Assembly: GCA_041394705.1 (NCBI GenBank) | Contig: JAWKHS010000025.1 | Span: 6,157-70,156, forward strand | Origin: Vicinamibacterales bacterium | GTDB lineage: Bacteria; Acidobacteriota; Vicinamibacteria; Vicinamibacterales; UBA2999 | Length of the DNA stretch: 64,000 nt | Direction: 5' to 3' | Shown: one piece after another, positions 1 through 64,000 of the stretch | Position numbering within the stretch: the first letter of the stretch is position 1 | Layout of the letters: every line of letters starts with the position of its first letter | Made by a program: the position numbers and the translations under genes | Notes under the pieces: generated by a model | Seen by the model: only the letters and a program-made list of their open reading frames with translations | What the model was told of the DNA's origin: nothing | The model's database searches: none

Positions 1-177
1 CTCCACGCACTCGACGTTGGCGGCCCGCAGGTCGAACGCCGCGTGCGCGCGGGCGTCCACGAAGCACCGGAACCGCCATTCCGGCGCGGCGGCGGCCATC
101 GCGGGCAGGAGCTCGCGCGTGAAGCGGCCGTAGCCGCGGGCGTTGGCCCAGCACGTGGCGTCCACGCCCACAGTCAT
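1..177 (-). CDS. glycosyltransferase (GT-B, group 1/GT4-like), N-terminal fragment; gene continues past the left edge
   Basis: Reverse-strand ATG at 177 opens MTVGVDATCWANARGYGRFTRELLPAMAAAAPEWRFRCFVDARAH..., a typical group-1 glycosyltransferase N-terminus. Absent from the ORF track only because it is cut by the window edge. Confidence 0.55.
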   Translation of the reverse strand, partial: MTVGVDATCWANARGYGRFTRELLPAMAAAAPEWRFRCFVDARAHAAFDLRAANVECVE

Positions 178-236
178 CGCGGGACGTCCCTGGTCAGCGC
201 CGAGCGCCGGCGGCCGATGGTGGCCCGGTGCGCGCA

Positions 237-1709
237 CTACGCACCTGCGCCCACCGCGACCTTGGGCGATTCGAGCTTCTGCTCCTCGTGGTACTCGAAG
301 TCCGTGTTCACTTCCCAGATGTCGTGCGACGCGCCCTGCATGTTCTGCACGGCCATCATCGCCGTCAGCATCGAATGGTCCTGGTTGTTGTACTTGTGCA
401 TGCCGTTCCGGCCGACGGTATGCAGGTTGACCATCGGGTCGATGTAGGCGCGGACGCCGTCGAGATGCTGCCGGTAGGTGGAGTCGTAGATGGGGTAGGC
501 CTTGGGCATCCGGATGACCGCGCCGTCCTTGACGTCCGCCGCCCGGGCCAGGCCCAGCGCCTCGAGCTCCCGGGCGGCCTGCGCGACGAGGTCGGCGTCG
601 GGGCTCTCCCAGAGACCGTCACCCTTGAAGCAGAAGTACTCCATGCCGAGGCAGGTCGTGCCGGGCTCGGGCACCATGGCCTTCGACCAGTTGTTGAAGT
701 TCTGGATGCGCCCCACCTTCACGCCGGGCGTGTGGATGTAGATCCAGTTGTCCGGGAACAGGTCCTCCTTGTCGAGCATCAGGGCGACGACGAGGAAGTC
801 GCGGTACTTCAAGCCCTCCGCGTCCGCCTTCACGGCGGGCGGCACGGCCGGATCGAAGGCCCGGACCAGGGAGCGCACGGGCATGGTCGAAAAGAAGTGC
901 TCGGCCTCGAACCGCCGCTCGCCCTCGGGGGTGGCCGCGCGTACGGCCACGATGCGATCGCCGCGGCGCTCGATGCCCGTGACGTAGTGGCCGAGGAGGA
1001 CCCGGCCGCCGAGCGCCTCGATCTTGCGCGCGCACGCCTCCCACATCTGGCCTGGGCCCAGGCGCGGGTACTGGAACTCGTGGATGAGCGTCTTGATGTC
1101 GGTGGAGCGCCGGTTCAGCGCGGTGGCGTTCAGGATGGCCTTGGCGAGCGACAGGCCCTGGATGCGCTGGGCCGCCCACTCCGCGCGGATTTCGGTGCAC
1201 GGGATGCCCCACACCTTCTCGGTGTAGGTCTTGAAGAAGATCTCGAACAGCCGCTTGCCGAAGCGGTTGGTGACCCACTGCTCGAAGTTCTCTTCGACCG
1301 GGTAGGGCTTGTAGTGCCACCAGAGGTAGCTCAGGAAGATGCGGATCGCGTTGAACGGTCCGAGGCCCGAGAGCGCGTTGCCGGCCTTGAGCGGATAGTC
1401 GAAGAACTTGCCGTTGTAGTGGATGCGCGACAGGCGCGGCACCGAGATGAACTCGGACTCGAGGATTTCGTGCCACAAGGCCTCGACCGGGGCGATCTTC
1501 GTGAAGAACCGGTGCCCGCCGATGTCGAACCGGTAGCCCTTGTACTGCGCAGTGCGCGAGATGCCGCCCAGGATGTCATCGGCCTCGAGGACCGTGACGG
1601 GCCATCCCATCTTCGCCATCTGGTACGCTGCGGTGAGCCCCGCGGGGCCCCCGCCAATGACGACCACCCGGTCACCTGCCGCGTACTGGGCGACGGTGCG
1701 CGCTGCCAT
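237..1709 (-). CDS. FAD/NAD(P)-binding oxidoreductase, UDP-galactopyranose-mutase/amine-oxidase fold (Glf-like)
   Basis: 490-aa ORF. Rossmann motif VVVIGGGPAGLTAAYQ. C-terminal VGRNGMHKYNNQDHSM resembles the Glf-type C-terminus. SD-like GGAGAGGAG lies upstream of the ATG at 1709. Clear paralogue of 13730..15154. Confidence 0.88.
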   Translation of the reverse strand: MAARTVAQYAAGDRVVVIGGGPAGLTAAYQMAKMGWPVTVLEADDILGGISRTAQYKGYRFDIGGHRFFTKIAPVEALWHEILESEFISVPRLSRIHYNGKFFDYPLKAGNALSGLGPFNAIRIFLSYLWWHYKPYPVEENFEQWVTNRFGKRLFEIFFKTYTEKVWGIPCTEIRAEWAAQRIQGLSLAKAILNATALNRRSTDIKTLIHEFQYPRLGPGQMWEACARKIEALGGRVLLGHYVTGIERRGDRIVAVRAATPEGERRFEAEHFFSTMPVRSLVRAFDPAVPPAVKADAEGLKYRDFLVVALMLDKEDLFPDNWIYIHTPGVKVGRIQNFNNWSKAMVPEPGTTCLGMEYFCFKGDGLWESPDADLVAQAARELEALGLARAADVKDGAVIRMPKAYPIYDSTYRQHLDGVRAYIDPMVNLHTVGRNGMHKYNNQDHSMLTAMMAVQNMQGASHDIWEVNTDFEYHEEQKLESPKVAVGAGA

Positions 1710-2129
1710 TCCTGCTCCTCTCCACCACCCATGCGCGGACGGCCCGGTGGCCGGCCGGCAGCGGGGGAACTCCGCCCGGCACGACCGGGTGACGGGCCAG
1801 GCCCGCCATCGCCGGGCACGCCGTGTCCACCGCGGGGCGCGAAGAGCCGCCGCGAGGGTCCGGCGCTTTATGCGTGCAGATCGTGTGCCACAATGGCAGC
1901 GTCAGCGCGAGTTCAAAGTCTATCTGAAGAGCGACAAAAGTGCGCTTCGGCCTGAATCGTCGACTTTCAGCGCTCGTGCGGCCGCCAAGGCGAGCGGCGC
2001 GGCGCACGTCCGCGAGGGGGGCGTCGCCGGCACGCCGCTTCACGGTTTGACGGCGCCGGGCGTGGTCGTGACAGCCGGGCGCCTTACGACGGGCGCTCCA
2101 GGGGCCGATACCAGCGGACGGACAGTGAC

Positions 2130-3200
2130 GTGAGCGCGCCAGTCATCACCACCGTCATCGTCCCGTTCCACCGCGACGTCGCGATGCTCCGCCGCGTCCT
2201 GGAGCCGTTCCGGCATCGAGCGGCCACCACCGAGCTGCTCGTGGCGGCCGACGGCCCGGTGGAGCACTGGGAGCCGGTGGCCGACGAGTTCGGGGCCGTG
2301 CGCATCCACTGGCCCACCGCCTGCGGGCCGGCCGTTGCGAGAAACCGCGCCGCCAGCGTCGCGGCCGGCCGCTATCTCCTGTTCGTGGACGGCGACGTGA
2401 TCGCCGAGCGGGGCGTCGTCGACCGGGTGGAGCGGTTCTTCGACGCCAACCCCGGCGCCGTCGGGGTGTTCGGGGCGTACGACGAGGCACCCGAGGCGCC
2501 AGGGTTCATGTCGCAGTACCGCAACCTGCAGCATCGCTTCGTTCACCTCCAGGGGGCCGGCGAGGCGCGCACGTTCTGGGCGGGGCTCGGCGCCGTCGCG
2601 GCAGGGGCGTTCCGGGCCATCGGCGGCTACGACGAGCGGTTCCGCCGTCCGTCGGTCGAGGACATCGACCTGGGCTACCGCCTGACCCGGACGGGTGGAC
2701 GGATCGTCATCGACCCTGGGCTGAACGGCAAGCACCTGAAGCGCTGGACCGTGCGATCGGTAATCGTGTCCGACGTCCGCGACCGCGGCGTGCCGTGGAC
2801 GCAGCTCATCCAGCGATACGGCATGTCCGCCGATCTGAACCTGGGCTGGGCGCTCCGGGCCTCGGTCGTGTGCGCCTACGTGTGCGCCATCTGCCTGGTC
2901 GCCGGCGTGTGGATGCGGTGGGCGTGGTGGGTGCTCCCGCTGCCGCTCGCGGGGCTCCTCGCGCTGAACGCCCCCTACTACGGCTACTTCCTACGCCTTC
3001 GCGGCGCGCTCTTCGCGGGTGGCGCCGTCGTGGCGCATGCCGTGCACCACCTGTGCAACGGCGTCTCGTACGTCGTCGGTCGCGCGCTCTACACGGCCGG
3101 CAGGCGCTTCGGCGTCACGACGCCCTGGACGCTGCCGATCGAGCCCGCGGCCGAGCAGCCGATTCCGCGCTGGAGCCCCGACGGGGCGTCGGCCCCATGA
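2130..3200 (+). CDS. family 2 glycosyltransferase with C-terminal membrane helices
   Basis: 356 aa. GT-A signatures VIVPFHRD, ARNRAA, FVDGDV (DxD), IGGYDERF. Hydrophobic C-terminal third. Stop overlaps the next start (ATGA at 3197-3200). Confidence 0.85.
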   Translation: MSAPVITTVIVPFHRDVAMLRRVLEPFRHRAATTELLVAADGPVEHWEPVADEFGAVRIHWPTACGPAVARNRAASVAAGRYLLFVDGDVIAERGVVDRVERFFDANPGAVGVFGAYDEAPEAPGFMSQYRNLQHRFVHLQGAGEARTFWAGLGAVAAGAFRAIGGYDERFRRPSVEDIDLGYRLTRTGGRIVIDPGLNGKHLKRWTVRSVIVSDVRDRGVPWTQLIQRYGMSADLNLGWALRASVVCAYVCAICLVAGVWMRWAWWVLPLPLAGLLALNAPYYGYFLRLRGALFAGGAVVAHAVHHLCNGVSYVVGRALYTAGRRFGVTTPWTLPIEPAAEQPIPRWSPDGASAP

Positions 3201-4876
3201 CGCCGGCGCCGTCGCAGGCTCCAGGCCGTCCGTCGCGCCGCCGCGTCCCGCTGCCGCTGCTCGGCTGCCTGCTCGTGGCGGTCTGGCTGGCCGGGGTGAG
3301 GCTCGGGGACGAACACTACGTGTCGCTCCAGGGTGACATGCCGCGTCACCTCATGAACGGCGTGTTCTTCCTCGACCTGCTGCGCGACCTGCCGTCACCC
3401 TCGGAAGCGTTCGAGTACGCCCGCTACTATTACGCCCGCTACCCGGCACTGTCCCTCGGGCACCACCCCTTCCTCATCGCGCTGGCGGAGGTGCCGGCAT
3501 TCGCCCTGTTCGGCGTGTCGGTGACGAGCGGCCGACTGGTGTCGCTCGGCTTCTTCCTCCTCGGCCTCGTCTACATGTACAAGCTCGCGGCCGAGCTCTT
3601 CGACGACGAGTGGGCGGGCGCGGCGGCCGCGCTGACGATGGCGACGAGCGCCATCCTGGTCGAGCTCGCGCAGAGCGTCATGACCGAGCTCCCGGCCTTG
3701 TCCCTCATCACGGGCGCGGCCTACCACTGCCACCGCTTCGCGGAGGACAAGCGCTCGCGGTCCATCGTCGCCGCCACGCTGCTCGCGGCGGCGGCCGTCT
3801 GGGCCAAGCAGATCGCGGCCATCGCCGTCCCGGCCCTGGCGATCCACGTCTGGTGGCGGGTGGGATGGCGCCGCCTGCTGCGCGCCGACGTCCTCGGCTC
3901 CGCCGCGGCCGCGGCCCTCATCGCCGCGCCGCTCGTGCCCATCACGCTGTATCTCTCGCCGTTCAACATGGCGCTCGCGAGCGGGCTCGCCCAGTCGGTC
4001 GGCGAGTCGGGCCGGATGCGCCTGGCCCTGTGGGCGGTGGACACCGCGGCCGCCGCCCACTTCTCGCCCCTCGTGCTCGGCGCGGCGACCGTCGGCATCG
4101 TGGCCATGTTGGCCAGACGCCACGCCGCCACCGGTCTGGTCCTCGTGTGGATCCTCACCACGGCGGCGTTCCTGGCGCTCGTCGCCTTCTCGCTGGACCC
4201 GGCCCGCCTGTCGATCTACTGGATCCCGGCCTGGGCCCTCGGCGTCGGCGCCCTGGCGTCGCCGCTGCTCGGGCGAGGCCGCGTGGTCGCCGGGCTCGCG
4301 GCGGCCGGCGCCGTGGCCGTGCAGGCCGTCGGTGCCAGCCAGGTACGGCTGCCCGGGCTGGACGGGTACGAGGCGGCGGCCGCGCACGTCGTGGCGGAGC
4401 CGCGCGGATCGACCGTCCTGTTCGCGGGCGACGTCGACACCGGCTTCTTCACCTTCTTCGTCCGCAAGCACGACCCGGCGCGCCGAACCGTCGTCTTGCG
4501 CGCGGACAAGGTGCTGACCACGTCGTTCATGGGATCCGTCGCCGCCGAGGACCGCGTGTCGAGCCCGGCCGAGGTGCGGGACACGCTCGTCAGGTTCGGC
4601 GTCGGCTACGTGGTGATCGAGGATCGGCCCAGCGAGTCCACCGTCCACAACTGGCTGCGCGACGAGTTGCGCACCCCCGGCTACGTCGAGCGCATGCGCC
4701 TGCCCGTGCATTCGAGCGATCGGCGGCTTCGCGACGGGACCGCGCTGGTCGTCTACGAGGTGCGCGATGCGAGGCCCGCGCGCCCCGACGCGCGCCTCGA
4801 CATCCGCCTCCCGCTCGTCTCGCAGCAGATCGACATCCCGGTGAGCGATCTCATCGCCCGCAAGTATCTGCGCTGA
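3197..4876 (+). CDS. polytopic GT-C glycosyltransferase, ArnT/PMT (GT39/GT83)-like
   Basis: In-frame ATG 3197 inside track ORF 2795..4876; the upstream part is Arg-rich and overlaps the GT2 gene. 559 aa, many TM helices, then a soluble C-terminal domain. Confidence 0.78.
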   Translation: MTPAPSQAPGRPSRRRVPLPLLGCLLVAVWLAGVRLGDEHYVSLQGDMPRHLMNGVFFLDLLRDLPSPSEAFEYARYYYARYPALSLGHHPFLIALAEVPAFALFGVSVTSGRLVSLGFFLLGLVYMYKLAAELFDDEWAGAAAALTMATSAILVELAQSVMTELPALSLITGAAYHCHRFAEDKRSRSIVAATLLAAAAVWAKQIAAIAVPALAIHVWWRVGWRRLLRADVLGSAAAAALIAAPLVPITLYLSPFNMALASGLAQSVGESGRMRLALWAVDTAAAAHFSPLVLGAATVGIVAMLARRHAATGLVLVWILTTAAFLALVAFSLDPARLSIYWIPAWALGVGALASPLLGRGRVVAGLAAAGAVAVQAVGASQVRLPGLDGYEAAAAHVVAEPRGSTVLFAGDVDTGFFTFFVRKHDPARRTVVLRADKVLTTSFMGSVAAEDRVSSPAEVRDTLVRFGVGYVVIEDRPSESTVHNWLRDELRTPGYVERMRLPVHSSDRRLRDGTALVVYEVRDARPARPDARLDIRLPLVSQQIDIPVSDLIARKYLR

Positions 4877-4878
4877 GC

Positions 4879-4892
4879 GGCGCTTCGGCGCT
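4879..4892 (+). terminator. small GC hairpin with UUCG loop just after the GT-C stop (possible terminator or processing site)
   Basis: ggcgc-ttcg-gcgct immediately 3' of the TGA at 4874-4876. No U tract follows. Confidence 0.2.
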
Positions 4893-4915
4893 ACCATGGA
4901 ACGGGAGGCCGTTCC

Positions 4916-6919
4916 GTGATCGTCGTCCGTCCCAGCCTCACGGCGACTGTCGCGCTGGCAGTCGTCGGCCTGACCGGCCTGCCGTTTGCGCAGTCGCCGT
5001 CTCCCGGCGCTCCGCCCGTGAGACTCGACGTCCTCGTCGAGCAGGACGGCCGGGCCGTCACGGATCTCACCCAGGCGGATTTCGAGGTGCTGGAGGACAA
5101 CGTCCCCCAGCCGCTCTCGTCGTTCGAGCTCATCCGGCCGGTGTCGGATGCGGCGGCGCCCGGCGGGGCAGCGCCCGCGCCGGCGCGCGACGCCCGGCGG
5201 TTCGTGCTGTTCCTCGACACCCTGCACGCGCGGCGCCAGGAGCGGGCTCCGACGCCCACCCCGGTCGGCGACCTGCTGGATCGTGTCGTGGGGGAGCGGG
5301 ATCTGGTCGGCGTGATGACGCCCGAGATGTCGGCGCGGAACATGACCTTCTCGCCGCGCACCGCGCCGATCCCGGCCATGATGGGCGCATCGTGGGCCTG
5401 GGGGGACCGTCCCGATCCCCACGAGGCCGACCTCCACGCCTGCTATCCCGATCGCGGCGACACGGCGGGCCTGGCCGACGCGCTCATCGCGCGCCGCCGC
5501 GAGCGGCAGACGCTCGAGGCCCTGAACGACCTGAGCGATGAGATCGAGTCCCTCGACGGCGAGCGGACCTACGTGTTCCTGCTGAGCGACGGCTGGACGC
5601 TCCCGTCGCCCGACGAGCACCTTGCGCGCGCCCTCACGCCCCCGCGCCGGGCCGCCGAAGGGGCCCGCGGCGCCAAGGCGCCCGCGTCGGACCCGCCGCC
5701 CGACGATGCCGCCGGGCCGAGCTTGTGGTGCGAACGCGAGCGCTCGCTCGTCGCGCTGGCGGACCTGTCGATGGAATTCCGGCTGATGCTGCAGCGGGCG
5801 AACCGCGCCCTGATCAGTTTCTATCCGGTGGAGCCCCGTAGCCTGTCGCTGTCCGATGCGCCGGCCCCGGAGCGGCCCGCGCCCGACGTGCGCGGCGACG
5901 CCCGCCGCCGCGGGGCGCTCCGCGATCTGGCCGCGGACACCGTCGGCGCCGTGATCTCGTCCGAGGCGGCGGGGGCCGCCGAGGCACGACTGTCCGGTGA
6001 CGTGGGGCCGTACTACCTGCTGGGCTACGCGCCGACCAACGCGAAGCCGGACGGCCGGTATCGACGGCTCACCGTGCGGGTGCGGCGTCCGGGCGCGACC
6101 GTCCGCACGCGCGCGGGCTACCTGGCGGCCTCCGCGCGCCAGGCGGGTCCGCCATCGTCTCCGTCGGCACTGGGCACCTCGTCGTCGACCCGTCCCGGGC
6201 CGTCCACGTCGGCGGGGGGCGCCCTGTCACGGCTGCCCGTCTCCCGTCGCCCGCCTCCGATCTACCTCCAGGCGGGAGGCGGCCGCGGCGATATCGCGGT
6301 GGTCGTCGAACTCGACCGCGCCACCGCGGCCCAGCCGGAGTGGTCGAAGGGGGGCGAGATGGTGGTCGAGGTGGAGCCCGCCGATGGCACCGGCCGCCGC
6401 GGAGCGTCGGTCAAGGCAACGCTCGAGCCGGGACAACGGATCCATGCCTTCACCCTTCCCGAGGGCGAGACGCTCAGGCCCGGACGGTATCAGGTGCGTG
6501 TCAGCGCGGGGACGTCCAGCGGGCGGGCTGGCATCACCGCGGGGACCATCGTGGACGTCCCGGGCCCCGCGGCGCTGCTCGGCAGCGCACCGACGGCCTC
6601 GCGTCGCGGACCCGGCACGGGCCGGACCTACGAGCCCACGGCCGATCCACGGTTCCGCCGCACCGAGCGCCTGTCCCTGACGGTGGCCAAGCTGGCGGCC
6701 GACGCGACGGTCACGGGCCGCCTGCTGAACGCGGCCGAGCAGCCCATGCGGGTGCCCGTCGCGGTCACGGACCGGGTCGACGAAGCCAGCCGGAGCCGCG
6801 TCGTCGTCGCCGACGTGGCGTTCGCGCCGCTGGCCGCCGGTGACTACGTGCTGGAGCTGACCGCGACCTCCGGCAGCCTCACCGAAACGCTGGTCTACGC
6901 CGTCCGCATCGTGAATTGA
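4916..6919 (+). CDS. secreted VWA-domain protein, acidobacterial TIGR03436-like
   Basis: 667 aa. GTG start 7 nt after GGGAGG (4903-4908). Signal peptide. N-terminal VRLDVLVEQDGRAVTDLTQADFEVLEDNVPQ block and FVLFLDTLH typical of the VWFA-related acidobacterial family. Confidence 0.82.
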   Translation: MIVVRPSLTATVALAVVGLTGLPFAQSPSPGAPPVRLDVLVEQDGRAVTDLTQADFEVLEDNVPQPLSSFELIRPVSDAAAPGGAAPAPARDARRFVLFLDTLHARRQERAPTPTPVGDLLDRVVGERDLVGVMTPEMSARNMTFSPRTAPIPAMMGASWAWGDRPDPHEADLHACYPDRGDTAGLADALIARRRERQTLEALNDLSDEIESLDGERTYVFLLSDGWTLPSPDEHLARALTPPRRAAEGARGAKAPASDPPPDDAAGPSLWCERERSLVALADLSMEFRLMLQRANRALISFYPVEPRSLSLSDAPAPERPAPDVRGDARRRGALRDLAADTVGAVISSEAAGAAEARLSGDVGPYYLLGYAPTNAKPDGRYRRLTVRVRRPGATVRTRAGYLAASARQAGPPSSPSALGTSSSTRPGPSTSAGGALSRLPVSRRPPPIYLQAGGGRGDIAVVVELDRATAAQPEWSKGGEMVVEVEPADGTGRRGASVKATLEPGQRIHAFTLPEGETLRPGRYQVRVSAGTSSGRAGITAGTIVDVPGPAALLGSAPTASRRGPGTGRTYEPTADPRFRRTERLSLTVAKLAADATVTGRLLNAAEQPMRVPVAVTDRVDEASRSRVVVADVAFAPLAAGDYVLELTATSGSLTETLVYAVRIVN

Positions 6920-6964
6920 CCGCGGGCGGCACCCCGGCGGTCCCGCTCGGGACGCGAGCTCGCG

Positions 6965-8962
<1,998 letters not shown>

Positions 8963-8989
8963 AGGCGGCGATGGTAGCGCAGTCTCGTC

Positions 8990-9013
8990 TTTACCGGCTT
9001 CACCGGTTTGCCG
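8990..9013. repeat. three tandem imperfect 8-9 nt repeats in the OPT/rex divergent intergenic region
   Basis: TTTACCGG-CTTCACCGG-TTTGCCG read directly, followed by TATTCT (9014-9019) 4 nt before the rex ATG. Confidence 0.3.
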
Positions 9014-9023
9014 TATTCTGGCG

Positions 9024-9695
9024 ATGCTTGTGAATTCTCAGAACAAGCGGAAGGCCGCCGCCGATCAGGTCTCTGAGCTCACGACCGGCCGCCTGTCCGT
9101 GTATCTCCGGTGCCTCACGCAGCTCGAGGCCGACGGCGTCGAGACGACGTCGTCGCAGGCGCTGGCCGAGCGCTTCCACCTGAACGCCGCGCAGATCCGC
9201 AAGGACCTGGCCTACTTCGGGGAGTTCGGCGTGCGCGGCGTCGGCTACTACGTCAAGGACCTGAAGCTGCAGCTGCGGCGCATCCTGGGCCTCGACCGCA
9301 AGCTGAAGGTGGCGGTGATGGGCGCGGGCAACCTCGGCATGGCGCTCGCCGACTATCCGGGGTTCCGCCGCGAGGGCTTCGAGATCGTGGCGATGTTCGA
9401 CAGCGCCGAGCAGAAGATCGGCGTTCGATCGCGCGCCGGCGTGCCCATCCACGACATCCGGGACATCCGCAAGGTGTTGAAGAAGGAGCACGTGGACATC
9501 GTCGTGCTCGCGGTGCCGGCCGAGTCCGCCCAGCACGTGCTCGACCAGGTGGCGGGGAGCGGCGTGAAGGCCGTGCTGAACTTCTCGCCCGGCTCCCTGC
9601 GGGTGCCGGACGGCATCAAGCTGAAGAGCGTCGACCTGACCGTGTCGCTCGAGGGCCTCTCGTTCTTCCTGGCCCAGGGCGACGCGGCGTCCTGA
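9024..9695 (+). CDS. rex: redox-sensing transcriptional repressor Rex
   Basis: 223 aa. Winged-helix segment RLSVYLRCL, signature FGEFGVRGVGYYV, Rossmann VAVMGAGNLG. Confidence 0.92.
   Translation: MLVNSQNKRKAAADQVSELTTGRLSVYLRCLTQLEADGVETTSSQALAERFHLNAAQIRKDLAYFGEFGVRGVGYYVKDLKLQLRRILGLDRKLKVAVMGAGNLGMALADYPGFRREGFEIVAMFDSAEQKIGVRSRAGVPIHDIRDIRKVLKKEHVDIVVLAVPAESAQHVLDQVAGSGVKAVLNFSPGSLRVPDGIKLKSVDLTVSLEGLSFFLAQGDAAS
9027..9047. promoter_or_regulatory. Rex-operator-like imperfect palindrome overlapping the first rex codons
   Basis: cTTGTGAAttctcagAACAAg. The left half-site TTGTGAA is perfect relative to the TTGTGAA-N4-TTCACAA consensus. The right half matches only ACAA and is offset by 1 nt. 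Confidence 0.2.
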
Positions 9696-9724
9696 CTCGT
9701 TTCCACGCCAGGGAAGGAGAGCCC

Positions 9725-10222
9725 ATGCCCGCGCCGGCGCGACTCACGCATGCGGACGCCCACGGCCGCCTCCGGATGGTGGACGTCGGCGACAAGCCCG
9801 ACTCGGCTCGCGAGGCCGTGGCCTCCGGCCACGTCCTGCTGTCGGCCGCGACCCGTCGGGCCGTGCGCGCGGGGCGCCTGAAGAAGGGCGACCCCCTCCA
9901 GGCGGCGCGGCTGGCCGGCATCATGGCGGCCAAGCACACCGCGTCGATCGTGCCCTTGTGCCACCCCCTGCCGCTCACGGGCATCGACGTCGAGCTCACC
10001 CACACCGCGCGCGGGATCGCGATCCGCGCGGCCGTCCGGACCCAGGGGAAGACCGGCGTCGAGATGGAGGCCCTCACCGCGGTAGCCGCGGCGGCGCTCA
10101 CCGTCTACGACATGCTCAAGGCCATCGACAAGGGCATGGTCATCGAGCGCATTCAACTCGACGAGAAGCGCGGCGGCCGGTCCGGCGAGTTCCGACGGAC
10201 CGCGCGCCCCGGGCGCCGGTGA
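9725..10222 (+). CDS. moaC: cyclic pyranopterin monophosphate synthase MoaC
   Basis: In-frame ATG 9725 preceded by GGAAGGAGAG. 165 aa. MVDVGDK, PLCHPLPL and GVEMEALTA motifs. The upstream part of track ORF 9110..10222 overlaps rex and is discarded. Confidence 0.94.
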   Translation: MPAPARLTHADAHGRLRMVDVGDKPDSAREAVASGHVLLSAATRRAVRAGRLKKGDPLQAARLAGIMAAKHTASIVPLCHPLPLTGIDVELTHTARGIAIRAAVRTQGKTGVEMEALTAVAAAALTVYDMLKAIDKGMVIERIQLDEKRGGRSGEFRRTARPGRR

Positions 10223-11202
10223 CGGTCCTCGTCTCGATCCGCCAGCCGGTCGAGGCCTGGCAGATTCCCGACGACGCCGTCGCGCGCCTGCGAACGCTCC
10301 TGCCCGACCACGAGGTCCTGCATGCGACCACGCCCGCCGAACGGGAGGCCGGGCTGGCGTCGTGCGACGTCGCCTTCACGTGGGTGCTCGACCAGGCCGA
10401 GCTGGCGCGGGCGCCGCGGCTCCGCTGGGTCCACACGTCGGCTGTCGCCGTGGGCACGCTGTGCCTCGACGCGCTCGCCGCGCGCGGCGTGGCCGTGTCG
10501 AATTCCCGCGGCATCCAGTCCACGCCAATCGCCGAGCACGTCCTCGCGTTGCTGCTGGCGATGACGCGCCGGCTGCCGCTCGCATTCGAGCGGCAACGGC
10601 AGGCCCGGTGGTCGCAGCACGAGTTCGGCGGGCCGCTGCTCCCGTCGGTCCTGCGCGGACGGACGCTCGGTCTCGTGGGCCTGGGGTCGATCGGGACCGA
10701 GGTCGCGCGGCTGGCGACGGCCTTCGGCATGCGCGTGGTCGCGACCCGGCGTGACCCGTCGCGCCCGGTGCCGCAGGGCGTGGAGCGGGTGTGGGGACCG
10801 GAGGGGCTCGACGCGCTGCTGGCCGAGGCGGACGTGGTCGTCGTGGCGGCGCCGCTCACGGGGGAGACCGACGCGCTCCTCGACCGGGCGCGCCTGGGAC
10901 GGATGAAGCCCGGGGCGCGGCTCGTGAACATCGCGCGCGGTCAGCTGGTGGACGGCCAGGCGCTGGCCGACGCGGTGGCCGCGGGCAGGCTCGCCGGCGC
11001 CGCGCTCGACGTGTTCGCCGAGGAGCCGCTGCCACCGGAGTCCCCGCTGTGGCACACGCCGCACGTGATCGTCACGCCGCACACCTCGGGCTTCCGGGCC
11101 GGCCATTGGTTCGAGGTGGTCGATCTCTTCGCCCGGAACGTCCGGCGGTGGGAGCGCGGCACGCCCCTGCTGTGGGCGGTCGATCCCGCGCGTGGCTACT
11201 GA
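10219..11202 (+). CDS. NAD-dependent D-2-hydroxyacid dehydrogenase family protein
   Basis: GTG 10219 overlaps the moaC stop (GTGA). 327 aa. GLVGLGSIGTEVA NAD motif, NIARG, TPHTSG. Confidence 0.88.
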   Translation: MTVLVSIRQPVEAWQIPDDAVARLRTLLPDHEVLHATTPAEREAGLASCDVAFTWVLDQAELARAPRLRWVHTSAVAVGTLCLDALAARGVAVSNSRGIQSTPIAEHVLALLLAMTRRLPLAFERQRQARWSQHEFGGPLLPSVLRGRTLGLVGLGSIGTEVARLATAFGMRVVATRRDPSRPVPQGVERVWGPEGLDALLAEADVVVVAAPLTGETDALLDRARLGRMKPGARLVNIARGQLVDGQALADAVAAGRLAGAALDVFAEEPLPPESPLWHTPHVIVTPHTSGFRAGHWFEVVDLFARNVRRWERGTPLLWAVDPARGY

Positions 11203-12259
11203 CACGGCGTCCGGCGATCGGCGATACGTCCCGCAGCTCGACGGCCTGCGCGCGGTCTCGGTCGCCGCCGTCGCGTACTCCCACTGGCTGCCGGCCTACC
11301 AGGTCGGCGTCCCGTTCGGCGCCGGCGTCCACCTGTTCTTCGTCCTGAGCGGCCTCCTCATCACGCGCATCCTGCTCGGGCTGCGCGACGAGCCGGCCCG
11401 CGGCCGGGCCGTCGTCCGCTTCTACCTGCGCCGGGCGCTGCGCCTGTTTCCGGCGTTCTACACCGTGCTGGGGTTGGCGTGGCTCGCCGGGGTGCCGCTC
11501 GTGGCCGCCACGTGGCCCTGGCACGCGGCGTATCTGTCGAACGTCTACATCGCCAGGCAGGCGGCGTGGCAGGGCCACCTGAGTCACTTCTGGTCCCTGG
11601 CGGTCGAGGAGCAGTTCTACCTCGTCTGGCCGTGGCTCGTGGTCTGGGCGCCGGCGCGATGGCTCGGACCGATCTTCGTCGCGACCGTCGCCGCCGGACC
11701 GCTGGCCAGGACGGCCGCAGCCGCGCGCGGATTGAGCGAGCCGTTCTGGGCGCTGGTCCCGGCAGGCAGCGCCGATTCGCTGGGCGCCGGCGCGCTCGTC
11801 GCCTGGACGCTCTGGGCCCCGCGCACTCGCGACCGCGCGCGACCGATCTGGGGGTGGGCGTGCGTCGCGGGCCTCGGCCTGTGGCTGGGCATGCGCGTCG
11901 TCGAAGCCGGCGGCTTCCTGCTGCCGGCCGCGGTGGCGGCCTGGCGCCAGGTGGCGCAGGCGGCGGTGTTCGCCTGGATCGTCCACCGCGCGTGGGACGG
12001 CGTCGGCGGCCTGCCCGGGCGGGTGCTCTCGCACCCGGCGGCAATCGCGATCGGCCGCATCAGCTACGGCATCTACCTCGTGCACGCCTTCGCGCCGCTC
12101 GCGCTCGACTCCGGGCTGCAGCGGGCGGGCGTGAGCTGGGCGGCCCCGTGGCCGTCGCCCGCGCGCGCCGCCGCGTCGTGGGTGGTGACGATCGGGCTGG
12201 CCGCGCTCCTGTGGCGCGCCGTCGAAGCCCCGGCGCATCGCCTGAAGTCGAGGCTCTGA
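11192..12259 (+). CDS. acyltransferase family 3 membrane protein
   Basis: 355 aa. LDGLRAVSV and VHLFFVLSGLLI motifs, about 10 TM helices. Overlaps the previous gene by 11 nt. Confidence 0.85.
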   Translation: MATDTASGDRRYVPQLDGLRAVSVAAVAYSHWLPAYQVGVPFGAGVHLFFVLSGLLITRILLGLRDEPARGRAVVRFYLRRALRLFPAFYTVLGLAWLAGVPLVAATWPWHAAYLSNVYIARQAAWQGHLSHFWSLAVEEQFYLVWPWLVVWAPARWLGPIFVATVAAGPLARTAAAARGLSEPFWALVPAGSADSLGAGALVAWTLWAPRTRDRARPIWGWACVAGLGLWLGMRVVEAGGFLLPAAVAAWRQVAQAAVFAWIVHRAWDGVGGLPGRVLSHPAAIAIGRISYGIYLVHAFAPLALDSGLQRAGVSWAAPWPSPARAAASWVVTIGLAALLWRAVEAPAHRLKSRL

Positions 12260-12282
12260 TCGGCCGCGGGCGGCTCGTCCCG

Positions 12283-13746
12283 TCAGCGCGGCGCCGACGC
12301 CCGTGGGGACCGCGGCTCGCAGACGACGACGTCCCCGCCGCCCAGGGTGCCGGGGAAGCGCCGGACGTCGCGGCAGTCGCGGGTCATCCGCTCGACGAGG
12401 GCCGGGTCGTGCCAGAACTCGATGAGCGTGTGCACGGCCAGCACGTCACGGGCGCCCGCGACCTCGCGCTGCCACGCCTCGTCGGTCTCGGCGCACGGCC
12501 AGGGCCGCTCGAAGTACCGCTGCAGCGGCAGGCAGATCGCGCCGGCGCCCACCACCGTCCGTCCGTTCGCCGACGCCGCGTCGAGCATGGCGAGCGGGGC
12601 CTCGAAGTCCTGCTTCGGCACGGTGGCGTTCCTCGCGAGCGCGGCCGCTGCGCCCGGCGCCAGCGTGAGCAGCAGGGCGACGAGCGCCGCGCCGTAGGCC
12701 GCCGGCGCCCGGCCGCCCAGCCGCCCGGCGATCCCGCGGGCGAGGAGCGACGCGCCGAACGCGACGAAGATCGCCGCCGCGCCCGAGAGGTTGAACACGA
12801 AGCGCGGCCGGATCGGCTGGCCCATCAGCGCCGTCAGCCCGACCGTCGTCACCGCCGGCATCACGAGCAGCCAGACGACGAACGGCCGGGACCGCAGCAG
12901 CGCCAGCCCCCCGGCCACGGCCGACACCACCGCCACGAGCAACCCGAGGACGCCGAAGCCCTCCGTGACCCCGCGGACCAGGTCGCCGGCCGCGCGGCCG
13001 GCCGTCGCCACTTTCGCGGCCTGGGGCGGCGCCTTCTCTGCGAAGGTCGCGAGGAGCGCCGGCACGTACGGCGCGTAGGTGACGGCAATGAGGCCGATCG
13101 TGACGGCCCACATCACGGCGAGGCGCGACGGCGCGTAGCGCCGGGCCTCCCGCGCGCCGAACACCCACGCCCCGGCGACCGTCAGGACATGGGCGACCAG
13201 CACGAACGCCATCGTCAGGTGCGTGTAGACCCCAGCCACGGCGCACGCCACGTACGCGGCTTCGATCCGCCGGTCGTGCCGCTCCGCGAGGCGCAGCAGG
13301 AGCGCGGTCGAGAGCAGCGTGAACGTCGCGAGCATCGTGTACCCGCGCGCGTTCTGCGAAAACCACACGTGGTGGCTCGACGTGGCCACGAGCACGGCCG
13401 CGGCCAGCGCCTCGGTCCTCGAGAGGAGCAGCCGTCCGGCGTCCCACACCGTCCAGACGGCGACGACGCCGAAGACGACGGCCGGCAGGCGCAAGGCCCA
13501 GGGCGACTCGCCGAAGGCGCCGATCGAGGCGTGGGAAAGCACGCTGTAGAGGGGATGCTGGTTGACGCCGGGAAAGTCGGTGAGGATCGTGGCCAGCGGC
13601 TGCCGGACCGAGATGACGAGCGTCGCGATCTCGTCGTACCAGAGCTGCGCGTCCAGCCCCGGCAGGCGCAGCAGCGCCGCGATGGCCAGCACCATGGCCA
13701 CCGCGACCGCGAACGGGCCCTCCGGCTCGTCAGTCCTCGACGACAT
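12283..13746 (-). CDS. polytopic GT-C glycosyltransferase, ArnT/PMT-like
   Basis: ATG 13746 inside track ORF 12283..14040; the remainder overlaps the upstream gene. 487 aa with TM-rich N-terminal two thirds and a soluble C-terminal domain. Overlaps the upstream stop by 17 nt. An internal alternative start is possible. Confidence 0.78.
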   Translation of the reverse strand: MSSRTDEPEGPFAVAVAMVLAIAALLRLPGLDAQLWYDEIATLVISVRQPLATILTDFPGVNQHPLYSVLSHASIGAFGESPWALRLPAVVFGVVAVWTVWDAGRLLLSRTEALAAAVLVATSSHHVWFSQNARGYTMLATFTLLSTALLLRLAERHDRRIEAAYVACAVAGVYTHLTMAFVLVAHVLTVAGAWVFGAREARRYAPSRLAVMWAVTIGLIAVTYAPYVPALLATFAEKAPPQAAKVATAGRAAGDLVRGVTEGFGVLGLLVAVVSAVAGGLALLRSRPFVVWLLVMPAVTTVGLTALMGQPIRPRFVFNLSGAAAIFVAFGASLLARGIAGRLGGRAPAAYGAALVALLLTLAPGAAAALARNATVPKQDFEAPLAMLDAASANGRTVVGAGAICLPLQRYFERPWPCAETDEAWQREVAGARDVLAVHTLIEFWHDPALVERMTRDCRDVRRFPGTLGGGDVVVCEPRSPRASAPR

Positions 13747-15154
13747 TCGACTCGAAGGTCGTCCGGGCCGCGGCCCATGCCGCGCGATCGAGGTCGCCGG
13801 ACGGCCGCAGGCACTCGGCGAGCGCGTAGGCCATGGCCATCGTGTGGTGCGTGTTGTCGTGCACGAAGAGGCCCTGGCGGCCGAAGGTGACGAGACCGTC
13901 CAGGCGGGACACCCATGCGTCGAGACCGTCGAAGGCCTGGCGGTAGCCCTCGGTGTACAGGGGATACGCGAACGGCAGCCGTTCGACGTGGACGCCCGCC
14001 ACCGGGGGCAGCGGGCCCAGACCGGCCGCATCGATGTCACGGCGGAACAGGTCGAGGAGGCCCGTGTCGGACATCGACCACTCCTCGCCCTGGAAGGCGC
14101 ACGGCAGCTCCGCGCACAGCACGGTGCGGCCTGGACGCTCGACCAGCCCGTAACGTTTCGGCTCGGACATCCGGCTGATGCGGATGTGCGACTCGGGGAA
14201 GTAGTGCGCGTCGAACTCCGTGAAGTAGTCGGCTTCCAGCGTCACGTAGACGAGCACCATCGCGCGGTATCCCAGACCCGCGGTGGCCTGGAGCGGCGGC
14301 GCCTCGCCCGTGCCCTCGACGAGGCGTGCCAGCACCGGCAGCGGGATGGTCGAGAGCACCTGGCGCGACGGAAACCGCCGCTCCTGGCCGTCCACGACCG
14401 CCGTCACCCCGGTGATGCGGTGGCCGTCGCCCGTCACCGCGCGCACCTCGGCCTGCAGCACCACCTCGGCGCCCGCGCCCGTCGCGGCCGCAGCGAACGC
14501 ATCGGCAATCTGTCCGAAGCCGCGCCGCGGATAGAAGAAGCGGCCGGCGCCCGGCGGTTTCAGGCCGGGCACGGCGCCCAGCACGCGCCGGACCATCTTG
14601 CCCAGCGACGAGTTGGCGACGCGGCGCCGCGCCTGCTCCGCGTCGAGCGCGTCCGGCGGCAGGCCCCAGAGCTTCTGCGCGTAGGGGAAATAGAACTCGC
14701 GGCAGATGGTCTTGCCGAGGCCGCGCTCGAGGAGCGATGCGAAGGTCGGCGGGTCCGCGGCGGGCGCGAAGCGCTTCGTGAGGGCGTCGCCGACGACGCC
14801 GAGGGCGAAGGCCGGCGGCAGGCGGAGCGCCAGGTCGAGAGGCTTGAGCGGGAAGTGGACCCAGCGGCCCTGGAGCCGGATGCGGCCGTGGCGCGGACGA
14901 TCGAGGAGGTCGGCGCCGAGCAGCGTCTTGATGTCGGCGAGGAGCGCCGGCGCGCAACTGGGGTGCAGCCGATGGCTCCCGAAGTCCACGGGGATGCCGT
15001 CGAGGACGAAGCTGCCGGCGTTGCCGCCGACGCGGGTGCCGCGCTCGAGCACGGTCACCGCGCCCCAGCCCTGGCGCGCGAGCTGGTAGGCGGCGGCGAG
15101 GCCGGCGGGACCTCCGCCGAGGATCACGATGGGATGACGGGAACGGTCGGTCAT
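13730..15154 (-). CDS. FAD/NAD(P)-binding oxidoreductase (Glf-like), paralogue of 237..1709
   Basis: ATG 15154. 474 aa. IVILGGGPAGLAAAYQ, YPRRGFGQIADA, AYPLYTEGYRQ and FGRQGLFVHDNTHHTM align block by block with the first flavoprotein. Confidence 0.88.
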   Translation of the reverse strand: MTDRSRHPIVILGGGPAGLAAAYQLARQGWGAVTVLERGTRVGGNAGSFVLDGIPVDFGSHRLHPSCAPALLADIKTLLGADLLDRPRHGRIRLQGRWVHFPLKPLDLALRLPPAFALGVVGDALTKRFAPAADPPTFASLLERGLGKTICREFYFPYAQKLWGLPPDALDAEQARRRVANSSLGKMVRRVLGAVPGLKPPGAGRFFYPRRGFGQIADAFAAAATGAGAEVVLQAEVRAVTGDGHRITGVTAVVDGQERRFPSRQVLSTIPLPVLARLVEGTGEAPPLQATAGLGYRAMVLVYVTLEADYFTEFDAHYFPESHIRISRMSEPKRYGLVERPGRTVLCAELPCAFQGEEWSMSDTGLLDLFRRDIDAAGLGPLPPVAGVHVERLPFAYPLYTEGYRQAFDGLDAWVSRLDGLVTFGRQGLFVHDNTHHTMAMAYALAECLRPSGDLDRAAWAAARTTFESNVVED

Positions 15155-16083
15155 GGACGCTGGGGCGTGGACGCCAGGCGCGCGCGGGTCACGCCGAGCG
15201 CGCTGCCGACGGCCAGGCCGAGAAGCCCGCTGGCGATCAGCACGCCCTGCCACAACAGGCCGGCGGCGAACACCAGGGCGCTCGGGGCGCCGAAGGGGGA
15301 GAGCAGCGACACCAGCGCCGCTTCACGCACGCCGATGCCCCCGAGGCTGATCGGCAGGATCGCGACGATCTTCGAGAGCGGCCACGCGACGAACCACGGC
15401 GCCACGCCGACATCGAGGCCGAGATCCCGCGCGAGCCAGACGTTGGTCAGCACGAAGGCCGACTGCACGGTGGCGGTGACGGCCACCGCGGCGCCGATGG
15501 CGCCGGCCCGGTCCCGGACGTGGCCGGCCAGCCGCGCGAGCGTCGCGCCCAGGCTGGCGCCGCGCCGGCGTGCCAGCACGACGAGACCGCCCGCGAGCGC
15601 GGCGGCGGCGACGGCGCCGGCGGCCAGGAGCGTCCAGCGCACGCGGACGTCGGCCGTGCGCAGGGCGGGCGGAAGCCCGGCCACGAGGGCGCCGACGGCG
15701 ATGAGGGCGCCGAGCGTGGCGGTGTCGATCAGGCGGTCGAGGACGCTGGCGACGGTCGCCGAGGTGCCGTTCACGCCGTGCGGCAGCAGGTAGGTGGCGC
15801 GCACCACGTCGCCCCCGGCCACCCCCGGCAGGCCCAGGTTGGCGACGAGGCCGGCGAAGTGGGCCCGGAGGCAGAGCCCGAGCGTCGCCTGCGGATCCTG
15901 GAGCAGCCAGCGGTATTTCGCGGCGTTCAGCGCATGTCCGGCCAGGAAGACGGCGAGGCTCGCCACCCAGACGGCGCCGCTCACCTCGGCGAACGCCTCG
16001 CGAAGGCCGGAGGCCGAGGCCACCGAGACCAGCACCACGACGACGGACACCGAGACGGCCGCCCGGACGACCCAGCGCAGCAT
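15151..16083 (-). CDS. UPF0104 / lysylphosphatidylglycerol-synthase-TM-region-like membrane protein (flippase-like)
   Basis: ATG 16083. 310 aa, about 8 TM helices, LPISLGGIGVREA signature. Stop overlaps the next start (ATGA at 15151-15154). Confidence 0.78.
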   Translation of the reverse strand: MLRWVVRAAVSVSVVVVLVSVASASGLREAFAEVSGAVWVASLAVFLAGHALNAAKYRWLLQDPQATLGLCLRAHFAGLVANLGLPGVAGGDVVRATYLLPHGVNGTSATVASVLDRLIDTATLGALIAVGALVAGLPPALRTADVRVRWTLLAAGAVAAAALAGGLVVLARRRGASLGATLARLAGHVRDRAGAIGAAVAVTATVQSAFVLTNVWLARDLGLDVGVAPWFVAWPLSKIVAILPISLGGIGVREAALVSLLSPFGAPSALVFAAGLLWQGVLIASGLLGLAVGSALGVTRARLASTPQRP

Positions 16084-16088
16084 GCCGA

Positions 16089-17048
16089 TCAGGCCTGCGG
16101 CCCGCGCGTGAGCTGGAGGCGCGCGATCATGTCCGCGAGCAGGCCGACGGACCACACCACGATGGCCGACAGGAAGGCCATGACCGCCGTTTCCGAGAGG
16201 TTCATCAGGTAGATGTCCTGCGCGAGCTTGGCGATCCCGATCGCGAAGAGGACGGCCCCGACCGGCAGGAAGACCTTCAGCGGGTTGAAGAGCACGATGG
16301 CCCGCACCACGAGCAGGATGAAGTTGCCGAAGTCCGACGGCCGGATCTTCGACCGGCCCGTTCGCACGGCGTAGTCGATGGGCTCGTAGATCACCTCGTA
16401 GCCGTTGGCCAGCATCGCCATCGTGATGGTGCTCGTGAACGAGAAGCCCATGGGCAGCAGCGGCAGGAAGTGCAGCAGGACGGACCGCCGCATGATGCGC
16501 TGCCCGGAGTTGAGGTCCGGGATGCGGCGGCCCACCAGGTAGCTGGCCAGCCGGTTCAAGAACCACTTCGGTGGGCGCCGTACCCAGCTGACGCCGGCCG
16601 ACGACAGCGGTCGCGAGCCGACCACCATGTCGGCCGTGGCCATGTGCGCGAAGAGGCGGGGAATCGCTTCCGGCGGGTAGGTGCAGTCGGCGTCGATGAT
16701 GAGGACGCAGTCGGCCTTTGTGCCGAGGATGCCCGTCTTCAGGGCCGCGCCGTAGCCCTTGTTCACCGGGTGCGCGACCACGCGGGCGCCGGCGGCGCGG
16801 GCCTCGGCCGCGGTGCGATCGGCGGACCCGTCATCGACCACGACGAGCTCGGACCGGCAGGCCATGCCCGACAGCACCGTCTGCACCCGCTCGACGGTCG
16901 ATCGGATGCCGCCTTCCTCATTGAAGGCGGGGATGATGACGGCCAGGTCTGGCGGTGGGGCCGGGGCGGCGATCGGTGCGGCGTGTCCCGCGACGGCGGC
17001 GTCCGACGACGCGCCGGCCGGCGTCCGCAGGGTGTCGACCGTGCTCAT
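16089..17048 (-). CDS. polyprenyl-phosphate glycosyltransferase (GT2; GtrB/ArnC/DPM-synthase-like)
   Basis: ATG 17048. 319 aa. VIIPAFNEE, VVVDDGSADRT, NKGYGAALKTG, IIDADCTY, plus two C-terminal TM helices as in GtrB/ArnC-type enzymes. Confidence 0.88.
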   Translation of the reverse strand: MSTVDTLRTPAGASSDAAVAGHAAPIAAPAPPPDLAVIIPAFNEEGGIRSTVERVQTVLSGMACRSELVVVDDGSADRTAAEARAAGARVVAHPVNKGYGAALKTGILGTKADCVLIIDADCTYPPEAIPRLFAHMATADMVVGSRPLSSAGVSWVRRPPKWFLNRLASYLVGRRIPDLNSGQRIMRRSVLLHFLPLLPMGFSFTSTITMAMLANGYEVIYEPIDYAVRTGRSKIRPSDFGNFILLVVRAIVLFNPLKVFLPVGAVLFAIGIAKLAQDIYLMNLSETAVMAFLSAIVVWSVGLLADMIARLQLTRGPQA

Positions 17049-17485
17049 CGGCGGTCCGCCCGTCGTGGACGTGCGGCCGGCCGGTCGATGGCGCGTCCCA
17101 TCCCTGGTCCTTCCTCGAATATGGCTCGATACTCTCGGTCGTCGCCGCACGGCGCCCCGGCCGCGCCGTCGCTGGGTGCGGCGCCGCCTCGTGGCCGTCG
17201 GGGCCGGGCGATGCGCATCGGAACGGGGATCGTACCACAGGGGCCCCGTGCAATCGTGGGCGCGCGGTCAGGAAAGTCCCGTCGAATCGCGCGTGCGAGG
17301 CTCGTTCGTCGATGCCCTTCCCGGCAGCGCCGCGCGTTGGTGCGCCGAGGTGTGCCGGACGAGCGGATGGTCGAGGCGGCGGACCCGCGGGCGCAGCCGC
17401 CCGTGTCGGCCTCGAGGGCGACCGGAGCGGAACGCACCCGTTGTACGATGCTGTCGGCCGACCTGGCGTCGCCGAGGCTCCTCTG

Positions 17486-18916
17486 ATGACACACCGCGTC
17501 CGCTCGCCGCTGCTCCTCGCCCTCCTCGCGGTGCCGATCGCCGTCATGCTGGGTTCGGCCTTCCGCAACCAGCTGACCGAGGTGCGCATCACCGTCGATC
17601 CGACCCGCCAGTTCCAGACCATTCACGGGTGGGAGACGGTCGCGCAGGCCTCGGTCAACGAGCTCGCGAAGTACGACAACCGGCAGGAAGTGCTCGACGA
17701 GCTGTTCGACAAGGCCGTGGAGTTCGGCCTGACGCGGCTTCGACTGGGCGTGCCGGCGTCGATCGAGAACGTCCGGGACTTCAAGGCGGAGCTCGCGGCC
17801 GGCCGGATCAGCCGCGAGGAGGAACGCTGCGCCCGCTACTCGACGGTCAACGACAACGACGATCCCTTCGTGCTCGACTCCAGCCGGTTCATCTGGTCGC
17901 ACCTGGACTCGCAGGTGCGGGACGTCGTGCTGCCGCTGGCCAGCCGCCTCGAGGCCCGCGGCGAGAAGCTGTGGGTGAACGTCCAGTACACGGCGTTCAC
18001 CGACCTGCTGTGCCGGGGCTACGGCTACGATCACGATCGGCCCGAGGAGTACGCCGAGTTCGCGCTCGCCGTCTACCAGCATCTGCGCGACACGTTCGGC
18101 ATCGTGCCAGATTCGTGGGAGATCATGCTCGAGCCCGACAACACGCAGGTCTGGACGCCGGAGCGGCTGGCGGAGGCGACGGCCGCCGCGTCGCGCCGGC
18201 TCGCCGACGCCGGCTTCACCCCGTCGTTCGTGGCCACGGGCGTGACCAGCGCGTCCAACGCGCTGCCCTACTTCGCGCCCCTCTGGGCGCGGACCGAGCT
18301 CCGCCCGTTCGTGCGGGAGCTGTCCTATCACCGCTACATCGGCGCCACCGCCGAGACCATCGCCGCCATCGGCGACTTCTCCCGCGCGGAGGGCGTCCCG
18401 ACGGCCATGCTCGAGAAACTCAACGCCGGCGCCGACGAGCTGTACCAGGACCTGACCGCCGGGAACGTCTCGGCCTGGCAGCAGTACGCGCTGTCGTGGC
18501 CGGGCGTGGACAACGGCGACCACTACTTCATCCTCGACCCGTCGAAGCCCCCAGGCGAGCGCGCGCTGCTCTCGTCGTCGGGCTGGTACCTGCGCCAATA
18601 CTTCCGGGCCCTCAGGCCCGGGGCGGTGCGGATCGGGGCGTCGAGCACCGACAGCGGGTTCAGACCGGTGGCGGCCGTGAACACCGGCGATCGCACCGCG
18701 GTCGTCGTGCGGGCGATGCGCGCGGGCCTCCTGACGCTGGCCGGCCTGCCGCCCGGCACCTACGTGACCTCGTGCTGGACCGATCGGGCGAGCTGGGACC
18801 GCGAACCCGACCCGTGCGCGGGGACCGTGGACGTGGACGACCGCGGCGAGGCCGTCGTGATGATGCCCGACGCCGGCGTCGTCTCCGCCGTGCGCACCGA
18901 GAATGTCGAGCCCTGA
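17486..18916 (+). CDS. membrane-anchored or secreted glycoside hydrolase (TIM-barrel clan GH-A-like, GH30/GH5-like)
   Basis: ATG 17486 inside track ORF 16955..18916. 476 aa. N-terminal anchor SPLLLALLAVPIAVML. WEIMLEPDN resembles the NEP acid/base motif. The family assignment is tentative. Confidence 0.65.
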   Translation: MTHRVRSPLLLALLAVPIAVMLGSAFRNQLTEVRITVDPTRQFQTIHGWETVAQASVNELAKYDNRQEVLDELFDKAVEFGLTRLRLGVPASIENVRDFKAELAAGRISREEERCARYSTVNDNDDPFVLDSSRFIWSHLDSQVRDVVLPLASRLEARGEKLWVNVQYTAFTDLLCRGYGYDHDRPEEYAEFALAVYQHLRDTFGIVPDSWEIMLEPDNTQVWTPERLAEATAAASRRLADAGFTPSFVATGVTSASNALPYFAPLWARTELRPFVRELSYHRYIGATAETIAAIGDFSRAEGVPTAMLEKLNAGADELYQDLTAGNVSAWQQYALSWPGVDNGDHYFILDPSKPPGERALLSSSGWYLRQYFRALRPGAVRIGASSTDSGFRPVAAVNTGDRTAVVVRAMRAGLLTLAGLPPGTYVTSCWTDRASWDREPDPCAGTVDVDDRGEAVVMMPDAGVVSAVRTENVEP

Positions 18917-20384
18917 TCCCTGGCTGGGGCGGCGCCTCGCCGTCAGCCTGTGGATCGTCCTGGCGCTGCACTTCGCGACGAACATCTCCCGCGAGCTCTA
19001 TCCGGCGCTGACCCTGGCCGAGCACGGGACGCTGGCCGTCGACGAGTACGTCGGCCTCCATCCGGACATCTTCGTAGCCCCGTCGGGCCGCGCCTTCATC
19101 AACAACAACCCGGGCGCGTCGGTCGTGGCGGCGCTGCCGCTGATCGTCGCGCGTCCGCTCCTGTCGGCGGCGGAAGCGGCGGGAAAGCGGCGGCAGGCCG
19201 CCGCGCACGGACAGGTGTCGGCCGTCTACGACGACCCGCGGCCCAACCGCCAGCGCTTCTTCCGCGAGGCCCGCGAGCGAGGGCTCGACCTGAAGTTCGG
19301 CGTCGCGGCGGCGGCCTCGGCCGTCGGCGTGATGGCGCCGCTGACCGCGCTGCTCGGCTGGCTGATGTTCCGTGTCCTCCGCGACGTGGGGATGGCGCCG
19401 GCGCGGGCCGCGATGTACGGCGCGTTGAGCGTGGTCGCCACGCCCGTGTTCTTCAGGGCGGCGTATCTGAACCACAACCATCTCCTGGGGATCGCCGTGT
19501 TCGCGGCCTTCGTGCTGCTCTGGCGGGGCCGCGCGACGACGGCGACGCTGGCCGGGGCGGGCGCCCTGGCCGGGGCCGGCGTGACGATGGACTACAGCGG
19601 CGTCGTGCCCGCCGCCTTTCTCGGCTGGTGGGCGCTCGTCGAGACGCGGGCCGCCGCGGAGGAGCCGCCGGGCGCGGGCCGCCTCGTCCGTCGCGCGGGG
19701 GCGTTCGGCGCCGGCGCGGCCGCGCCGCTGGCGGCGCTCCTGGCCTATCAGTGGTGGGCGTTCGGCGGCCCGCTCACGCTCCCGCAATCGCTCATGCCGC
19801 CGACCGAGTTCAGCGTCTACGGCTACAGCGGCATGAGCCTGCCGCAGGCCGATCTCATCGCGGCCAACCTGTTCGACCCGCGCTTCGGGCTGTTCGCCTT
19901 CGCGCCCCTCCTGCTCCTGGCCGTCCCGGGCGCCTGGATGATGCCGGCCTCGTGGCTCACGCGCCGCCAGACCGCCGCCATTGCCGCTCTCTTCGCGGGA
20001 TTCCTCCTGTTCTGCAGCGCGAACCAGTTCGCGCGCCTGCAGTGGAACACGGGCCTTCGCTACCTGTTGCCGCTCGTCCCGTTCTGTTTCCTCTACGCCG
20101 TGCCGGTGCTGGAACGGCTGCCGGCGCTCCTGCGCCGGTGGCTGCTCGTCCTGGCCGTGACGGAAGCCTGGGCGCTGGCGATGGCCCGCGAGAGCGTGCC
20201 CGAGTCGCTCCTGCGGATCTTCGTGGCGGGTCCGGAGTTGCCGTGGCTGACCGTCATCGGCAAGACCGCGCCGCAGTACGTGCCGTTCCTCCAGGGGGCG
20301 CCCTCGTCGCTCCCGTTCCTCTTCCTCGGGGCGGCGGCCGTCGCGGCCCTGTGGTGGCCGCGCCGCTCGGCCGAAACCCAGTAG
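18903..20384 (+). CDS. polytopic membrane protein, possible GT-C-type glycosyltransferase or polymerase (uncharacterised)
   Basis: 493 aa, more than 10 hydrophobic helices. Start overlaps the hydrolase gene by 14 nt. No family recognised with certainty. Confidence 0.65.
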   Translation: MSSPDPWLGRRLAVSLWIVLALHFATNISRELYPALTLAEHGTLAVDEYVGLHPDIFVAPSGRAFINNNPGASVVAALPLIVARPLLSAAEAAGKRRQAAAHGQVSAVYDDPRPNRQRFFREARERGLDLKFGVAAAASAVGVMAPLTALLGWLMFRVLRDVGMAPARAAMYGALSVVATPVFFRAAYLNHNHLLGIAVFAAFVLLWRGRATTATLAGAGALAGAGVTMDYSGVVPAAFLGWWALVETRAAAEEPPGAGRLVRRAGAFGAGAAAPLAALLAYQWWAFGGPLTLPQSLMPPTEFSVYGYSGMSLPQADLIAANLFDPRFGLFAFAPLLLLAVPGAWMMPASWLTRRQTAAIAALFAGFLLFCSANQFARLQWNTGLRYLLPLVPFCFLYAVPVLERLPALLRRWLLVLAVTEAWALAMARESVPESLLRIFVAGPELPWLTVIGKTAPQYVPFLQGAPSSLPFLFLGAAAVAALWWPRRSAETQ

Positions 20385-20483
20385 TCACCCGATGCCACCG
20401 ACCCGCCCCCGCGCGCTCCCCGCCCGTTCACGGGCCTGCACGTCCTGGCCGTCCGCCCGCGGTCGCCGCGACGGAGCCGGTCG

Positions 20484-21752
20484 ATGAGCGCCCACACCCG
20501 GCGCGCGGCCTGCCGTGCCTGCGGCACCCCGTTCGACGCGCCGTTCCTGGCGCTCGGACCGATGCCGCTCGCCAACAACCTCCCGCGATCGCCGGAGGAG
20601 TTGGCGGCGCAGGCACGCTATCCGCTCGACGTCTGCGTGTGCCGGACCTGCTCGCTCGTGCAGACGCCGGACGTCATCGACCCGCGCGTGCTGTTCGCGC
20701 ACTACGTCTACCTGACCGGGATGTCCGAGACGATGCGCGTCCACAACCGCGCGTACGCCGCGCACGTGGTCGGGCTCACGGGCGCGGGCGCCGGCGATCT
20801 CGTGGTGGACATCGCCAGCAACGACGGCAGCCTCCTGCTCGAGTTCCAGCCGCACGGCGTGCGGACGCTCGGCATCGAGCCGGCCGCCAACGTCGCCGAC
20901 ATCGCGCGGGGCCGGGGCGTGGACACGGTGACGCGGTTCTTCGACGACACCGCCGGCCGCGACCTGCGCGACGAGCATGGCCCCGCGGCGGCCGTGCTGG
21001 CCAACAACGTCCTGGCGCACGTGGACGACCCGGTCGGCTTCCTCCGCGGCGCGGGGCGCCTCATCGGCCCGCGCGGCCTGGTCGTCATCGAGGCGCCGTA
21101 TGTCGCCGAGATGCTCGACCGGCTCGAATACGACACCATCTATCACGAGCACCTCTCGTACTTCTCGATCGGCGCGCTGGCGCGGCTCGCGGACGAAGCG
21201 GGACTCGTGCTCGTTCGCGTGGACCACGTGCCCATCCACGGCGGGTCGCTCCGGGCGCACTTCGGCCATCCGGCGGCATGGGCCGGACACGGCACCACCG
21301 TGTCCGACGCCGTGGCCCGGGAGCGCGCCCAGGGACTCGCGGACGTGGGCAGGTACGCGCGGTTCGCGGAGGCCGTGCACGCGCACCGCCAGGCGCTCCG
21401 GGCCCTCGTCGGCGACCTGGCGGCCGCCGGACACGTCGTGGCCGGCTACGGTGCGCCGGCCAAGGCGACGACGCTCCTGAACTTCTGCGGCCTCGGGCCG
21501 GAGGCGATCGCGTTCACCGTGGACCGCAACCCGCTCAAGGTGGGCGCCTTCGTGCCGGGCGTCGGCGTGCCGATCCTCGACGTGGACGCGCTGGCCAGCC
21601 GGCGTCCCGATTACGCGCTGATCTTCCCGTGGAACCTGGCCGCCGAGATCGCGGCCCAGCAGCAGGCCTATCGCGAGCAGGGCGGGCAGTTCCTGCTGCC
21701 GCTGCCGGAGCCGCGGCCGCTGGCCATCGCGGCGGAGGGGAGGGCCCAGTGA
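20484..21752 (+). CDS. NDP-hexose C-methyltransferase (TylCIII-like; zinc-ribbon + class I MT + C-methyltransferase C-domain)
   Basis: 422 aa. N-terminal CRACG...CRTCSLVQ zinc ribbon, SAM motif VVDIASNDGSLL, NNVLAHVDDP, C-terminal GYGAPAKATTLLNF block. Confidence 0.85.
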   Translation: MSAHTRRAACRACGTPFDAPFLALGPMPLANNLPRSPEELAAQARYPLDVCVCRTCSLVQTPDVIDPRVLFAHYVYLTGMSETMRVHNRAYAAHVVGLTGAGAGDLVVDIASNDGSLLLEFQPHGVRTLGIEPAANVADIARGRGVDTVTRFFDDTAGRDLRDEHGPAAAVLANNVLAHVDDPVGFLRGAGRLIGPRGLVVIEAPYVAEMLDRLEYDTIYHEHLSYFSIGALARLADEAGLVLVRVDHVPIHGGSLRAHFGHPAAWAGHGTTVSDAVARERAQGLADVGRYARFAEAVHAHRQALRALVGDLAAAGHVVAGYGAPAKATTLLNFCGLGPEAIAFTVDRNPLKVGAFVPGVGVPILDVDALASRRPDYALIFPWNLAAEIAAQQQAYREQGGQFLLPLPEPRPLAIAAEGRAQ

Positions 21753-22516
21753 AGGTCGTGATCCTGGCTGGAGGCAAGGGGACGCGGATCGCGGAGGAGA
21801 CCGTCACCCGTCCGAAGCCCATGGTGGAGATCGGCGGCCGGCCGATCCTGTGGCACATCATGAGCATCTACGCCGCGCACGGGCTGAACGACTTCGTCGT
21901 CGCGTGCGGGTATCGCGGCGAGCTCATCAAGGAGTACTTCAACAACTTCTTCGTGCACCACAGCGACTTCGCGATCAACCTGAAGGACGGCACCCGCGAC
22001 GTCCTGAACGCGGGCGCGCCGGACTGGCGCGTGACCGTCGTCGACACGGGTCTCGACACGATGACGGGCGGCCGCGTGCGCCGGCTCCGGCCCCTGCTGC
22101 AGGACGGCACGTTCATGGTCACCTACGGCGACGGACTCGGCGCCGTCGATCTCCGGGCGTTGCTGGCGTTCCACCGCGCCCACGGGCGCCTCGCGACGGT
22201 CACGGCGGTCCGGCCCCCGGCGCGGTTCGGCAATCTGGCCATCGATGGCGATCGGGTGCGCGAGTTCGCGGAGAAGCCCCAGACCGGCGAGGGCTGGATC
22301 AACGGCGGGTTCTTCGTCTTCGAACCGGGCCTGTTCGACTACATCGCCGCCGACGCGACGTCGCTCGAGCAGGAGCCCCTCGAACGCGTCGCCGCCGACG
22401 GCCAGCTGATGGCCTACAAGCACGAGGGCTTCTGGCAGCCCATGGACACGGTCCGGGAGCGGCAGCTGCTCGAGTCCCTGTGGGCCAGCGGAGGTGCGCC
22501 GTGGAAAGTGTGGTGA
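21749..22516 (+). CDS. rfbF: glucose-1-phosphate cytidylyltransferase
   Basis: GTG 21749 overlaps the previous stop (GTGA). 255 aa. VILAGGKGTRI, KPMVEIGGRPILWHIM, GGFFVFEP. Confidence 0.94.
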   Translation: MKVVILAGGKGTRIAEETVTRPKPMVEIGGRPILWHIMSIYAAHGLNDFVVACGYRGELIKEYFNNFFVHHSDFAINLKDGTRDVLNAGAPDWRVTVVDTGLDTMTGGRVRRLRPLLQDGTFMVTYGDGLGAVDLRALLAFHRAHGRLATVTAVRPPARFGNLAIDGDRVREFAEKPQTGEGWINGGFFVFEPGLFDYIAADATSLEQEPLERVAADGQLMAYKHEGFWQPMDTVRERQLLESLWASGGAPWKVW

Positions 22517-23520
22517 AGTCCTGGGAGGGGCGTCGGGTCTTCGTGACCGGCGCCACGGGCCTGCTCGGGGCCTGGCTGGTGGACGAGCTCGTGCGGCGCG
22601 GCGCCGAGGTCGTCTGCCTCGTCCGCGACTGGCTGCCCGACACCCACTTCGTCCGGGCCGACCTGGCGGCGCGCACCACCCTGGTGCACGGCGACCTCGT
22701 CGATCATCCGCTGCTCGTGCGCGCGCTCAACGAGCACGAGATCGACAGCGTGTTCCACCTGGGCGCGCAGACGATCGTGGGGGTCGCGTCACGCCATCCG
22801 CTGTCCACGTTCGAGTCGAACGTCCGCGGCACCTGGAACCTGCTCGAGGCGGCCCGGGCGTGCGGCCCGCGCATCGCGCGCGTCGTCGTGGCGTCGAGCG
22901 ACAAGGCGTACGGACAACAGGAGGTCCTGCCGTACACGGAGGCGACCGCGCTCGAAGGCCGCTTCCCGTACGACGTCTCGAAGTCGTGCGCGGACCTCAT
23001 CGCGCTGTCCTACTTCCACACCTACCGCCTGCCGGTCGCGATCACGCGGTGCGGCAACCTGTTCGGAGGCGGCGACCTCAACTTCAACCGCCTCGTGCCT
23101 GGCACCATCCGGTCCGCCCTTCGGGGCGAATCGCCCGTCATCCGCAGCGACGGGCGCTACGTTCGGGAGTACTTCTACGTCCGCGACGCCGTGGACGCCT
23201 ACCTCGCGCTGGCCGAGCGGGTGCCCGACCTGGCGGGGCATGCCTTCAATTTCGGCAGCGGCGAGACCTACACGGTGCTCGAGATGGTCGAGAAGATCCT
23301 GGCCGTGATGGGGAAGACGGCCCTCGCGCCCACGGTGCTGAACCAGGCGGTCCATGAGATCCCCGAGCAGGCCCTCGACTGCGGCAAGGCGAAGGCCGTG
23401 CTCGGCTGGGAGCCCACGTTCAGGCTGGAGGCGGGGCTTCGCGAGACCGTTGCCTGGTACGAGACCTACCTGGCCCAGGGACATCCCGTTCGTCCCGCCG
23501 CCGGGCCCGTGGACGCGTAA
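22510..23520 (+). CDS. rfbG: CDP-glucose 4,6-dehydratase
   Basis: GTG 22510 (alternatives 22501 and 22513) overlaps the rfbF stop. 336 aa. VFVTGATGLLGAWL, YDVSKSCAD (YxxxK). Confidence 0.92.
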   Translation: MVKSWEGRRVFVTGATGLLGAWLVDELVRRGAEVVCLVRDWLPDTHFVRADLAARTTLVHGDLVDHPLLVRALNEHEIDSVFHLGAQTIVGVASRHPLSTFESNVRGTWNLLEAARACGPRIARVVVASSDKAYGQQEVLPYTEATALEGRFPYDVSKSCADLIALSYFHTYRLPVAITRCGNLFGGGDLNFNRLVPGTIRSALRGESPVIRSDGRYVREYFYVRDAVDAYLALAERVPDLAGHAFNFGSGETYTVLEMVEKILAVMGKTALAPTVLNQAVHEIPEQALDCGKAKAVLGWEPTFRLEAGLRETVAWYETYLAQGHPVRPAAGPVDA

Positions 23521-23584
23521 CGGGCACGCCGGGCCGTCGGTCGCCGACGGCCGGCGCGTGATAGGGTTCCGGGCGGAGGCATCG

Positions 23585-24028
23585 ATGGAACGTCGTGACG
23601 TACTCAAGGCCGGGGCGGCCATCGTCGTGGGCCGCGTGGCGGGAGGCGACCGTGCCCTGGCGCAGGCGCCCGCGCGCCCCGCGTCCCAGACCAGGTCCCT
23701 CGGCATCCACCCGCTCAGCCCCGCCCTCGACGGCTGGCAGGGCACGATTCTGGAAGTGACGTATCCGCCGGGGCAGGTCGGCGCGTCGCACCAGCATCCC
23801 GGGCCGACCTTCGGTTACGTGGTGCGGGGCAGCATCCGCTGGGCGATCAACGGCGAGCCGGCGAAGGTGCTCGGGCCCGGCCAGTCGTTCTACGAGCCCA
23901 TGGGGGCCGTGCACTCGACCTCGGCCAATGCCAGTGAGACCGAGCCTGCCGTCATCGCGGTGGTGATCCTCGGCAAGCCGGGCGAGCCGCTGTCGAAGCC
24001 CGCGACGGCGAAGCCGGGCGGCGAGTAG
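23585..24028 (+). CDS. TAT-signal cupin-domain protein
   Basis: ATG 23585, 5 nt after GGAGG. 147 aa. Twin-arginine MERRDVLKAGAA. Cupin metal motif SHQHPGP...FYEPMGAVH. Confidence 0.8.
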   Translation: MERRDVLKAGAAIVVGRVAGGDRALAQAPARPASQTRSLGIHPLSPALDGWQGTILEVTYPPGQVGASHQHPGPTFGYVVRGSIRWAINGEPAKVLGPGQSFYEPMGAVHSTSANASETEPAVIAVVILGKPGEPLSKPATAKPGGE

Positions 24029-24047
24029 CGCGGGAGCGGTCCGTGCG

Positions 24048-24860
24048 CTAGAACGTGCGCGCGGTGGGCACGGGCCACCACCGCACCTGCACCTTACCGA
24101 CGATGTAGCGCTTCGGGACGAACCCGAAGTGGCGGCTGTCCTGGCTGTTGTTGCGGTGGTCGCCCATCACGAAGTAGTGGCCGTGCGGGACCACCTGCGG
24201 CCCCCAGTCGTCGTGACTCTGGTACTCGGCCGGCACGTATTCGCTCGGCATCGGGACGTCGTTGACGTAGACGCGGCCGTCGACGATTCGGACCTGATCG
24301 TCTTCCTCGGCGATGACCCGCTTGACGAACATCTTGTCGGGATCGAGCGGGTAGTAGAGCATCACGATGTCACCGCGGCGCGGCGACGAGATCCGGTAGA
24401 TCAGCTTGTTGACGATGAGCCGATCCTGATCGTCCAGCGTGGGAGCCATGCTGAGCCCCTCGACGCGCGCCACCTGGAAGACGAACGTCACGATGACGAC
24501 GGCGTAGAGCGCGGCGGACGCCAGCGTCTTCATCCACGCCCAGAACTCCTCGTGCCACGCGGCCAGCCGATCGGCGCGGGAAGGCGGCGCGTCCGCGGGC
24601 ACGAAGCCGGGCCCGGCCGGGGCCGCCGGAGGGGCGCCGAAGCCGCTGAGCGGCACCGCCGTGAACGTCTGTGGGCCAGGGTCCGGCGCGGGCGTGGACG
24701 CGGTCCGCATGCCCGGGAATGCCCCGGTCGGCGCGTCGAGCGGGAACGCGTGCGTGGTGCCCGCGGCCTGCGGGTCGCCGCCGTCAATCCCGGCGCGGGC
24801 CGATGGAGCGTCGTCGAGGGGAGCGGGGAGGTCGGCTGAGTCGCGGTCGGACGGCTCCAC
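24048..24860 (-). CDS. lepB: signal peptidase I with long Pro/Ala-rich N-terminal extension
   Basis: 270 aa. GLSMAPTL (Ser), VKRVIA (Lys), GDHRNNSQDSRHFG. GTG 24860 lies 9 nt after AGGAG. Confidence 0.9.
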   Translation of the reverse strand: MEPSDRDSADLPAPLDDAPSARAGIDGGDPQAAGTTHAFPLDAPTGAFPGMRTASTPAPDPGPQTFTAVPLSGFGAPPAAPAGPGFVPADAPPSRADRLAAWHEEFWAWMKTLASAALYAVVIVTFVFQVARVEGLSMAPTLDDQDRLIVNKLIYRISSPRRGDIVMLYYPLDPDKMFVKRVIAEEDDQVRIVDGRVYVNDVPMPSEYVPAEYQSHDDWGPQVVPHGHYFVMGDHRNNSQDSRHFGFVPKRYIVGKVQVRWWPVPTARTF

Positions 24861-25017
24861 GGGCGTGGACTCCTCGAGTGTCGATACGAACGGACGCCGG
24901 GAGGCGTTTCACGGCGCCGGAGCCTTCATCCTACCCGAACGCCGCGGCCCGCTCCCTGTCACGTCGGTAAGGGATGGTCCGCCGCCGGCCCGTCGCGGCC
25001 GGGCCGCGGGGTCGAGT

Positions 25018-25023
25018 TACAAT
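25018..25023 (+). promoter_or_regulatory. -10-like TACAAT upstream of nuoI
   Basis: TACAAT lies about 40 nt upstream of the ATG at 25065. GGGAGGGGAG (25051-25060) sits between them. No convincing -35. Confidence 0.25.
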
Positions 25024-25064
25024 CATCGGGCTCGGGACCCGCCATGTCCCGGGAGGGGAGCGGC

Positions 25065-25508
25065 ATGATTCGCCCGTTGGTCAACGGTTTTGCGCTGACG
25101 TTCAAGCACCTGTTCCGCCGTCCGATCACGGTGGACTACCCCAACCAGAAGGTGCCGATGTTCCCCCGGTACCGTGGGAAGCAGGTGCTGATGCGCGACG
25201 AGCACGGGATGGAGAAGTGCGTCGCCTGCGGCCTGTGTTCGGTGGCCTGTCCGGCCGACGCCATCTACCTCGAGGCGGCCGAGAACGACGGCACCGTCAT
25301 GGCCGGCCCGCGCTATGCGGCGGTCTACCAGATCCACAAGACCCGGTGCATCTTCTGCGGCTACTGCGAGGAGGCCTGCCCGGTCTCGGCCATCTTCATG
25401 GGCAAGGACTACGAGCTGGCCGTGTACAGCAAGGACGACTTCGTCTGGGACAAGACGGAGCTCCTCGTGCCCCCGCCGGCGGGCGTGAGCGGCCCCCAGT
25501 CGGCCTAG
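25065..25508 (+). CDS. nuoI: NADH-quinone oxidoreductase subunit I (2x[4Fe-4S])
   Basis: 147 aa from ATG 25065 (SD GGGAGGGGAG 4 nt upstream; alternative ATG 25044). CVACGLCSVACP and CIFCGYCEEACP motifs. Collinear with Nqo9/NuoI. Confidence 0.9.
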   Translation: MIRPLVNGFALTFKHLFRRPITVDYPNQKVPMFPRYRGKQVLMRDEHGMEKCVACGLCSVACPADAIYLEAAENDGTVMAGPRYAAVYQIHKTRCIFCGYCEEACPVSAIFMGKDYELAVYSKDDFVWDKTELLVPPPAGVSGPQSA

Positions 25509-25548
25509 TCCGTCGCCGCGGCCCGGTGCGGCGGCGGCGCCCACCCCG

Positions 25549-27420
25549 ATGCCTCGCGCCCCATTTCTCGACGCCCTGGCGTCCCGCGTGCTCGTCTGCG
25601 ACGGCGCGATGGGTACGATGCTGTACGGCAAGGGCGTCTTCATCAACCGCTGCTTCGAGTCGCTGAACCTCTCGCAGCCCGACCTCGTGCTCGACGTGCA
25701 CCGGCAGTACGTGGCCGCCGGGGCCGACGTGATCGAGACCAACACGTTCGGCGCGTCGCGGCTCAAGCTTCGCGCGTTCGGGATGGGCGACCAGGTGCGC
25801 GAGGTGAACCTCGCCGGCGCCCGGCTGGCCCGCGAGGCCGCCGGCGACGACGCCTACGTGGCCGGGGCCATCGGGCCGCTGGGCGTGCGCATCGAGCCCT
25901 GGGGCAAGACGGGCGTCGACGAGGCCCGCGACTACTTCCGCGAACAGGCGGCCGCCCGCGCCGAGGGCGGCGTGGACCTGCTGATCCTCGAGACCTTCCG
26001 CGACTGGCACGAGGCCGCCGCCGCCGTCGATGCCGCGCGCGAGGCGTGCGACCTGCCGATCGTCGCGCAGGTCACGTCGGAAGACGATGGCAACAGCCTG
26101 GACGGCACGCCGCCGGAGCAGTTCGGCCCGGCGCTCGTCGCGCGCGGCGCGCGCGTGGTCGGCGTCAACTGCAGCGTGGGGCCCGCGCCGATGCTCGACA
26201 CGATCGAGCGCCTCGCCGATGCCTGCGGTGGTACCCCGCTCTCCGCCCAGCCCAACGCCGGCAAGCCGCGCGACATCGAGGGGCGGAACATCTACCTCTG
26301 CTCGCCCGAGTACATGGCGTCCTACGCGCGGCGCTTCATCACCAGCGGCGTGCGCCTGGTCGGCGGGTGCTGCGGCACGACTCCGGAGCACATCCGCCAG
26401 ATCGCCCTCGCGGTGAAGCAACTCGCGCCCGACGACGGCGCGCGCCGCGGAACGACGCGCCACCGGGCCGTCACCGTCGAGACGCCGCTGGCGAAGCCGC
26501 CGGTGCCGCTCGCCGAGCGGTCCGCCGTCGCTGCCAAGCTGGCGTCGGGCGCGTTCGTCGTCGGCGTCGAGCTGGCGCCGCCGCGCGGCCACGCGCCGGC
26601 CGACGCGCTGGACGAGGCGCGCCTGGCGGCCTCGCGCGGCGCGGATCTCGTCCTGGTGTCCGACACACCGCGTGGCGGCGCGCGCCTCGGCGCCCTGGCG
26701 ATGGCCGTCCTCATCCGCCAGCAGTGCGGGATCGAGCCCGTGCTCCAGTACTCCTGCCGCGACCGCAACCTGCTCGGGATCCAGTCCGACCTGCTCGGGG
26801 CGCACGCGATGGGCGTGCACAACATCGTCGGCATCACGGGCGACGTCAGGCGGATCGGCGACTACCCGGATGCGACGGCCGTGTTCGACGTGGACTCGGT
26901 CGGCCTGACCCACGTGCTGAGCCGCCTCAATCATGGCCTCGACATCGCGGGACAGCCGATCGGCGCGCCCACGGCGCTGCTCGCCGGCGTGATGGTCAAC
27001 CCGGCGGCGGCCGACCTGGACCGCGAGCTGCGGCGGTTCGAGTACAAGGTGGAGGCGGGGGCCGAGTTCGTCCTCACGCGGCCGCTCTTCGACGTCGCCG
27101 CCTTCGAGCGTTTCCTGGGACGGATTGCCCACCTCAAGGTGCCGGTGCTGGCAGGGCTGTGGCCGTTCGACTCGGTGATGAACGCCGAGTTCATGGCCAA
27201 CGAGGTGCCCGACGTGGTGGTACCGGACGCGCTCGTCGCCAGGATGCGCCAGGCGGCCAGCCCGGAGGCCGCGCGCCTCGAAGGCATTCGCATCGCACAG
27301 GAGCTCCTGGGCGCGCTCCGGCCGATGGCCGCGGGCGTCGTCGTATCGACGCCGGACGGCCGCGTCGGCCGGGCGCTCGAGGTGGTGCACGGCGTCGTGA
27401 GGGCGGCCCCGGCAAGCTGA
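25549..27420 (+). CDS. bifunctional homocysteine S-methyltransferase / methylenetetrahydrofolate reductase (YitJ-like)
   Basis: 623 aa. N-terminal Hcy-binding domain (LVCDGAMGT, ETNTFGA, GGCCGTTPEHI). C-terminal MTHFR-like domain. Confidence 0.9.
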   Translation: MPRAPFLDALASRVLVCDGAMGTMLYGKGVFINRCFESLNLSQPDLVLDVHRQYVAAGADVIETNTFGASRLKLRAFGMGDQVREVNLAGARLAREAAGDDAYVAGAIGPLGVRIEPWGKTGVDEARDYFREQAAARAEGGVDLLILETFRDWHEAAAAVDAAREACDLPIVAQVTSEDDGNSLDGTPPEQFGPALVARGARVVGVNCSVGPAPMLDTIERLADACGGTPLSAQPNAGKPRDIEGRNIYLCSPEYMASYARRFITSGVRLVGGCCGTTPEHIRQIALAVKQLAPDDGARRGTTRHRAVTVETPLAKPPVPLAERSAVAAKLASGAFVVGVELAPPRGHAPADALDEARLAASRGADLVLVSDTPRGGARLGALAMAVLIRQQCGIEPVLQYSCRDRNLLGIQSDLLGAHAMGVHNIVGITGDVRRIGDYPDATAVFDVDSVGLTHVLSRLNHGLDIAGQPIGAPTALLAGVMVNPAAADLDRELRRFEYKVEAGAEFVLTRPLFDVAAFERFLGRIAHLKVPVLAGLWPFDSVMNAEFMANEVPDVVVPDALVARMRQAASPEAARLEGIRIAQELLGALRPMAAGVVVSTPDGRVGRALEVVHGVVRAAPAS

Positions 27421-27427
27421 TCGGTTC

Positions 27428-27436
27428 TGGTATAGT
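27428..27436 (+). promoter_or_regulatory. extended -10 promoter element TGgTATAGT
   Basis: TGGTATAGT lies 26 nt upstream of the ATG at 27462, with SD GGAGGG at 27451-27456. No clear -35. Confidence 0.35.
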
Positions 27437-27461
27437 GCGGTCTGACCCGAGGAGGGTCCCA

Positions 27462-28157
27462 ATGGCCTTGTTCAGCGATCGGTCGACCGACAAGTACCTC
27501 GGCGCAGATGCCGCCACCCGTGCGTTGTCGTCGACGGCGGTCGAGAACGCCTTCGTCGAGCGGGTCTACGAGAAGCTGTCCGGGGTGTACGACCTGACCT
27601 TCGGCCCCACGCTCCACCCGGGCCGCCTGCAGGCGCTGGATCGCATGGCGATCGACGCCGGCGCGTCGGTGCTCGAAGTGGGCGTGGGCACGGGTATCAA
27701 CCTGGGGCTGTATCCTCGCGCCTGCCAGGTCACGGGCATCGATCTCTCCACCGGAATGCTCGACAAGGCCCGGGAGCGCATCCAGAAGAAGGGCCTCAGG
27801 AACTGCCGCGTGATGGAGATGGACGCGGCGGCGCTCAGCTTCGACGACGACACCTTCGACATCGTCTACGCGCCGTACCTGATCAGCGTCGTGCCGGACC
27901 CGGTGGCCGTCGCCCGCGAGATGCGCCGCGTCTGCCGCCCTGGCGGCCGTATCGTCATCCTGAATCACTTCAAGAGCGACAACCCCGTCCTCTCCCGGAT
28001 CGAGACCGCGATCTCGCCGATGACCGTGCACATCGGCTTCAAGTCCGATCTGGATCTCTACGGGTTCCTCCGCCAGGCCGAGCTCACGCCCATCTCGATC
28101 CAGAAGGTCAACCTCCTGTCGATGTGGTCGCTCGTCACCTGCGTCAAGGACGCCTGA
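27462..28157 (+). CDS. class I SAM-dependent methyltransferase (possibly PmtA-type phospholipid N-methyltransferase)
   Basis: 231 aa. VLEVGVGTGINL SAM motif. The N-terminal VYDLTFG block is reminiscent of Rhodobacter-type PmtA, from memory and unverified. Confidence 0.82.
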   Translation: MALFSDRSTDKYLGADAATRALSSTAVENAFVERVYEKLSGVYDLTFGPTLHPGRLQALDRMAIDAGASVLEVGVGTGINLGLYPRACQVTGIDLSTGMLDKARERIQKKGLRNCRVMEMDAAALSFDDDTFDIVYAPYLISVVPDPVAVAREMRRVCRPGGRIVILNHFKSDNPVLSRIETAISPMTVHIGFKSDLDLYGFLRQAELTPISIQKVNLLSMWSLVTCVKDA

Positions 28158-28203
28158 GCGGCGCGCCGGCCGGCCCCGGCGCATCCCTCCACATGCGGAT
28201 GAT

Positions 28204-28229
28204 CCGGGGACGCGATCCGCGCCCCCGGG
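28204..28229. terminator. GC-rich hairpin between convergent genes (candidate bidirectional terminator)
   Basis: ccggggacgcg-atc-cgcgcccccgg read directly. About 10 bp stem with one bulge. No flanking T/A tract. Confidence 0.35.
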
Positions 28230-28239
28230 CAGGCCTCCA

Positions 28240-29526
28240 CTAAGTCGTCGCGAACGGGGCCTCGAGCGACCGGCTCTGCGGCGTCATGAGCGCCGCGCCG
28301 TCCTCGGTGATGTACATGTCGTCCTCGAGGCGCACGCCGAACTCGCCGCGGATGTAGATGCCGGGCTCGTCGCTGAACGTCATGCCGGGCGCGAGCGGGA
28401 GCGTGTTGCCTTTCACGAGGTACGGCCACTCGTGGCCGTCCATGCCCATGCCGTGGCCGACGCGGTGCGTGAAGTACTTGTAGCCAGGGCCGTAGCCGGC
28501 GTCCTCGATCACCTTCCGCGCCGCCGCGTCCACGGCCTCGCACGGCACGCCCGGCCGCGCCGCCTTCAGCGCCGCGGTCTGGGCCGCGAACTCGATCTCG
28601 AACACCTTCTTCATCTTGTCGGTCGGCCTGCCGAGCAGGAACGTCCGGCTGATGTCGGACTGATAGCCCTCCACCGCGCATCCGCCGTCGATGAGGATGA
28701 TGTCGCCCTCCTTGATGACCTGGGGCGTGATCGAGCCGTGGGGCAGGGCCGAGTACTCCGCCGTCTGCACCGAGGCGCCGCCCGGGTAGCCGAGCTTGTC
28801 GTGCGCGGCCGAGATCAGGCGCTGGAAGTCGTTCTGGGTCATGCCCGGCGCGAGGGCCTTCCACGCCGCCTCGTACGCCTTCAGGGTCACGGCCGACGCG
28901 TGCTTCATGAGCGCCAGCTCGTGCTGGTCCTTGACCGCGCGGCAGCCCGCCGTCACCGGCGTCCCGCTGGCCAGCGTCAGGCCGGGCGCGGCCTTCGCGA
29001 GCCCGTCCGAGAAGACGTGCCGCACGGTCTCCTCGATGCCGAGGCGTCCGGTGGAGATGCCGCGGTCCTTCAGGCCCTGCGCGACGCGCGCGTACGGGCT
29101 CTCGTGCTCCTCCCACGTCCGCACGTCGGGCGTCCCCGTGAACGGGCTCGTCGCGAACTGCTCGCGCGCGCGGTCCTCCTCGAAGGCCGGCGTCACGACG
29201 AACGGCTCGCCCGACTTCGGAATCACCAGCGTGAACAGACGTTCGCTCAAGCCCCAGCGGATGCCGCTGAAGTACACGAGCGACGTGCCGCCGGTGAGCA
29301 TCAGCGCGTCGAGGCCGTTGTCGGCCATCAGGCGCCGCGCCTTGTCGACGCGGCTCCGGCGCTCGTCCTTCGTGATCGGCGTGGCCGTCCCGCGCATCGA
29401 CGACAGCGAGGCGATCGAGGGCGGCAGGGCCGCGCCGGCCTGCTCGGCCCGCGCGACGGAGAACGGCGACCCGAGCGACCCGGCGGCCAGGGCGCCGGAA
29501 GTGATGAGCGAACGGCGGGAAATCAT
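28240..29526 (-). CDS. TAT-signal M24 family Xaa-Pro peptidase
   Basis: ATG 29526, 6 nt after AAGGAG. 428 aa. Twin-arginine MISRRSLITSGALAAG. Metal ligand blocks DGGCAVEGYQSDISRT and HRVGHGMGMDGHE. Confidence 0.9.
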   Translation of the reverse strand: MISRRSLITSGALAAGSLGSPFSVARAEQAGAALPPSIASLSSMRGTATPITKDERRSRVDKARRLMADNGLDALMLTGGTSLVYFSGIRWGLSERLFTLVIPKSGEPFVVTPAFEEDRAREQFATSPFTGTPDVRTWEEHESPYARVAQGLKDRGISTGRLGIEETVRHVFSDGLAKAAPGLTLASGTPVTAGCRAVKDQHELALMKHASAVTLKAYEAAWKALAPGMTQNDFQRLISAAHDKLGYPGGASVQTAEYSALPHGSITPQVIKEGDIILIDGGCAVEGYQSDISRTFLLGRPTDKMKKVFEIEFAAQTAALKAARPGVPCEAVDAAARKVIEDAGYGPGYKYFTHRVGHGMGMDGHEWPYLVKGNTLPLAPGMTFSDEPGIYIRGEFGVRLEDDMYITEDGAALMTPQSRSLEAPFATT

Positions 29527-29629
29527 GGGCGGCTCCTTCGCGTCACAGTCTACCGCGCGGCGGCCGGCGGGGCGGGGCCGCGGCCCGCGCGGCCAAGGCC
29601 GCCGGCGGCGGCTCGGACCTGCGCCGCGA

Positions 29630-30748
29630 TCAGTGGCCGAGGGCGTCGGCGATCCACCGCGCGGCCACGTCCGCACCGTCCACACGGGCCCGTGCGGCGG
29701 GACGCGCGGAGGCGGCCAGTCCGTCGAGGGCGTCCTGCCAGCGTCCGGCCAGGAGCGCGGGCTGCGGGAGGTAGGCGCAGCGGACGAGGCCCGGCATCTC
29801 GCGGACGAGGACCTCGTACTCGACGAAGTGACCGCGGTCCGTGTAGAGGACGGCGGTGTCGTTGGCCGCGCACTCGCTGACGATGCCGTAGCCCGGCTTC
29901 GTGACGACGACGTCCACTGCGGCGACGACGTCCTCGTAGCGCAGGCCCATGGCGTACATCGCCGGCTCGTCCAGCGGGTGGATCGCCCCGCGCGGCGCGG
30001 CGGGACCGACGGGCGACCGGTCCGGGCCGAACGGGACGCTCGCGCTCACGAGCAGCGTCCAGCCGCGCGTGCGGCTGAGGGCGTCGAGGTCGATGCCGGA
30101 CACGCCGTAGCCGCCGAACGAGACCAGCGCCAGCGGGCCGGGAGGCAGACCGAGCCGGGCGCGCGTATCGTCGGGGGCGTGGCGGGCCCGCCGCGCGATG
30201 AGCGGGAGGTCGACGATGTCGGAAATGGTCTCGAACCCGCCGTGCAGCGGCAGCCGGAAGGCGCGGCCGGCGCGCCGGTACGCCTCGCCGAGCGCGTCGG
30301 CGGACGGGCCGCCGCCCGGATACCCGCGGAAGATCCAGTCCCAGGTGAAGTTGCCCAGCGCCATCGCGGGGACCCCGGCCAGCCGCGCGGCCTCGAGGCC
30401 CAGCGGGGGAATGTCGGCCATGACGAACGCCGCGCCGACGTCCTGGAGGTACGCGGCTTCGTCGGCCGCCAGCCGCGGCAGGTCGCGCACGTAGGCATCC
30501 ACGCGGCGGATGGTCTCATCGGCGTCGAGGCTCAGACTGTCCCGCTGGACGACGCCGGGATCGGTGTCGAGTGGTTCGACGGCCACGGGCGCACGCGCGG
30601 TGAGGTCGAACAGCCACCGCGGCGCGGCCGTCCGGACCCGGATCGGCCGGTCGGGCGCGATCGCCGCCAGCGCGTTGATGACCTCGATCGACCGCGAGGC
30701 ATGGCCGAAGCCGTGCCCGGAGATGTAGTAGACGAGCGGACCGCCCAC
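29630..30748 (-). CDS. GT-B fold glycosyltransferase (GT28/GT1-like)
   Basis: 372 aa. N-terminal YYISGHGFGHASR, C-terminal VVTKPGYGIVSE. Confidence 0.72.
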   Translation of the reverse strand: MGGPLVYYISGHGFGHASRSIEVINALAAIAPDRPIRVRTAAPRWLFDLTARAPVAVEPLDTDPGVVQRDSLSLDADETIRRVDAYVRDLPRLAADEAAYLQDVGAAFVMADIPPLGLEAARLAGVPAMALGNFTWDWIFRGYPGGGPSADALGEAYRRAGRAFRLPLHGGFETISDIVDLPLIARRARHAPDDTRARLGLPPGPLALVSFGGYGVSGIDLDALSRTRGWTLLVSASVPFGPDRSPVGPAAPRGAIHPLDEPAMYAMGLRYEDVVAAVDVVVTKPGYGIVSECAANDTAVLYTDRGHFVEYEVLVREMPGLVRCAYLPQPALLAGRWQDALDGLAASARPAARARVDGADVAARWIADALGH

Positions 30749-30754
30749 GAGCGC

Positions 30755-33148
<2,394 letters not shown>

Positions 33149-33226
33149 GGGGCTCGGGCCGGCGCCGCGGGGGCGCCTGACCGCATGATACGCGCGCGAC
33201 CGGGGCTTCGGCGCTAAGATCCTCGC

Positions 33227-33682
33227 ATGGCCCTCGACGAACGCGCCTTCTTCAACGAACGGCCCGAACAGCGCACCGGCCGCTTCACGTGCCCCCGGTG
33301 CCGCCGCACGAACGACTACTCCCTCCGCTGGGTCCGGCGCACGAAGAAGGACCGGCTGCCCGGCAACGCCGACGAGCGCGACCGCGCGAAGTTCGCGAAG
33401 CTGCGCGATCACCTGATTCGCGTCGACGACGAACTCACCTGTAAGACGTGCGGCAAGCGCTTCGAGATCCCGTCGATGCACTCGCTGGTCTTCGTGGACC
33501 AGATCGAGGGGCTCCCCCGCGTGGACGACGAGGACGACGCTCCGGATGCGGCGCCGGCCGGGACGCGTCCCGGCGCTAGTACAGCCCCGGCACCAGGCGC
33601 CAGCGCACCTGGCGGCAGTACGCCGAGTACGCCGGCCCCGCGGCAGCGGCGAGGCTACGCTCCTCCCAAGGCATGGCGATGA
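33227..33682 (+). CDS. small zinc-ribbon protein (CPRC...CKTC), hypothetical
   Basis: 151-aa ORF divergent from lon. High GC3 for about the first 105 codons. The last 107 nt overlap the convergent gene and lose the GC3 bias. Confidence 0.5.
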   Translation: MALDERAFFNERPEQRTGRFTCPRCRRTNDYSLRWVRRTKKDRLPGNADERDRAKFAKLRDHLIRVDDELTCKTCGKRFEIPSMHSLVFVDQIEGLPRVDDEDDAPDAAPAGTRPGASTAPAPGASAPGGSTPSTPAPRQRRGYAPPKAWR

Positions 33683-34289
33683 GCAGGTAGGCCGTCGACA
33701 CGACGGCCGCCACCGCGCGGTCGACCGTCATGGGCGACGCGCCGAACACGATCAGGACCCAGCCCAGGTAGATGGGGTGGCGCACCATCGTGAACGGCCA
33801 CACGACGCGGATCCGCGTGGGGGTGGCATGGCCCGTGGCCTGTCGGATGCCGGCGAGTTCCCGCGCGTCGAGCACCCGGGCCCCGGCCAGGCTCAGCGCC
33901 ACGCCCGAGGCCTGCAGCCCCAGCAGCAGCCACGACAGCGGCGGCGCCGCCGAGTACAGGACCCCTGGCACGCGCCGCCAGGTGGCGCAGACCAGCGCCA
34001 GCAGGGCCGAGGCGATCCACACGTACGACGAGCGCTCGAGGCGGGGCGAGACCACCTGCTGCCAGCGCTCGCGAAGGCCCGTCCGCACCATCACGCTGTG
34101 GTGCACGGCGAAGAGGGTGAACGTGCCGACGTTCCAGAGCACGGCCCCGGCGACCGACGCGCGCGGTGGGCCCGGCTCATCCACCACCGCGTAGTAGAAC
34201 CACGCGGCGTAGCCGAGGGCGGCCGCGGCGCCGAGCGCGCCCAGCCAGGCCACGACGGTCTCGACACGTGAAGCGGACGGCGTGGTCAT
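33576..34289 (-). CDS. membrane methyltransferase, ICMT/PEMT fold
   Basis: ATG 34289 inside track ORF 33576..35912. 237 aa, about 5 TM helices, FTMVRHPIYLGW (RHPxYxG) motif. Confidence 0.8.
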   Translation of the reverse strand: MTTPSASRVETVVAWLGALGAAAALGYAAWFYYAVVDEPGPPRASVAGAVLWNVGTFTLFAVHHSVMVRTGLRERWQQVVSPRLERSSYVWIASALLALVCATWRRVPGVLYSAAPPLSWLLLGLQASGVALSLAGARVLDARELAGIRQATGHATPTRIRVVWPFTMVRHPIYLGWVLIVFGASPMTVDRAVAAVVSTAYLLIAMPWEERSLAAAAGPAYSAYCRQVRWRLVPGLY

Positions 34290-34325
34290 CGGCGGGGCCG
34301 GGCGGGCGTCGTGCCGGGCGCCACG

Positions 34326-34334
34326 TATTATAGG
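34326..34334 (+). promoter_or_regulatory. AT-rich -10-like box TATTATAGG upstream of the ketosynthase gene
   Basis: The only AT-rich stretch in the divergent region. It lies about 30 nt upstream of the GTG at 34365. Confidence 0.3.
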
Positions 34335-34364
34335 AATCTCGCGCGGGCGCCCGCGCCCTCGGCC

Positions 34365-35633
34365 GTGACCCCGCCTCGCATCGTCATCTCCGGTATCGGC
34401 GTCGTGTCCACGTTCGGCGTGGGCCGTGAGCGCTACTGGGACCACGTGTCCCGGGGCGCCAGCGGCACGCGCGCCGTCACCGAGTTCGACGTCTCCACCT
34501 ATCCCTGCCGGGTGGCCGCCTCCGTGCCTCCGGTGGACATCTCGGCCGCGGTCGAGGTGGACGGCGAGGCCGCGGACGGGTGGACGTCGCGCGCGGACCC
34601 GAAGCGCTACTCCCGCGCCGCGCTCTTCGGCGTGCTCGCCGGACGCGAGGCCTGGCAGGATGCCGGCCTCCGCGTGGACGAGCCGGGCGCCGGAGTCATC
34701 GTGGGGACCGGGGGCGGCGGCATCGACGTGACCGAGTACGGCTACCGCGAGTTCTTCACGAACGGCGGCCGGCACGTCACGCCGTACGCGATCGCCATCG
34801 GCATCTGCGGCATGGTGTCGAGCGAGATCTCGATGTCGCTCGGCCTGCACGGCATCAGCCACGTGCTGTCCACCGGCTGCACCTCGTCCACCGACGCCAT
34901 CGGGTATGCGGCCTCGCTGTTGAGGGCGGGGGACGCCGACGTACTGCTCACGGGCGGCGTCGATGGCTGCGTCCTGCCGGGCATGCTCTACGGCTTCGGC
35001 CGGATGCGCGCCGTGTCCACGCACTACAACGACCGTCCGGCGGAGGCGTCCCGGCCGTTCGATCGGGGCCGCGACGGCTTCGTCCTCGGCGAAGGCGCCT
35101 GGATGATCGCGCTCGAGCGCGAGGACCGGGCTCGCGCCCGCGGCGCCCGGATCTACGCGAGCGTGGATGGCTACGCCTCGACCTGCGACGCGTACCATCG
35201 GGTGCAGATGGACCCGGACGGACGCGAGATCGTGCGGTGCATGGAGACGGCCCTCGCCAGGGCGGGGTGCGCCCGGGAGCGGATCGGCTACGTGAACTAC
35301 CACGGCACGTCCACGCCCCTGAACGACGCGGTCGAGGCGCGGTGCACGCGGCTCGCCTTCGGCGCGCACGCCGATCGCCTCGCCGGATCGTCGACCAAGT
35401 CCATGATCGGCCATCCACAGGGGGCGAGCGGGGCGGCCGGCGTCGTGGCGACGGCCCTGGCGCTGGCGCGGGGGTTCCTGCCGCCGACCATCAACCTCAC
35501 CGACCCGGATCCGTCGTGCGATCTCGACTTCCTGCCGATCACGGGCCGCGCCGCGCAGGTCGAGGCCGCCCTCTGCAATTGCCTCGGGTTCGGATCGAAG
35601 AACAGCGCCCTCGTGCTCGGCGCCATCGGATGA
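34365..35633 (+). CDS. beta-ketoacyl synthase, KAS-II (FabF)-like, stand-alone
   Basis: 422 aa from GTG 34365 (VTPPRIVISGIG is a typical KS N-terminus; track alternative start 34311). Cys-His-His triad blocks STGCTSS, YHGTSTP, IGHPQGASG. Confidence 0.9.
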   Translation: MTPPRIVISGIGVVSTFGVGRERYWDHVSRGASGTRAVTEFDVSTYPCRVAASVPPVDISAAVEVDGEAADGWTSRADPKRYSRAALFGVLAGREAWQDAGLRVDEPGAGVIVGTGGGGIDVTEYGYREFFTNGGRHVTPYAIAIGICGMVSSEISMSLGLHGISHVLSTGCTSSTDAIGYAASLLRAGDADVLLTGGVDGCVLPGMLYGFGRMRAVSTHYNDRPAEASRPFDRGRDGFVLGEGAWMIALEREDRARARGARIYASVDGYASTCDAYHRVQMDPDGREIVRCMETALARAGCARERIGYVNYHGTSTPLNDAVEARCTRLAFGAHADRLAGSSTKSMIGHPQGASGAAGVVATALALARGFLPPTINLTDPDPSCDLDFLPITGRAAQVEAALCNCLGFGSKNSALVLGAIG

Positions 35634-36793
35634 CCGCCGGGATGGCCCGCCAGGACGACGTGGTGATCGTGGGCGGCGGACCGGCGGGGGCGCTGGCCGC
35701 GCTGCTCCTCGCGCGGCGCGGCTACCGCGTCCGCGTGTTCGAGCGCGCCAGGTTCCCGCGGCCGAAGCTCTGCGGGGACACCCTGAACCCCGGCGCGCTG
35801 GCAACGCTGGCCCGCCACGCCGACATCGCGCCCCTCCTGGCGCTCGGGCGTCCGCTCCACGGCATGCGTCTCTCGGGGACGGGCGGCCCGGCCGTGGAGG
35901 CGCGGTATCCACGGGGCCTCGCCGGCCTCACGGTCGTGCGCCGGGATCTCGACGACGCGCTGCTGCGGCAGGCCGCCGCCGCCGGCGCCCTCGTCGAGGA
36001 CGGCGTGCTGGTGCGCGGCGCGGCGCGGGGCGGCGAGGCGGTGGACGGCGTGATCGTGGCCACCGCGCAGGGCGACCGCGCCCACCCGGGCCGGCTGGTC
36101 GTCGGCGCCGACGGCCGGACGTCGGCCCTTGCCGGCGGGCTGGGGCTCGCGTGGACGCCGCGGGAGCCGCGCCGGTGGGCGTTCGGCGCCTACGCCGAGG
36201 GCGTCGACGGCATGGCGGCCGACCTGGGCGAGATGCACGTCCGCCGCGGGAGCTACCTGGGCCTGGCGCCCGTGGCCGAGGGCGTGACCAATGTCTGCGT
36301 CGTGGTGCCGCGTGCGGCGGCCGCGCGGTTCGGCGCCTCGCCGTGGCAGGCGATGCGCGCGGCCGTCGCCGACGACCCCGCGCTGTCGGCCCGGCTGGCG
36401 GGCGCGCGCCCGGTGGCGCGCGTCGTGTCGCTCGGCCCGATGGCTCGCGACATCCGGGCGGCGGGCGTCCCCGGCCTGCTGCTGGCGGGCGACGCGGCCG
36501 GGTTCATCGATCCCATGACGGGCGACGGTCTGCGCCTGGCGATCGACGGCGCCGTGCTCGCCGCCGACCTCGCGGCCGACGTGCTCGACGGCCGGGTGTC
36601 GCGCCAGGGGGCCGCCGACGCGCTGACGCGGCGCCGAGCCCAGGCCTTCGCCGCCAAGTGGCGGTTCAACCGCACGGTGCGCCGTCTCGTGGACGCGCCT
36701 GCTGCCGTCCGCGCCGCCGTCGGTCTCGCCGAGATCTGGCCGGGCCTGGCGCAGGCCCTCGTCGGCTATGCCGGCGACCTCGCCCTGGCCTGA
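35630..36793 (+). CDS. FAD-dependent oxidoreductase, geranylgeranyl-reductase family
   Basis: ATG 35630 overlaps the KS stop (ATGA). 387 aa. VVIVGGGPAGA, KLCGDTLNPG, LLLAGDAAGFIDPMTGDGL. Confidence 0.88.
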   Translation: MTAGMARQDDVVIVGGGPAGALAALLLARRGYRVRVFERARFPRPKLCGDTLNPGALATLARHADIAPLLALGRPLHGMRLSGTGGPAVEARYPRGLAGLTVVRRDLDDALLRQAAAAGALVEDGVLVRGAARGGEAVDGVIVATAQGDRAHPGRLVVGADGRTSALAGGLGLAWTPREPRRWAFGAYAEGVDGMAADLGEMHVRRGSYLGLAPVAEGVTNVCVVVPRAAAARFGASPWQAMRAAVADDPALSARLAGARPVARVVSLGPMARDIRAAGVPGLLLAGDAAGFIDPMTGDGLRLAIDGAVLAADLAADVLDGRVSRQGAADALTRRRAQAFAAKWRFNRTVRRLVDAPAAVRAAVGLAEIWPGLAQALVGYAGDLALA

Positions 36794-37324
36794 GTGCCGA
36801 TGCCGGTGAGCGCCATCATCGCGTGTGGCACCCTGGCCGCCGTGCTCGCCGTGATGGCGGGCGAGGCCGCGCTGTCGGCCTACAACGCCAGCGTGCTCCG
36901 GGCCCGCGGTGCGCTCGAGCCGCCGGGCGACGTCTACCGCACGATGCAGTGGGCCTATCCCGCCGGCTTCGTGGCCCTGGCCGTCGAGGGCGGCCTCACC
37001 GGCCCCGCGCCCGCCGCCGCCCTCGCGGCCGGTCTCGTCGTGTTCGGCCTGGCCAAGGCGCTCAAGGCGTGGGCGATGGCCACCCTTGGCTGGCGGTGGT
37101 CCTTCCGCGTGCTCGTGCCGCCCGGACTCCCGCTCGTCGCGACGGGGCCCTACCGCCTCCTGCGGCACCCGAATTACGTGGCCGTGATCGGCGAGATCGT
37201 GGGGGCCGCGGCGATCGTCCACGCGCCCGTCAGCGGCGTCCTCTTCCTCCTCGGCTTCGGCTGGCTCCTGTGGCGCCGGGTCACGATCGAGGACCGCGCC
37301 CTCGGGCGCGACCCGGTAGGATGA
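36794..37324 (+). CDS. isoprenylcysteine carboxyl methyltransferase (ICMT) family membrane protein
   Basis: 176 aa. Starts directly after the previous stop (GTG 36794; alternative ATG 36800). PYRLLRHPNYVAVIGE motif. 4-5 TM helices. Confidence 0.82.
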   Translation: MPMPVSAIIACGTLAAVLAVMAGEAALSAYNASVLRARGALEPPGDVYRTMQWAYPAGFVALAVEGGLTGPAPAAALAAGLVVFGLAKALKAWAMATLGWRWSFRVLVPPGLPLVATGPYRLLRHPNYVAVIGEIVGAAAIVHAPVSGVLFLLGFGWLLWRRVTIEDRALGRDPVG

Positions 37325-38763
37325 GCTGGATGCCGTCCGATTCCCGGTCTCCCAATCGTGGCGGCGGGCCGGACTCACCGCGCGGCCTCGGAGCGATCGA
37401 CGCGGCGATTCTGGCGCTGGGCGCCGTGGCCGCGTCGGTGGCCGTCACCGGGGGCTTCCGCGTCGAACTGCCTGGAGTCCGGCTGTCGGTGACGTCGTGG
37501 GCGCGCGTGGCCCTGCTGGCGGGGGGGCTTGCGGTCCTGCGGCACGTCTGGCGGCGGTCGCCGGCGCTGCCCGTCGCGGTCTGGCGCCGCGTCGCCGCGT
37601 GGCGGCGGGACGAGGTGACGCGCGCCACCTGGCCGCTCGTGGTGACCACCCGGATCGGCGTCCTCGTGGTCGGCCTGCTGGCCGTGTATGCGTTCGGCTA
37701 CCCGGACGGGCGATCGTTGCTCAGGGTCGGGGAGGGCGAAGTCGCCAACCTGCCGGCGCGCTACGACGCGGGCTGGTATCTGAGCATCGCCTCGCGCGGC
37801 TACGAGTACCGCCCCAACCGCGTCGACGTGCAGCAGAACCTGGTCTTCTTCCCGGCGTTTCCTGTCGTGATGCACGGCGCGTCGCTGCTGTTGGCCCGGC
37901 AGTTCGTGTGGAGCGGAACGCTCGTGTCGATCCTGGCGTTCGCGTGGGCGCTTCGCTACCTGTTCCGTCTGGCGCGCGAGCTGATGGGCGACGAACGGGC
38001 CGCGACGGCGGCGGCGTTGCTGGCGGCGTATCCCTTTGCCTTGTTCTACAGCGCGCCGTATACCGAGGCCCTGTTCCTGCTCGCCATGCTGGGCGCATGG
38101 TGGCACGCGCGGCGGGACGAGCGGTGGGCCGGGTTCGGGTGGGGGCTCGTCGCCGGCCTGACCCGACCGAACGGCTGTCTGCTGTCGGTCCCCCTGGCGC
38201 TGATGGCGGTGGCTCCGCTCTGGAGTGAGGGCCGCTTCCGACGGCCGCCGGGCGGATGGGGGGCCCTCGTCGACCGGCTCGTCATCGCCGCGGCGCCGGG
38301 TCTCGGGATGTTGATCTATTCGGCCTACGTCTACGACAAGACGGGCGATCCGTTCATGTGGATCCGTCTGCAGGCGGCCTGGGGACGCGAGAATCGCGGC
38401 GTCGCGGCGTTCATCGGGAACGAGTGGGAGACGATCGGCGCCGTCGGGCTCTACGACTACTCGACCGGCAACGTGCCCAATCTCCTGAACGCCCTCGGCG
38501 CCCTCCTCTGCACGGCCGCGATCGTGCCGGTGTGGCGGCGCTTCGGCCTGCCCGCCGCCAGCGTCATCGTGCTGAACCTCGTGCCGTCGATCGCCACCGG
38601 CGGCTGGCTGTCGGTGGGCCGGGCCACCGCGGTGCTGTTCCCGGTGTTCCTCTGGCTCGGCGATGCCGTGCCCGCCCGCCACCGGACGCTCTGGCTCGTC
38701 GCGTTCGCGGCCCTCCAGGCGTTCGCGGCGTCGCTGTTCTTCACCTGGCGGCAGCTGTTCTGA
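37321..38763 (+). CDS. polytopic GT-C protein, PIG-V/GT76-like mannosyltransferase family
   Basis: ATG 37321 overlaps the previous stop (ATGA). 480 aa. DAGWYLSIA and NLVFFPAFPVVM blocks typical of PIG-V-like proteins. The family call is from memory. Confidence 0.72.
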   Translation: MSWMPSDSRSPNRGGGPDSPRGLGAIDAAILALGAVAASVAVTGGFRVELPGVRLSVTSWARVALLAGGLAVLRHVWRRSPALPVAVWRRVAAWRRDEVTRATWPLVVTTRIGVLVVGLLAVYAFGYPDGRSLLRVGEGEVANLPARYDAGWYLSIASRGYEYRPNRVDVQQNLVFFPAFPVVMHGASLLLARQFVWSGTLVSILAFAWALRYLFRLARELMGDERAATAAALLAAYPFALFYSAPYTEALFLLAMLGAWWHARRDERWAGFGWGLVAGLTRPNGCLLSVPLALMAVAPLWSEGRFRRPPGGWGALVDRLVIAAAPGLGMLIYSAYVYDKTGDPFMWIRLQAAWGRENRGVAAFIGNEWETIGAVGLYDYSTGNVPNLLNALGALLCTAAIVPVWRRFGLPAASVIVLNLVPSIATGGWLSVGRATAVLFPVFLWLGDAVPARHRTLWLVAFAALQAFAASLFFTWRQLF

Positions 38764-38817
38764 GCCGATCGACCACGGCCGCGCAGGCCCTCGCGACGTC
38801 TGTACGTCAACCCGCGG

Positions 38818-38838
38818 CGAGGCCGTATACTGGCCTCG
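38818..38838 (+). promoter_or_regulatory. perfect 7-bp inverted repeat whose loop is a TATACT -10-like hexamer
   Basis: CGAGGCC-gtatact-GGCCTCG read directly, 15 nt upstream of the ATG at 38853. It could be an operator/promoter or a weak terminator of the upstream module. Confidence 0.3.
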
Positions 38839-38852
38839 TCCTGGCCCGCGTG

Positions 38853-41372
38853 ATGCTGTCACCCGTCGCACTTCGCCGCTGCGGTGCCGTCCTGGCGATG
38901 TCGGTCGCCTGTCTGGCCGCGCCCGGTCCCTGGCACCCCGCCGCCCATGCTCAGCGGACGGCGGATCCGCGCGAGGCCGCCGCCGACGCGCTCGACCACG
39001 GCCGCTACGAGCAGGTGCAGAGCGCCCTGGCCCAGCTGCCGGCGGACGACATCGGCGCCGCCGTCCTGCGCGCGCGGGCCCTCGTGGCGGTCGGGAAGTA
39101 CGCCGACGCGGAGCAGGCCCTCCTTCCCGCGGCCACGCGCAACGTCACCGGCGACGCGATGGTCGAGCTCGGCCTCGTGCAGCGCATGCAGGGCAAGCGC
39201 GAGGGCCTCCGCGCGCTGTCGATCGTCCTCTCGCGCGATCTGCTGGCGGGATCGGCAGCCGAGTACGTCCGCGCGGGGCGTGCGGCGCAGGCCCTCGGCC
39301 GCCTCCAGCAGGCCAACGACTTCTTCCGCCAGGCGGTGGCCCAGGCCCCCACCGACGTCGCCGCGAACGTCGCCTGGGGTGAGCTCTTCCTGCAGGGCCA
39401 CGAACGCGCGGAGGCCGCCCGGTCCTTCCAGGCCGCCCTGCGGACCGATGCGGAGCATCCCGGCGCGCTCATGGGGCTCGCGCGGACCATGGCGGAAGAG
39501 AACCCGCCGGCGGCGCGGAAGCTGGCCGCGCAGGTCCTGTCGATCAATCCGAACGCCGCCGACGCGCGTGTCCTGCTCGCGGAGCTCGCCCTCGACGACG
39601 TCAAACGCGACGAGGCCCGTGAGGACGTCGACAAGGCGCTGGCCGTCAACCCGAACCACTTCGTGGCGCTGTCGCTCAAGGCCGCCATCGCGTGGCTCGA
39701 GCGGCGCCCGGAGGAGGTCACGGCCACCACCGACGCCATCCTCAAGCTGAACCCGACCTACGGCGAGGTCTACCGGGTGATGGGCCAGGTCGCCGGCCGG
39801 AACTACCGCTTCGAGGAGGCGGCCGAATTCGCTCGGCGGGCGCTGACGATCGACCAGTCGAACTGGCGCGCGTTCGCGGACCTCGGCGCCCACCTGATGC
39901 GCACGGGCGACGAGCGCGGCGCGCGGCGGGCGCTGGAGACGGCGTTCCGCGGCGACCCGTTCGACCGCGTCACCTACAACCTGCTGAACCTGCTCGACAC
40001 GCTCGACGGCTTCGAGACGATTCGCGAGGGCGACATGGTCATCCGCCTGCACGCGGACGAGGCTGCCGTCATGCGCGAATACGTCCCCGCGCTGGCGCGC
40101 GAGGCGCTGGCGTCGCTCTCGAAGCGCTGGAACTTCACGCCGGCCGGCCCGATCCTCATCGAGATGTTTCCGAGGCACGACGACTTCGCCGTGCGCACGC
40201 TCGGCCTGCCGGGCATGATCGGCGCCCTCGGCGCCTGCTTCGGCAAGGTGGTCACCCTCGACTCACCGCGCGCGCGACCGCCCGGTGAGTTCAACTGGGG
40301 CGCCACGCTGTGGCACGAGCTCGCGCACGTCATCACGCTGCAGTTGTCGAAGCAGCGCGTGCCGCGGTGGCTCACCGAAGGGATCTCCGTCTGGGAGGAG
40401 ACCCGCGCGCGCCCGGCCTGGGGCCGCGAGATGGAAGTGACCTTCGCCAGCGCCCTGAACGCCGGCCAGGTGATGAAGCTGCGCGACCTCAACGCCGGGT
40501 TCAGCAGCCCGCAGCTCATCTCCCTGGCGTACTACGAGGCGTCGCTGCTCGTGGAGCACATCGTCGCGCGCTTCTCCGAGCCGTCGCTCCGCGAGCTGGT
40601 TCGCGTGTTCTCCGAGGATCTCGACACCGAGGCGGCCGTCACGCGCGTGCTCAAGGTGAGCCTCGACGACCTCCAGGGCAGCTTCGACGGGTTCCTCGAC
40701 GAGCGCTTCGGACGCCTGCGACGCGCGCTCGCCGCGCCGGAGGGGTTCGATCCCTCCGCGCCCCTCGACCGGCTGCGCGCGGCCGCCGCCGCGAATCCCG
40801 GGAGCTTCCCGGTGCAGATGGCGCTCGGCCTCGCGCTCGAGAAGGGCGAGCCCGACGCCGCCATCGGCGTCTACCGGAAGGCCGCCGAGCTCGTGCCGAT
40901 CGCGACCGGCGCGGAAAGTCCGCAGGCGCGCATCGCGGCGCTGCTCACGGCCAAGGGCGACACGGCCGGCGCCGCCCGCGCGCTCGAGACGCTGACCACG
41001 GCCGATCACACCGATGTCGCCTCGGCCCGCCAGCTCGTGGGGCTGCTCGACCCGGAGACCGACGGGCCGCGCCGCCAGGCCGCGCTCGCCAAGGTCGTGG
41101 CGATCGACCCGTTCGATGCCGCAGCCCACACCGAGATCGGCCGGTCCGCGCTCGAGGCGGGACGGCTGCCCCAGGCGATTCAGGCGTTCCGCGTCGCGGT
41201 GGCCGCCGGGCCGCAGGACAGAGCCGGCGCGCACGCCGACCTGGGCGAGGCGCTCGAGAAGGCCGGATCCAAGGCCGACGCGAAGGCCCAGGCGCTCCAG
41301 GCCCTCGAGGTCGCGCCGACCTACGTGCGCGCCCAGGAGCTGCTGCTGCGTCTGGTGGAGTCGCCCCAGTGA
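38853..41372 (+). CDS. secreted TPR-repeat protein with central peptidase-MA (gluzincin) domain
   Basis: ATG 38853 (alternative GTG 38850) inside track ORF 38256..41372. 839 aa. Signal peptide. TPR-like repeats on both sides of LWHELAHV...RWLTEGISVWEE (nt 40314-40379). Confidence 0.85.
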   Translation: MLSPVALRRCGAVLAMSVACLAAPGPWHPAAHAQRTADPREAAADALDHGRYEQVQSALAQLPADDIGAAVLRARALVAVGKYADAEQALLPAATRNVTGDAMVELGLVQRMQGKREGLRALSIVLSRDLLAGSAAEYVRAGRAAQALGRLQQANDFFRQAVAQAPTDVAANVAWGELFLQGHERAEAARSFQAALRTDAEHPGALMGLARTMAEENPPAARKLAAQVLSINPNAADARVLLAELALDDVKRDEAREDVDKALAVNPNHFVALSLKAAIAWLERRPEEVTATTDAILKLNPTYGEVYRVMGQVAGRNYRFEEAAEFARRALTIDQSNWRAFADLGAHLMRTGDERGARRALETAFRGDPFDRVTYNLLNLLDTLDGFETIREGDMVIRLHADEAAVMREYVPALAREALASLSKRWNFTPAGPILIEMFPRHDDFAVRTLGLPGMIGALGACFGKVVTLDSPRARPPGEFNWGATLWHELAHVITLQLSKQRVPRWLTEGISVWEETRARPAWGREMEVTFASALNAGQVMKLRDLNAGFSSPQLISLAYYEASLLVEHIVARFSEPSLRELVRVFSEDLDTEAAVTRVLKVSLDDLQGSFDGFLDERFGRLRRALAAPEGFDPSAPLDRLRAAAAANPGSFPVQMALGLALEKGEPDAAIGVYRKAAELVPIATGAESPQARIAALLTAKGDTAGAARALETLTTADHTDVASARQLVGLLDPETDGPRRQAALAKVVAIDPFDAAAHTEIGRSALEAGRLPQAIQAFRVAVAAGPQDRAGAHADLGEALEKAGSKADAKAQALQALEVAPTYVRAQELLLRLVESPQ

Positions 41373-42205
41373 CGGCCGACGACGGGGAACGCCGGCGGCG
41401 GCGTGCCCGCGGTCCGGGCCCGGTGCTGGCGGCGCTCCTGGTGCTCGTCGTGCCGGCCGTGTCCTCGCTGGCGCGCGGCGCCGCGGCGCAGCCCGGCGTG
41501 TTCAAGGAAGAGCGCTTCGCCGGCCTCCAGTGGACGTTCGTCCGCGTCAAGTACACGCCGACGACGGGGGACCTCGCCATGCGGACGCGCTTCGGCTTCT
41601 GGGACGATCCCTGGGCCATCGACGGCCCCGCCGCCGATCAGAACCTCTCGCGCCGCGTCCAGACGGCCACGGCCATCGAGGTGGGCGAGCCGCTCGCCAT
41701 GGCCCTCGACGATCCGCGCCTCTGGCAGTATCCGTGGCTGTACCTCGTCGAGCCGAGCAACGTCGTCATGAGCGACGCCGAGGCCGCCACGCTCCGCGAA
41801 TTCCTGCTGCGGGGCGGGACGCTCACCCTCGACGACTTCCATGGCTCGTTCGAGTGGGAGCTCACCACGCGCTGGCTCGGCAAGGTGTTCCCCGACCGGG
41901 AGGTCGTCGAAATCGCGCCGCCGCACCCGATCTACACCTCGTTCTACCAGCTCGATCGTTACCCGCAGGTGCCGGGCGTGGGCTCGTTCCTGAACGGCCG
42001 TACCTGGGAGAAGGGCGGCTACACGGCGCACCTGCGCGGCATCCTTGACGACACGGGCCGCCCCATGGTGCTCATCAACTGGAACACCGACATGGGCGAC
42101 GGCTGGGAATGGTCCAACGCCGACGAGTATCCGGGCTACCTGAAGTGGACGTCGGTCGCCTACCAGATGATGATCAACGAGATCGTGTACACGCTCACAC
42201 ACTAG
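41369..42205 (+). CDS. DUF4159-like protein (GATase1-like fold), signal peptide
   Basis: GTG 41369 overlaps the previous stop (GTGA). 278 aa. LWQYPWLYLVEPSNVVMSDAEAATLREFLLRGGTLTLDDFHG block. Confidence 0.82.
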   Translation: MTADDGERRRRRARGPGPVLAALLVLVVPAVSSLARGAAAQPGVFKEERFAGLQWTFVRVKYTPTTGDLAMRTRFGFWDDPWAIDGPAADQNLSRRVQTATAIEVGEPLAMALDDPRLWQYPWLYLVEPSNVVMSDAEAATLREFLLRGGTLTLDDFHGSFEWELTTRWLGKVFPDREVVEIAPPHPIYTSFYQLDRYPQVPGVGSFLNGRTWEKGGYTAHLRGILDDTGRPMVLINWNTDMGDGWEWSNADEYPGYLKWTSVAYQMMINEIVYTLTH

Positions 42206-42213
42206 GAGCGGGG

Positions 42214-42233
42214 CCCGGGGCTCGGGACCCGGG
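42214..42233 (+). other. 6-bp GC hairpin followed by GCTTTCG between the DUF4159-like gene and moxR (possible attenuator)
   Basis: CCCGGG-gctcggga-CCCGGG then gctttcg, read directly. Confidence 0.2.
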
Positions 42234-42255
42234 GCTTTCGAAGGAAGCGGCGCGC

Positions 42256-43266
42256 ATGAATCGGACGACGGACCTACACGGCGAAGACCTCGCGTCGCGG
42301 GTGGCCGCGGGGCGGGCCAGGATTCTCGAGCAGCTGCGGCTGGTGATCGTCGGCCAGGACGAGGTGGTCGACCAGGTGCTCATCGCGCTCTTCACCGGCG
42401 GCCACTGCCTGCTCACGGGCGTGCCCGGCCTGGCCAAGACGCTGCTCATCAAGACGCTCGCGAACATCCTCGACCTGAGCTTCAAACGCATCCAGTTCAC
42501 GCCGGACCTGATGCCCGCCGACATCACGGGCACCGAGATCCTCGACGAGGCCGACGGCGTGCGCGCCCTCCGCTTCGTGCGCGGGCCGATCTTCGCGCAG
42601 ATCCTGCTGGCCGACGAGATCAACCGGACGCCGCCCAAGACGCAGGCGGCGCTCCTCGAGGCGATGCAGGAGTTCCACGTCACGGCCGCCGGGCGCACCT
42701 ACGCGCTCGACCGCCCGTTCTTCGTCCTGGCCACCCAGAACCCGATCGAGCTGGAGGGCACCTACCCGCTGCCCGAGGCGCAGCTGGACCGGTTCATGTT
42801 CAACGTGACGATGTCGTACCTGTCGGAGGACGACGAGGTGAAGGTGGTCACCGAGACCACCGGCGGGCGCCGCCCCCAGCCGGTCCACGTGTTGAGCGGC
42901 GAGGACATCCTGGCCTTCCACGACGTGGTCCGCGAGGTGGTCGTCGCCGACGACGTCGCTCGCTACGCCGTCCGCCTGGTGGATGCCTCGCGGCCGGGCC
43001 GCGGCCCGCGGCTCGACTTCGTCGAGAAGTGGGTGAAATGGGGCGCCGGGCTCCGCGCGTCCCAGGCGCTCATCCTCGGTTCCAAGGCGCGCGCGCTCAT
43101 GCACGGACGCTTCCACGTGTCGGTCAAGGACATCCAGGCGCTCGCCAAGCCGATCCTGCGCCACCGGGTGATCCCGAACTTCTACGGCGAGGCCGAGGGC
43201 ATCACGCCCGACATCCTCGTGGACCGCCTCCTCGGCGCGATCCCCCCGCCCGCGAGCGGGTTGTGA
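42256..43266 (+). CDS. MoxR-family AAA+ ATPase
   Basis: ATG 42256, 8 nt after GAAGGAAG. 336 aa. Walker A GVPGLAKT, Walker B LLADEINR, ATQNPIE. Confidence 0.95.
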   Translation: MNRTTDLHGEDLASRVAAGRARILEQLRLVIVGQDEVVDQVLIALFTGGHCLLTGVPGLAKTLLIKTLANILDLSFKRIQFTPDLMPADITGTEILDEADGVRALRFVRGPIFAQILLADEINRTPPKTQAALLEAMQEFHVTAAGRTYALDRPFFVLATQNPIELEGTYPLPEAQLDRFMFNVTMSYLSEDDEVKVVTETTGGRRPQPVHVLSGEDILAFHDVVREVVVADDVARYAVRLVDASRPGRGPRLDFVEKWVKWGAGLRASQALILGSKARALMHGRFHVSVKDIQALAKPILRHRVIPNFYGEAEGITPDILVDRLLGAIPPPASGL

Positions 43267-43270
43267 AGCC

Positions 43271-44161
43271 ATGGCCGCCCCCTCGCGCTACCTCGACCCA
43301 GGAGTGCTCGCCCGGCTGGGCACGCTCGATCTGAAGGCCAAGACGGTCGTCGAGGGCGTGCTGGCCGGCCTGCACCGCAGTCCGCGTCGGGGCTTCAGCG
43401 TCGAGTTCGCCGAGTACCGCCAGTACCTCCCGGGCGATGCGCTCTCCACGATCGACTGGAAGGTGTTCGCCCGCACCGACCGCCACTTCGTGAAGAAGTT
43501 CGAGGAGGACACCAACCTCGACTGCCACCTGCTGCTCGACGTCAGCAGTTCCATGCAGTACGGCTCGCACGCGGTCACCAAGCGCGAGTACGGCTGCTAC
43601 CTGGCGGCGGCGCTCGCCTACCTGATGCACCATCAGCGCGACGCCGTGGGCCTCATCGCCTTCGACGAGGACATCGTGCACCGCGTGCCGCCCTCGGCCA
43701 GGAGCGGCCACCTCCGCACGGTCCTCCTGGCGCTCGAGCGCCTGCCGTCGGGGTCGCGGACCAACGTCGCCAAGCCGCTCGGCGATCTCGCGAAGGTCCT
43801 GTCCAAGCGGGGACTGGTCGTCGTGATCTCGGACCTCCTGGACGATCCCGACCGCGTCATCCGCGGGCTGAAGCACTTCCGCCAGCGCGGCACCGACGTC
43901 ATCGTCTTCCACCTCCTGGATCCGCAGGAATTGCGCTTCACGTTCTCCGATGCCGCGCGCTTCCGCGATCCCGAGTCGTCCAACGAGGTCTTCGCCGACC
44001 CCGCCGTCGTGCGCGAGGGCTACCTGGCGGCCGTGCAGGGCCTGGTCGGCACCTACCGGCGCGAACTGGGCGGCGCCGGCGTGGACTACCACGTGCTCGA
44101 CACCTCGCAGCCGCTGGACGTGGCCCTCATGTCGTACCTGACGGCGCGGGCCAGGAGCTAG
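43271..44161 (+). CDS. DUF58 protein (VWA-like MoxR partner)
   Basis: 296 aa. GFSVEFAEYRQYLPGDALSTIDWKVFARTDRHFVKKFEEDTN signature. Confidence 0.9.
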   Translation: MAAPSRYLDPGVLARLGTLDLKAKTVVEGVLAGLHRSPRRGFSVEFAEYRQYLPGDALSTIDWKVFARTDRHFVKKFEEDTNLDCHLLLDVSSSMQYGSHAVTKREYGCYLAAALAYLMHHQRDAVGLIAFDEDIVHRVPPSARSGHLRTVLLALERLPSGSRTNVAKPLGDLAKVLSKRGLVVVISDLLDDPDRVIRGLKHFRQRGTDVIVFHLLDPQELRFTFSDAARFRDPESSNEVFADPAVVREGYLAAVQGLVGTYRRELGGAGVDYHVLDTSQPLDVALMSYLTARARS

Positions 44162-44167
44162 GGGCCG

Positions 44168-46075
44168 ATGTTCGGACTGGGGTTCCTGGCGCCGGCGTTC
44201 CTGGCGGGCCTCCTCGCCGTGGCCGTCCCCGTCGTGCTGCACCTCTTCCACAGGCGGACCGACCGCGTGGTCGACTTCCCGGCCGCGGGCATGGTGCCGG
44301 ACGCCCCGGTCCAGCAGCAGGAGCGGCGGCGCCTCCGCGACCTCCTCCTGCTGGCGCTTCGCGTCGGCGCGCTCGTGCTGCTCGCGTTCTCCTTCGCCCG
44401 GCCGTACGTGCAGGGGGCCGGCGACGGGCTCACCGGCCGTACCACCATCGTGGCGGTCGACGTGTCGCTCAGCACCTCGGCGCCGGCCACCTGGCGCGAA
44501 CTGCGGCGGCGGGCCCTCGCGGCCGTGGACGAGGCGCCAGCGGCCGACCTGGTGGGCGTCGTCGCCTTCGACGATCTCGGCCGGATCGTCGCGCCGCCGT
44601 CGGCGAGCCGTGACGCCGCGCGGTCGGCGGTCGAGACGCTCGTGGCGGGCGCCGGCGGCACGAGCTACGCCGCGGCGCTCGGCACGGCGGTCGACGCGCT
44701 CGGCGGCGCGTCCGGCCGGATCGTCGTCGTCACCGACCTCCAGCAGCGAGGCTGGGCGGGCCGGGACCAGGTGACCGTGCCCGGCGGGGTGGACGTGCGC
44801 GTGGACGCCGTTCCGCCCGCCCCCGACAATCTCGCCGTCACGGCGCTGCGCGCCGGCGATGCCGTGACCGCGGTCGTCCAGAACTTCGCGCCTGGGCCTC
44901 GAGCGACCGTGGCGCGGCTGACGGTCGACGGCCGGGAGGTGGCGCGCGTCGACACGGCGCTCGCGCCCCTCGCGGCGGCGGAAGTGCGGTTTCCGGGCCG
45001 GCCTCCCGCGCGCGGCGTCGCCGCCGTGTCGATCGACGATGCCGACGGCTTCCAGGGCGACAACGTGCGCTACCGGGCGCTCGACCCCGAACGTCCGCTG
45101 CGGGTGCTCGTGCTCACGGCCGACCCGCCGGAGACGGCGACCACCGGGCTGTACGTGCAACGCGCGCTCGAAGCGGCGGGCGAGGCCTGGCCTGTGGAGG
45201 TCGACGTGCGGGACGGGCGGCGCTTCAGCGCCGCCGCCGGTCCGGCGTACGACGCCGCCGTCGTCGTCGGCACGCGGACGCTGGACCGGGGCGGCCGCGC
45301 GCGACTGGCGGCGTATCTGAGCGGCGGCGGGCGCGTGCTGCTGTCACTCGGGCCCGACGTCGACGTCCCCACGCTCGGCGAGGCCCTCGGGTTCCAGTTG
45401 CGCGTCTCGCCGGAGCCGGTCACGCCGCGCGCGGACGACACCGCCATCGTCGCCTCCGATCGCCGCCATCCCGTATGGCGGCTCCTGGCCGGCACGCGCT
45501 CGGCCCTGGGCCGCGTGGCCATCGGCCAGTACCGCCAGGTCCTGGACGAGGCCGGCTGGGACGTGCTGGCGCGCTTTGCCGGCGGCGCCATCGCCTTCGC
45601 CGAACGGCGCGTCGAGCGCGGCACGCTCCTGCTCTTCGCCTCGGACCTCGACAACCGCTGGAACCGCTTCCCGCTCGAGCCGGGGTTCGCGCCGTTCATC
45701 GTCGAGTCGGCGCAGTACCTCACGCGCGGGGTCCGGCCGGCGACCGCGTTCGTCCTGCCGGACGTCCCCGCCGACGTGCCTCCGCAGCCGGGCGTGCATC
45801 GCGCGGCCGCGGCCGGCGGCGCGCCGTCGCCGGCGATCGTCGTGAACGTCGATCCGGCCGAGAGCGACCCGTCCGCCATCACGGCCGAGGCCTTTGCGGC
45901 CCGTGTCCAGACGGTCGGGACCCCCGATGGGCCGGCCCTCGACGAAGACGCCCGGGCCCGCGAGGAGCGGCAGCGCCTGTGGCAGGTCGGCCTGGCCGTG
46001 ATGCTGGGGCTGCTGGTGGTCGAGAGCCTCGTGGGGCGGCAGCGGCGGCCGCGCGTCGCGCCACGGAGCGGGTAG
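44168..46075 (+). CDS. BatA-type protein: N-terminal double-TM anchor + VWA domain + C-terminal domain
   Basis: 635 aa. FLAPAFLAGLLAVAVPVVLHLFHRR N-terminal aerotolerance-type anchor. VAVDVSLS...GGTSY VWA/MIDAS-like blocks. Confidence 0.85.
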   Translation: MFGLGFLAPAFLAGLLAVAVPVVLHLFHRRTDRVVDFPAAGMVPDAPVQQQERRRLRDLLLLALRVGALVLLAFSFARPYVQGAGDGLTGRTTIVAVDVSLSTSAPATWRELRRRALAAVDEAPAADLVGVVAFDDLGRIVAPPSASRDAARSAVETLVAGAGGTSYAAALGTAVDALGGASGRIVVVTDLQQRGWAGRDQVTVPGGVDVRVDAVPPAPDNLAVTALRAGDAVTAVVQNFAPGPRATVARLTVDGREVARVDTALAPLAAAEVRFPGRPPARGVAAVSIDDADGFQGDNVRYRALDPERPLRVLVLTADPPETATTGLYVQRALEAAGEAWPVEVDVRDGRRFSAAAGPAYDAAVVVGTRTLDRGGRARLAAYLSGGGRVLLSLGPDVDVPTLGEALGFQLRVSPEPVTPRADDTAIVASDRRHPVWRLLAGTRSALGRVAIGQYRQVLDEAGWDVLARFAGGAIAFAERRVERGTLLLFASDLDNRWNRFPLEPGFAPFIVESAQYLTRGVRPATAFVLPDVPADVPPQPGVHRAAAAGGAPSPAIVVNVDPAESDPSAITAEAFAARVQTVGTPDGPALDEDARAREERQRLWQVGLAVMLGLLVVESLVGRQRRPRVAPRSG

Positions 46076-46097
46076 GATACGAAGAGCGGCATTTTCC

Positions 46098-49000
46098 ATG
46101 GCGGACGAGCTGACGACGCTCCGCGCGCTTCTCGATGACATCGCCCGTCGGCGGGCGTCGCTGGCGTGGCGCCGCGCGTGGATCGCCGGAGCCGTGGCCG
46201 CGGCCGTCGCGCTCGCGGCCTCGCGGGCCGCCGTCGCGCTCGGGGCGCCCGACGGTCTGGTTCTGCTGGCGGTGGTCGGCTTCGGCGTGGCCGTGGCCGG
46301 CCTCGCGCTGGCCGTCGCGCTCGTCGGCGCCAGGGAGACGTCCACGCCGCTGCAGATCGCGCGCCTCGTCGAGGAGCGCCTCGGTGGACTGGACGACGTG
46401 GTGGCGACGGCCGTGGACTACGCGGCCCGGCCGGACCATCGTCCGGGCATCGCCGATCAGCTGGCGGCGTCCGCGCTCCGGGCCGCCGGTCCTGGCGTGA
46501 CCGACGCCGTCGTGGACCCCGACACCGTCCGCCGGACCAACCGCCGCGCCTGGGCCGCGACGGCCGCGCTGGCCGCCTCGGTGGCGCTCCTCGTCGGACC
46601 GCTCGGCCGGGCGGGCGAGGTGGCCGCCGCTTACCTGATGCCGTCGCGGCTCGCGCTCACCGTGGAGCCCGGCAACGTCCGGGTGCGCGCCGGGCGCCCC
46701 GTCACCATCACCGCGCGTATCGACGGCACCACGGCCGTGACGCCCGCGCTCGTGGCCGGCGACGGCGCCGAGCCCGCGCCGATGCGGCTCGAGCCCGATG
46801 GCGCGTTCGTGGCGACCGTGCCCGACGTGACGGCCTCGTTCGACTACCGCGTGGTGGCCGGCGGCCGCGAGTCGCCGGCCTACACCGTGACCGTCGTGCA
46901 TCCGGCGCGCGTGGAGCGGATCGATCTCGACCTCACGTTCCCCACGGCCCTGGGCCTCGCGCCACGGCACGAAGAGGACGGCGGCGACATCTACGCCCCC
47001 GAAGGCACGACGGTCCGCCTGACCGTCACGGCCGACCGCGCCGTGGAGTCCGGCGCGCTGGTGATGGGCGACGGCACCCGGGTGGCCCTCGCCGGGGGCG
47101 GGCGGGTCGCCTCGGCGGATCTCACCGTGTCGGCGGATGGCTCCTACCGTGTCGCCTTCGTCGACGACGACGGCGTCGAGATGCCCGACGACACCGAGTA
47201 CTTCATCCGGACGTTGCTCGATCGGCCGCCAGACGTCCGGATCCTGCGGCCCGCCGGCGACCGGCAGGTCACGCCGCTCGAAGAGGTGCTCATCGAGGCG
47301 CGCGCGGACGACGACTTCGGCGTGAAGAGCTTCGACCTCGTGCTGCAGAAGCCGGGCGATGCCGAGGTGGTGGTGCCGCTGCGGGGCACGGCGAGCGCGC
47401 TCACCGTCAACGGCGCCCACACCCTCTACCTGGAAGACCTCGAAGTCGCGCCCGGTGATGTCGTCAGCTACTACGTCAGGGCGCGCGACATCGGGCGCGG
47501 CAAGCCGTCGTCGGAGACGCGCAGCGACATGTTCTTCCTCGAGGTGAAGGCGTTCGACGACGAGTTCGTGGCGGCGCAGAGCCAGGCCATGGCGGCCAGC
47601 GGTCAGGCCCAGGGCGTGCTGGATCTCGCCGCCGCCCAGAAGGAGATCGTCGTCGCCACGTGGAAGCTCGACAGCCGCGGCCGGCGCGCGAATCGGGAGG
47701 CCTCGGCCGCCGACGTGCGCGCCCTGGCTGCCGCCCAGCGCGCGCTCGAGCAGCGCGCGGCCAAGGAAGCGGGCAGCCAGCTCCAGCCGGCGAGCCCGGG
47801 CGGCCCGCGCCGGCGGGGCGGGCAGGCCACCCTCAGCACGATCGGCGACGATCCGATTGGCCTCGCCATCGAGGCCATGCGCCGCGCGGCCACCGAGCTG
47901 GACCGCGCCCGGACCGGCACGGCGCTGCCGCACGAGATGGAGGCGCTCAATCAACTCCTCAAGGCGGAAGCCGACGTGAAGCGGCGCCAGGTGGCGCGCC
48001 AGCAGAGCGGTGGGGGAGGCGGAAGCCGCCAGGCGCCCGATCTGTCGGCGCTCTTCGATCAGGAACTGCGCAAGCAGCAGGAGACCACGTACGAAACCCC
48101 TGACTCCGCCGAGACGCGTCAGGACGGGACGCGCGAGGACGACCCGCTGGCGGCGCTCCGCGAGCTGGCGCGCCGGCAGGAAGCGCTGAGCCGCGATCAG
48201 CGCGATCTGGCCCGCCAGCAGGACGGCCTGGACGCGGAGACCGTGAAGCGCCGGCTCGAACGGCTCACGCGCGACCAGGAACAGCTCCGCCGCGAGCTGG
48301 AGCAGCTGGCGCGGCAGCTGCCGCAGCCGAACGGCCAGCGCGATCCAGGCTCGCAGGGTGAACGGCGTGACGCGGCGGCGTCCTCCGGACAGCAGAAAGG
48401 CGCGAGCGGGCCACCGCAGACCGCGGGGACGCAGGGCGCCTCGTCCGGATCGGGCCAGGCCGCGGGGCAGAGCGCCGCCAGCCAGACGTCGGATGGCGAC
48501 CGGCAGGCGCTGCGCGACGCGGTCTCGGAGATGCGGCAGGCCTCGTCGGGATTGCGTGACGAGGACGCGGAGCGGGCCAGCCAGAGCGCCACGCGCGCGC
48601 TCGAGCAGATGCGGCGGGCCGAGGACGCGCTTCAAGGGTCGACGGCCGAGGACCTGCAGCGGCGTCTCGGCGACGTGCAGCTGGAGGCCCGGCAGCTCGC
48701 CGAGGCGCAGCGGCGCCTGACCGATCGCGTCGCCCGCGGCGGCACCGCCGAGGGACGTGCCGACGCCCGCCAGGCGGCCGGCGAACAGACGCGGCTGGCG
48801 GCGCGCACCGAGCGCCTGAAGGAACGCATGCGCGCGCTGGCACGGCAGGCACCGCAGGGCGACGGCCGCCAGACCCTCGACCAGGCAGGGCGCGAGCTCG
48901 AATCCGGGCGCGCCGCCGATCTGATGCGCGAGGCGTCGCGCGCGCTCGCCGGCCAGGAGCGGACCGAGGCGGCGGCCGGCTCGACGGGCGCCGCGTCGTC

Positions 49001-49673
49001 CACGGCCCAGCCGTCGGCCTCGCGCGCGGGGGCCGGGACGTCCGCGGACGAGGCGGCGCGTCTCGGGCGGCAGGCCGCGCAGGCGATGGACCGCGTCGCC
49101 GATCGTCTCGACGGCCGCAGGGAGGCCGATGGCCCGGCGACGGCCCGGCTGTCGGACGACCTGACGCGCACGCGCGAGCTGCGCGAGCAGCTCGCGCGCA
49201 TCGATCGCGCGCTGGCCGACCTCAAGGCCACCGAGGGCCGGCAGTCGGCGGCGGACGCGCGCGAGGGCCGGGGACAGGAGGCGGGGACCGAGGGCGCGGC
49301 CGCCGACGGAGAAGTCGACCGGCTTCGCCGCCAGCTGACCGAGGAGCTGCGGCAGGCGCGGGAGCAGGTGGACGCGCTTGGGCGTGGGTCGGCCGACCTG
49401 CGCGGCGGATCGACGCCGGAGCAGTGGCAGCCGAGCACGTCGGCGCCTGGCACGGAGGCCTTCAAGCAGGACTTCGCGCGGTGGGACAGCCTGAAGCAGA
49501 ACCTGCTGCTCGCGCTCGAGAAGGTCGAGCAGGGCCTGTCGGACGCGCTGCGCCAGCAGGAGACGCGGGATCGCCTGAGCGCCGGCCGCTCCGAGGCCGT
49601 GCCCGACGACTACCGGAAGCTCGTGGACAAGTACTACCGATCGCTCGCGGCGCCGCGGCGGCCGGAGCGGTGA
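46098..49673 (+). CDS. large DUF4175-like membrane protein with charged coiled-coil C-terminal half
   Basis: 1191 aa. Two N-terminal TM helices. A beta-rich middle region. About 550 aa rich in R/Q/E/A. C-terminal DDYRKLVDKYYRSL. Confidence 0.8.
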   Translation: MADELTTLRALLDDIARRRASLAWRRAWIAGAVAAAVALAASRAAVALGAPDGLVLLAVVGFGVAVAGLALAVALVGARETSTPLQIARLVEERLGGLDDVVATAVDYAARPDHRPGIADQLAASALRAAGPGVTDAVVDPDTVRRTNRRAWAATAALAASVALLVGPLGRAGEVAAAYLMPSRLALTVEPGNVRVRAGRPVTITARIDGTTAVTPALVAGDGAEPAPMRLEPDGAFVATVPDVTASFDYRVVAGGRESPAYTVTVVHPARVERIDLDLTFPTALGLAPRHEEDGGDIYAPEGTTVRLTVTADRAVESGALVMGDGTRVALAGGGRVASADLTVSADGSYRVAFVDDDGVEMPDDTEYFIRTLLDRPPDVRILRPAGDRQVTPLEEVLIEARADDDFGVKSFDLVLQKPGDAEVVVPLRGTASALTVNGAHTLYLEDLEVAPGDVVSYYVRARDIGRGKPSSETRSDMFFLEVKAFDDEFVAAQSQAMAASGQAQGVLDLAAAQKEIVVATWKLDSRGRRANREASAADVRALAAAQRALEQRAAKEAGSQLQPASPGGPRRRGGQATLSTIGDDPIGLAIEAMRRAATELDRARTGTALPHEMEALNQLLKAEADVKRRQVARQQSGGGGGSRQAPDLSALFDQELRKQQETTYETPDSAETRQDGTREDDPLAALRELARRQEALSRDQRDLARQQDGLDAETVKRRLERLTRDQEQLRRELEQLARQLPQPNGQRDPGSQGERRDAAASSGQQKGASGPPQTAGTQGASSGSGQAAGQSAASQTSDGDRQALRDAVSEMRQASSGLRDEDAERASQSATRALEQMRRAEDALQGSTAEDLQRRLGDVQLEARQLAEAQRRLTDRVARGGTAEGRADARQAAGEQTRLAARTERLKERMRALARQAPQGDGRQTLDQAGRELESGRAADLMREASRALAGQERTEAAAGSTGAASSTAQPSASRAGAGTSADEAARLGRQAAQAMDRVADRLDGRREADGPATARLSDDLTRTRELREQLARIDRALADLKATEGRQSAADAREGRGQEAGTEGAAADGEVDRLRRQLTEELRQAREQVDALGRGSADLRGGSTPEQWQPSTSAPGTEAFKQDFARWDSLKQNLLLALEKVEQGLSDALRQQETRDRLSAGRSEAVPDDYRKLVDKYYRSLAAPRRPER

Positions 49674-49677
49674 CCGG

Positions 49678-51873
49678 ATGCGCTTCGCCGTTGCGTTGCC
49701 GTGGTGGGGCTACGCGCTCATCGCCGGCATGGCCGTCGCCGTGGCCGTGTACACCTATGCCGGCGCGTGGCTGCCGCCGCGCCGGCGCGCTGTCCTGACG
49801 GTCCTGCGCGCCCTCGCGCTGCTGCTGCTGTCGGCGGCCGTCCTCCGCCCCGTCCGCGTCCTGCCGCCCGCCGCCGCCCGCGATCGCCTCGTTCCGATCC
49901 TGGTGGACGTGTCGCGCAGCATGCGCGTGGCCGACGGGCAGGGTCCGGCGCGGATGGAGCGCGCGCGGCGCGTCGCCGCCCAGCTCACGCAGGCGCTCCA
50001 GGCATCCGTGCGCACCGAGCTGTGGGCCTTCGGCGACGGCGCCGCCCGGGCCGCGCTCGGCGACCTGCAGGCCTCGGCCGGCCGGTCCGATCTCGCCGGC
50101 GCGCTCAAGACCGTCGCCGAGCACTACCGGGGCCGCCCGCTGGGCGGTGTCATCGTGGTGTCCGACGGCGGCGACACGGCGTCTGCCGATGCCGCCTCGC
50201 TGCCCGCGGTGCCCGTCTTCACCGTGGGCGTGGGCGAGCCCCACGTCACGCGGGACCGCGAGGTCATCGCCATGTCGGCCGGAGAGCCGCGCCTGGCGGA
50301 TTCCACCGTGGACGTCCACGTGTCGGCCGTCAGTTCGGGGTTCGGCACGCAGCCGCTCGAGCTCACGCTCTCGGCCAACGGCCGCCCGATCGAGGTGCGG
50401 CGGCTCTCCTCGGCCGATGGCGCGCCGGTCACGGCCGTCTTCACGGTGTCGCCCGATCCGAAGGTGCCCACGGTCTACCGGGTGGACGTCCCCGTGGCGC
50501 CGGGCGAGACCGCCAGCGAGAACAACACGCGCAGCGTGCTCGTGGAGCCGCCGGGCCGCCCGCGCCGGCTCCTCCTCGTCGAGGGCGCGCCGGGCTACGA
50601 GCACACCTTCCTGAAGCGCGCGCTCGCCCACGACACGAGCCTGGACGTCGACTCGGTCATCAGGAAGGGGCAGACCGACGACGGCGCGCCCACCTTCTTC
50701 GTGCAGGCGGCCGCGTCCAGGGCCGGAGCACTCGCCGCCGGCTACCCGCGCACGCGCGCCGACCTCTTCGCCTACGACGCCGTGGTGTTCGGCAACGTGG
50801 ACGCCGCGTTCTTCTCGAAGGAGCAACTCGAGGCGACGGCCGACTTCGTGGCCGTGCGAGGCGGCGGCCTGCTGGTGCTGGGTGGGCGGTCGTTCGACCG
50901 GGAGGGCCTCGCCGGCACGCCGATCGACGAAGTGCTGCCGGTGGACATGTCCGATCGGCGCGCCACCGTGGCCCGCGCGTCCACGGGCGAGCCGGGCGGC
51001 GCCGGCGTGCGCCTGACGCCGGACGGTGCCGACCATCCGGCGACGCGGCTCGGGGCATCGGCCGACGAAGCGGCCCGCCGCTGGGCCGCGCTGCCGCCGC
51101 TGGCGGCCGTCTCGGCCGTGGGCGGACCACGGCCGGGCGCGCTCGTGCTCGTCACGAGCGGCACCGCGACCGACGCGCGGCCGCTCGTCACGGTCCAGCG
51201 CTACGGTCAGGGCCGCGCGATGGTGTTCGCGGGCGAGGCCTCGTGGCACTGGCGCATGATGCTTCCGGCGTCGGACGCGACCTACGATACGATCTGGCGT
51301 CAGATGACCCGCTGGCTCGCGCGCGGCTCCCTCGATCGGGTGTCGGTCGTCGCGCTCGGCAACCCCTCGCCGGGCACGGCCGAGACGGCGCCCGTGCTCG
51401 TGCGGGACGAGGCGTTCCAGCCGGTGGACGACGCCGAGGTGCAGGTGGTGGTCACGACCCCGGGCGGGGACGAGACCCGGCTTACGGCCACGCTCGCCGA
51501 CGCCGCGGACGGCCGCTACGAAGTGCCCGTCCGTTTCGAGGACGCCGGCGTCTATCGGGTGTCGGCCGACGCGCGGCGCGGGACCGACCGCCTGGGCACG
51601 GCCGAACGCACGGTGCTCGCGGGCGGCGCCGATCCCGAGATGGCCGATCCGCGGTTGAACGAGGCCGTGCTGCAGCGCCTGTCGGCGCGGACGGGCGGCG
51701 AGTACGTGCGGCCGGACGGGGTGGACGCCATCCCGCCGAAGCTCGCGGTGGCCAGGGTCGTCGACGGGCCGCCGGAGCTGCGCGATCTGTGGCACGGGGC
51801 GTGGAGCCTGCTGGCCGTGATCGGGATCCTGGCCGCGGAGTGGACGCTCAGGCGCCGGATGGGGCTCGTATGA
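49678..51873 (+). CDS. membrane protein with VWA-like and GATase1-like (DUF1355-type) domains
   Basis: 731 aa. N-terminal TM helices. ILVDVSRSM (VWA). AYDAVVFGNVDAAFFSKEQLEATADFVAVRGGGLLVLGG block. C-terminal TM helix. Confidence 0.8.
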   Translation: MRFAVALPWWGYALIAGMAVAVAVYTYAGAWLPPRRRAVLTVLRALALLLLSAAVLRPVRVLPPAAARDRLVPILVDVSRSMRVADGQGPARMERARRVAAQLTQALQASVRTELWAFGDGAARAALGDLQASAGRSDLAGALKTVAEHYRGRPLGGVIVVSDGGDTASADAASLPAVPVFTVGVGEPHVTRDREVIAMSAGEPRLADSTVDVHVSAVSSGFGTQPLELTLSANGRPIEVRRLSSADGAPVTAVFTVSPDPKVPTVYRVDVPVAPGETASENNTRSVLVEPPGRPRRLLLVEGAPGYEHTFLKRALAHDTSLDVDSVIRKGQTDDGAPTFFVQAAASRAGALAAGYPRTRADLFAYDAVVFGNVDAAFFSKEQLEATADFVAVRGGGLLVLGGRSFDREGLAGTPIDEVLPVDMSDRRATVARASTGEPGGAGVRLTPDGADHPATRLGASADEAARRWAALPPLAAVSAVGGPRPGALVLVTSGTATDARPLVTVQRYGQGRAMVFAGEASWHWRMMLPASDATYDTIWRQMTRWLARGSLDRVSVVALGNPSPGTAETAPVLVRDEAFQPVDDAEVQVVVTTPGGDETRLTATLADAADGRYEVPVRFEDAGVYRVSADARRGTDRLGTAERTVLAGGADPEMADPRLNEAVLQRLSARTGGEYVRPDGVDAIPPKLAVARVVDGPPELRDLWHGAWSLLAVIGILAAEWTLRRRMGLV

Positions 51874-52859
51874 TGCGCTGGTCGATGCTCGCCGCTCTCC
51901 TCGCCTGCTGGCCCGCCACGCCCGGCGCCGCGCAGGGCGTCGCGCCGCCAGCGTCGCGCGACGGCCGCTGGGCGGTCGTCGTCAGCGGCGCCTCCGGCGG
52001 GCCCGCCTACGCGAAGCAACTGGCGACGTGGCGCGACGCCATCCAGTCCGCGCTGACAGGGCGCTTCGGCTTCGCGCCCGCGCATGTCCTGCAACTCGTG
52101 GACGAGACCGCGCGCGAGTCCGGCACGCCGGCCACCGCCGAGCAGGTGCGCAAGCTCTTCACCTCGCTCAAGGGCCAGGTGGGGAAGGACGATCTCGTCC
52201 TGCTCGTGCTCCTGGGGCACGGCACCTTCGACGGGCAGCAGGCCAAGTTCAACCTGGTGGGGCCCGATCTCACGGCGGCCGACTGGCGGGCCCTGCTCGA
52301 CGGGCTGCCCGGGCGCGTGGTGGTGGTGAACACGACCGAATCGAGCGCGCCGTTCATGGAGGCGCTGGCCGCCAAGGGCCGTATCGTCATCACGGCGACC
52401 GAGACGGCGGCGCAGAAGTACGCCACGGTGTTCCCCGAGTACTTCGTCAAGGCGCTCGGCGATGCCCAGTCGGATCTCGACAAGAACGGCCGCACCTCGA
52501 TCTGGGAGCTCTTCTCGGCGGCCAGCGGCGCCGTCGCGCGCCACTACGAGGAACGCGCCCAGCTCACGACCGAGCGGGCCATGCTGAGCGACACCGGCGA
52601 CCGGACGGGTGTGCAGGCCTCGGCCACCGGGCCGGTCGGTACGATGGCCCGGTCGTTCTTCCTGGATCGCGACGTCGCGTCCGAGAGCGCCGACCCCGAA
52701 GTGCGGGCCCTCATCGAGCGCCGCCGTGCGCTCGAAGCCGAGGCCGAGGCGCTCATCCAGCAGAAGCCCGGCGCCGACCCGGCCGCGTGGTCCGCCGAGT
52801 TCGAGCGCCTGATGATCGAGCTGGCGCGGGTGTCCCGCGAGGTCAGAAGCCGGTCCTGA
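51870..52859 (+). CDS. secreted legumain (peptidase C13)-fold protein lacking a catalytic cysteine
   Basis: ATG 51870 overlaps the previous stop (ATGA). 329 aa. RWAVVVSGASGGPAYAKQ, LVLLVLLGHGTFDG and VVVVNTTESSAPFM are collinear with legumain blocks. The only Cys is in the signal peptide. Confidence 0.7.
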   Translation: MMRWSMLAALLACWPATPGAAQGVAPPASRDGRWAVVVSGASGGPAYAKQLATWRDAIQSALTGRFGFAPAHVLQLVDETARESGTPATAEQVRKLFTSLKGQVGKDDLVLLVLLGHGTFDGQQAKFNLVGPDLTAADWRALLDGLPGRVVVVNTTESSAPFMEALAAKGRIVITATETAAQKYATVFPEYFVKALGDAQSDLDKNGRTSIWELFSAASGAVARHYEERAQLTTERAMLSDTGDRTGVQASATGPVGTMARSFFLDRDVASESADPEVRALIERRRALEAEAEALIQQKPGADPAAWSAEFERLMIELARVSREVRSRS

Positions 52860-52868
52860 GACCCGCCG

Positions 52869-53552
52869 TCACGACCGGCCGTCCGCCGGTCCGCTCCACC
52901 ACTCGACCCGCTGCCGCTCGCGGCGGCGGAAGACGAACACGAGGATCGCGCCCGCGCCGAAGCCCGCGGCGTGCGCCCAGAACGCGACGCCGCCCGCCAG
53001 CTCGCCCGACTGCACCGGGGAGAGCGTGGCCACGCCGCTCACGAACTGCATCAGGAACCACAGGCCCAGGAGGAACACGGCCGGGATCTCGACGATCGCG
53101 AGCGGGAAGGGGACCAGCGTGAGCACGCGCGATCGGGGATAGAGGACGAAGTAGGCGCCCATCACGCCCGCGATGGCGCCCGACGCCCCGACCATCGGCA
53201 CGGCGGAGTGCGGCGCCGCGACGGTCTGCGCAAGGGCCGCGCTGAGGCCCGTGAGCAGGTAGAAGGCCACGAAGCGGCCATGGCCCATGCGGTCCTCGAC
53301 GTTGTCGCCGAAGATCCACAGGTAGAGCATGTTGCCGGCCATGTGCATGAAGCCCGCGTGCACGAACATCGACGAGAAGACCGCCCCCCACGCGAACTCC
53401 GCGGGCACCAGGCCGAAGGCCTGGACGAAGGCCTCGAGCTCGCGCGGCGGGAGGGTCGTCTCGCGCAGGTAGACGAGCACGTTGACGACGACGATGGCCG
53501 TCGTGACCACGGGCGTCGTGCGCGAGGGGATGACGTCGCGAAGTGGAATCAT
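52869..53552 (-). CDS. rhomboid-family intramembrane serine protease
   Basis: ATG 53552. Only the last 227 codons of track ORF 52869..55493 are kept. HMAGNMLYLWIFG, GASGAIAG (Ser), FWAHAAGF (His). Confidence 0.9.
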   Translation of the reverse strand: MIPLRDVIPSRTTPVVTTAIVVVNVLVYLRETTLPPRELEAFVQAFGLVPAEFAWGAVFSSMFVHAGFMHMAGNMLYLWIFGDNVEDRMGHGRFVAFYLLTGLSAALAQTVAAPHSAVPMVGASGAIAGVMGAYFVLYPRSRVLTLVPFPLAIVEIPAVFLLGLWFLMQFVSGVATLSPVQSGELAGGVAFWAHAAGFGAGAILVFVFRRRERQRVEWWSGPADGRS

Positions 53553-53672
53553 CGAGTGCCGCGGACGGCTGACCGTGCGCCGGGCCGCGCCGTGGGCGCG
53601 GGCGTGAATCGCCGGCCGCGCCCCTAGTATCGCGTATGCTGGGATGCTGTCCCAAGGGGACGTCCCTTCGTC

Positions 53673-53951
53673 ATGCGCTGCCGATTCTGTGACACCGAGA
53701 TCGCCGACAAGGCCCTCATCTGCTATCGCTGCGGCCGGGCCACCTCCGACCCCCGCGTCGCCCCGCCTCCGCCGCCCCGCGGGCGGCCGTGGCTGGCGCT
53801 CTCGGGCATCGCGGCGGCCGCCGTGGGCCTGGCGGCGGCGCTGCCGACGGTCGTGCCGCACGACGCGCTCTGGGGCGGCTGGACGGCCGTGGCCGTGGTC
53901 GCGACGGGCGCTGCGGCGGCCGTCTGGCGGTCGGCCGGGCGGCGGCGATGA
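53673..53951 (+). CDS. small zinc-ribbon protein with two TM helices, hypothetical
   Basis: 92 aa. CRFCDTEIADKALICYRCG, then two Ala/Val-rich helices. High GC3. SD-like AAGGGGA upstream. Confidence 0.5.
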   Translation: MRCRFCDTEIADKALICYRCGRATSDPRVAPPPPPRGRPWLALSGIAAAAVGLAAALPTVVPHDALWGGWTAVAVVATGAAAAVWRSAGRRR

Positions 53952-53990
53952 GGCGGCGGGGGCGTGTGGCGCCCCCAGACGGCGCACGTT

Positions 53991-55634
53991 ATGATCGGAC
54001 CGCCCATGGGTGACCCCCGCCTCGAAGTCAACGATGGCCTTGGCAAGCGCGTCATCCCGATCGACAAGCCCACGACCACGATCGGCCGCCGGACCGAGAG
54101 CGACGTCCGCCTCGTGGGCAGCGACGTGTCGCGCGAGCACGCCGAGATCGTGCGCGACGACGCCGGCTTCCTCCTGCGCGACCGTGGATCGCGCTACGGG
54201 ACCTATGCCAACGGGGCGCCGGTCACCGAGCACCGGCTGACGCACGGCGATCGCGTGCAGTTCGGCCGCACCGGCGGCGCCGAGGTCGTGTTCCTGACCG
54301 ACGCCGCGGCGTCCGCCTCGGCGACCTCGTCGGCCGGGACGGCCGTCGGCGACATCCGCCAGATGGCCACGCTGCTCGAGGGACTCCGCGCTCTCGGATC
54401 GGGCCGCGTCCTCGACGAAGTGCTCGCGCTCGTGCTCGATGCCGCCATCGGCGTCACGGGCGCCGAGCGCGGCTTCATCATGCTCGCCGGCGACGACGGC
54501 ACGCTCGACCTGAAGCTCGCCCGCGCGCGCGGCCGCGTCACCCTGCCCGGCAATCGGTTCGAGACCAGCCGCAAGATCCCCGAGGAGGTCTACGCCACGG
54601 GCGAGCTGAAGGTGGTGGCCGACCTGCTCGAGGGCGACGTCGAGGCCCACCAGGGCACCATCCAGCTCGGCATCCGCCACGTCCTGTGCACGCCGCTCCG
54701 AAACGTCCGCTACCTCGACCGGCCCGACCTGCCCGCGGAGACGCGCGCCATCGGCGTGCTCTACCTGGACAGCCGCGAGAAGGGGCAGCTCCTCTCCACC
54801 GCCACGCGCAGCGCGCTCGACACGCTGGCCAACGAGGCCGGCGTGGCCATCGAGAACGCGCGCCTCTACCGTGAAACCCTGGAGAAGGCCCGGATCGAGC
54901 ACGAGCTCCGCATCGCGGCCGAGATCCAGCGGTCGCTCCTGCCGCAGGGCCGACGCGAGGGCCCGCACTTCCAGGCCATGGGCGCGTCGCTGCCGTCGCG
55001 CTCGATCGGCGGCGACTTCTTCGACTACGTCGAGATGGACGGCGGCGCGGTGGGCATCGTCCTCGGCGACGTCGCAGGCAAGGGGCCGGCCGCCGCGCTC
55101 CTCACCGCCAAGATCCAGGGGCTCTTCTCGGCCCAGGCCGGCGGGAACACGCCCGCCTCGGCGATGCGGCTGGTCAACCAGGGCCTCCTGAAGCGGCAGG
55201 TGGACGCCCGCTATGCGACGGTCTTCTATGCCACGCTGTCGGAGGACGGCGGCCTGGCGTTCTGCAACGCGGGCCACAATCCGCCGCTCGTCGTGGGCGC
55301 CGCCGGCGCGCGTCCGCTCAACGGCAGCGGGATGCCGGTGGGCCTCTTCGCCGGGGCCACCTACACCGACGAGCAGGCCCACCTGGATCCGGGCGACGTG
55401 CTCGTCGTCTACAGCGACGGCGTCACCGAGGCCCTGAACCCGGCCGGCGAGGAGTTCGGCGAGGCCCGCCTCATCGCCGAGGTCACCCGGCACCGGGCGG
55501 CGCCGCTCGGCGACCTGCTCCAGCAGATCGTGACCGCCGTGCAGGGCTTCGCGGCCGGCGCGTCCCAGAGCGACGACGTCACCGTGATGGTCGTGCGCTA
55601 CCTCGGCTCGCCCGGGTCGAGGACGGGGGCATGA
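53991..55634 (+). CDS. FHA-GAF-PP2C (SpoIIE-type) serine/threonine phosphatase
   Basis: About 547 aa; alternative starts at 53964 and 54006. FHA block TIGRR...VSREHAEI...GSRYGTYANG. GAF in the middle. PP2C motifs GGDFFDY, GDVAGKG, YSDGVTEA. Confidence 0.9.
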   Translation: MIGPPMGDPRLEVNDGLGKRVIPIDKPTTTIGRRTESDVRLVGSDVSREHAEIVRDDAGFLLRDRGSRYGTYANGAPVTEHRLTHGDRVQFGRTGGAEVVFLTDAAASASATSSAGTAVGDIRQMATLLEGLRALGSGRVLDEVLALVLDAAIGVTGAERGFIMLAGDDGTLDLKLARARGRVTLPGNRFETSRKIPEEVYATGELKVVADLLEGDVEAHQGTIQLGIRHVLCTPLRNVRYLDRPDLPAETRAIGVLYLDSREKGQLLSTATRSALDTLANEAGVAIENARLYRETLEKARIEHELRIAAEIQRSLLPQGRREGPHFQAMGASLPSRSIGGDFFDYVEMDGGAVGIVLGDVAGKGPAAALLTAKIQGLFSAQAGGNTPASAMRLVNQGLLKRQVDARYATVFYATLSEDGGLAFCNAGHNPPLVVGAAGARPLNGSGMPVGLFAGATYTDEQAHLDPGDVLVVYSDGVTEALNPAGEEFGEARLIAEVTRHRAAPLGDLLQQIVTAVQGFAAGASQSDDVTVMVVRYLGSPGSRTGA

Positions 55635-56860
55635 ACGAACGCCTGATCTACGACTGGAACGCCGTCGCGGCGCCGCCGCGGCCCGGTCCGGTCATGCTCG
55701 ACGACGAGACGCTGCGCGACGGCCTCCAGTCCCCGTCGGTCCGCACGCCGTCCATCGACGACAAGATCCGCATTCTCCACCTCATCGATGCCCTGGGCAT
55801 CCACACCGCCGACATCGGCCTGCCCGGCGCCGGCGCCGACGTGGCGCGCGACGTGGAGCGCCTGGCCCGGGAAATCGCGGCCGCGCGGCTGAACGTGGCC
55901 GCCAACTGCGCGGCGCGGACCCACGTGGACGACATCCGCCCGGTGGCCGAGATCCAGCAGCGGACGGGCGTCCCTCTCGAATGCGCGTGCTTCATCGGGA
56001 GCTCGCCGATCCGTCAGTACGCCGAGGGGTGGACGCTCGACTGGCTCCTGCGCAAGACCGACGACGCCATCACGTTCGCGGTCCGCGAGGGCCTCCGCGT
56101 CATGTACGTCACCGAGGACACGACGCGCGCCCACCCCGACACCCTGCGGGCCATCTACCGCTGCGCCATCCACGCCGGGGCGTCCCGGATCTGCGTGGCG
56201 GACACGGTGGGCTTCGCCACGCCGGCCGGCGCCCACGCCGTCGTCCGCTTCGTGGCCAGCGTGGTCGCCGAGTCTGGCGCGCCGGTGGGTATCGACTGGC
56301 ACGGGCACCGCGACCGCGATCTCGCCGTCGCCTGCAGCCTGGCGGCCTACCAGGCGGGCGCGACCCGCCTGCACGGCGCGGCCCTGGGCATCGGCGAGCG
56401 GGTGGGCAACACGCCGATGGACCTGCTGCTCGTGAACCTGGTGCTGCTGGGACACCTCCAGCGCGATCTGCTGCCGCTCTCGGAATACTGCGAGACCGTT
56501 TCGCGGGCGTGCGGCGTGCCGATGCCCGACAACTACCCGGTGCTGGGCCGCGACGCCTTCCGGACCGCCACCGGCGTGCATGCCGCGGCCGTGGTGAAGG
56601 CGGCGAAGAAGGGCGACCGCGCCCTGATGGACGCGGTCTACTCGGCGATTCCGGCGGGGATGATCGGGCGCGAACAGGAGATCGAGATCGGCCCGATGTC
56701 GGGCCGATCGAACGTCACCTACTGGCTGGAGAAGCGCGGAATCGCGGCCACCGACTCCCTCGTGGATCGCATCCTGCAGCGGGCGAAGCGGGCGTCGGCG
56801 GTCCTCACCGACGCCGAGATTCGCGACGAGATCCGGGCGGCCGCACTCAGCGCCCGCTGA
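55631..56860 (+). CDS. LeuA/homocitrate-synthase-family (DRE-TIM) acyl-CoA:2-oxoacid condensing enzyme, short form, atypical motif
   Basis: 409 aa. ATG overlaps the phosphatase stop (ATGA). LRDGLQSP in place of RDGEQ. WHGHRDRD and GIGERVGNTP are retained. No LeuA C-terminal regulatory domain. Confidence 0.85.
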   Translation: MNERLIYDWNAVAAPPRPGPVMLDDETLRDGLQSPSVRTPSIDDKIRILHLIDALGIHTADIGLPGAGADVARDVERLAREIAAARLNVAANCAARTHVDDIRPVAEIQQRTGVPLECACFIGSSPIRQYAEGWTLDWLLRKTDDAITFAVREGLRVMYVTEDTTRAHPDTLRAIYRCAIHAGASRICVADTVGFATPAGAHAVVRFVASVVAESGAPVGIDWHGHRDRDLAVACSLAAYQAGATRLHGAALGIGERVGNTPMDLLLVNLVLLGHLQRDLLPLSEYCETVSRACGVPMPDNYPVLGRDAFRTATGVHAAAVVKAAKKGDRALMDAVYSAIPAGMIGREQEIEIGPMSGRSNVTYWLEKRGIAATDSLVDRILQRAKRASAVLTDAEIRDEIRAAALSAR

Positions 56861-56869
56861 CGGCGGCGG

Positions 56870-58156
56870 CTACGGCCGCTGGCCGGCGGGCACGTAGTCC
56901 CGCGCGGCATAGCCCGTGTAGATCTGCCGCGGCCGGGCGATCTTCTGCTCCTCGTCGAGCAGCATCTCCTCCCACTGGGCCGCCCAGCCGACGGTGCGGG
57001 CGATGGCGAAGAGCACCGGGAACATGGCCATCTGGAAGCCCATGGCCTCGTAGATGAGGCCCGAGTAGAAGTCCACGTTCGGGTACAGCTTCCGCTTGAT
57101 GAAGTAGTCGTCTTCGAGGGCGATGCGCTCGAGCTCGAGTGCGATGTCGAGCAGCGGGTTCTTGCCCGTGACGTCGAACACCTCGTAGGCCGTCTGCTTG
57201 ATGATCCGGGCGCGCGGGTCGTAGGACTTGTAGACGCGGTGCCCGAAGCCCATCAGCCGGCCGTGGCCCTCCTTGACGCTCTTGATGAACGCCGGGATGT
57301 TCGAGACCGAGCCGATCTCCTGGAGCATCTTCAGCACGGCCTCGTTCGCGCCGCCGTGCAGCGGCCCGTACAGGGCCGCCGCCGCGCCCGCCATGGCGCT
57401 GTACGGGTCCACGTGCGAGCTGCCGATGCCGCGCATGGCGCTCGTGGAGCAGTTCTGCTCGTGGTCGGCATGCAGGATGAACAGCACGTCGAGGGCGCGC
57501 TCGAGGACCGGGTTCGGCGTGTACTTCACCTCGGTCATCTTGAACAGCATGTTCAGGAAGTTGCCCGTGAAGCTGAGGTCGTTGTCCGGGTAGACGTAGG
57601 GGCGGCCGATGCTGTGGCGGTAGGCGTAGGCCGCGATCGTCGGCACCTTCGCGATGAGGCGCACGATCTGCTTGCGGCGCGATTCGGCATCGAAGATGTT
57701 CCGGCCGTCCGGGTAGAAGGTGGACATCGCGCCGACGGTGCTGACGAACACGCTCATGGGATGGGCGTCGTAGGTGAAGCCCTCCATGAACTTCTTGATG
57801 TTCTCGTGCACCATCGTGTGCATCGTGATCTCGTGGGTCCACGCCGCGAGCTCGGACGCACCGGGCAGTTCGCCGTGCAGGATGAGGTACGCCGTCTCGA
57901 GGTAGGTGCTGTGCTCGGCGAGCTGCTCGATCGGGTAGCCCCGGTACATCAGGATGCCCTTGTCGCCATCGATGAACGTGATCTTGCTCCGGCACGACGC
58001 CGTGTTCATGAAGGCAGGGTCGTAGGTGGTCAGGCCGAAGTCGTCGTCCCCGGACTTGATCTTGCGGAGGTCCATCGCCTTGACGGTGCCGTCGGTGATG
58101 GGCAGCTCGTACTGCTTGCCGGTGCGGTTGTCGGTGATGGTGAGCGTGTCGGCCAT
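56870..58156 (-). CDS. gltA: citrate synthase (type II)
   Basis: 428 aa. GFGHRVYKSYDPRA and other GltA blocks. Confidence 0.96.
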   Translation of the reverse strand: MADTLTITDNRTGKQYELPITDGTVKAMDLRKIKSGDDDFGLTTYDPAFMNTASCRSKITFIDGDKGILMYRGYPIEQLAEHSTYLETAYLILHGELPGASELAAWTHEITMHTMVHENIKKFMEGFTYDAHPMSVFVSTVGAMSTFYPDGRNIFDAESRRKQIVRLIAKVPTIAAYAYRHSIGRPYVYPDNDLSFTGNFLNMLFKMTEVKYTPNPVLERALDVLFILHADHEQNCSTSAMRGIGSSHVDPYSAMAGAAAALYGPLHGGANEAVLKMLQEIGSVSNIPAFIKSVKEGHGRLMGFGHRVYKSYDPRARIIKQTAYEVFDVTGKNPLLDIALELERIALEDDYFIKRKLYPNVDFYSGLIYEAMGFQMAMFPVLFAIARTVGWAAQWEEMLLDEEQKIARPRQIYTGYAARDYVPAGQRP

Positions 58157-58223
58157 GGCGTGCGGGGCTCGGGGCCCTGGGCTCGGAGCCGGGGGCCGTG
58201 GAACTGGCGGCCGGTGGCCGCGG

Positions 58224-58403
58224 TCATTCGTCGTCGTGTTCGTCTGGCGACCCGGCCGGCGGTCCGGCCACCCGATACGTGCCGGCGGCCCACCGGGCCT
58301 GGTCTTCGGTCTGACAGCGGCGGCTGCAGAAGGGCCGCCACCGCGGGTCCACCGGATGGCGCCGGCACACGCAGCACATCTGCGGACCGTCCATCCGACC
58401 CAT
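58224..58403 (-). CDS. yacG: YacG-like zinc-finger protein (DNA gyrase inhibitor family)
   Basis: Not in the ORF track (59 codons). The reverse strand reads MGRMDGPQMCCVCRRHPVDPRWRPFCSRRCQTEDQARWAAGTYRVAGPPAGSPDEHDDE. The CxxC...PFCSxRCxxxDxxxW pattern matches YacG. AAGGGAG (58413-58419) lies 9 nt upstream of the ATG at 58403. In-frame alternative ATGs at 58394 and 58379. Confidence 0.7.
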   Translation of the reverse strand: MGRMDGPQMCCVCRRHPVDPRWRPFCSRRCQTEDQARWAAGTYRVAGPPAGSPDEHDDE

Positions 58404-58512
58404 TCTATGCCACTCCCTTGAATCGGCGCGACGGACTTCGGACTCGAGCGCCGGTCACGAATGCGCCGGACACATGGGACGCATGCCTGGGACTGGACCT
58501 CCGAGGGCCCGG

Positions 58513-59196
58513 TCAGGAGGCGTCGATGGAGGCCGACCCGGAATGGCGGACGTCGCGGGCCGACACCAGGAAGATGACGTCCTCGGCGATGTTCGTGGCG
58601 TGATCGCCGATTCGCTCCAGGTGCCGGGACACCAGGACGAGGTCCAGGGCCGGCTCGATCGTCGCCTGGTCGCGCGTCATGTAGGTGAGCAGCTCGCGGA
58701 AGATCTGGGACTTCAGGGCATCGAGCTCGTCGTCGGCCGCCAGGACGGCCTCGGCCAGCGCGGTGTCGCGGCGCACGAAGGCATCGAGGGCGTCGCGGAG
58801 CATGCGTTGCGCGATCTCGCCCATCCGGGGCAGGTCGATGAGGGGCTTCACCGGTGCGTGGAGCAGGTAGCGCTTGGCGGCCTCGGCGATGTTCACGGCG
58901 AGATCGCCGACCCGCTCGAGGTCGGTGTTGATCTTCACGGCCGCCACGATCGTCCGGAGGTCCGCGGCCATCGGCTGGTGCAGGGCCAGCAGCTTGAAGC
59001 AGCGGTCGTCGATCTCGATGTGCAGCTCGTTGATCGGCTCGTCGCCGGTGAGCACCTGCTCGGCCAGCGCGGCGTCGCGGGAGACCAGGGCGTGCACGGC
59101 CTCGCGGACCCGCTCCTCGGCGAAGCCGCCCATCGCGAGCAGCCGCTCCTGCAGCGTGCCGAGCTCTTCCTGGAAGTGTCGGACGACGCGTTCCAC
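58513..59196 (-). CDS. phoU: phosphate signalling complex protein PhoU
   Basis: 227 aa, two PhoU repeats (DLERVGDLAVNIAE and HLERIGDHATNIAE). Confidence 0.95.
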   Translation of the reverse strand: MERVVRHFQEELGTLQERLLAMGGFAEERVREAVHALVSRDAALAEQVLTGDEPINELHIEIDDRCFKLLALHQPMAADLRTIVAAVKINTDLERVGDLAVNIAEAAKRYLLHAPVKPLIDLPRMGEIAQRMLRDALDAFVRRDTALAEAVLAADDELDALKSQIFRELLTYMTRDQATIEPALDLVLVSRHLERIGDHATNIAEDVIFLVSARDVRHSGSASIDAS

Positions 59197-59212
59197 TCTC
59201 GTGCCTCCCCGG

Positions 59213-60046
59213 TCAGCCGCAGCGGCCCGTGACGTAGTCTTCGGTCAGGGTTTCGGCCGGCGCCGTGAAGATCTTGTCGGTCCGCCCGTACTCGACCAGC
59301 CGGCCGAGCCAGAAGAAGGCCGTGTAATCGGACACCCGCGCCGCCTGCTGCATATTGTGCGTCACGATCACGATGGTGTACGACTTCTTGAGGTCGTAGA
59401 CCAGCTCCTCGACGCGCTGCGTCGCGATGGGGTCGAGCGCCGAGGCGGGCTCGTCCATCAGGAGGATGTCGGGGCGGACCGCCAGGGCGCGGGCGATGCA
59501 GAGCCGCTGCTGCTGACCGCCGGAGAGCGCCAGGGCGGAGTCGCCGAGGCGGTCCTTCACCTCGTCCCAGATGGCGGCCGCGCGGAGGCTCTCTTCGACT
59601 CGGTCCGCCGTCTCGGCCTTGCTCCGGGCCAGCCCGTTGACCTTCAGGCCGTAGGCGACGTTGTCGAAGATCGACTTCGGGAACGGGTTCGACTTCTGGA
59701 AGACCATGCCGACCCGGCGCCGGAGCGCCACCACGTCCACGCCCGGGGCGTAGACGTCCTGGCCGTCGATGGTCACCGCCCCCTCGACGCGGGTGCCGGG
59801 GATGATGTCGTTCATCCGGTTCAGCGTGCGCAGGAAGGTGCTCTTGCCGCAGCCCGAGGGGCCGATGAACGCCGTGACGCGGTTGGCGTGGACGGTCAGC
59901 GAGATCCCGTCGAGGGCCCGCTTGTCGCCGTAGTAGAAGTTGAGCGACTGGACGTCGATCTTCACCGGCGCCTGCTCGGCCGCGGCCGACGGCGTGCGGA
60001 CGAGGCTCGACAGCCGCGGCGGGGCGGGAGGGGTGCCGGCCGTCAT
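59213..60046 (-). CDS. pstB: phosphate ABC transporter ATP-binding protein
   Basis: ATG 60046 overlaps the pstA stop (ATGA). 277 aa. [24 protein letters not shown]. Confidence 0.96.
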
Positions 60047-60915
60047 GCCCGGCTCCGGCGCTGGAATCGGTCTCGGACGACGATGGCGGCGGCGTTCATG
60101 GTGAGCAGGAGGGCCAGGAGCACGAGAATCCCCGCGGCGGCATTTTCCTTGAACGCCGCCTGGGGACGCGAGACCCAGTTGAAGATCTGAATCGGAAGCA
60201 CGGTGAAGGGAGACCAGACGCTGTCCGGCGCGAAGGGGATGTAGGTGAGGGCGCCGATGGTGATGAGGGGCGCCGTCTCGCCGATGGCCCGCGACAGCGC
60301 GAGGATGAGGCCGGTCAGGATGCCGGGCAGCGCCATGGGCAGCACCTGGTACTGGATGGTCTGCCACTTGGTGGCGCCCAGCGCATACGAGCCCTCGCGA
60401 ATCGACGTGGGCACCGTCCGCAGCGCCTCACGCGTCGAGAGGATCACCACCGGCAGCGCGAGCAGGGCCAGCGTCGCGGCCCCGGCCAGGACGCTTCGGC
60501 CCATGCCCATGGCCCTGACGAACAGGCCCAGCCCCAGCAGGCCGTAGATGATCGACGGGACCGCGGCGAGGTTGGCGATGTTGATTTCGATGAGCCGCGC
60601 GATCCGGCTCCGGCCGCCGTACTCCTCGAGATAGGTCGCGGCCGCGACCCCGACGGGCAGCGCCATGAGTCCCGTCAGCGCGATCACGAACAGGCTGCCG
60701 ACGACCGCGTGGTAGATGCCGGCGCTCTCGGCCCTGCGTGACGGGAAGCTCGTGAGGAAGGTCCACGTCAGGCGGTCGGCGCCGTCCTCCCAGAGCCGGG
60801 CGAGCAGGGCGCCGAGGGCCGCGATCGTCACGACGAGCACGACGAGCGCCGCCGCCTGGAACAGGAGGTCGGCGCGCCGACGGGCGGCGGTGGAACCTGG
60901 CGCGGGAGCGGCCAC
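60043..60915 (-). CDS. pstA: phosphate ABC transporter permease PstA
   Basis: GTG 60915 shares 1 nt with the pstC stop. 290 aa. EAA-type loop [14 protein letters not shown]. Confidence 0.92.
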
Positions 60916-61796
60916 TAGGTGTACTCCTCGCGGAAGCGCGCGCGCAGCCAGCTGCTGGCCAGGTTCAGGGCGAACGTCATCAGGAAGAGCAGCATGCCGA
61001 CGGCGAAGATCGTCTGGTACTCGAGCGTGCCCTGCGGCGTGTCGCCGAGGCTCACCTGGACGATGTAGGCGGTCATCGTCTCGATGGGCACGAACGGATT
61101 GGCGGTGAAGCGGGGCTGCTGGCCGGCGGCGATCGCCACGATCATGGTCTCGCCGATCGCGCGCGAGGCCGCGAGGATGCACGCCGCGGTGATGCCCGAG
61201 AACGCCGCGGGTACGACCACCTGGACCGCGGCCTGCATGCGCGTGGCCCCCAGCGCGTAGGCGCCCTCCCGCAGCCCGCGCGGGACCGCGCGCAGCGCGT
61301 CCTCGGACAGCGAGCTGACGAGCGGGAGGATCATCAGGCCCATGACGATGCCGGGGCTGAGGGCGTTGAAGCCGCTCAGCCCAGGAATCCAGCCCTGGAG
61401 CAGCGGCGTGACCACCGTCAGGGCGAAGTACCCGTAGACCACGGTCGGGACGCCGGCCAGGAGCTCGAGCGCGGGCTTGACGATCCGCCGTGCGCGATCC
61501 GGGGCGTACTCGCTGAGGTAGATGGCGCAGAGCAGGCCGGCCGGCACGGCCACCGCCAGCGCGATGGCCGAGACCACCACCGTGCCGAGCACGAGCGGCA
61601 GCACTCCGAACCGCTGCGTGGCGAAGAGCGGCGTCCACTCGGTGCCCGTCAGGAACTCCAGCACGGGCACCTGGCGCAGGAACGACGCCGTCTCGGCGGC
61701 GAGGACGGCGATGATGCCCGCCGTCGTGCCCACCGACAGGAGCGCGCACGCGAGCAGCACCAGCTCGATCGCCCGCTCGCCCCGCCGAACGACCAT
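60915..61796 (-). CDS. pstC: phosphate ABC transporter permease PstC
   Basis: ATG 61796. 293 aa. [13 protein letters not shown] loop. Confidence 0.92.
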
Positions 61797-61801
61797 GACC
61801 G

Positions 61802-62839
61802 CTACTTGCTTTCCGCCGAGAGCAGCTGTTCGATCGTCAGGCCGACCTGCGATCCGTGCGACGCGAAGGTCGAGCCGACCGTCCGCGCGGCGAAGCGTGC
61901 CGTGACGAGCTGGTACCCGCGGTCGCCGAGCGGCACGTAGCCGACTTCCTGGGCGAGCGCGCCGCCCTGGGCGATGTAGAAGTCGACGAACTTCTGCACT
62001 TCCGGCCGCGCCAGGGCCTTCGTGGAGATGTAGATGAAGACGGGCCGCGAGAGCGGCTGGTAGGTGCCGCCCTTCACCGTCTCCACGGTCGGGAGAATCG
62101 GGCCGGCGCCGTTGTCGGCCTTCCCGTCGTCCACGGCGACCAGCTTCAGCGTCGACGTGTTCTCGGCGTAGTAGGCGTACGGCATGAAGCCGAAGGCGAG
62201 CTCGTCGTTCGCGATGCCCTGTACGAGGACGTTGTCGTCTTCGCTCGACGTGTAGTCGCCGCGGCTGGCGCCTTCCTTGCCGTTCACGGCCTGGGTGAAG
62301 TAGTCGTAGGTGCCGGAGTCCACGCCCGCGCCGAACAGGTGCACCTCGCGATCGGGCCAGCCGGGGCGAACCTGCGACCACCGCATGACCTTGCCCTGCG
62401 CCTCAGGCGCCCACAGCGTGTGGAGCTCCTCGACCGTCACCGAGTCCACCCAGGTGGCCTTCGGGTTCGCGATCACGGCGAGGCCGTCGTAGGCGATCGG
62501 CAGCTCGATGAACTCGACGCCGTGCTCGCCGCAGGCCGCGATCTCGGTGGCGGTGATGGGCCGAGACGCGTCGCTGATGTCCGTCTCGCCGCGGCAGAAC
62601 TTCTGGAAGCCGCCGCCCGTGCCCGAGATGCCCACCGTCACCCGGACGCCGGGCGTGGACTTCTGGAATTCCTCCGCAACGGCCTCGCTGATGGGGTACA
62701 CCGTGCTCGACCCGTCGAGGGTGACCGTCGCGTCGCCGGCCGCGCCTGTCGCCGCCGGGGACTGCCCGCCGCCGCAGGCTCCGCTGAGAAGTGCGGCCGC
62801 CAGGGTCCAGCTCAGGGCGTGTGCTGTGGACTGTGTCAT
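61802..62839 (-). CDS. pstS: phosphate-binding lipoprotein PstS
   Basis: ATG 62839. 345 aa. Lipobox [14 protein letters not shown] and ISGTGGGF phosphate-binding blocks. Confidence 0.93.
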
Positions 62840-62856
62840 GCCGCCAGCGTAGTCGC

Positions 62857-62900
62857 CGCCGATTTCGCAGCAGTTTCCGGTGTGTAAATTCAGCGTTAAC
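62857..62900 (-). promoter_or_regulatory. Pho-box-like array: four 11-nt phased units upstream of pstS
   Basis: The reverse strand reads gTTAACgctga aTTTACacacc gGAAACtgctg cGAAATcggcg. The first two units resemble TT(A/T)ACA-type PhoP/PhoB half-sites at 11-bp phasing. The first unit contains the ppx stop codon. Confidence 0.35.
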
Positions 62901-64000
62901 GGGCCGTATCGCGCGCCGCGGCCCGGCCCTTGGCCGATGCCAGGCCGCGCCGGGCCGGCGTGGCCGGCACGTCCTGGCCGTCGGCCTCGTCGACCGGGCG
63001 CGCCTGGATCCGAAGGGGGCGGTCGAGCGCGCGGGCCAGCGGTTCGAGTTGCCGGGTCGCCGCCCAGACTTCCAGCTCCGCGTCGCCCCGCACTTCGAGC
63101 TCCACGCCGAGCGTGTCGGCACGGGTGCTGACCGAGAGCCGGCGCACCACGCCGTGCCGGCTGCGGTCGAGCGACTCGGTGAGCCGCAGGATGGCGCCGA
63201 GGACCCGCACCGCCCGGCGCAGGCCGCCCGGCAGGTCCTCGTAGCCCTCGTGCCCGCGCTTCGGCTCGGCGCGCCGGTGGTACCGCGCGGCCAGGGCGAT
63301 GACCTCGATCTCGTAGGGCTCGAAGCCGCGCAGGTCCCCGTTCTTGATGAGGTAATAGGAGTGGCGGTGGTGGCGCTCGTAGCTGATGTGGTTGCCCACG
63401 TCGTGGAGCAGCGCGGCGTACTCCAGCCATTCCCGCTCCCGGTCACCGAGGCCGTGCACGGCCTTCAGGCCGTCGAAGAGGCCCAGCGCGAGGCGGCCGA
63501 CCTGACGGGCATGGTCCTCCTCCCAGCCGCACCGCTCCGCCAGCTCCACGACCGACCGCCGCCGCACATCGGGGATCTCGTCCACCTGGCGGATGTGGCG
63601 GCGGTTGCGCTGGATGAAGTCCAGCACGAGGCCTTCGCGCAGCGCCAGATCGCAGAGCGTGATCTCCGAGGCGCCGAGCGTGCGGAGCAGCGTGTCGAGC
63701 AGCACCGCCCCGGCCACGACGAGGTCGGCGCGGCGCGGGTCGAGCGCCGGAATCTCCAGCCTGCGCTCGAGCGGCAGGTCGCACGCGAGCTTGCGCACCC
63801 GGCGGATGGCCTTGGCCGACACCCGGAGGTTGCGCACCTCGGCCGGCGCCGAGCCGGTCTCCACCGCCGTGGCGACCGACCCGAGCGAGAGGATCGTGCC
63901 GGACGTCCCGATGACGCGATCGAACCCCGCAGCGACGACGTGGGCCAGGTAGCGATCGGCGAGCGCCCCGATGTGGCCGACCAGGCGGCGTTCGTCGCGC
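62896..64000 (-). CDS. ppx: exopolyphosphatase / guanosine pentaphosphate phosphohydrolase (Ppx/GppA), C-terminal part; gene continues past the right edge
   Basis: The frame stays open from 64000. ...IGTSGTILSLGSVATAVETGS marks the end of the actin-like domain. HD-domain block LLHDVGNHISYERHHRHSYYLIKN follows. Confidence 0.9.
   Translation of the reverse strand, partial: RDERRLVGHIGALADRYLAHVVAAGFDRVIGTSGTILSLGSVATAVETGSAPAEVRNLRVSAKAIRRVRKLACDLPLERRLEIPALDPRRADLVVAGAVLLDTLLRTLGASEITLCDLALREGLVLDFIQRNRRHIRQVDEIPDVRRRSVVELAERCGWEEDHARQVGRLALGLFDGLKAVHGLGDREREWLEYAALLHDVGNHISYERHHRHSYYLIKNGDLRGFEPYEIEVIALAARYHRRAEPKRGHEGYEDLPGGLRRAVRVLGAILRLTESLDRSRHGVVRRLSVSTRADTLGVELEVRGDAELEVWAATRQLEPLARALDRPLRIQARPVDEADGQDVPATPARRGLASAKGRAAARDTAR

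Follow-up and report, generated by a model that had tools for sequence, protein, structure and literature searches.

A methyltransferase-rfbF-rfbG gene trio very probably makes a cytidine-activated, methyl-branched 6-deoxy sugar in a soil acidobacterium

Introduction

What does a bacterium make with an NDP-hexose C-methyltransferase encoded beside a glucose-1-phosphate cytidylyltransferase and a CDP-glucose 4,6-dehydratase? Branched-chain C-methyl sugars are rare; most known examples are from antibiotics, the LPS of Coxiella, and the spores of Bacillus. The methyltransferases TylC3, TcaB9, KijD1, and MtmC act in antibiotic clusters, where their substrates are 4-keto sugars linked to dTDP and usually of the 2-deoxy or 3-amino type. 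We analyzed such a gene trio in a stretch of 64,000 nucleotides (hereafter the window), which lies on contig C25 of a Vicinamibacterales genome. From their sequences and their neighborhoods in other genomes, the three genes very probably direct the synthesis of a cytidine-activated, methyl-branched 6-deoxy sugar in this soil acidobacterium. The pathway is real, and its chemistry is of a known type.

The trio encodes a C-methyltransferase, RfbF, and a divergent RfbG-like protein

The genes for the C-methyltransferase, cytidylyltransferase, and 4,6-dehydratase are contiguous in the window, with overlapping junctions (Table 1). The methyltransferase, P0001, combines a zinc ribbon (PF08421, residues 10-71, 62.7 bits against a cut-off of 31.3), a SAM-binding Rossmann domain of the class I methyltransferase type (PF13489, residues 104-245, 71.5 bits), and a C-terminal Methyltransf_14 domain (PF08484, residues 250-408, 177.9 bits against a cut-off of 23.5); no transmembrane segment was predicted. 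Its closest solved relatives in the PDB are MtmC (4rv9, E-value 1e-88), 5t64, and TcaB9 (3ndi), with E-values ranging from 1e-88 to 1e-74. The entry 5t64, which is presumably KijD1, is named 'Sugar 3-C-methyl transferase'. The three Pfam domains and the PDB matches thus agree with the TylCIII-type assignment made in a first-pass annotation of this DNA.

Multiple residues of likely functional importance are conserved in this protein. The zinc cysteines C10, C13, C53, and C56 are invariant across 14 relatives, as are Y74, H179, Y220, E222, and H223. The latter five align with Y76, H181, Y222, E224, and H225 of TcaB9, where the PDB chain index runs two ahead of native numbering; we take these to be the active-site residues probed in that enzyme. 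P0001 is predicted to catalyze SAM-dependent C-methylation of an NDP-4-keto sugar.

The second protein, P0002, scores 385.1 bits on the equivalog model TIGR02623 against a cut-off of 300.25, covers all of model positions 1-255 of 255, and is the sole close copy of RfbF that tblastn found within the genome. The third, P0003, is more divergent. It scores 205.1 bits on the CDP-glucose 4,6-dehydratase model TIGR02622, below the equivalog cut-off of 278.45, but this is still its top family, with dTDP-glucose dehydratase second at 176.5 bits. In the PDB it best matches 1rkx and 1wvg, the two CDP-glucose 4,6-dehydratases with solved structures; its SSDKAY and YDVSK motifs align with TSDKCY and YSNSK of 1rkx, and the dehydratase catalytic set S130, D131, K132, Y154, and K158 is invariant across 37 cassette homologues. 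All three members of the order methyltransferase, RfbF, RfbG described by the first-pass annotation are thus identified, the last as a divergent member below the family cut-off.

Both junctions that had been described can be read in the sequence. At the first, a 4-nt overlap reading GTGA joins the stop of the methyltransferase gene to the GTG start of rfbF; at the second, the rfbF stop overlaps the start of the RfbG-like gene by 7 nt or, if the next GTG is used, by 4 nt. These overlapping start and stop codons suggest translational coupling of the trio. A promoter and terminator scan of positions 20200-24100 gave nothing useful. The cupin gene at 23585-24028 was considered as an RmlC-like epimerase or ketoisomerase and rejected, since it has a twin-arginine export leader as well as its own ribosome-binding site; the leader marks the product as an exported protein rather than a sugar-nucleotide epimerase.

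Table 1. Genes of the trio, neighboring genes in the window, and the candidate reductase gene on contig C18
Feature	Coordinates	Strand	Remarks
PMT_2-type GT-C glycosyltransferase	12283..14040	-	PF13231, 41 bits; at least 8 hydrophobic segments
FAD flavoprotein, amine-oxidase / UDP-galactopyranose-mutase-like	13730..15253	-	PF01593 and PF13450, faint GLF match
LPG_synthase_TM-family membrane protein, flippase-like	15151..16566	-	PF03706, 109 bits
GT2 with two C-terminal transmembrane helices	16089..17150	-	PF00535; helices 275-300, 318-345
Signal-anchored protein, 476 aa	17486..18916	+	one N-terminal hydrophobic segment
Polytopic membrane protein, 493 aa, directly upstream of trio	18903..20384	+	probably GT-C-type glycosyltransferase
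P0001, TylC3/TcaB9/MtmC-family NDP-hexose C-methyltransferase	20484..21752	+	422 aa; PF08421, PF13489, PF08484
P0002, RfbF/DdhA glucose-1-phosphate cytidylyltransferase	21749..22516	+	255 aa; TIGR02623 equivalog
P0003, RfbG-like CDP-glucose 4,6-dehydratase, short divergent subfamily	22510..23520 (GTG start 22510 or 22513)	+	336 aa; TIGR02622 best family
Candidate 4-ketoreductase, extended SDR	C18:129601-130554		tblastn and co-occurrence

The gene order recurs across at least seven phyla

We collected 52 loci whose methyltransferase shares at least 40% identity with P0001 and annotated their neighborhoods using six-frame ORFs, all-against-all BLAST, and Pfam. RfbF was encoded in the flanks of 47 of these, and an RfbG-like SDR, invariably beside RfbF, in 37. 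In 30 of 48 loci, rfbF lay immediately downstream of the methyltransferase gene, and the trio was contiguous in 24 of the 44 with enough sequence. The loci span at least seven phyla, and the contiguous order methyltransferase, RfbF, RfbG-like was found in Acidobacteriota, Gemmatimonadota, Chloroflexota, Planctomycetota, Calditrichota, Bacillota, and Pseudomonadota. Since it recurs across phyla, this order is not due to chance. Together with the conserved catalytic residues, these counts lend strong comparative support to the proposal of the first-pass annotation, namely C-methylation of a CDP-linked 4-keto-6-deoxyhexose derived from RfbF and RfbG. A gene order lacking conservation had been named there as grounds for refutation, and the order proves to be conserved.

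In other genomes the trio is usually part of a larger set. A short GT2 was encoded in 31 of the 52 loci, an SDR in 26, and a GT-C of approximately 700 aa in 20, and a typical order was GT-C, SDR, GT2, methyltransferase, RfbF, RfbG-like. In a quick, midpoint-rooted tree, the methyltransferase of the window fell within a well-supported clade of 44 rows, nearly all RfbF-linked, and the Bacillus and Sinorhizobium enzymes grouped apart from it with the actinomycete half. Rather than being an oddity of Bacillus, the CDP version of the pathway belongs to a cassette that is shared horizontally.

A candidate ketoreductase is encoded on a second contig

In line with the earlier statement that the window holds no 4-ketoreductase gene, a tblastn search using two extended-SDR queries detected no second extended SDR on C25. 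The search of the wider genome that had been suggested led to a good candidate, which co-occurs with the methyltransferase, on contig C18. There, genes for a GT-C, an SDR, a GT2, and a PhyH-like protein are grouped; the first three are 45-60% identical to their cassette counterparts, and the PhyH-like gene sits between those for the SDR and GT2, an arrangement also seen at L004.

Orthologues of the C18 SDR (E <= 1e-40) occur in only five of 121 genomes of the order, and all five also have a close methyltransferase. The two genes share one contig in three of these (G009, G014, and G075) and are on separate contigs in the same-genus genome G110, as they are here. Two further genomes of the order, G046 and G084, carry a 52%-identical methyltransferase but no such SDR at E <= 1e-40. 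Because within the order it occurs only with a close methyltransferase, the C18 SDR is the best candidate for the 4-ketoreductase absent from the window. An assembly artefact was rejected as the cause of the two-locus split: both loci are internal to their contigs and flanked by other genes, and the same separation is seen in L001 (a 2.2-Mb contig), L077, and G110.

Proposed pathway and alternatives

We consider it fairly likely that the trio carries out the first three reactions of a pathway of the cereose/cillose type, with the reductase supplied in trans from C18 and the product passed to polyprenyl-phosphate/GT-C glycosylation. RfbF would convert glucose-1-phosphate and CTP to CDP-D-glucose, which the RfbG-like SDR would dehydrate to CDP-4-keto-6-deoxy-D-glucose. 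The zinc-ribbon methyltransferase would then take the proton beside the 4-keto group and add a methyl group from SAM. The methylated carbon is most likely C-3, as for TcaB9, MtmC, and the Bacillus enzyme; C-5 methyltransferases such as NovU belong to this family too, and the C-3 position is therefore not proven. Finally, the extended SDR encoded on C18, which contains YxxxK and lacks the Asp-Lys/Glu dehydratase pair, would reduce the 4-keto group, yielding a CDP-3-C-methyl-6-deoxy-D-hexose; a D-sugar is expected because the set is without a 3,5-epimerase.

The strongest alternative, which we nonetheless regard as unlikely, retains the CDP pathway but arrives at a sugar unlike cereose or cillose, through methylation at C-5 (NovU-like) or another carbon, epimerization by the SDR, or tailoring by the PhyH-like protein. 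The C18 SDR could be an epimerase, given its 24% identity to the Bacillus-type 4-reductase and the epimerase or dehydratase type of its nearest solved relatives (MoeE5, 3vps). A PhyH-like gene lies between those for the SDR and GT2 in this genome and in five loci (L004, L013, L016, L017, and L035), and B12-binding radical-SAM genes take this position in about ten others. The separation of the methyltransferase clade from the Bacillus enzyme also fits a different outcome. However, all five residues reportedly probed in the C-3 methyltransferase TcaB9 are kept in P0001, the best structural relatives of which are all 3-C-methyltransferases. Moreover, the 4-keto intermediate needs to be reduced, and no gene other than the C18-type SDR co-occurs consistently with the set. 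These points favor the cereose/cillose-type route.

It is improbable that the methyltransferase acts instead on dTDP-4-keto-6-deoxyglucose from rml genes and is encoded beside rfbF and rfbG since both sugars enter one glycan. The near-constant presence of RfbF in the flanks and its frequent position immediately downstream argue against this; no RmlA or RmlB was detected in the flanks of the 52 loci with the queries used. The overlapping start and stop codons likewise point to co-expression of the trio, and a CDP-using member of the methyltransferase family exists. On the other side, the structurally solved methyltransferases come from dTDP-sugar pathways, going by PDB entry names and the substrates generally ascribed to them, and P0001 scores higher against MtmC than against the Bacillus-group enzyme. 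The genome also contains rml-like genes elsewhere, namely a single RmlC, encoded in its own cluster on contig C15, together with an RmlD-like gene on contig C5.

Although RfbF and RfbG catalyze the first two steps in the 3,6-dideoxyhexose pathways (abequose, paratose, tyvelose, ascarylose) of Salmonella and Yersinia, and CDP-paratose/abequose was the CDP pathway most often predicted in a genome survey, it is very improbable that they serve such a pathway here beside an unrelated methyltransferase, given that the conserved partners are a methyltransferase, SDR, and GT2 rather than E1 and E3, and that PF01041, searched against the whole genome, matched no DegT/ddhC-type gene on C25 or C18 (the four strong matches are on C4, C5, and C7), which bears out the earlier statement that the window lacks a ddhC-type 3-deoxygenation gene.

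Flanking membrane glycosylation genes and a possible lipid carrier

Upstream of the trio, the window contains several membrane glycosylation genes. The 493-aa protein has no Pfam match and a weak NCBIfam match to the LA_3751/LA_3752 putative glycosyltransferase family; 10-44% of the members of its protein-atlas neighbors contain PMT or PMT_2, which is a lead only. Homologues of this protein lie close to the cassette in 11 of the 52 loci. The same count was obtained for homologues of the flavoprotein, for which PRK07208-type 'hypothetical protein' models of NCBIfam match below cut-off. The 476-aa protein has no Pfam or NCBIfam family, and homologues occur in five to six cassette loci. Best NCBIfam matches of the window GT2 are AglJ, dolichyl-phosphate hexose transferase, PpgS, and ArnC, all below cut-offs. 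By these matches it looks like a polyprenyl-phosphate sugar synthase; the C18 GT2 likewise resembles polyprenyl-phosphate glycosyltransferases, again below NCBIfam cut-offs. Both the 717-aa protein and the 493-aa protein resemble GT-C enzymes of the PMT_2 type.

Following synthesis of the nucleotide sugar, the small soluble C18 GT2 would probably move the sugar to polyprenyl phosphate, and a GT-C at the outer face of the membrane would use the lipid-linked sugar. The second module of GT2, flippase-like protein, and GT-C, with the GT-C-like protein flanking the trio, would work alongside. More broadly, we tentatively propose that the six-gene set (GT-C, SDR, GT2, methyltransferase, RfbF, RfbG-like), which spans at least seven phyla and is divided between two loci here, might encode an undescribed route in which a CDP-C-methyl-6-deoxyhexose is passed by the small soluble GT2 to polyprenyl phosphate and by the dedicated ~700-aa GT-C to an envelope acceptor outside the cytoplasm. 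This hand-over to polyprenyl-phosphate/GT-C glycosylation would be the possibly new part. Known three-component lipid-carrier glycosylation systems use UDP- or GDP-sugars, and we know of no characterized polyprenyl-phosphate GT2 synthase with a CDP-sugar donor. If true, the route would provide the first branched-chain-sugar lipid-carrier donor and the first polyprenyl-phosphate sugar synthase using a CDP-sugar.

The value of the original finding is modest, as a pathway with this chemistry has been characterized before and model rhizobia already have the adjacent genes annotated. Carriers of the cassette include members of phyla that are abundant in soil and water but poorly cultured (Acidobacteriota, Gemmatimonadota, Planctomycetota, Chloroflexota), with almost unknown envelope glycans. 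The analysis provides a concrete four-enzyme set for reconstitution, including the candidate reductase in trans, and a testable prediction that the sugar is carried on polyprenyl phosphate to a GT-C enzyme.

Comparison with known systems

The closest precedent is the four-gene operon of Bacillus cereus ATCC 14579, which yields CDP-cereose and CDP-cillose by a CDP-dependent route (Li et al., 2017, J Biol Chem 292:7636). Its dehydratase (Q81B32), C-methyltransferase (Q81B31), and 4-reductase (Q81B30) are listed as profile seeds, and cereose decorates the spore glycoprotein BclA in Bacillus. A B. mycoides plasmid carries the same gene types in the order rfbF, rfbG, methyltransferase, oxidoreductase. 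The products of the B. cereus enzymes are reportedly CDP-3-C-methyl-6-deoxyhexoses, made with no epimerase. The first-pass remark that characterized family members act on dTDP-4-keto sugars is thus outdated; the predicted sugar remains of a branched CDP type, but is less unusual than had been assumed. The window and the B. cereus operon are alike in their enzyme families (cytidylyltransferase, 4,6-dehydratase, zinc-ribbon SAM C-methyltransferase) and in having no epimerase. They differ in that the methyltransferase comes first in the window, whereas the Bacillus order is rfbF, rfbG, methyltransferase, reductase; the Bacillus operon includes an RfbS/RfbJ-like 4-reductase of the Q81B30 type, whereas the window has no adjacent reductase; and the trio is partnered by genes for GT2 and GT-C membrane glycosylation. 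Identity with the B. mycoides copies is low, at 36% for the methyltransferase, 49% for RfbF, and 32% for RfbG. Given this 36% identity and the different half of the tree, nucleotide specificity cannot be read from orthology.

The actinomycete enzymes TylC3, TcaB9, KijD1, and MtmC (mycarose and tetronitrose pathways) share with P0001 the three domains, the zinc cysteines, and the Tyr/His/Tyr-x-Glu-His residues. Unlike these dTDP enzymes of antibiotic clusters, P0001 sits among CDP-glucose enzymes in an envelope-glycan locus. Among cultured, annotated bacteria, Sinorhizobium meliloti (pSymB SMb21416-SMb21418, annotated as ddhA, ddhB, and NDP-hexose 3-C-methyltransferase) and a Labrenzia plasmid have the same three gene types adjacent, in the order rfbF, rfbG, (DegT), methyltransferase rather than methyltransferase first. 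Their methyltransferases are 38-40% identical to that of the window, and their RfbG proteins are of canonical length (356-378 aa). As these loci are annotated in this way, databases have displayed the adjacency for years; we found no functional study of the S. meliloti or Labrenzia trio in the literature searched.

The 3,6-dideoxyhexose pathway of Salmonella and Yersinia (DdhA-D, or RfbF, G, H, and I, with RfbS, RfbJ, and RfbE) shares the first two steps and the intermediate CDP-4-keto-6-deoxy-D-glucose, with the C-methyltransferase here in place of the E1 (ddhC) and E3 (ddhD) partners. With the three-component lipid-carrier systems (ArnC/ArnT, GtrA/B/V, and mycobacterial Ppm1 with GT-C enzymes), the genes analyzed here share the pairing of a GT2 that resembles polyprenyl-phosphate sugar synthases with polytopic PMT_2-type GT-C proteins and a flippase-like membrane protein; all of the GT2 and GT-C matches in this genome fall below family cut-offs or are leads only. 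CDP-vinelose (CDP-6-deoxy-3-C-methyl-2-O-methyl-L-talose) was reportedly described from Azotobacter vinelandii by Okuda and co-workers in the 1960s, and to our knowledge its genes were never assigned. Its sugar is of the L-series and carries an O-methyl group, whereas a D-sugar is expected from the window; being likewise a CDP-activated 3-C-methyl 6-deoxyhexose, it indicates that the product class has long been known.

Organization of the methyltransferase trio

Because the window is ~72% G+C, genes were placed by third-position G+C. Three co-directional genes, hereafter the trio, fill positions 20484–23520 and encode a C-methyltransferase (P0001), RfbF (P0002), and an RfbG-like protein (P0003). 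The domains of P0001 constitute the full architecture of sugar C-methyltransferases, and the protein matches solved 3-C-methyltransferases over its whole length, i.e., MtmC (4rv9, E 1e-88), 5t64 (which we take to be KijD1), and TcaB9 (3ndi). RfbF exceeds its curated cut-off, whereas P0003 scores 205 bits against the cut-off of 278 for the CDP-glucose 4,6-dehydratase model and by this curated test does not qualify as a canonical RfbG; among solved structures it is closest to the CDP-glucose 4,6-dehydratases of Yersinia and Salmonella (1rkx, 1wvg). The identities given in the first-pass annotation thus stand for the methyltransferase, on its three domains, and for RfbF, but for RfbG only at the level of the best-matching family. 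Both gene junctions are as that annotation described them: GTGA between the methyltransferase and RfbF genes, and a 7-nt overlap between the RfbF and RfbG-like genes that shrinks to 4 nt with a start at the following GTG. No hydrophobic segments were found in P0001, P0002, or P0003.

Coordinates and features of the trio, its surroundings, and associated loci (bare coordinates refer to the window; C18 is another contig of the same genome)
Feature	Position	Strand	Description
C-methyltransferase P0001, 422 aa	20484-21752	+	PF08421 zinc ribbon, class I SAM domain, PF08484 C-terminal domain
Glucose-1-phosphate cytidylyltransferase RfbF, P0002	21749-22516	+	385 bits (curated equivalog cut-off 300)
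RfbG-like extended SDR, P0003	22510 or 22513 to 23520	+	Best family CDP-glucose 4,6-dehydratase
Signal-anchored 476-aa protein	upstream of trio	same as trio	No family match
493-aa polytopic protein	upstream of trio	same as trio	Weak match to putative glycosyltransferase family; protein-atlas neighbours partly PMT or PMT_2
GT2 with two C-terminal TM helices		divergent	Resembles polyprenyl-phosphate hexose transferases
LPG_synthase_TM membrane protein		divergent	
Amine-oxidase/Glf-like flavoprotein		divergent	
PMT_2 GT-C		divergent	
Acyl_transf_3 gene	11192-12259		
Homocysteine S-methyltransferase/MTHFR domain fusion	25549-27420	+	2 kb downstream of the SAM-dependent methyltransferase
GT-C of cassette	C18:127409-129562		
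SDR of cassette	C18:129601-130554		~50% identical to SDR of locus L002
PhyH-like gene	C18:130574-131740 (L081:10574-11740)		Fe/2-oxoglutarate dioxygenase family, weak match; between SDR and GT2
GT2 of cassette	C18:131794-132582		60% identical to GT2 of locus L002
Actinomycete pair (loci L055-L075, L079)	methyltransferase ~8001-9200; next gene ~9220-10010 (numbering of these loci)		

Residues expected of active enzymes are retained in both the methyltransferase and the RfbG-like protein. Across 14 methyltransferase relatives (51–79% identical), the zinc cysteines C10, C13, C53, and C56 are invariant, as are Y74, H179, Y220, E222, and H223. In a HMMER alignment, the latter five align with Y76, H181, Y222, E224, and H225 of TcaB9 (in native numbering, to which the PDB chain index adds 2), the residues reportedly targeted by mutagenesis in that enzyme. 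All 37 RfbG-like homologues from related loci share the Ser-Asp-Lys triplet and YxxxK pair of CDP-glucose dehydratases, and we therefore read P0003 as a functional dehydratase belonging to a divergent subfamily of shorter proteins.

A glycan locus spanning ~11.2 to 23.5 kb ends, on its 3' side, with the trio. Homologues of its neighbours also occur near the cassette in loci of Gemmatimonadota, Heliobacteriaceae, Planctomycetota, Calditrichota, and Anaerolineae; those of the 493-aa protein and of the flavoprotein were each found in 11 loci. A paralogue of the flavoprotein (29% identical) lies at 336–1598 on the minus strand (C25:6492-7754), inside a 555-aa minus-strand ORF at 237–1901. The genes downstream have no relation to sugar synthesis and encode a Tat-exported cupin, LepB, a ferredoxin-like NuoI, the homocysteine methyltransferase/MTHFR fusion, a small methyltransferase, an M24 peptidase, and Lon. 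Their synteny is confined to the two closest relatives, and a link between the fusion and the sugar genes is therefore unlikely.

Conservation of gene order across phyla

A pattern scan covering a single genome for each species yielded 80 loci, whose flanks were searched with the proteins of the window; the counts here refer to the 52 loci with a methyltransferase at least 40% identical to P0001. An RfbF homologue was present in 47 of the 52 flanks, and 37 encoded an RfbG-like SDR (57–85% identity), always adjoining RfbF. Where enough sequence was available, RfbF directly followed the methyltransferase in 30 of 48 loci and the trio was contiguous in 24 of 44. The gene order hence recurs, contrary to the outcome that the first-pass annotation had named as telling against its proposal, and this comparative evidence supports reading the trio as a putative pathway that C-methylates a CDP-linked 4-keto-6-deoxyhexose, as the first-pass annotation had proposed.

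The loci derive from Acidobacteriota, Gemmatimonadota, Chloroflexota, Planctomycetota, Calditrichota, Bacillota (Heliobacteriaceae), Pseudomonadota, and Verrucomicrobiota, the closest ones coming from uncultured Acidobacteriota. P0001 falls, in a quick maximum-likelihood tree, in a well-supported clade of 44 rows that is almost entirely RfbF-linked, and the mixing of phyla within it points to horizontal spread of the cassette. The methyltransferases of a Blastocatellia MAG (L011) and a Heliomicrobium MAG (L026), which are assigned to different phyla, are near-identical sisters (branch lengths 0.08 and 0.06); either the gene was transferred very recently or one of the MAGs was misbinned. In the closest relative (L001:9266-11036), the RfbF and RfbG-like matches are each split over two reading frames, which probably stems from frameshift errors in a long-read MAG and not from pseudogenization.

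Composition of the larger cassette

We clustered six-frame ORFs of the 52 loci by all-against-all BLAST and scanned representatives against Pfam. Three further genes accompany the trio. A short GT2, present in 31 loci, usually precedes the methyltransferase directly; an extended SDR occurs in 26 loci; and 20 loci encode a polytopic protein of ~700 aa that weakly resembles PMT_2. The genes commonly run GT-C, SDR, GT2, methyltransferase, RfbF, RfbG-like (e.g., L002, L005, L009, L041), with a PhyH-like dioxygenase or B12-binding radical-SAM gene between SDR and GT2 in some loci. The radical-SAM gene (~690–780 aa) occupies this position in ~10 loci (L008:4797-7130, L017:5084-7159, L019:2920-4995, and ~7 others), where it could serve a second methylation or a rearrangement; it is absent at both loci of the window's genome.

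A related arrangement occurs in 22 actinomycete genomes, including Streptomyces, Kitasatospora, Streptosporangiaceae, and Pseudonocardiaceae, in which a methyltransferase (41–43% identical) is immediately followed by a full-length nucleotidyltransferase only 33–37% identical to RfbF. The methyltransferases of these pairs group in a single well-supported clade (98), and no RfbG-like gene was found within 8 kb.

A candidate ketoreductase encoded in trans

The GT-C, SDR, and GT2 of the cassette are not within the window, in line with the earlier observation that it lacks a 4-ketoreductase. A search of the genome (6.25 Mb, 45 contigs, 99.6% complete), which the first-pass annotation had advised, located all three together on contig C18. 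The PhyH-like gene inserted there, and likewise in L004, L013, L016, L017, and L035, hints that the sugar undergoes an additional hydroxylation or some other tailoring step. SDR, PhyH, GT2, RfbF, and RfbG-like genes are contiguous in L004, an arrangement that directly ties together the halves found here on C18 and C25 (the window's contig). The genome contains one such methyltransferase and one RfbG-like copy, no second close RfbF, and a single RmlC in a separate cluster on contig C15. As noted previously for the window, no DegT/ddhC-type gene was found, and this extends to the whole of C25 and C18.

Phyletic co-occurrence supports the tie between the C18 SDR and the methyltransferase, the counts being descriptive and carrying no statistical test because the genomes are related. 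The methyltransferase family occurs in 31 of 121 genomes sampled from the order, and SDR orthologues (E ≤ 1e-40) in only five (G000, i.e., this genome, G110, G075, G009, and G014), all among the eight with a methyltransferase at least 48% identical. Both genes share one contig in G009, G014, and G075; in G110, of the same genus, they are on separate contigs, as in G000. Two other genomes of the order, G046 and G084 (family f12), encode a methyltransferase 52% identical with no such SDR orthologue at E ≤ 1e-40, and the pathway may rely on another reductase there. Three methyltransferase paralogues are encoded in G084.

The C18 SDR contains YxxxK and lacks the dehydratase Asp-Lys/Glu pair; it is the leading 4-ketoreductase candidate. 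It might instead act as an epimerase, since the solved structures closest to it belong to epimerase- or dehydratase-type SDRs.

Proposed pathway

With the C18 SDR as putative reductase, RfbF and the RfbG-like dehydratase would produce CDP-4-keto-6-deoxy-D-glucose. The methyltransferase would form an enolate beside the 4-keto group and then methylate, most likely at C-3, and the SDR would reduce C-4. The predicted product is a 3-C-methyl-6-deoxyhexose, expected to be D-configured because the cassette contains no epimerase. Since a small soluble GT2 and a GT-C, types that work via polyprenyl-phosphate, are constant companions, the sugar would be loaded onto a lipid carrier, flipped, and transferred outside the cytoplasm. 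This CDP-sugar-fed polyprenyl-phosphate/GT-C route for a branched sugar is possibly, if somewhat doubtfully, the new part of the system.

Comparison with known systems

A CDP-linked 3-C-methyl sugar described much earlier is CDP-vinelose, from Azotobacter vinelandii. The characterized C-methyltransferases of this family known to the first-pass annotation act on dTDP-4-keto sugars; a CDP example exists in Bacillus cereus (Q81B31). A genome survey lists CDP-cereose and CDP-cillose as experimentally based pathways ending with homologous C4-reductases. Its profile seeds include Q81B32, Q81B31, and Q81B30, three consecutive proteins of B. cereus that are listed, respectively, as CDP-glucose 4,6-dehydratase, nucleotide-sugar C-methyltransferase (one of six members with experimental characterization), and 4-reductase. 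The survey predicts the CDP-cereose/cillose pathway in 81 of its genomes (~0.6%). The B. cereus four-gene operon is the subject of Li et al. (2017). A plasmid operon of B. mycoides has the order rfbF-rfbG-methyltransferase-oxidoreductase; the window's RfbF, RfbG-like protein, and methyltransferase are 49%, 32%, and 36% identical to its products, and the C18 SDR is 24% identical to the fourth. A ddhA-ddhB-3-C-methyltransferase adjacency is also annotated on S. meliloti pSymB (SMb21416-18) and on a Labrenzia plasmid. Since the CDP pathway type is already known, the trio does not represent a new one; what distinguishes it here is a divergent dehydratase subfamily and a putative reductase encoded in trans.

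Follow-up and report, generated by a model that had tools for sequence, protein, structure and literature searches.

A soil acidobacterium of the order Vicinamibacterales carries a conserved five-gene locus (33576-38763) inside the 64-kb stretch of DNA that was analysed as a whole (the window). Its genes, defined by GC3 frame analysis combined with ORF calls, comprise a divergently oriented gene, g28, followed by genes for a ketosynthase (KS), a flavoprotein, an ICMT-family methyltransferase (ICMT) and a PIG-V-like GT-C protein (Table 1). The junctions show that the four plus-strand genes are translationally coupled: the KS stop and the flavoprotein start overlap in an ATGA (35630-35633), as do the ICMT stop and the GT-C start (37321-37324), and the TGA stop of the flavoprotein gene (36791-36793) directly abuts the GTG start of the ICMT gene at 36794. 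A first-pass annotation of this DNA had described the same five genes with both overlaps, the abutting ICMT gene and the divergent g28, together with the motifs STGCTSS, YHGTSTP, IGHPQGASG, RHPNYVAV and RHPIYLGW; all of these were found again here.

Table 1. Features of the five-gene locus, in window coordinates
Feature	Position	Strand	Basis
g28, polytopic membrane protein, MddA-like/ICMT-fold methyltransferase candidate	33576-34289	-	profile scores, RHPIYLGW
Divergent intergenic region, 75 nt, with AT-rich island	34290-34364	.	sequence reading
KS, stand-alone FabF-like beta-ketoacyl synthase, 422 aa	34365-35633	+	PF00109/PF02801, triad
Class A FAD flavoprotein, 387 aa	35630-36793	+	FAD_binding_3, homology to type III PKS-operon FADs
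SrsB/BpsB-type ICMT-family membrane methyltransferase, 176 aa	36794-37324	+	PF04140, homology
PIG-V-like GT-C polytopic glycosyltransferase candidate, 480 aa	37321-38763	+	PF04188, PMT_2

The 75 nt that separate the ATG of g28 (34289) from the GTG of the KS gene (34365) span an AT-rich island, TATTATAGGAAT, set in a genome of 72% GC, and are presumed to act as a shared promoter region, a function that we infer; a scan of this region for the sigma-70 consensus returned no match. As to g28 itself, which had been put forward as a second ICMT, its RHPIYLGW motif and divergent orientation stand, but it stays below the curated thresholds: PF04140 gives 20.8 bits (cut-off 24) and NnrU 23.8 bits (cut-off 24.7), both just under, and the best match of all, the MddA-like NF045656, gives 131 bits against a cut-off of 270. 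A fold-level assignment to ICMT/MddA is nevertheless plausible. A divergent g28 homologue adjoins the KS gene in 62 of 63 colinear Vicinamibacterales loci and is missing from the KS operons of the other lineages examined.

The KS matches PF00109 (139 bits) and PF02801 (120 bits), and thus has the thiolase-type, two-domain ketoacyl-synthase fold of FabF/KAS II together with the full Cys-His-His triad claimed for it, formed by Cys172 (STGCTSS), His313 (YHGTSTP) and His350 (IGHPQGASG), all three of which align with the catalytic residues of FabF in 1j3n and 4ls6. Its length of 422 aa is that of nearly all its homologues. The best PDB match is FabF of T. thermophilus (1j3n, 321 bits), whereas the actinorhodin KS scores 246 bits, which places the enzyme closer to FabF than to the KS-alpha subunits of type II PKSs, even if its TGCTS-type active-site motif is, in our view, reminiscent of the latter. 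Is it, then, the housekeeping FabF of this bacterium? This identity was rejected. Against the FabF equivalog TIGR03150 the KS reaches 416.2 bits, under the cut-off of 493.75, its family relatives reach 423-449 and a canonical FabF representative (P0339) 647; the KS does clear the less strict cut-off of the PRK07314 subfamily (412 against 387). Two pocket motifs are altered with respect to FabF (GHPQGASG for GHLLGAAG and GFGSKN for FGFGGxN), and the family has signature motifs of its own, STGCTSS, CDAYHRV, GHPQGASGAAG and CNCLGFGSKN. In a crude NJ tree it is monophyletic, so that the placement proposed as a check on the earlier reading, here made with that tree and with profile scores, puts the KS outside the FabF equivalog and in a separate clade. 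When clustered at 50%, the clade reduces to one full-length cluster (P0241, 74%), accompanied by fragments; the motifs are also present in the full-length proteins that come next, at 48-51% identity. KS identities are 67-95% within Vicinamibacterales and 88-95% within Pyrinomonadaceae, and no other gene of the module comes near this degree of conservation. Taken together, the comparisons show, at the level of sequence, a KAS-II-type enzyme with an intact catalytic apparatus, whose family stands apart and is strongly conserved.

Searches of the 64 kb for genes encoding an ACP, a malonyl acyltransferase, KR/DH/ER enzymes, a CLF or a type III PKS found none. Pfam was run on almost all genes, and those at 25044-33148 were covered via synteny with the Pfam-annotated locus L001; likewise, tblastn with E. 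coli AcpP and a scan for PP-binding motifs gave no match, and the window holds a single KS gene with neither a second KS-like nor a PP-binding gene. The earlier claim that ACP, acyltransferase, KR/DH/ER and chain-length factor are absent from the window is thereby borne out. Two near-misses proved unrelated, namely a membrane Acyl_transf_3 O-acyltransferase (11192-12259) and an NDP-sugar dehydratase SDR (22510-23520) with a weak KR match. ACP and fab genes are lacking both from the window and from 164 related loci and, unlike FabF, the KS gene is not located in a fab cluster next to acpP in any of them; unlike a type II minimal PKS, it has no CLF, ACP, cyclase or KR gene beside it. Finally, five type III PKS sequences used as tblastn queries had no match in the window or in the 164 loci, and no type III PKS lies within 6-10 kb of the KS in any of about 150 loci.

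It is the two tailoring genes that bring type III PKSs into the picture. The ICMT, whose family assignment by the first-pass annotation is upheld by profile search (PF04140, 66 bits, cut-off 24; RHPNYVAV motif present), shares 52% identity over 81 aa of its catalytic half (E 3e-21) with its counterpart in a Streptomyces T3PKS-ICMT-FAD operon, and all four inspected PLSDB relatives, out of seven matches, come immediately after a type III PKS gene; judged by this homology, it is an SrsB/BpsB-type enzyme. To our knowledge, this type of ICMT acts only in heteroatom methylation.

The flavoprotein (FAD_binding_3, 74 bits) was originally called GGR-type, a label that holds in part. Its best NCBIfam family is indeed the geranylgeranyl-reductase superfamily TIGR02032, and Cys48, within an invariant K46-L47-C48-G49-D50 that is accompanied by a GxYLG motif, aligns with GGR Cys47 of Ta0516 (PVRCGEGL in 3oz2). 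An AF2 model (pLDDT 88) has halogenases and GGR as top Foldseek matches, with a TM-score of 0.75 against 3oz2. However, the TIGR02032 score of 141.5 bits is under the cut-off (158.8), and the YxWxFP motif of the GGR family (Ta0516, MenJ) is replaced by SYLGLAP, in which only the Tyr and the Pro are retained. Its operonic relatives, moreover, are described as hydroxylases: SrsC and HidB (PMC6669644, PMC10896814). It is 30% identical to a Streptomyces SrsC-like protein over 271 aa and 29% identical to the FAD enzyme of a Novosphingobium T3PKS operon over 364 aa, it has K-x-C-G-[DE] and GGYxGL-type motifs in common with the FADs of T3PKS operons, and in an NJ tree it mixes with these rather than with the GGR structure. 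These comparisons assign the flavoprotein to the FAD family of type III PKS-MT-FAD operons, although the GGR-type Cys that it retains makes a hydroxylase chemistry less certain. A flavin-dependent halogenase was also considered, as halogenases are the best PDB matches in both sequence and fold, and was rejected: WxWxIP is absent (GWLWYIP aligns with SYLGLAP) and halogenases do not have the Cys insertion.

In srsABC and hidABC-type operons, the head group, of the alkylpyrone/resorcinol type, comes from the condensing enzyme and is O-methylated by the methyltransferase and oxidised by a class A flavoprotein (PMC6669644, PMC10896814). The methyltransferase-oxidoreductase-type III PKS operon type is known from hidABC, which belongs to the cyanobacterial hierridins, and from Planctomycetes and Proteobacteria (PMC10896814). 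The present locus resembles srsABC of Streptomyces griseus and bpsAB in its ICMT of the same subfamily, its SrsC-like flavoprotein and the direct coupling of both to a condensing-enzyme gene. It differs in that a KAS-II/FabF-like KS replaces the type III PKS as scaffold enzyme, in gene order (KS-FAD-ICMT here, PKS-ICMT-FAD in srs) and in the attached GT-C and MddA-like genes. The srs operon and bpsAB, the latter from Bacillus subtilis, pair a type III PKS with an ICMT-family methyltransferase, in the presence or absence of a flavoprotein hydroxylase, and are associated with methyl ethers of alkylresorcinols/alkylpyrones and with alkylquinones. Since the tailoring pair of the present locus is homologous to the enzymes that partner type III PKSs in Streptomyces and Proteobacteria, the analogy with srs that had been drawn earlier amounts to true homology. 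Gene order and homology show the KS where the PKS would stand, in this locus as well as in other acidobacterial lineages, some of which have, in place of the ICMT, a class I methyltransferase of a kind that type III PKS operons typically contain too. The class I methyltransferases and FADs of such KS operons match, over nearly their full length, those of T3PKS-MT-FAD operons from Roseomonas, Mesorhizobium, Sphingobium and Novosphingobium (31-33% and 28-31% identity, respectively), and they also match those from Burkholderia, the operons compared being plasmid-borne proteobacterial ones; unlike the hid-type operons, the Pyrinomonadaceae and soil KS operons hold no type III PKS.

How much of this arrangement is conserved beyond a single genome? 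The order KS-FAD-ICMT-GT-C is colinear in 63 of 68 Vicinamibacterales loci, and insertions fall between the GT-C and the next gene, entering the module only once (L079). This conservation alone is weak evidence because the order is broadly syntenic: the downstream genes for a TPR-peptidase, DUF4159, MoxR and DUF58 keep their places in 59-70 of 75 loci as well. These implausibly linked neighbours, and the lone GT-C paralogues found at other loci, are what favours the view that the genes are functionally unrelated and stand together only through order-wide synteny. We regard it as very improbable, given the ATGA start/stop overlaps, the homology of both tailoring enzymes to partners from one kind of operon and, above all, the return of the combination elsewhere. 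In two Pyrinomonadaceae loci (L083 and L084), a KS of this family has behind it a class I methyltransferase not homologous to the ICMT, along with a flavoprotein of the same family as here, the same KS-class I MT-FAD set occurs in at least five metagenomic subclades (soil lineages), and L093/L096 hold KS-FAD(-ICMT). The recurrence in distant lineages, with another gene order and a non-homologous methyltransferase, is the stronger line of evidence when set against Vicinamibacterales synteny. The portable core is KS plus methyltransferase plus flavoprotein, and the five-gene set is specific to Vicinamibacterales. The first-pass annotation had stated that its reading would fail with a KS inside housekeeping FabF whose adjacency to the flavoprotein and ICMT genes is not conserved, or with ICMT/GGR assignments that fail under HMM search. 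Neither outcome was obtained: the KS lies outside, and the co-occurrence check it had suggested finds the adjacency conserved.

The locus therefore points, on the strength of these comparisons, to an uncharacterised membrane-lipid pathway. We tentatively read it as an srs/bps/hid-like operon for lipid biosynthesis in which the condensing enzyme is of another type; the favoured product, predicted by analogy, would be an O-methylated, oxidised lipid resembling an alkylpyrone or alkylresorcinol. The KS, having no ACP of its own, would draw on the housekeeping FAS for a fatty acyl-ACP and malonyl-ACP and extend the former non-reductively to a 3,5-diketo (or longer) acyl chain, which would lactonise or cyclise to an alkylpyrone- or alkylresorcinol-like lipid. 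Triketide lactones are known products of FAS and PKS systems in which ketoreduction does not take place. The SrsB-type ICMT might then O-methylate an enol or phenol in the membrane, and the flavoprotein might hydroxylate the ring towards a quinone, as SrsC/HidB, or, less likely, reduce a C=C bond. Compared with the earlier proposal that a condensing enzyme and a tailoring set build a methylated, reduced and possibly glycosylated lipid, the coupling of KS, methyltransferase and flavoprotein is retained, but the reductase role and the second ICMT hold only in part. The most specific form of our reading is that a stand-alone FabF-type KS, served by the housekeeping ACP and with neither CLF nor type III PKS, would itself build the scaffold of an alkylpyrone/alkylresorcinol/quinone-type membrane lipid, which would give Vicinamibacterales, Pyrinomonadaceae and several unassigned soil-metagenome lineages a third enzymatic way of making phenolic lipids, with periplasmic glycosylation by the GT-C in Vicinamibacterales. 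This is a serious candidate, if one on the doubtful side; we know of no KAS-II homodimer shown to build a pyrone or resorcinol.

Could the KS instead belong to core metabolism? It might be a core fatty-acid-synthesis paralogue of Acidobacteriota (e.g. FabB-like or a chain-length-specific FabF2), with the methyltransferase and the flavoprotein modifying its acyl product to a methoxy, hydroxy or methyl-branched chain instead of an aromatic head group, much as the synthesis of tuberculostearic acid follows a methylate-then-reduce logic. In 29 of the 42 metagenomic KS loci with at least 2 kb of downstream sequence, neither a methyltransferase nor a flavoprotein lies beside the KS, and this occurrence without tailoring neighbours, combined with its strong conservation, makes the enzyme look more like one of core metabolism. 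The FabF-like structures and profiles closest to it, the lack of a dedicated ACP, the flavoprotein Cys aligned with the catalytic-site Cys of geranylgeranyl reductases and a proteobacterial T3PKS-MT-FAD operon that is followed by a CFA-synthase-family gene all fit the same scenario. It fares less well with methyltransferases of which both types are partners of type III PKSs and one, the ICMT, is known only for methylating heteroatoms and is 52% identical to SrsB-type enzymes, or with a KS whose FabF equivalog score and pocket motifs deviate as described; we consider it unlikely, albeit credible.

A different division of labour is suggested by two proteobacterial T3PKS clusters, on Novosphingobium pLA3 and a Burkholderia plasmid, in which an ACP and a FabF-like KS are found within T3PKS-FAD(-MT) clusters, besides the PKS, so that a KS can be an accessory and not a replacement. 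The acidobacterial KS might accordingly do no more than provide or lengthen the fatty-acyl starter of a type III PKS whose gene lies elsewhere in the genome, the alkylresorcinol product of which would be tailored by the ICMT and the flavoprotein; type III PKS clusters have been reported in other Acidobacteriota (PMC11354219). Yet the KSs of these two clusters share only 30-38% identity with the present family, do not have its motifs and bring their own ACP, which is missing here, the tblastn searches around the KS found no type III PKS, and the KS sits exactly where the PKS does in canonical operons. This makes a starter-supplying role rather improbable.

What would follow if the KS were indeed the scaffold enzyme? 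Vicinamibacterales and Blastocatellia rank with the commonest bacteria of soils, and little is known of their lipids. A KAS-II enzyme joined to the tailoring pair of phenolic lipids would represent a new biosynthetic logic for membrane phenolic/quinone lipids and would yield a genome-mining rule for a cluster type beyond the rules based on type III PKSs, which, as far as we know, do not capture such clusters at present. It would also offer lipid biogeochemists candidate genes for unexplained acidobacterial lipids. Under any model, a highly conserved KS family with its own motifs makes a clean target for testing.

The weakest step of the proposed pathway concerns Vicinamibacterales only, where the PIG-V-like GT-C may add a sugar from a polyprenyl-phosphate donor at the outer face. 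The earlier PIG-V-like assignment is supported by scores above cut-off for PF04188 (42.6 bits, cut-off 22.4) and PMT_2 (28.6 bits), the match being a partial one of about 150 of 480 residues (approximately residues 146-298, PF04188 positions 59-205 of 443). The protein thereby resembles the PIG-V/GT76 GT-C mannosyltransferases, although searches of NCBIfam and PDB sequences gave no match that would link it to a curated name or a solved structure. The GT-C is missing from the KS-MT-FAD operons of other lineages. Because the whole Vicinamibacterales neighbourhood is syntenic, its linkage to the KS rests on this one order and on a weak GT87-like neighbour in L093 (19.8 bits). Within the protein, the stretch YDAGWYLSIASRGY resembles what we take to be the PIG-V loop motif.

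Gene calls for the module rest on GC3 frame analysis combined with ORF calling in a window whose GC content is 72%, and HMM searches bear out the assignments of the ketosynthase (KS), ICMT and PIG-V-like GT-C made in a first-pass annotation that had read the sequence alone and proposed a lipid pathway built from these enzymes, a geranylgeranyl reductase (GGR) and a second ICMT (see the table below). Every motif it quoted is found in the window sequence, and the junctions it described are there too: stop and start codons overlap as ATGA at 35630 and 37321, and the GTG start at 36794 directly follows a stop codon. It had also seen no ACP, acyltransferase, KR, DH, ER or chain-length factor (CLF), and indeed no ACP, malonyl acyltransferase, KR, DH, ER, CLF or type III PKS (T3PKS) was detected in the window by Pfam annotation and T3PKS tblastn, nor any ACP by AcpP tblastn and a PP-motif scan; for the genes between 25044 and 33148, the Pfam inventory was obtained through synteny with the Pfam-annotated related locus L001. 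The closest matches of the window proteins come from MAGs named Vicinamibacterales (Acidobacteriota), the KS being 95% identical to database entry P0001. Promoter and terminator consensus scans gave nothing useful, and PDB sequence searches returned no match for GT-C or g28 and only marginal ones for ICMT.

Features of the module and of its surroundings (window positions)
Feature	Position	Strand	Remarks
Envelope-glycan region	237-24028		large region
Proteins without Pfam match	5018-6919, 17486-18916, 18903-20384		large; within the envelope-glycan region
Fusion gene	25588-27420	+	610 aa; homocysteine S-methyltransferase and MTHFR domains (by synteny with related loci L001 and L002)
Small zinc-ribbon protein	33227-33682	+	CPRC...CKTC; 151 aa; Pro/Ala-rich tail
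g28	33576-34289	-	MddA-like, 131 bits against a cut-off of 270; slightly below Pfam ICMT and NnrU cut-offs
AT-rich gap	between g28 and KS		75 nt
KS	34365-35633	+	HMM match above curated cut-offs
Flavoprotein (FAD)	35630-36793	+	FAD_binding_3; geranylgeranyl-reductase family, 141.5 bits against a cut-off of 158.8
ICMT	36794-37324	+	HMM match above curated cut-offs
PIG-V-like GT-C	37321-38763	+	HMM match above curated cut-offs
Bat/MoxR-type operon	38898-51873		syntenic with the module in most Vicinamibacterales loci

Does the KS fall inside housekeeping FabF, an outcome that the first-pass annotation had named, together with unconserved adjacency to the GGR and ICMT genes, as a refutation of its proposal? 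With catalytic residues Cys172, His313 and His350, it has its best structural relatives by sequence in FabF (1j3n, 321 bits), followed by actinorhodin KS-alpha (246 bits) and FabB (~178 bits). On TIGR03150, the FabF equivalog model, it scores 416 bits against a cut-off of 493.75 and its nearest relatives 423-449 bits, compared with 647 bits for P0339, a canonical FabF of the representative library (43-45% identical). When 1.84 billion representatives were searched exhaustively with HMMER, the Vicinamibacterales KS formed one full-length 50%-identity cluster (P0241, 74%) plus fragments, and identity falls to 48-51% at the next full-length relatives (P0258, P0260 and P0262), which share with it the motifs STGCTSS and CDAYHRV, both unlike FabF; the family also has GHPQGASGAAG and CNCxGFGSKN where FabF has GHLLGAAG and SNSFGFGGxN. 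A crude NJ tree renders the family monophyletic and apart from three canonical FabFs, and the KS thus lies outside housekeeping FabF by both score and clade. Apparent KS-FAD fusions were discarded: database entry P0271 (579 aa, 55% identity), ending in FPRPKLCGDTLNPGAL, is a frameshifted read-through from a poor assembly, an artefact easily mistaken for a fusion protein, and in the related locus L093 the frames differ, marking the fusion ORF as a high-GC ORF-calling artefact.

To judge from sequence relationships, the two tailoring enzymes either descend from type III PKS phenolic-lipid operons or are common to both kinds of operon. Among plasmid-database sequences, the window ICMT is most closely related to ICMTs from srsABC-type operons of Streptomyces, in which genes for a type III PKS, the ICMT and an FAD monooxygenase follow one another in that order; identity is 52% over 81 aa (E 3e-21), and the stretch GPYRLLRHPNYVAV is identical. 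In two further relatives, from Rhizobium and Sphingomonas, the gene likewise overlaps a type III PKS stop codon. The window flavoprotein shares 30% identity with an SrsC-like protein over 271 aa and 29% with the flavoprotein encoded in a Novosphingobium T3PKS operon over 364 aa; it had no match in plasmids by tblastn at E 1e-10, and its link to T3PKS operons was reached solely via the ICMT and the proteins of Pyrinomonadaceae. The methyltransferase (MT) and flavoprotein of the latter match T3PKS-MT-FAD operons of Roseomonas, Mesorhizobium, Sphingobium and Novosphingobium, and the flavoprotein also matches a Burkholderia T3PKS operon (E-values 1e-22 to 1e-38). An NJ tree mixes the flavoproteins of KS operons with those of T3PKS operons and separates both from the GGR, halogenase and 3nix structures. 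Mutants of the srs system reportedly become penicillin-sensitive. Among the known enzymes of such operons, SrsA makes alkylresorcinols that SrsB methylates and SrsC hydroxylates (PMC6669644), and methyltransferase-oxidoreductase-T3PKS operons make alkylresorcinols in cyanobacteria (hidABC) and Planctomycetota (PMC10896814). Whereas srs, bps and hid operons use a T3PKS as condensing enzyme, the acidobacterial operon has a KAS-II enzyme in the place of the PKS, and across ~150 loci no T3PKS turned up within 6-10 kb of the KS. A T3PKS defines the srs/bps/hid group; the operon, which on testing proved to have none, resembles that group but is not a member; no description of a KS+ICMT+FAD cluster was found in the searchable literature.

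The label 'GGR reductase' fits the flavoprotein only in part. In a profile alignment its Cys48 aligns with the GGR Cys, a residue missing from halogenases; the score lies below the family cut-off, and YxWxFP is replaced, as is WxWxIP. Cys48 is in any case no proof of reductase chemistry, since the SrsC-like protein, a described hydroxylase, has the same Cys. With a confident AF2 model (pLDDT 88), Foldseek ranks together halogenases (FasV, TM 0.82), a Cytophaga flavoprotein and GGR (TM 0.75), a ranking that does not separate reductase, hydroxylase and halogenase; a halogenase identity was discarded on the evidence of the motifs.

What might such enzymes make together? Because the tailoring pair is of the T3PKS-operon type, a KAS-II enzyme stands where the PKS would be and there is no T3PKS nearby, we favour, with somewhat less than even confidence, a pathway in which the KS would extend a housekeeping acyl-ACP non-reductively to yield an alkylpyrone- or resorcinol-like lipid, which the ICMT would O-methylate, the flavoprotein would then oxidise and, in Vicinamibacterales, the GT-C might glycosylate. 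Chemically this is plausible, because triketide lactones are known products of FAS and PKS systems that lack ketoreduction. The earlier pathway idea survives in the main, with revisions to the reductase label, to the second ICMT and to how far the module reaches; g28 does resemble MddA, with a score below the MddA cut-off. Aryl-polyene, xanthomonadin, DarABC, BioC-type pimelate and VLCFA (acpXL) readings were set aside, as ACP, CLF, KR/DH and KAS-III, which we take to be the defining genes of these systems, are absent. Alternatively, the KS could supply the starter for an unlinked T3PKS, in keeping with two T3PKS clusters of proteobacteria in which an ACP is paired with a KS; the KSs of those clusters, however, are FabF-like and of a different family from the acidobacterial KS, and we consider this reading quite unlikely. 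The clusters, on Novosphingobium pentaromativorans pLA3 (L168, 2695-7678) and a plasmid of Burkholderia sp. PAMC 28687 (L170, 2054-6808), are of the type III PKS-FAD(-MT) kind with their own ACP and KS; the former and a Rhizobium locus (L173) contain a DUF2147 gene in addition.

A GT-C alignment, used to scan the species genomes of GTDB, yielded 80 loci. KS, FAD, ICMT and GT-C are colinear within 4.5 kb in 63 of the 68 that have enough upstream DNA, and the divergent g28 accompanies all but one of these (62/63); median identities are 77% for KS, 63% for ICMT, 53% for FAD, 50% for g28 and 48% for GT-C. Within Vicinamibacterales such conservation is little evidence alone, because synteny also extends to the genes downstream (TPR-peptidase, DUF4159, MoxR and DUF58; 59-70 of 75 loci); insertions between GT-C and the next gene in ~7 loci indicate a module boundary at that point. 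Lone GT-C paralogues occur at four loci; those at L068 (7836-11154) and L070 (7941-9509) are 43-50% identical and lie away from any KS, FAD or ICMT gene, and at L068 a second large polytopic membrane protein follows. At L079, a Doc/Fic toxin-antitoxin insertion of ~3.5 kb (3975-7497; toxin motif HPFVDGNKRIG) separates FAD from ICMT, the sole module interruption among 64 loci. Operon-bearing genomes that are complete or nearly so include chromosome OY970174.1 (L036), the 3.7 Mb contig CAWEBU010000006.1 (L010), the cultured Luteitalea pratensis and Vicinamibacter silvestris, and Pyrinomonas. About ten of the 80 records are named otherwise than Acidobacteriota or Vicinamibacterales and are taken to be mislabelled. 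Complete Vicinamibacterales-type modules (KS identity 68-81%) at L015, L030, L037, L040, L042, L043, L048, L063, L074, L075 and L080 stand in GTDB records titled Bifidobacteriaceae, Bifidobacterium breve, Acidimicrobiia, Cyanobacteriota or Betaproteobacteria, which are probably mis-binned or mislabelled MAGs.

Recurrence outside the order is stronger evidence than colinearity within it, and that the association reflects mere synteny of neighbouring genes appears highly improbable. In Pyrinomonadaceae (Blastocatellia; representative P0258), a class I methyltransferase and then a flavoprotein come after a KS 49% identical to that of the window; this flavoprotein is 30% identical to the window protein and has the same K-L-C-G-E and GGYxGL motifs. 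A metagenome scan with KS-family-specific patterns gave 80 further loci; the order KS-MT-FAD occurs in at least five metagenomic subclades, L096 has KS-FAD-ICMT, and in L093 a weak GT87-like membrane protein precedes KS-FAD. This recurrence across lineages implies a portable core of KS, methyltransferase and flavoprotein in which the methyltransferase has been displaced non-homologously; the five-gene module first described holds within Vicinamibacterales and shrinks to that core elsewhere. The KS family also exists independently of tailoring genes: neither methyltransferase nor flavoprotein follows the KS in 29 of 42 metagenomic loci with at least 2 kb downstream, and in one of the clades that lack them the KS usually lies beside a HemW-like radical-SAM gene and an MsbA-like exporter. 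Perhaps, then, the KS is a core FAS paralogue whose acyl product gets tailored, a reading that draws on its extreme conservation and frequently solitary occurrence and that we regard as unlikely.

Several other genes of the window deserve mention. The zinc-ribbon gene converges on g28, with 3' ends overlapping by ~107 nt, and 53 of 80 related loci encode the same protein with 59-96% identity, usually in the same place. A class I methyltransferase follows the fusion gene, and the MddA-like g28 lies a few kb away. The envelope-glycan region encodes two GT2 enzymes, two PMT_2-type GT-C proteins, two amine-oxidase-like flavoproteins, an LPG_synthase_TM protein, an Acyl_transf_3 O-acyltransferase and a sugar C-methyltransferase with NDP-sugar synthesis genes. 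The Bat/MoxR-type operon comprises TPR + Peptidase_MA_2, DUF4159, MoxR AAA, DUF58/VWA and BatA/VWA genes, together with a 1191-aa DUF4175-like protein and a GATase1-like/VWA protein.

Follow-up and report, generated by a model that had tools for sequence, protein, structure and literature searches.

The eight same-strand genes between positions 38853 and 52859 constitute one conserved operon of the MoxR/VWA "Bat" kind, whose first and last genes (g1 and g8) form a conserved pair that is fused in some cases and on which the MoxR ATPase machinery may act. The window, which denotes the whole stretch of 64,000 nucleotides analysed, is Vicinamibacterales (Acidobacteriota) DNA, and the host is a soil acidobacterium. 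A preliminary description had given eight coding sequences with junctions, from g1 to g8, of -4, +50, +4, +6, +22, +4 and -4 nt, and these coordinates and junctions proved exact. Although the DNA is 72% GC and rich in spurious ORFs, all eight frames have a GC3 of 0.92-0.97, compared to 0.42-0.56 at second positions, which marks them as real genes. Intrinsic terminators inside the cluster are not in excess (4 found, 2.3 expected). The genes, together with a possibly linked cluster upstream, are as follows:

Upstream cluster, 34365..38763, + strand: beta-ketoacyl synthase (KAS), FAD_binding_3 oxidoreductase (FADox), ICMT/PEMT-family methyltransferase (ICMT) and PIG-V/PMT-like GT-C membrane protein (Pfam); possibly linked
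g1, 38853..41372, + strand: 839 aa; predicted secreted TPR - gluzincin (Peptidase_MA_2) - TPR protein (Pfam, AF2 model)
g2, 41369..42205, + strand: 278 aa; predicted secreted DUF4159 protein (Pfam PF13709)
g3, 42256..43266, + strand: 336 aa; predicted cytoplasmic MoxR-class AAA+ ATPase (Pfam AAA_3)
g4, 43271..44161, + strand: 296 aa; predicted cytoplasmic DUF58 (VWA-like) protein (Pfam PF01882)
g5, 44168..46075, + strand: 635 aa; BatA-type protein with N-terminal double-TM, VWA, long extension and C-terminal TM
g6, 46098..49673, + strand: 1191 aa; DUF4175-like membrane protein (subthreshold Pfam match and orthologues)
g7, 49678..51873, + strand: 731 aa; double-TM - VWA - GATase1_like - Ig-like - C-terminal hydrophobic segment
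g8, 51870..52859, + strand: 329 aa; predicted secreted legumain/metacaspase-fold protein without catalytic Cys, with an EF-hand-like loop and a C-terminal helical hairpin

HMM scans recovered most of the domains first proposed, with TPR/Peptidase_MA_2, DUF4159, MoxR AAA_3, DUF58, BatA_N with VWA, and VWA with GATase1_like above threshold, whereas DUF4175 (g6) and Peptidase_C13 (g8) fell below it. The MoxR-DUF58-BatA core is Bat-like, as had been claimed, with Pfam scores above the cut-offs. The MoxR protein g3 matches AAA_3 (211.7 bits) and AAA_lid_2, retains an intact Walker A motif (GVPGLAKT) and is 56-63% identical to its orthologues in other phyla. Its neighbour g4 matches DUF58 (176.1 bits) and VWA_2, has a MIDAS motif (DxSxS) beginning at D90, and shows no TM segment in a hydropathy scan. 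The matches of g5 are to BatA (64.7 bits) and VWA_2 in Pfam and to TIGR02226 in NCBIfam, and its MIDAS motif begins at D98. The predicted TM segments of g5 (residues 6-24, 59-77 and 604-622), with positively charged loops and tails, give two N-terminal and one C-terminal TM, which is the layout of Borrelia BB0173, a BatA-type protein for which an inner-membrane three-TM arrangement with a periplasmic VWA domain was determined experimentally (PMC5700661). In g7, Pfam detects VWA_2, GATase1_like (38.0 bits) and a YtkA-like Ig domain; TM segments are predicted at 4-22 and 38-56, the MIDAS motif begins at D77, and a hydrophobic C-terminal stretch, WSLLAVIGILAAEW, precedes RRRMGLV.

The large protein g6 scores only 20.3 bits against DUF4175 (PF13779; cut-off 27.3). 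The earlier DUF4175-like assignment is nevertheless backed by its orthologues in loci L082/L083 of other lineages, which match DUF4175 and whose alignment with g6 covers 806 aa. The g6 protein has three predicted TM segments and comprises a beta-rich core, a long charged low-complexity/helical region and a conserved C-terminus; conservation among 57 orthologues peaks at residues 250-520, 600-700 and 1100-1191. The DUF4159 match of g2 is 134.6 bits, its PDB relative is 4i66 (the uncharacterised Hoch_4089, E 5e-9), and a signal or anchor segment spans residues 17-35. Signal-like hydrophobic N-termini are present in g1, g2 and g8, in agreement with the signal peptides noted previously, and TM segments in g5, g6 and g7; this topology is based on a simple hydropathy scan and on the precedent of BB0173. 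The predicted locations thus include only the cytoplasm, the inner membrane and the periplasm, and an outer-membrane family was not detected in the eight proteins, so that the term "trans-envelope" given to the machine is not supported.

The first gene encodes a TPR-flanked gluzincin. Besides many TPR families, Pfam detects Peptidase_MA_2 in g1 (47.2 bits, cut-off 32.4), and the residues H488, E489, H492 and E509 of the HExxH...E motif are invariant in 30 homologues of 36-42% identity. The AF2 model (pLDDT 90.3, pTM 0.85) consists of TPR repeats at 39-385, an alpha/beta domain at 388-626 and further TPR repeats at 638-836, placing the zinc site between two TPR solenoids. Sequence searches with the peptidase domain found no solved relative, and Foldseek with the whole model returned TPR matches only. 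The invariant motif and the confident model suggest that g1 is probably active as a peptidase.

The last gene had been described as a protease-like, legumain-fold protein, of which the fold stands and the protease does not. The Peptidase_C13 score of g8 is weak (18.3 bits, cut-off 22.8), but the legumain/metacaspase fold is confirmed by structure prediction and Foldseek, which matched the model to metacaspase 4/9, legumain and GPI8 in the PDB (E 2e-6 to 1e-3). In addition, a profile search found metacaspase-4 (E 1.3e-6) with an alignment reaching the catalytic His, and this residue, H117, is conserved in 100/100 family members. In contrast, the canonical Cys position, 156, is occupied in the family alignment by Ala (47), Thr (37) or Ser (16). 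No column of that alignment reaches 10% Cys, and the sole Cys of g8 lies in the signal peptide, so that g8 is not a cysteine protease and its role as a legumain-type protease was ruled out. A canonical EF-hand loop, D202-x-D-K-N-G-x-x-S-x-x-E213, is 91-100% conserved. Judged from the absent Cys and the strongly conserved EF-hand-like loops, g8 is probably not a protease.

The gene order is well conserved, and the end genes are co-conserved with moxR as the preliminary description had proposed to check. Genes g3-g8 are colinear in 60/60 Vicinamibacterales genome loci; in Vicinamibacterales metagenome loci, g2 is immediately preceded by g1 in 57 of 58 and followed by MoxR in 57 of 57. The complete set of eight, in a cyclic order identical to that of the window, is present in 9/9 loci from other lineages (Blastocatellia, Gemmatimonadales, Longimicrobiales and others), where the order is g7-g8-g1-g2-g3-g4-g5-g6 and the usual start is g7-g8-g1; a lineage of 48% GC (L175) also has g6-g7-g8. 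Therefore, the two "bookends" are normally neighbours, and their end position is an accident of cyclic permutation. The g2 protein is 38-43% identical to the DUF4159 copy preceding g7 in other lineages and ~30% identical to the copy before moxR.

The g1-g8 pair is also found by itself. A sister clade within the Vicinamibacterales has the two genes adjacent or fused at the orthologous locus, with no g2-g7 within 10 kb, and the pair does not therefore need the machine encoded beside it. The two genes are adjacent and unfused in L091 and L092, whereas full-length g1::g8 fusions form 16 protein clusters (90% identity) that are 67-100% identical among themselves and carry a Thr/Ala/Pro/Gly-rich linker in place of the g8 signal peptide.

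The upstream cluster, with junctions of -4, +6 and +5 nt and then an 89-nt gap to g1, lies on the same strand and is syntenic with g1 in 20 of the 22 window-type metagenome loci that reach far enough. The eight-gene module is conserved, but its 5' boundary may have been drawn too tightly. Downstream, the neighbour is a convergent rhomboid gene with its stop at 52869.

The module is most likely a derived relative of the Bat, MxaRSACKL and RL3499-type MoxR-VWA systems. As part of the same explanation, we tentatively favour a periplasm-directed Bat/Mxa-type machine that has the g1-g8 pair as its client or effector. MoxR/VWA modules are generally encoded beside their clients, as are CbbQO with Rubisco, NorQD with cNOR and CoxD with CODH. 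In the Mxa system, the incorporation of Ca2+ into a periplasmic enzyme of the same cluster depends jointly on MxaR (MoxR), MxaS (DUF58-type VWA) and two VWA proteins, MxaC and MxaL (PMC12276312), and this loading of methanol dehydrogenase could be a model for g1-g8 maturation. An envelope function is suggested by the phenotypes of related systems: the RL3499-RL3502 operon influences morphology and the integrity of the membrane (cited in PMC3893208), and the P. aeruginosa MoxR/VWF cluster Arc2 protects against a pore-forming toxin (PMC8926400). Two observations count against a client relationship: g1 and g8 stay adjacent or fused without g2-g7 at the locus, and g1 follows KAS-FADox-ICMT in both the sister clade and the window, which hints at a different partnership.

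This partnership could mean two independent units, in which g1 and g8 function with the lipid/glycolipid-type KAS-FADox-ICMT-(GT-C) genes and the Bat-type block g2-g7 merely interrupts or adjoins them in this lineage. The sister clade fits such an arrangement, since the convergent rhomboid gene seen in the window there comes right after KAS-FADox-ICMT-g1-g8 or -g1::g8. Moreover, the ICMT stop overlaps the g1 start at loci lacking g2-g7 (L089-L092), and P0440 and P0445 are called as ICMT+g1 fusions. However, the KAS cluster was not found beside the operon in other phyla, and g8 and g1 lie inside the MoxR operon without nearby KAS/ICMT in all nine other-lineage loci (Gemmatimonadota among them), so that the MoxR association is older and broader than the KAS association. 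In some of these loci, such as L082/L083 and L088, 4-nt overlaps (g7/g8, g8/g1 and g1/DUF4159) also tie the pair to g7 and DUF4159, and we regard the separation into two units as unlikely. A possible, though rather doubtful, alternative is that MoxR/DUF58 assembles g5, g6, g7 and g2 into a periplasmic scaffold or tether, anchored in the inner membrane, which stabilises the envelope, with g1 and g8 as accessories for processing or turnover of scaffold subunits and not as clients. The long charged region of g6 between conserved domains has the shape of a spacer, the intact MIDAS motifs of g5 and g7 are suited to protein-protein capture, the integrity and morphology phenotypes of RL3499-RL3502 agree with it, and classical Bat operons have the TPR proteins BatC and BatE as accessory members (both discussed in PMC5700661). 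On the other hand, Pfam and NCBIfam detect no peptidoglycan-binding, OmpA-like, lipoprotein or beta-barrel domain in the eight proteins, and if scaffold subunits were its sole substrates, the pair would hardly be expected to be kept or fused at a locus that lacks the scaffold genes.

The classical Bat hypothesis, in which the module guards against oxygen or oxidative stress through export or maintenance of periplasmic reducing power, draws on the homology of the core to the Bacteroides aerotolerance operon, the phenotype after which BatA (PF07584) was named. Vicinamibacterales are known as aerobes, which counts against it, as does the lack of any redox domain in the eight proteins (Pfam, NCBIfam); g2, g5, g6, g7 and mature g8 contain no cysteine, which leaves the periplasmic parts without thiol chemistry. 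The reducing-power idea is discussed in PMC5700661, but the literature retrieved (PMC3557215, PMC5700661) describes it as unproven in Bacteroides and Leptospira, with no specific function of Bat proteins demonstrated experimentally, and we consider it very improbable here. Still harder to credit is a biological-conflict or defence system akin to ternary MoxR-vWA systems or anti-phage islands. The MoxR protein has a weak bpMoxR match (33.8 bits), and some conflict systems likewise include a caspase-fold protein (PMC7159879). Nevertheless, AAA_3 is far better than bpMoxR, the eight proteins give no match to a PADLOC model, the caspase-fold g8 is predicted to be secreted and lacks the nucleophile, and the locus lies within housekeeping macro-synteny conserved across the order (MTHFR, Lon, rhomboid, HMGL, Ppx).

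According to the favoured client or effector model, a MoxR hexamer (g3) would cooperate with the cytoplasmic VWA adaptor DUF58 (g4), and the two would spend ATP on short cytoplasmic segments of the inner-membrane proteins g5, g6 and g7. The MIDAS-VWA, GATase1-like and Ig-like domains of these membrane proteins would lie in the periplasm, where they could form a working platform with soluble DUF4159 (g2). For this platform, the g1-g8 pair would be the periplasmic client or effector, and g8 may serve as a non-catalytic, Ca2+-binding legumain-fold partner of the zinc gluzincin g1. By analogy with MxaRSACKL, the machine might bring about maturation, metal loading or gating of the peptidase pair. 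The processing or clearance of envelope proteins would then fall to the pair, possibly in a BepA-like quality-control role.

The eight plus-strand genes of the cluster, g1 to g8 (38853-52859), were recovered with exactly the coordinates and junctions (-4, +50, +4, +6, +22, +4, and -4 nt) of the preliminary description. The window has about 72% G+C and contains many long spurious ORFs on both strands; the eight frames are set apart from these by their codon-position composition, each with a third-position GC of 0.92-0.97 and a second-position GC of 0.42-0.56. The cluster ends at 52859, since the next gene runs towards g8 from the opposite strand (stop at 52869 in the frame plot) and encodes a rhomboid protease according to Pfam. 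The flanking genes are as follows.

34365-38763, plus strand: upstream cluster of a beta-ketoacyl synthase (KAS), an FAD_binding_3 oxidoreductase, an ICMT/PEMT-family methyltransferase, and a PIG-V/PMT-like GT-C membrane protein, with tight junctions (Pfam)
52869-53554, minus strand: rhomboid intramembrane protease (Pfam), with 9 nt between its stop codon and that of g8
53964-55634, plus strand: FHA-GAF-SpoIIE(PP2C) phosphatase gene, after the rhomboid gene

The upstream cluster is separated from g1 by 89 nt (38764-38852) and is syntenic with g1 in 20 of the 22 related loci that reach far enough, with the GT-C gene present in some loci only. It may represent a lipid or phenolic-lipid type pathway that is tied to g1/g8 in this order only. 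Within the 89-nt gap, an AT-rich hexamer, TATACT, lies ~26 nt 5′ of the g1 ATG in surrounding DNA of 72% GC, and could be the -10 element of an internal promoter. The promoter consensus scan reported none, including in 38764-38852, the terminator scan of the cluster gave matches at chance level only, and the Rfam scan of the window gave no match. ARAGORN calls a tRNA-Ala(CGC) at 26601-26679 on the plus strand, inside the CDS of a homocysteine S-methyltransferase/MTHFR fusion (25489-27420), where Rfam finds no tRNA; this call is probably a false positive in GC-rich DNA.

The center of the cluster is a Bat-type module. The g3 product matches AAA_3 at 211.7 bits (cut-off 27) and AAA_lid_2 at 50.7 bits and carries the Walker A motif GVPGLAKT at residue 55, and these three features identify it as a MoxR AAA+ ATPase (AAA_3, MRP-type). 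After a 4-nt gap it is followed directly by g4, a DUF58 protein (176.1 bits) with a VWA core, which is the moxR-DUF58 arrangement of Bat-type operons. The g5 product is of BatA type by PF07584 (64.7 bits), VWA_2 (43.7 bits), and TIGR02226 (69.4 bits), and has a long extension after the VWA domain and a C-terminal TM. The plan of g7 is the same as that of g5, a double-TM N-terminus and a VWA domain, followed by a GATase1_like domain, a YtkA-like Ig domain, and a C-terminal hydrophobic segment, and the two proteins have no detectable similarity beyond the VWA core. Each of g4, g5, and g7 retains an intact first MIDAS motif, DxSxS. The g2 product matches DUF4159 (PF13709) at 134.6 bits (cut-off 25.9) and has a PDB relative, 4i66 (E 5e-9), which is an uncharacterised structural-genomics protein. 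In alphaproteobacteria, DUF4159 is found fused to a BatA_N protein.

Most of the domain calls made earlier from the sequence alone (g1-g5 and g7) were confirmed by Pfam/NCBIfam, whereas the DUF4175 and C13 calls are sub-threshold in the window g6 and g8 and draw their support from orthologues and from the fold, respectively. The g6 product scores 20.3 bits against DUF4175 (PF13779; cut-off 27.3), and the NCBIfam scan gave no TIGR02302 match; its orthologues in two distant loci, L082/L083, carry a DUF4175 match and align to g6 over 806 aa (E 5e-58). In 57 orthologues, three parts of g6 are conserved, namely a beta-rich core (~250-520), a helical segment (~600-700), and the final 90 residues; the stretches between them are variable, charged, and of low complexity. 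Compared to the Bat operon of Bacteroides/Leptospira/Borrelia (moxR-DUF58-batA-batB-batC-batD-batE), the window module shares a MoxR AAA_3 protein followed by DUF58 and then by a BatA_N double-TM/VWA protein, as well as a TPR partner and another VWA protein with a TM anchor. It differs in two Bat features, BatD and a stand-alone BatC/BatE. None of the eight proteins matches BatD (PF13584) at E <= 0.01 in Pfam. A stand-alone TPR protein of the BatC/BatE kind with SH3 is also missing from the module, as the TPRs of g1 flank a peptidase domain; g1 scores 22.3 bits against NCBIfam BatC (cut-off 175) and has no SH3 domain. Beyond Bat, the module adds a gluzincin inserted in the TPR protein, DUF4159, a DUF4175-like giant, the GATase1_like extension, and a Cys-less legumain fold.

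The membrane topology was deduced from hydropathy and homologous precedent. There are no hydrophobic segments in g3 and g4, while g5 has two N-terminal TMs with an Arg-rich loop between them and a C-terminal TM with an Arg-rich tail, and g7 is alike; g6 has three N-terminal TMs. Signal-like N-termini lacking a conserved lipobox Cys are found in g1, g2, and g8. The VWA and GATase1-like domains would face the periplasm, according to the positive-inside rule and to the precedent of the Borrelia BatA-type protein BB0173, for which three TMs and a periplasmic VWA were experimentally determined (PMC5700661). Four of the predicted periplasm-exposed proteins, g2, g5, g6, and g7, contain no Cys in 2,835 residues together. 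Pfam and NCBIfam scans of the eight proteins gave no outer-membrane family (beta-barrel, secretin, or lipoprotein anchor), so that the outer-membrane link implied by the earlier term "trans-envelope" machine is unsupported, and we infer a system that spans cytoplasm, inner membrane, and periplasm.

The first of the two protease-like genes, g1, encodes a protein with a Peptidase_MA_2 match of 47.2 bits (Pfam cut-off 32.4) and TPR arrays on either side of it. The zinc-site motif consists of HELAH at 488-492 followed by E509 in WLTEGIS, and H488, E489, H492, and E509 are invariant in 30 homologues, each 36-42% identical to g1. The HExxH motif with a downstream Glu and the above-cut-off family HMM place g1 among the clan MA gluzincins, and by these motifs it is probably an active zinc peptidase. 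A confident AlphaFold model built from the 30-homologue alignment (pLDDT 90.3, pTM 0.85) places an alpha/beta catalytic domain (388-626) between two TPR solenoids (39-385 and 638-836). The matches of the full-length model in Foldseek were TPR proteins only, and a sequence search of the peptidase domain against the PDB gave no match. BepA (YfgC) of E. coli is a periplasmic M48 zinc peptidase with TPRs that docks on envelope-assembly complexes and chaperones or degrades clients. The g1 protein, which might work in a similar way, matches Peptidase_MA_2 rather than M48, and its catalytic domain lies between two TPR arrays; BepA can be regarded as an analogue of g1, not as a member of the same family.

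The second protease-like gene, g8, had been described as encoding a legumain-fold protein. The fold is supported by Foldseek against the PDB, which returned Arabidopsis metacaspases 4/9, plant legumains, GPI8 (a GPI transamidase subunit), MALT1, and caspases with probabilities of 0.99-1.00 (E-values of 2e-6 to 1e-3 for metacaspases 4/9, legumain, and GPI8) for a model of moderate quality (pLDDT 68.6). A profile of 18 homologues also finds metacaspase-4 by sequence (E 1.3e-6), in an alignment that ends on the catalytic His motif GHGT. Against Pfam PF01650 (Peptidase_C13), g8 itself scores 18.3 bits, below the cut-off of 22.8, which its relative P0207 exceeds with 27.9 bits. When 1.84 billion representatives were searched exhaustively, there were 2,307 clusters (50% identity) at E<=1e-3 and ~360 such clusters at E<=1e-30. 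In an alignment of 100 full-length representatives, the catalytic-type His follows a hydrophobic strand in the context G116 (100/100), H117 (100/100), and G118 (97/100).

The reading of g8 as a cysteine protease did not hold. Position 156, after the fourth strand, is Ala in 47, Thr in 37, Ser in 16, and Cys in none of the 100 members. We take this residue to be the clan CD nucleophile site, by strand register and by comparison of motifs (VNTTESS in g8 and EACESGS in legumain). Among the 100 members, Cys stays below 10% in every alignment column and is absent beyond residue 35 in 68 members, and the sole Cys of the window g8 sits in its signal peptide, so that the mature protein has none. Since Cys is absent, g8 has no thiol nucleophile regardless of the exact residue equivalence, and a cysteine protease was rejected, with Cys missing both from the mature protein and from any conserved family position. 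In addition, the g8 family conserves an EF-hand loop, D202-x-[DN]-[KR]-[DN]-G-R-[VLI]-S-x-x-E213, which is 91-100% conserved at the liganding positions. Across the family, D202 (100%), D/N204 (100%), D/N206 (97%), G207 (78%), V/L/I209 (94%; Thr in the window g8), S210 (99%), and E213 (100%) are kept. In the model, the loop sits between helices 182-197 and 211-228, and a second conserved loop, DDxGD, is found at 240-244. Thus the g8 family shares the fold and the His-Gly after a hydrophobic strand with clan CD/C13 (legumain, GPI8, and metacaspases), but differs in having Ala/Thr/Ser at the nucleophile site, an added EF-hand-type loop, and a C-terminal helical hairpin. From these residues, g8 is probably a secreted, Ca2+-binding, non-thiol member of the clan CD fold, and most likely a pseudoenzyme or binding subunit.

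The gene order was compared in several sets of loci. The window comes from Vicinamibacterales (Acidobacteriota), and a MAG contig of this order, L001, is nearly identical to it (94-100% protein identity). Among species-representative genome loci that extend 9.9 kb or more upstream of a window-type g8 (51-94% identity in g8), g3-g8 are colinear in 60 of 60, and g7 lies upstream of g8 in all 13 shorter genome loci. In metagenome loci centred on g2 (55-85% identity), g1 is directly upstream of g2 in 57 of 58, and moxR is directly downstream of g2 in 57 of 57 loci of this metagenome set. The distant sample is small and comprises one short contig (L175) and nine loci, whose g8 homologues are <=50% identical mutually and 33-45% identical to that of the window:

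L081: Gemmatirosa kalamazoonensis 1.1-Mb plasmid
L086: Blastocatellia contig
L088: Longimicrobiales MAG
L082/L083, L084, L087, L173, and L174: six further distant loci

All eight gene types stand in one operon in each of these nine loci, in the order (DUF4159′)-g7-g8-g1-DUF4159″-moxR-DUF58-BatA-g6, with 4-nt overlaps of g7/g8, g8/g1, and g1/DUF4159″ in some of them, such as L082/L083 and L088. The short contig (48% GC) has g6-g7-g8 as in the window. It follows from the two gene orders that the cyclic order is kept and that the break point alone differs. The protease-like genes had been called "bookends" of the operon; they do occupy its ends in the window, whereas elsewhere they are neighbours, and their co-conservation with moxR is borne out in the metagenome (57/58), genome (60/60), and distant (9/9) samples.

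Some further features of the distant loci can be described. In L082/L083, L084, L088, and L173, one DUF4159 gene precedes g7 and another precedes moxR, and the window DUF4159 (g2), which precedes moxR, is nearer to the copy preceding g7 (38-43%) than to the before-moxR copy (~30%), which suggests that the operon permutation involved the two paralogues. In L087 (GCA_975251455.1), XisH, DUF433, and DUF5615 genes lie between the DUF58 and BatA genes and an MqsA-like gene lies after BatA (10061-11222 and 13455-13718), and a Uma2 gene lies between g7 and g8; the operon tolerates small mobile or toxin-antitoxin-like insertions. The whole module is carried by the 1.1-Mb megaplasmid of Gemmatirosa kalamazoonensis (plasmid 1, NZ_CP007129.1). 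This replicon has two DUF4159 matches, and the better-scoring one (182577-183191) is ~560 kb from the operon of the module, so that a second, related system may exist there. A tblastn search of plasmids with g8 and g2 gave only this megaplasmid and one Corynebacterium DUF4159, with no alphaproteobacterial chromids.

The association of g1 with g8 is closer still in other genomes. Two of the best 150 g8 representatives (P0132 and P0137) have TPR and Peptidase_MA_2 domains ahead of the g8 domain, and a search with P0132 gave 16 clusters (90% identity) of full-length g1::g8 fusions of 1107-1170 aa, 67-100% identical mutually, from independent JGI, ENA, NCBI, and Logan samples. The g1 part of the fusions has the same end as the window g1, the motif APTYxRAQ(D/E)LLL, and a ~30-residue Thr/Ala/Pro/Gly-rich linker takes the place of the g8 signal peptide ahead of the mature g8 domain. 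Four loci, two fused (L089 and L090) and two unfused (L091 and L092), are orthologous to the window locus, with KAS (64-75% identity), the FAD oxidoreductase, and ICMT upstream and a convergent rhomboid gene (57-59% identity to that of the window) downstream. FHA-GAF-SpoIIE follows the rhomboid gene in L089 and L090, and an HMGL-like gene is present in L089, L090, and L092. All four loci contain g1 and g8 only, fused or adjacent, with no g2-g7 within 10 kb. The ICMT stop overlaps the g1 start in these loci, and two proteins, P0440 and P0445, are called as ICMT+g1 fusions.

One Vicinamibacterales locus is therefore found in three states: g1-[g2..g7]-g8, g1-g8 adjacent, and g1::g8 fused. The g1/g8 parts of the four g1-g8-only loci are 39-45% identical to those of the window, and the flanking genes 46-75%. 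In a neighbour-joining tree of g1, the clade that contains g2-g7 is sister to the g1-g8-only clade, with operons of other phyla as the outgroup. The tree gives no direction; loss of g2-g7 is favoured over insertion by parsimony, because one deletion from the window order gives exactly g1-g8. The g1-g8 pair can persist with no MoxR block encoded beside it. To judge from these arrangements, the association of g1 with g8 has been preserved by selection across the permuted, g2-g7-less, and fused forms. That the two work as a pair is shown, at the level of genome organization, by their order, their translational coupling, and their natural fusions.

To our knowledge, no client or biochemical activity is known for Bat-type MoxR-DUF58-VWA operons outside the Mxa methanol dehydrogenase. 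MoxR ATPases and VWA adaptors remodel or metal-load a specific client, which is usually encoded adjacent to them (CbbQO, NorQD, and CoxD). In the Mxa cluster, the closest architectural precedent, the periplasmic methanol dehydrogenase does not acquire its Ca2+ unless MxaR, MxaS, MxaC, MxaL, MxaA, and MxaK are all present (PMC12276312). No other system of this type is known to have a defined biochemical output such as this divalent-metal loading. The MxaRSACKL module resembles the window module in having MoxR, a DUF58-type VWA protein, and further VWA proteins that act on a periplasmic protein from the same cluster (PMC12276312). However, its client is a dehydrogenase, and the window encodes no dehydrogenase but, as candidate client, a TPR-gluzincin and an EF-hand legumain-fold protein; no counterparts of MxaA and MxaK were found in the window module, and g5/g7 are likened to MxaC/MxaL by architecture. 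By Mxa-type logic, g1 and g8 are a candidate client or effector because they are non-core, enzyme-like, and co-conserved.

The Rhizobium leguminosarum RL3499-RL3502 operon is not known to include peptidase-like genes. As described in papers that cite the original work (Vanderlinde et al. 2011, via PMC3893208, PMC5118466, and PMC5700661), RL3499-RL3502 resemble the window module in an MRP-subfamily MoxR, DUF58, membrane proteins, and broad conservation, and differ in comprising four genes; membrane integrity and morphology phenotypes are recounted in one of these papers (PMC3893208). The Arc2 cluster of P. aeruginosa (PA4317-PA4323) likewise consists of several genes, among them those for a MoxR-like ATPase and a VWF-domain protein, the two components compared here, and protects the envelope against an inner-membrane pore-forming toxin (PMC8926400). 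In contrast to the window module, it is under Gac/Rsm regulation and no TPR-gluzincin or legumain-fold genes are reported for it (PMC8926400). The phenotypes of these two related operons point to the envelope, and by analogy mutants of the window module would be expected to fall in the envelope-integrity and morphology class of the RL3499-RL3502 mutants.

The set of parts, their conserved motifs, their co-inheritance, and the coupling of g1 with g8 are observations, and the way in which the parts act is inferred from them. We tentatively prefer, as a possibility well short of an established mechanism, a model in which a MoxR-VWA platform acts on a g1-g8 client/effector pair. In this model, g3/g4 would energise a platform of g5-g6-g7, together with g2, from the cytoplasmic side; the platform would mature, metal-load, or gate g1-g8; and the pair would process envelope proteins or control their quality, much as BepA does. 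Somewhat doubtful, in our estimate, is a structural periplasmic scaffold for which g1 and g8 are the maturation factors. We consider it unlikely that g1-g8 form a two-subunit periplasmic protease in which the Ca2+-binding g8 pseudoenzyme recognises or regulates and the MoxR-DUF58-VWA block serves as an ATP-driven activator across the membrane. A remoter variant is hinted at by the GPI8-like fold, the ICMT-like methyltransferase, and the PIG-V-like GT-C protein, namely a bacterial pathway of C-terminal protein processing or anchoring.

There is an equally slim chance that g1 and g8 are functionally independent of the MoxR block and stand behind the KAS-FADox-ICMT cluster in Vicinamibacterales; the g1-g8-only loci have this arrangement, and the full module keeps all eight gene types in one operon in each of the nine distant loci. 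Bat-type operons are widespread and have been linked with aerotolerance, resistance to stress, the integrity of the envelope, and defence against toxins. The classical aerotolerance or reducing-power idea is nevertheless improbable here, as there are no redox domains and g2, g5, g6, g7, and mature g8 lack Cys, and a thiol-redox role of the periplasmic parts was rejected on the same absence of Cys. A conflict or defence system seems the most improbable, since the PADLOC models gave 0 matches to the eight proteins and the locus lies in conserved housekeeping synteny, on which grounds the defence-island reading was rejected.

No study of this module or composition came up in literature searches on DUF4159, DUF4175, TIGR02226, and MoxR combined with legumain/C13. 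What is new here is the g1-g8 coupling, the fusions, the Cys loss and EF-hand gain in a large clan CD family, and the three locus states, and the finding overturns nothing already known. The g8 family, in which the His is kept, the Cys lost, and an EF-hand gained, is a clear case of a pseudoenzyme or neo-function in clan CD. Both g1 and g8 are secreted, enzyme-like, and co-conserved, and the pair is a tangible candidate for the partner that the ATPase machinery acts on. If the two-subunit-protease reading were true, a Bat-type MoxR system would for the first time have an identified endogenous client, and Bat function would become directly testable. These findings bring the client question of Bat-type systems within reach of experiment. 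The module is found in Acidobacteriota and Gemmatimonadota, two phyla that are abundant in soil and have few characterised envelope systems, and its presence in at least one cultured strain, Gemmatirosa kalamazoonensis KBS708, makes it testable.
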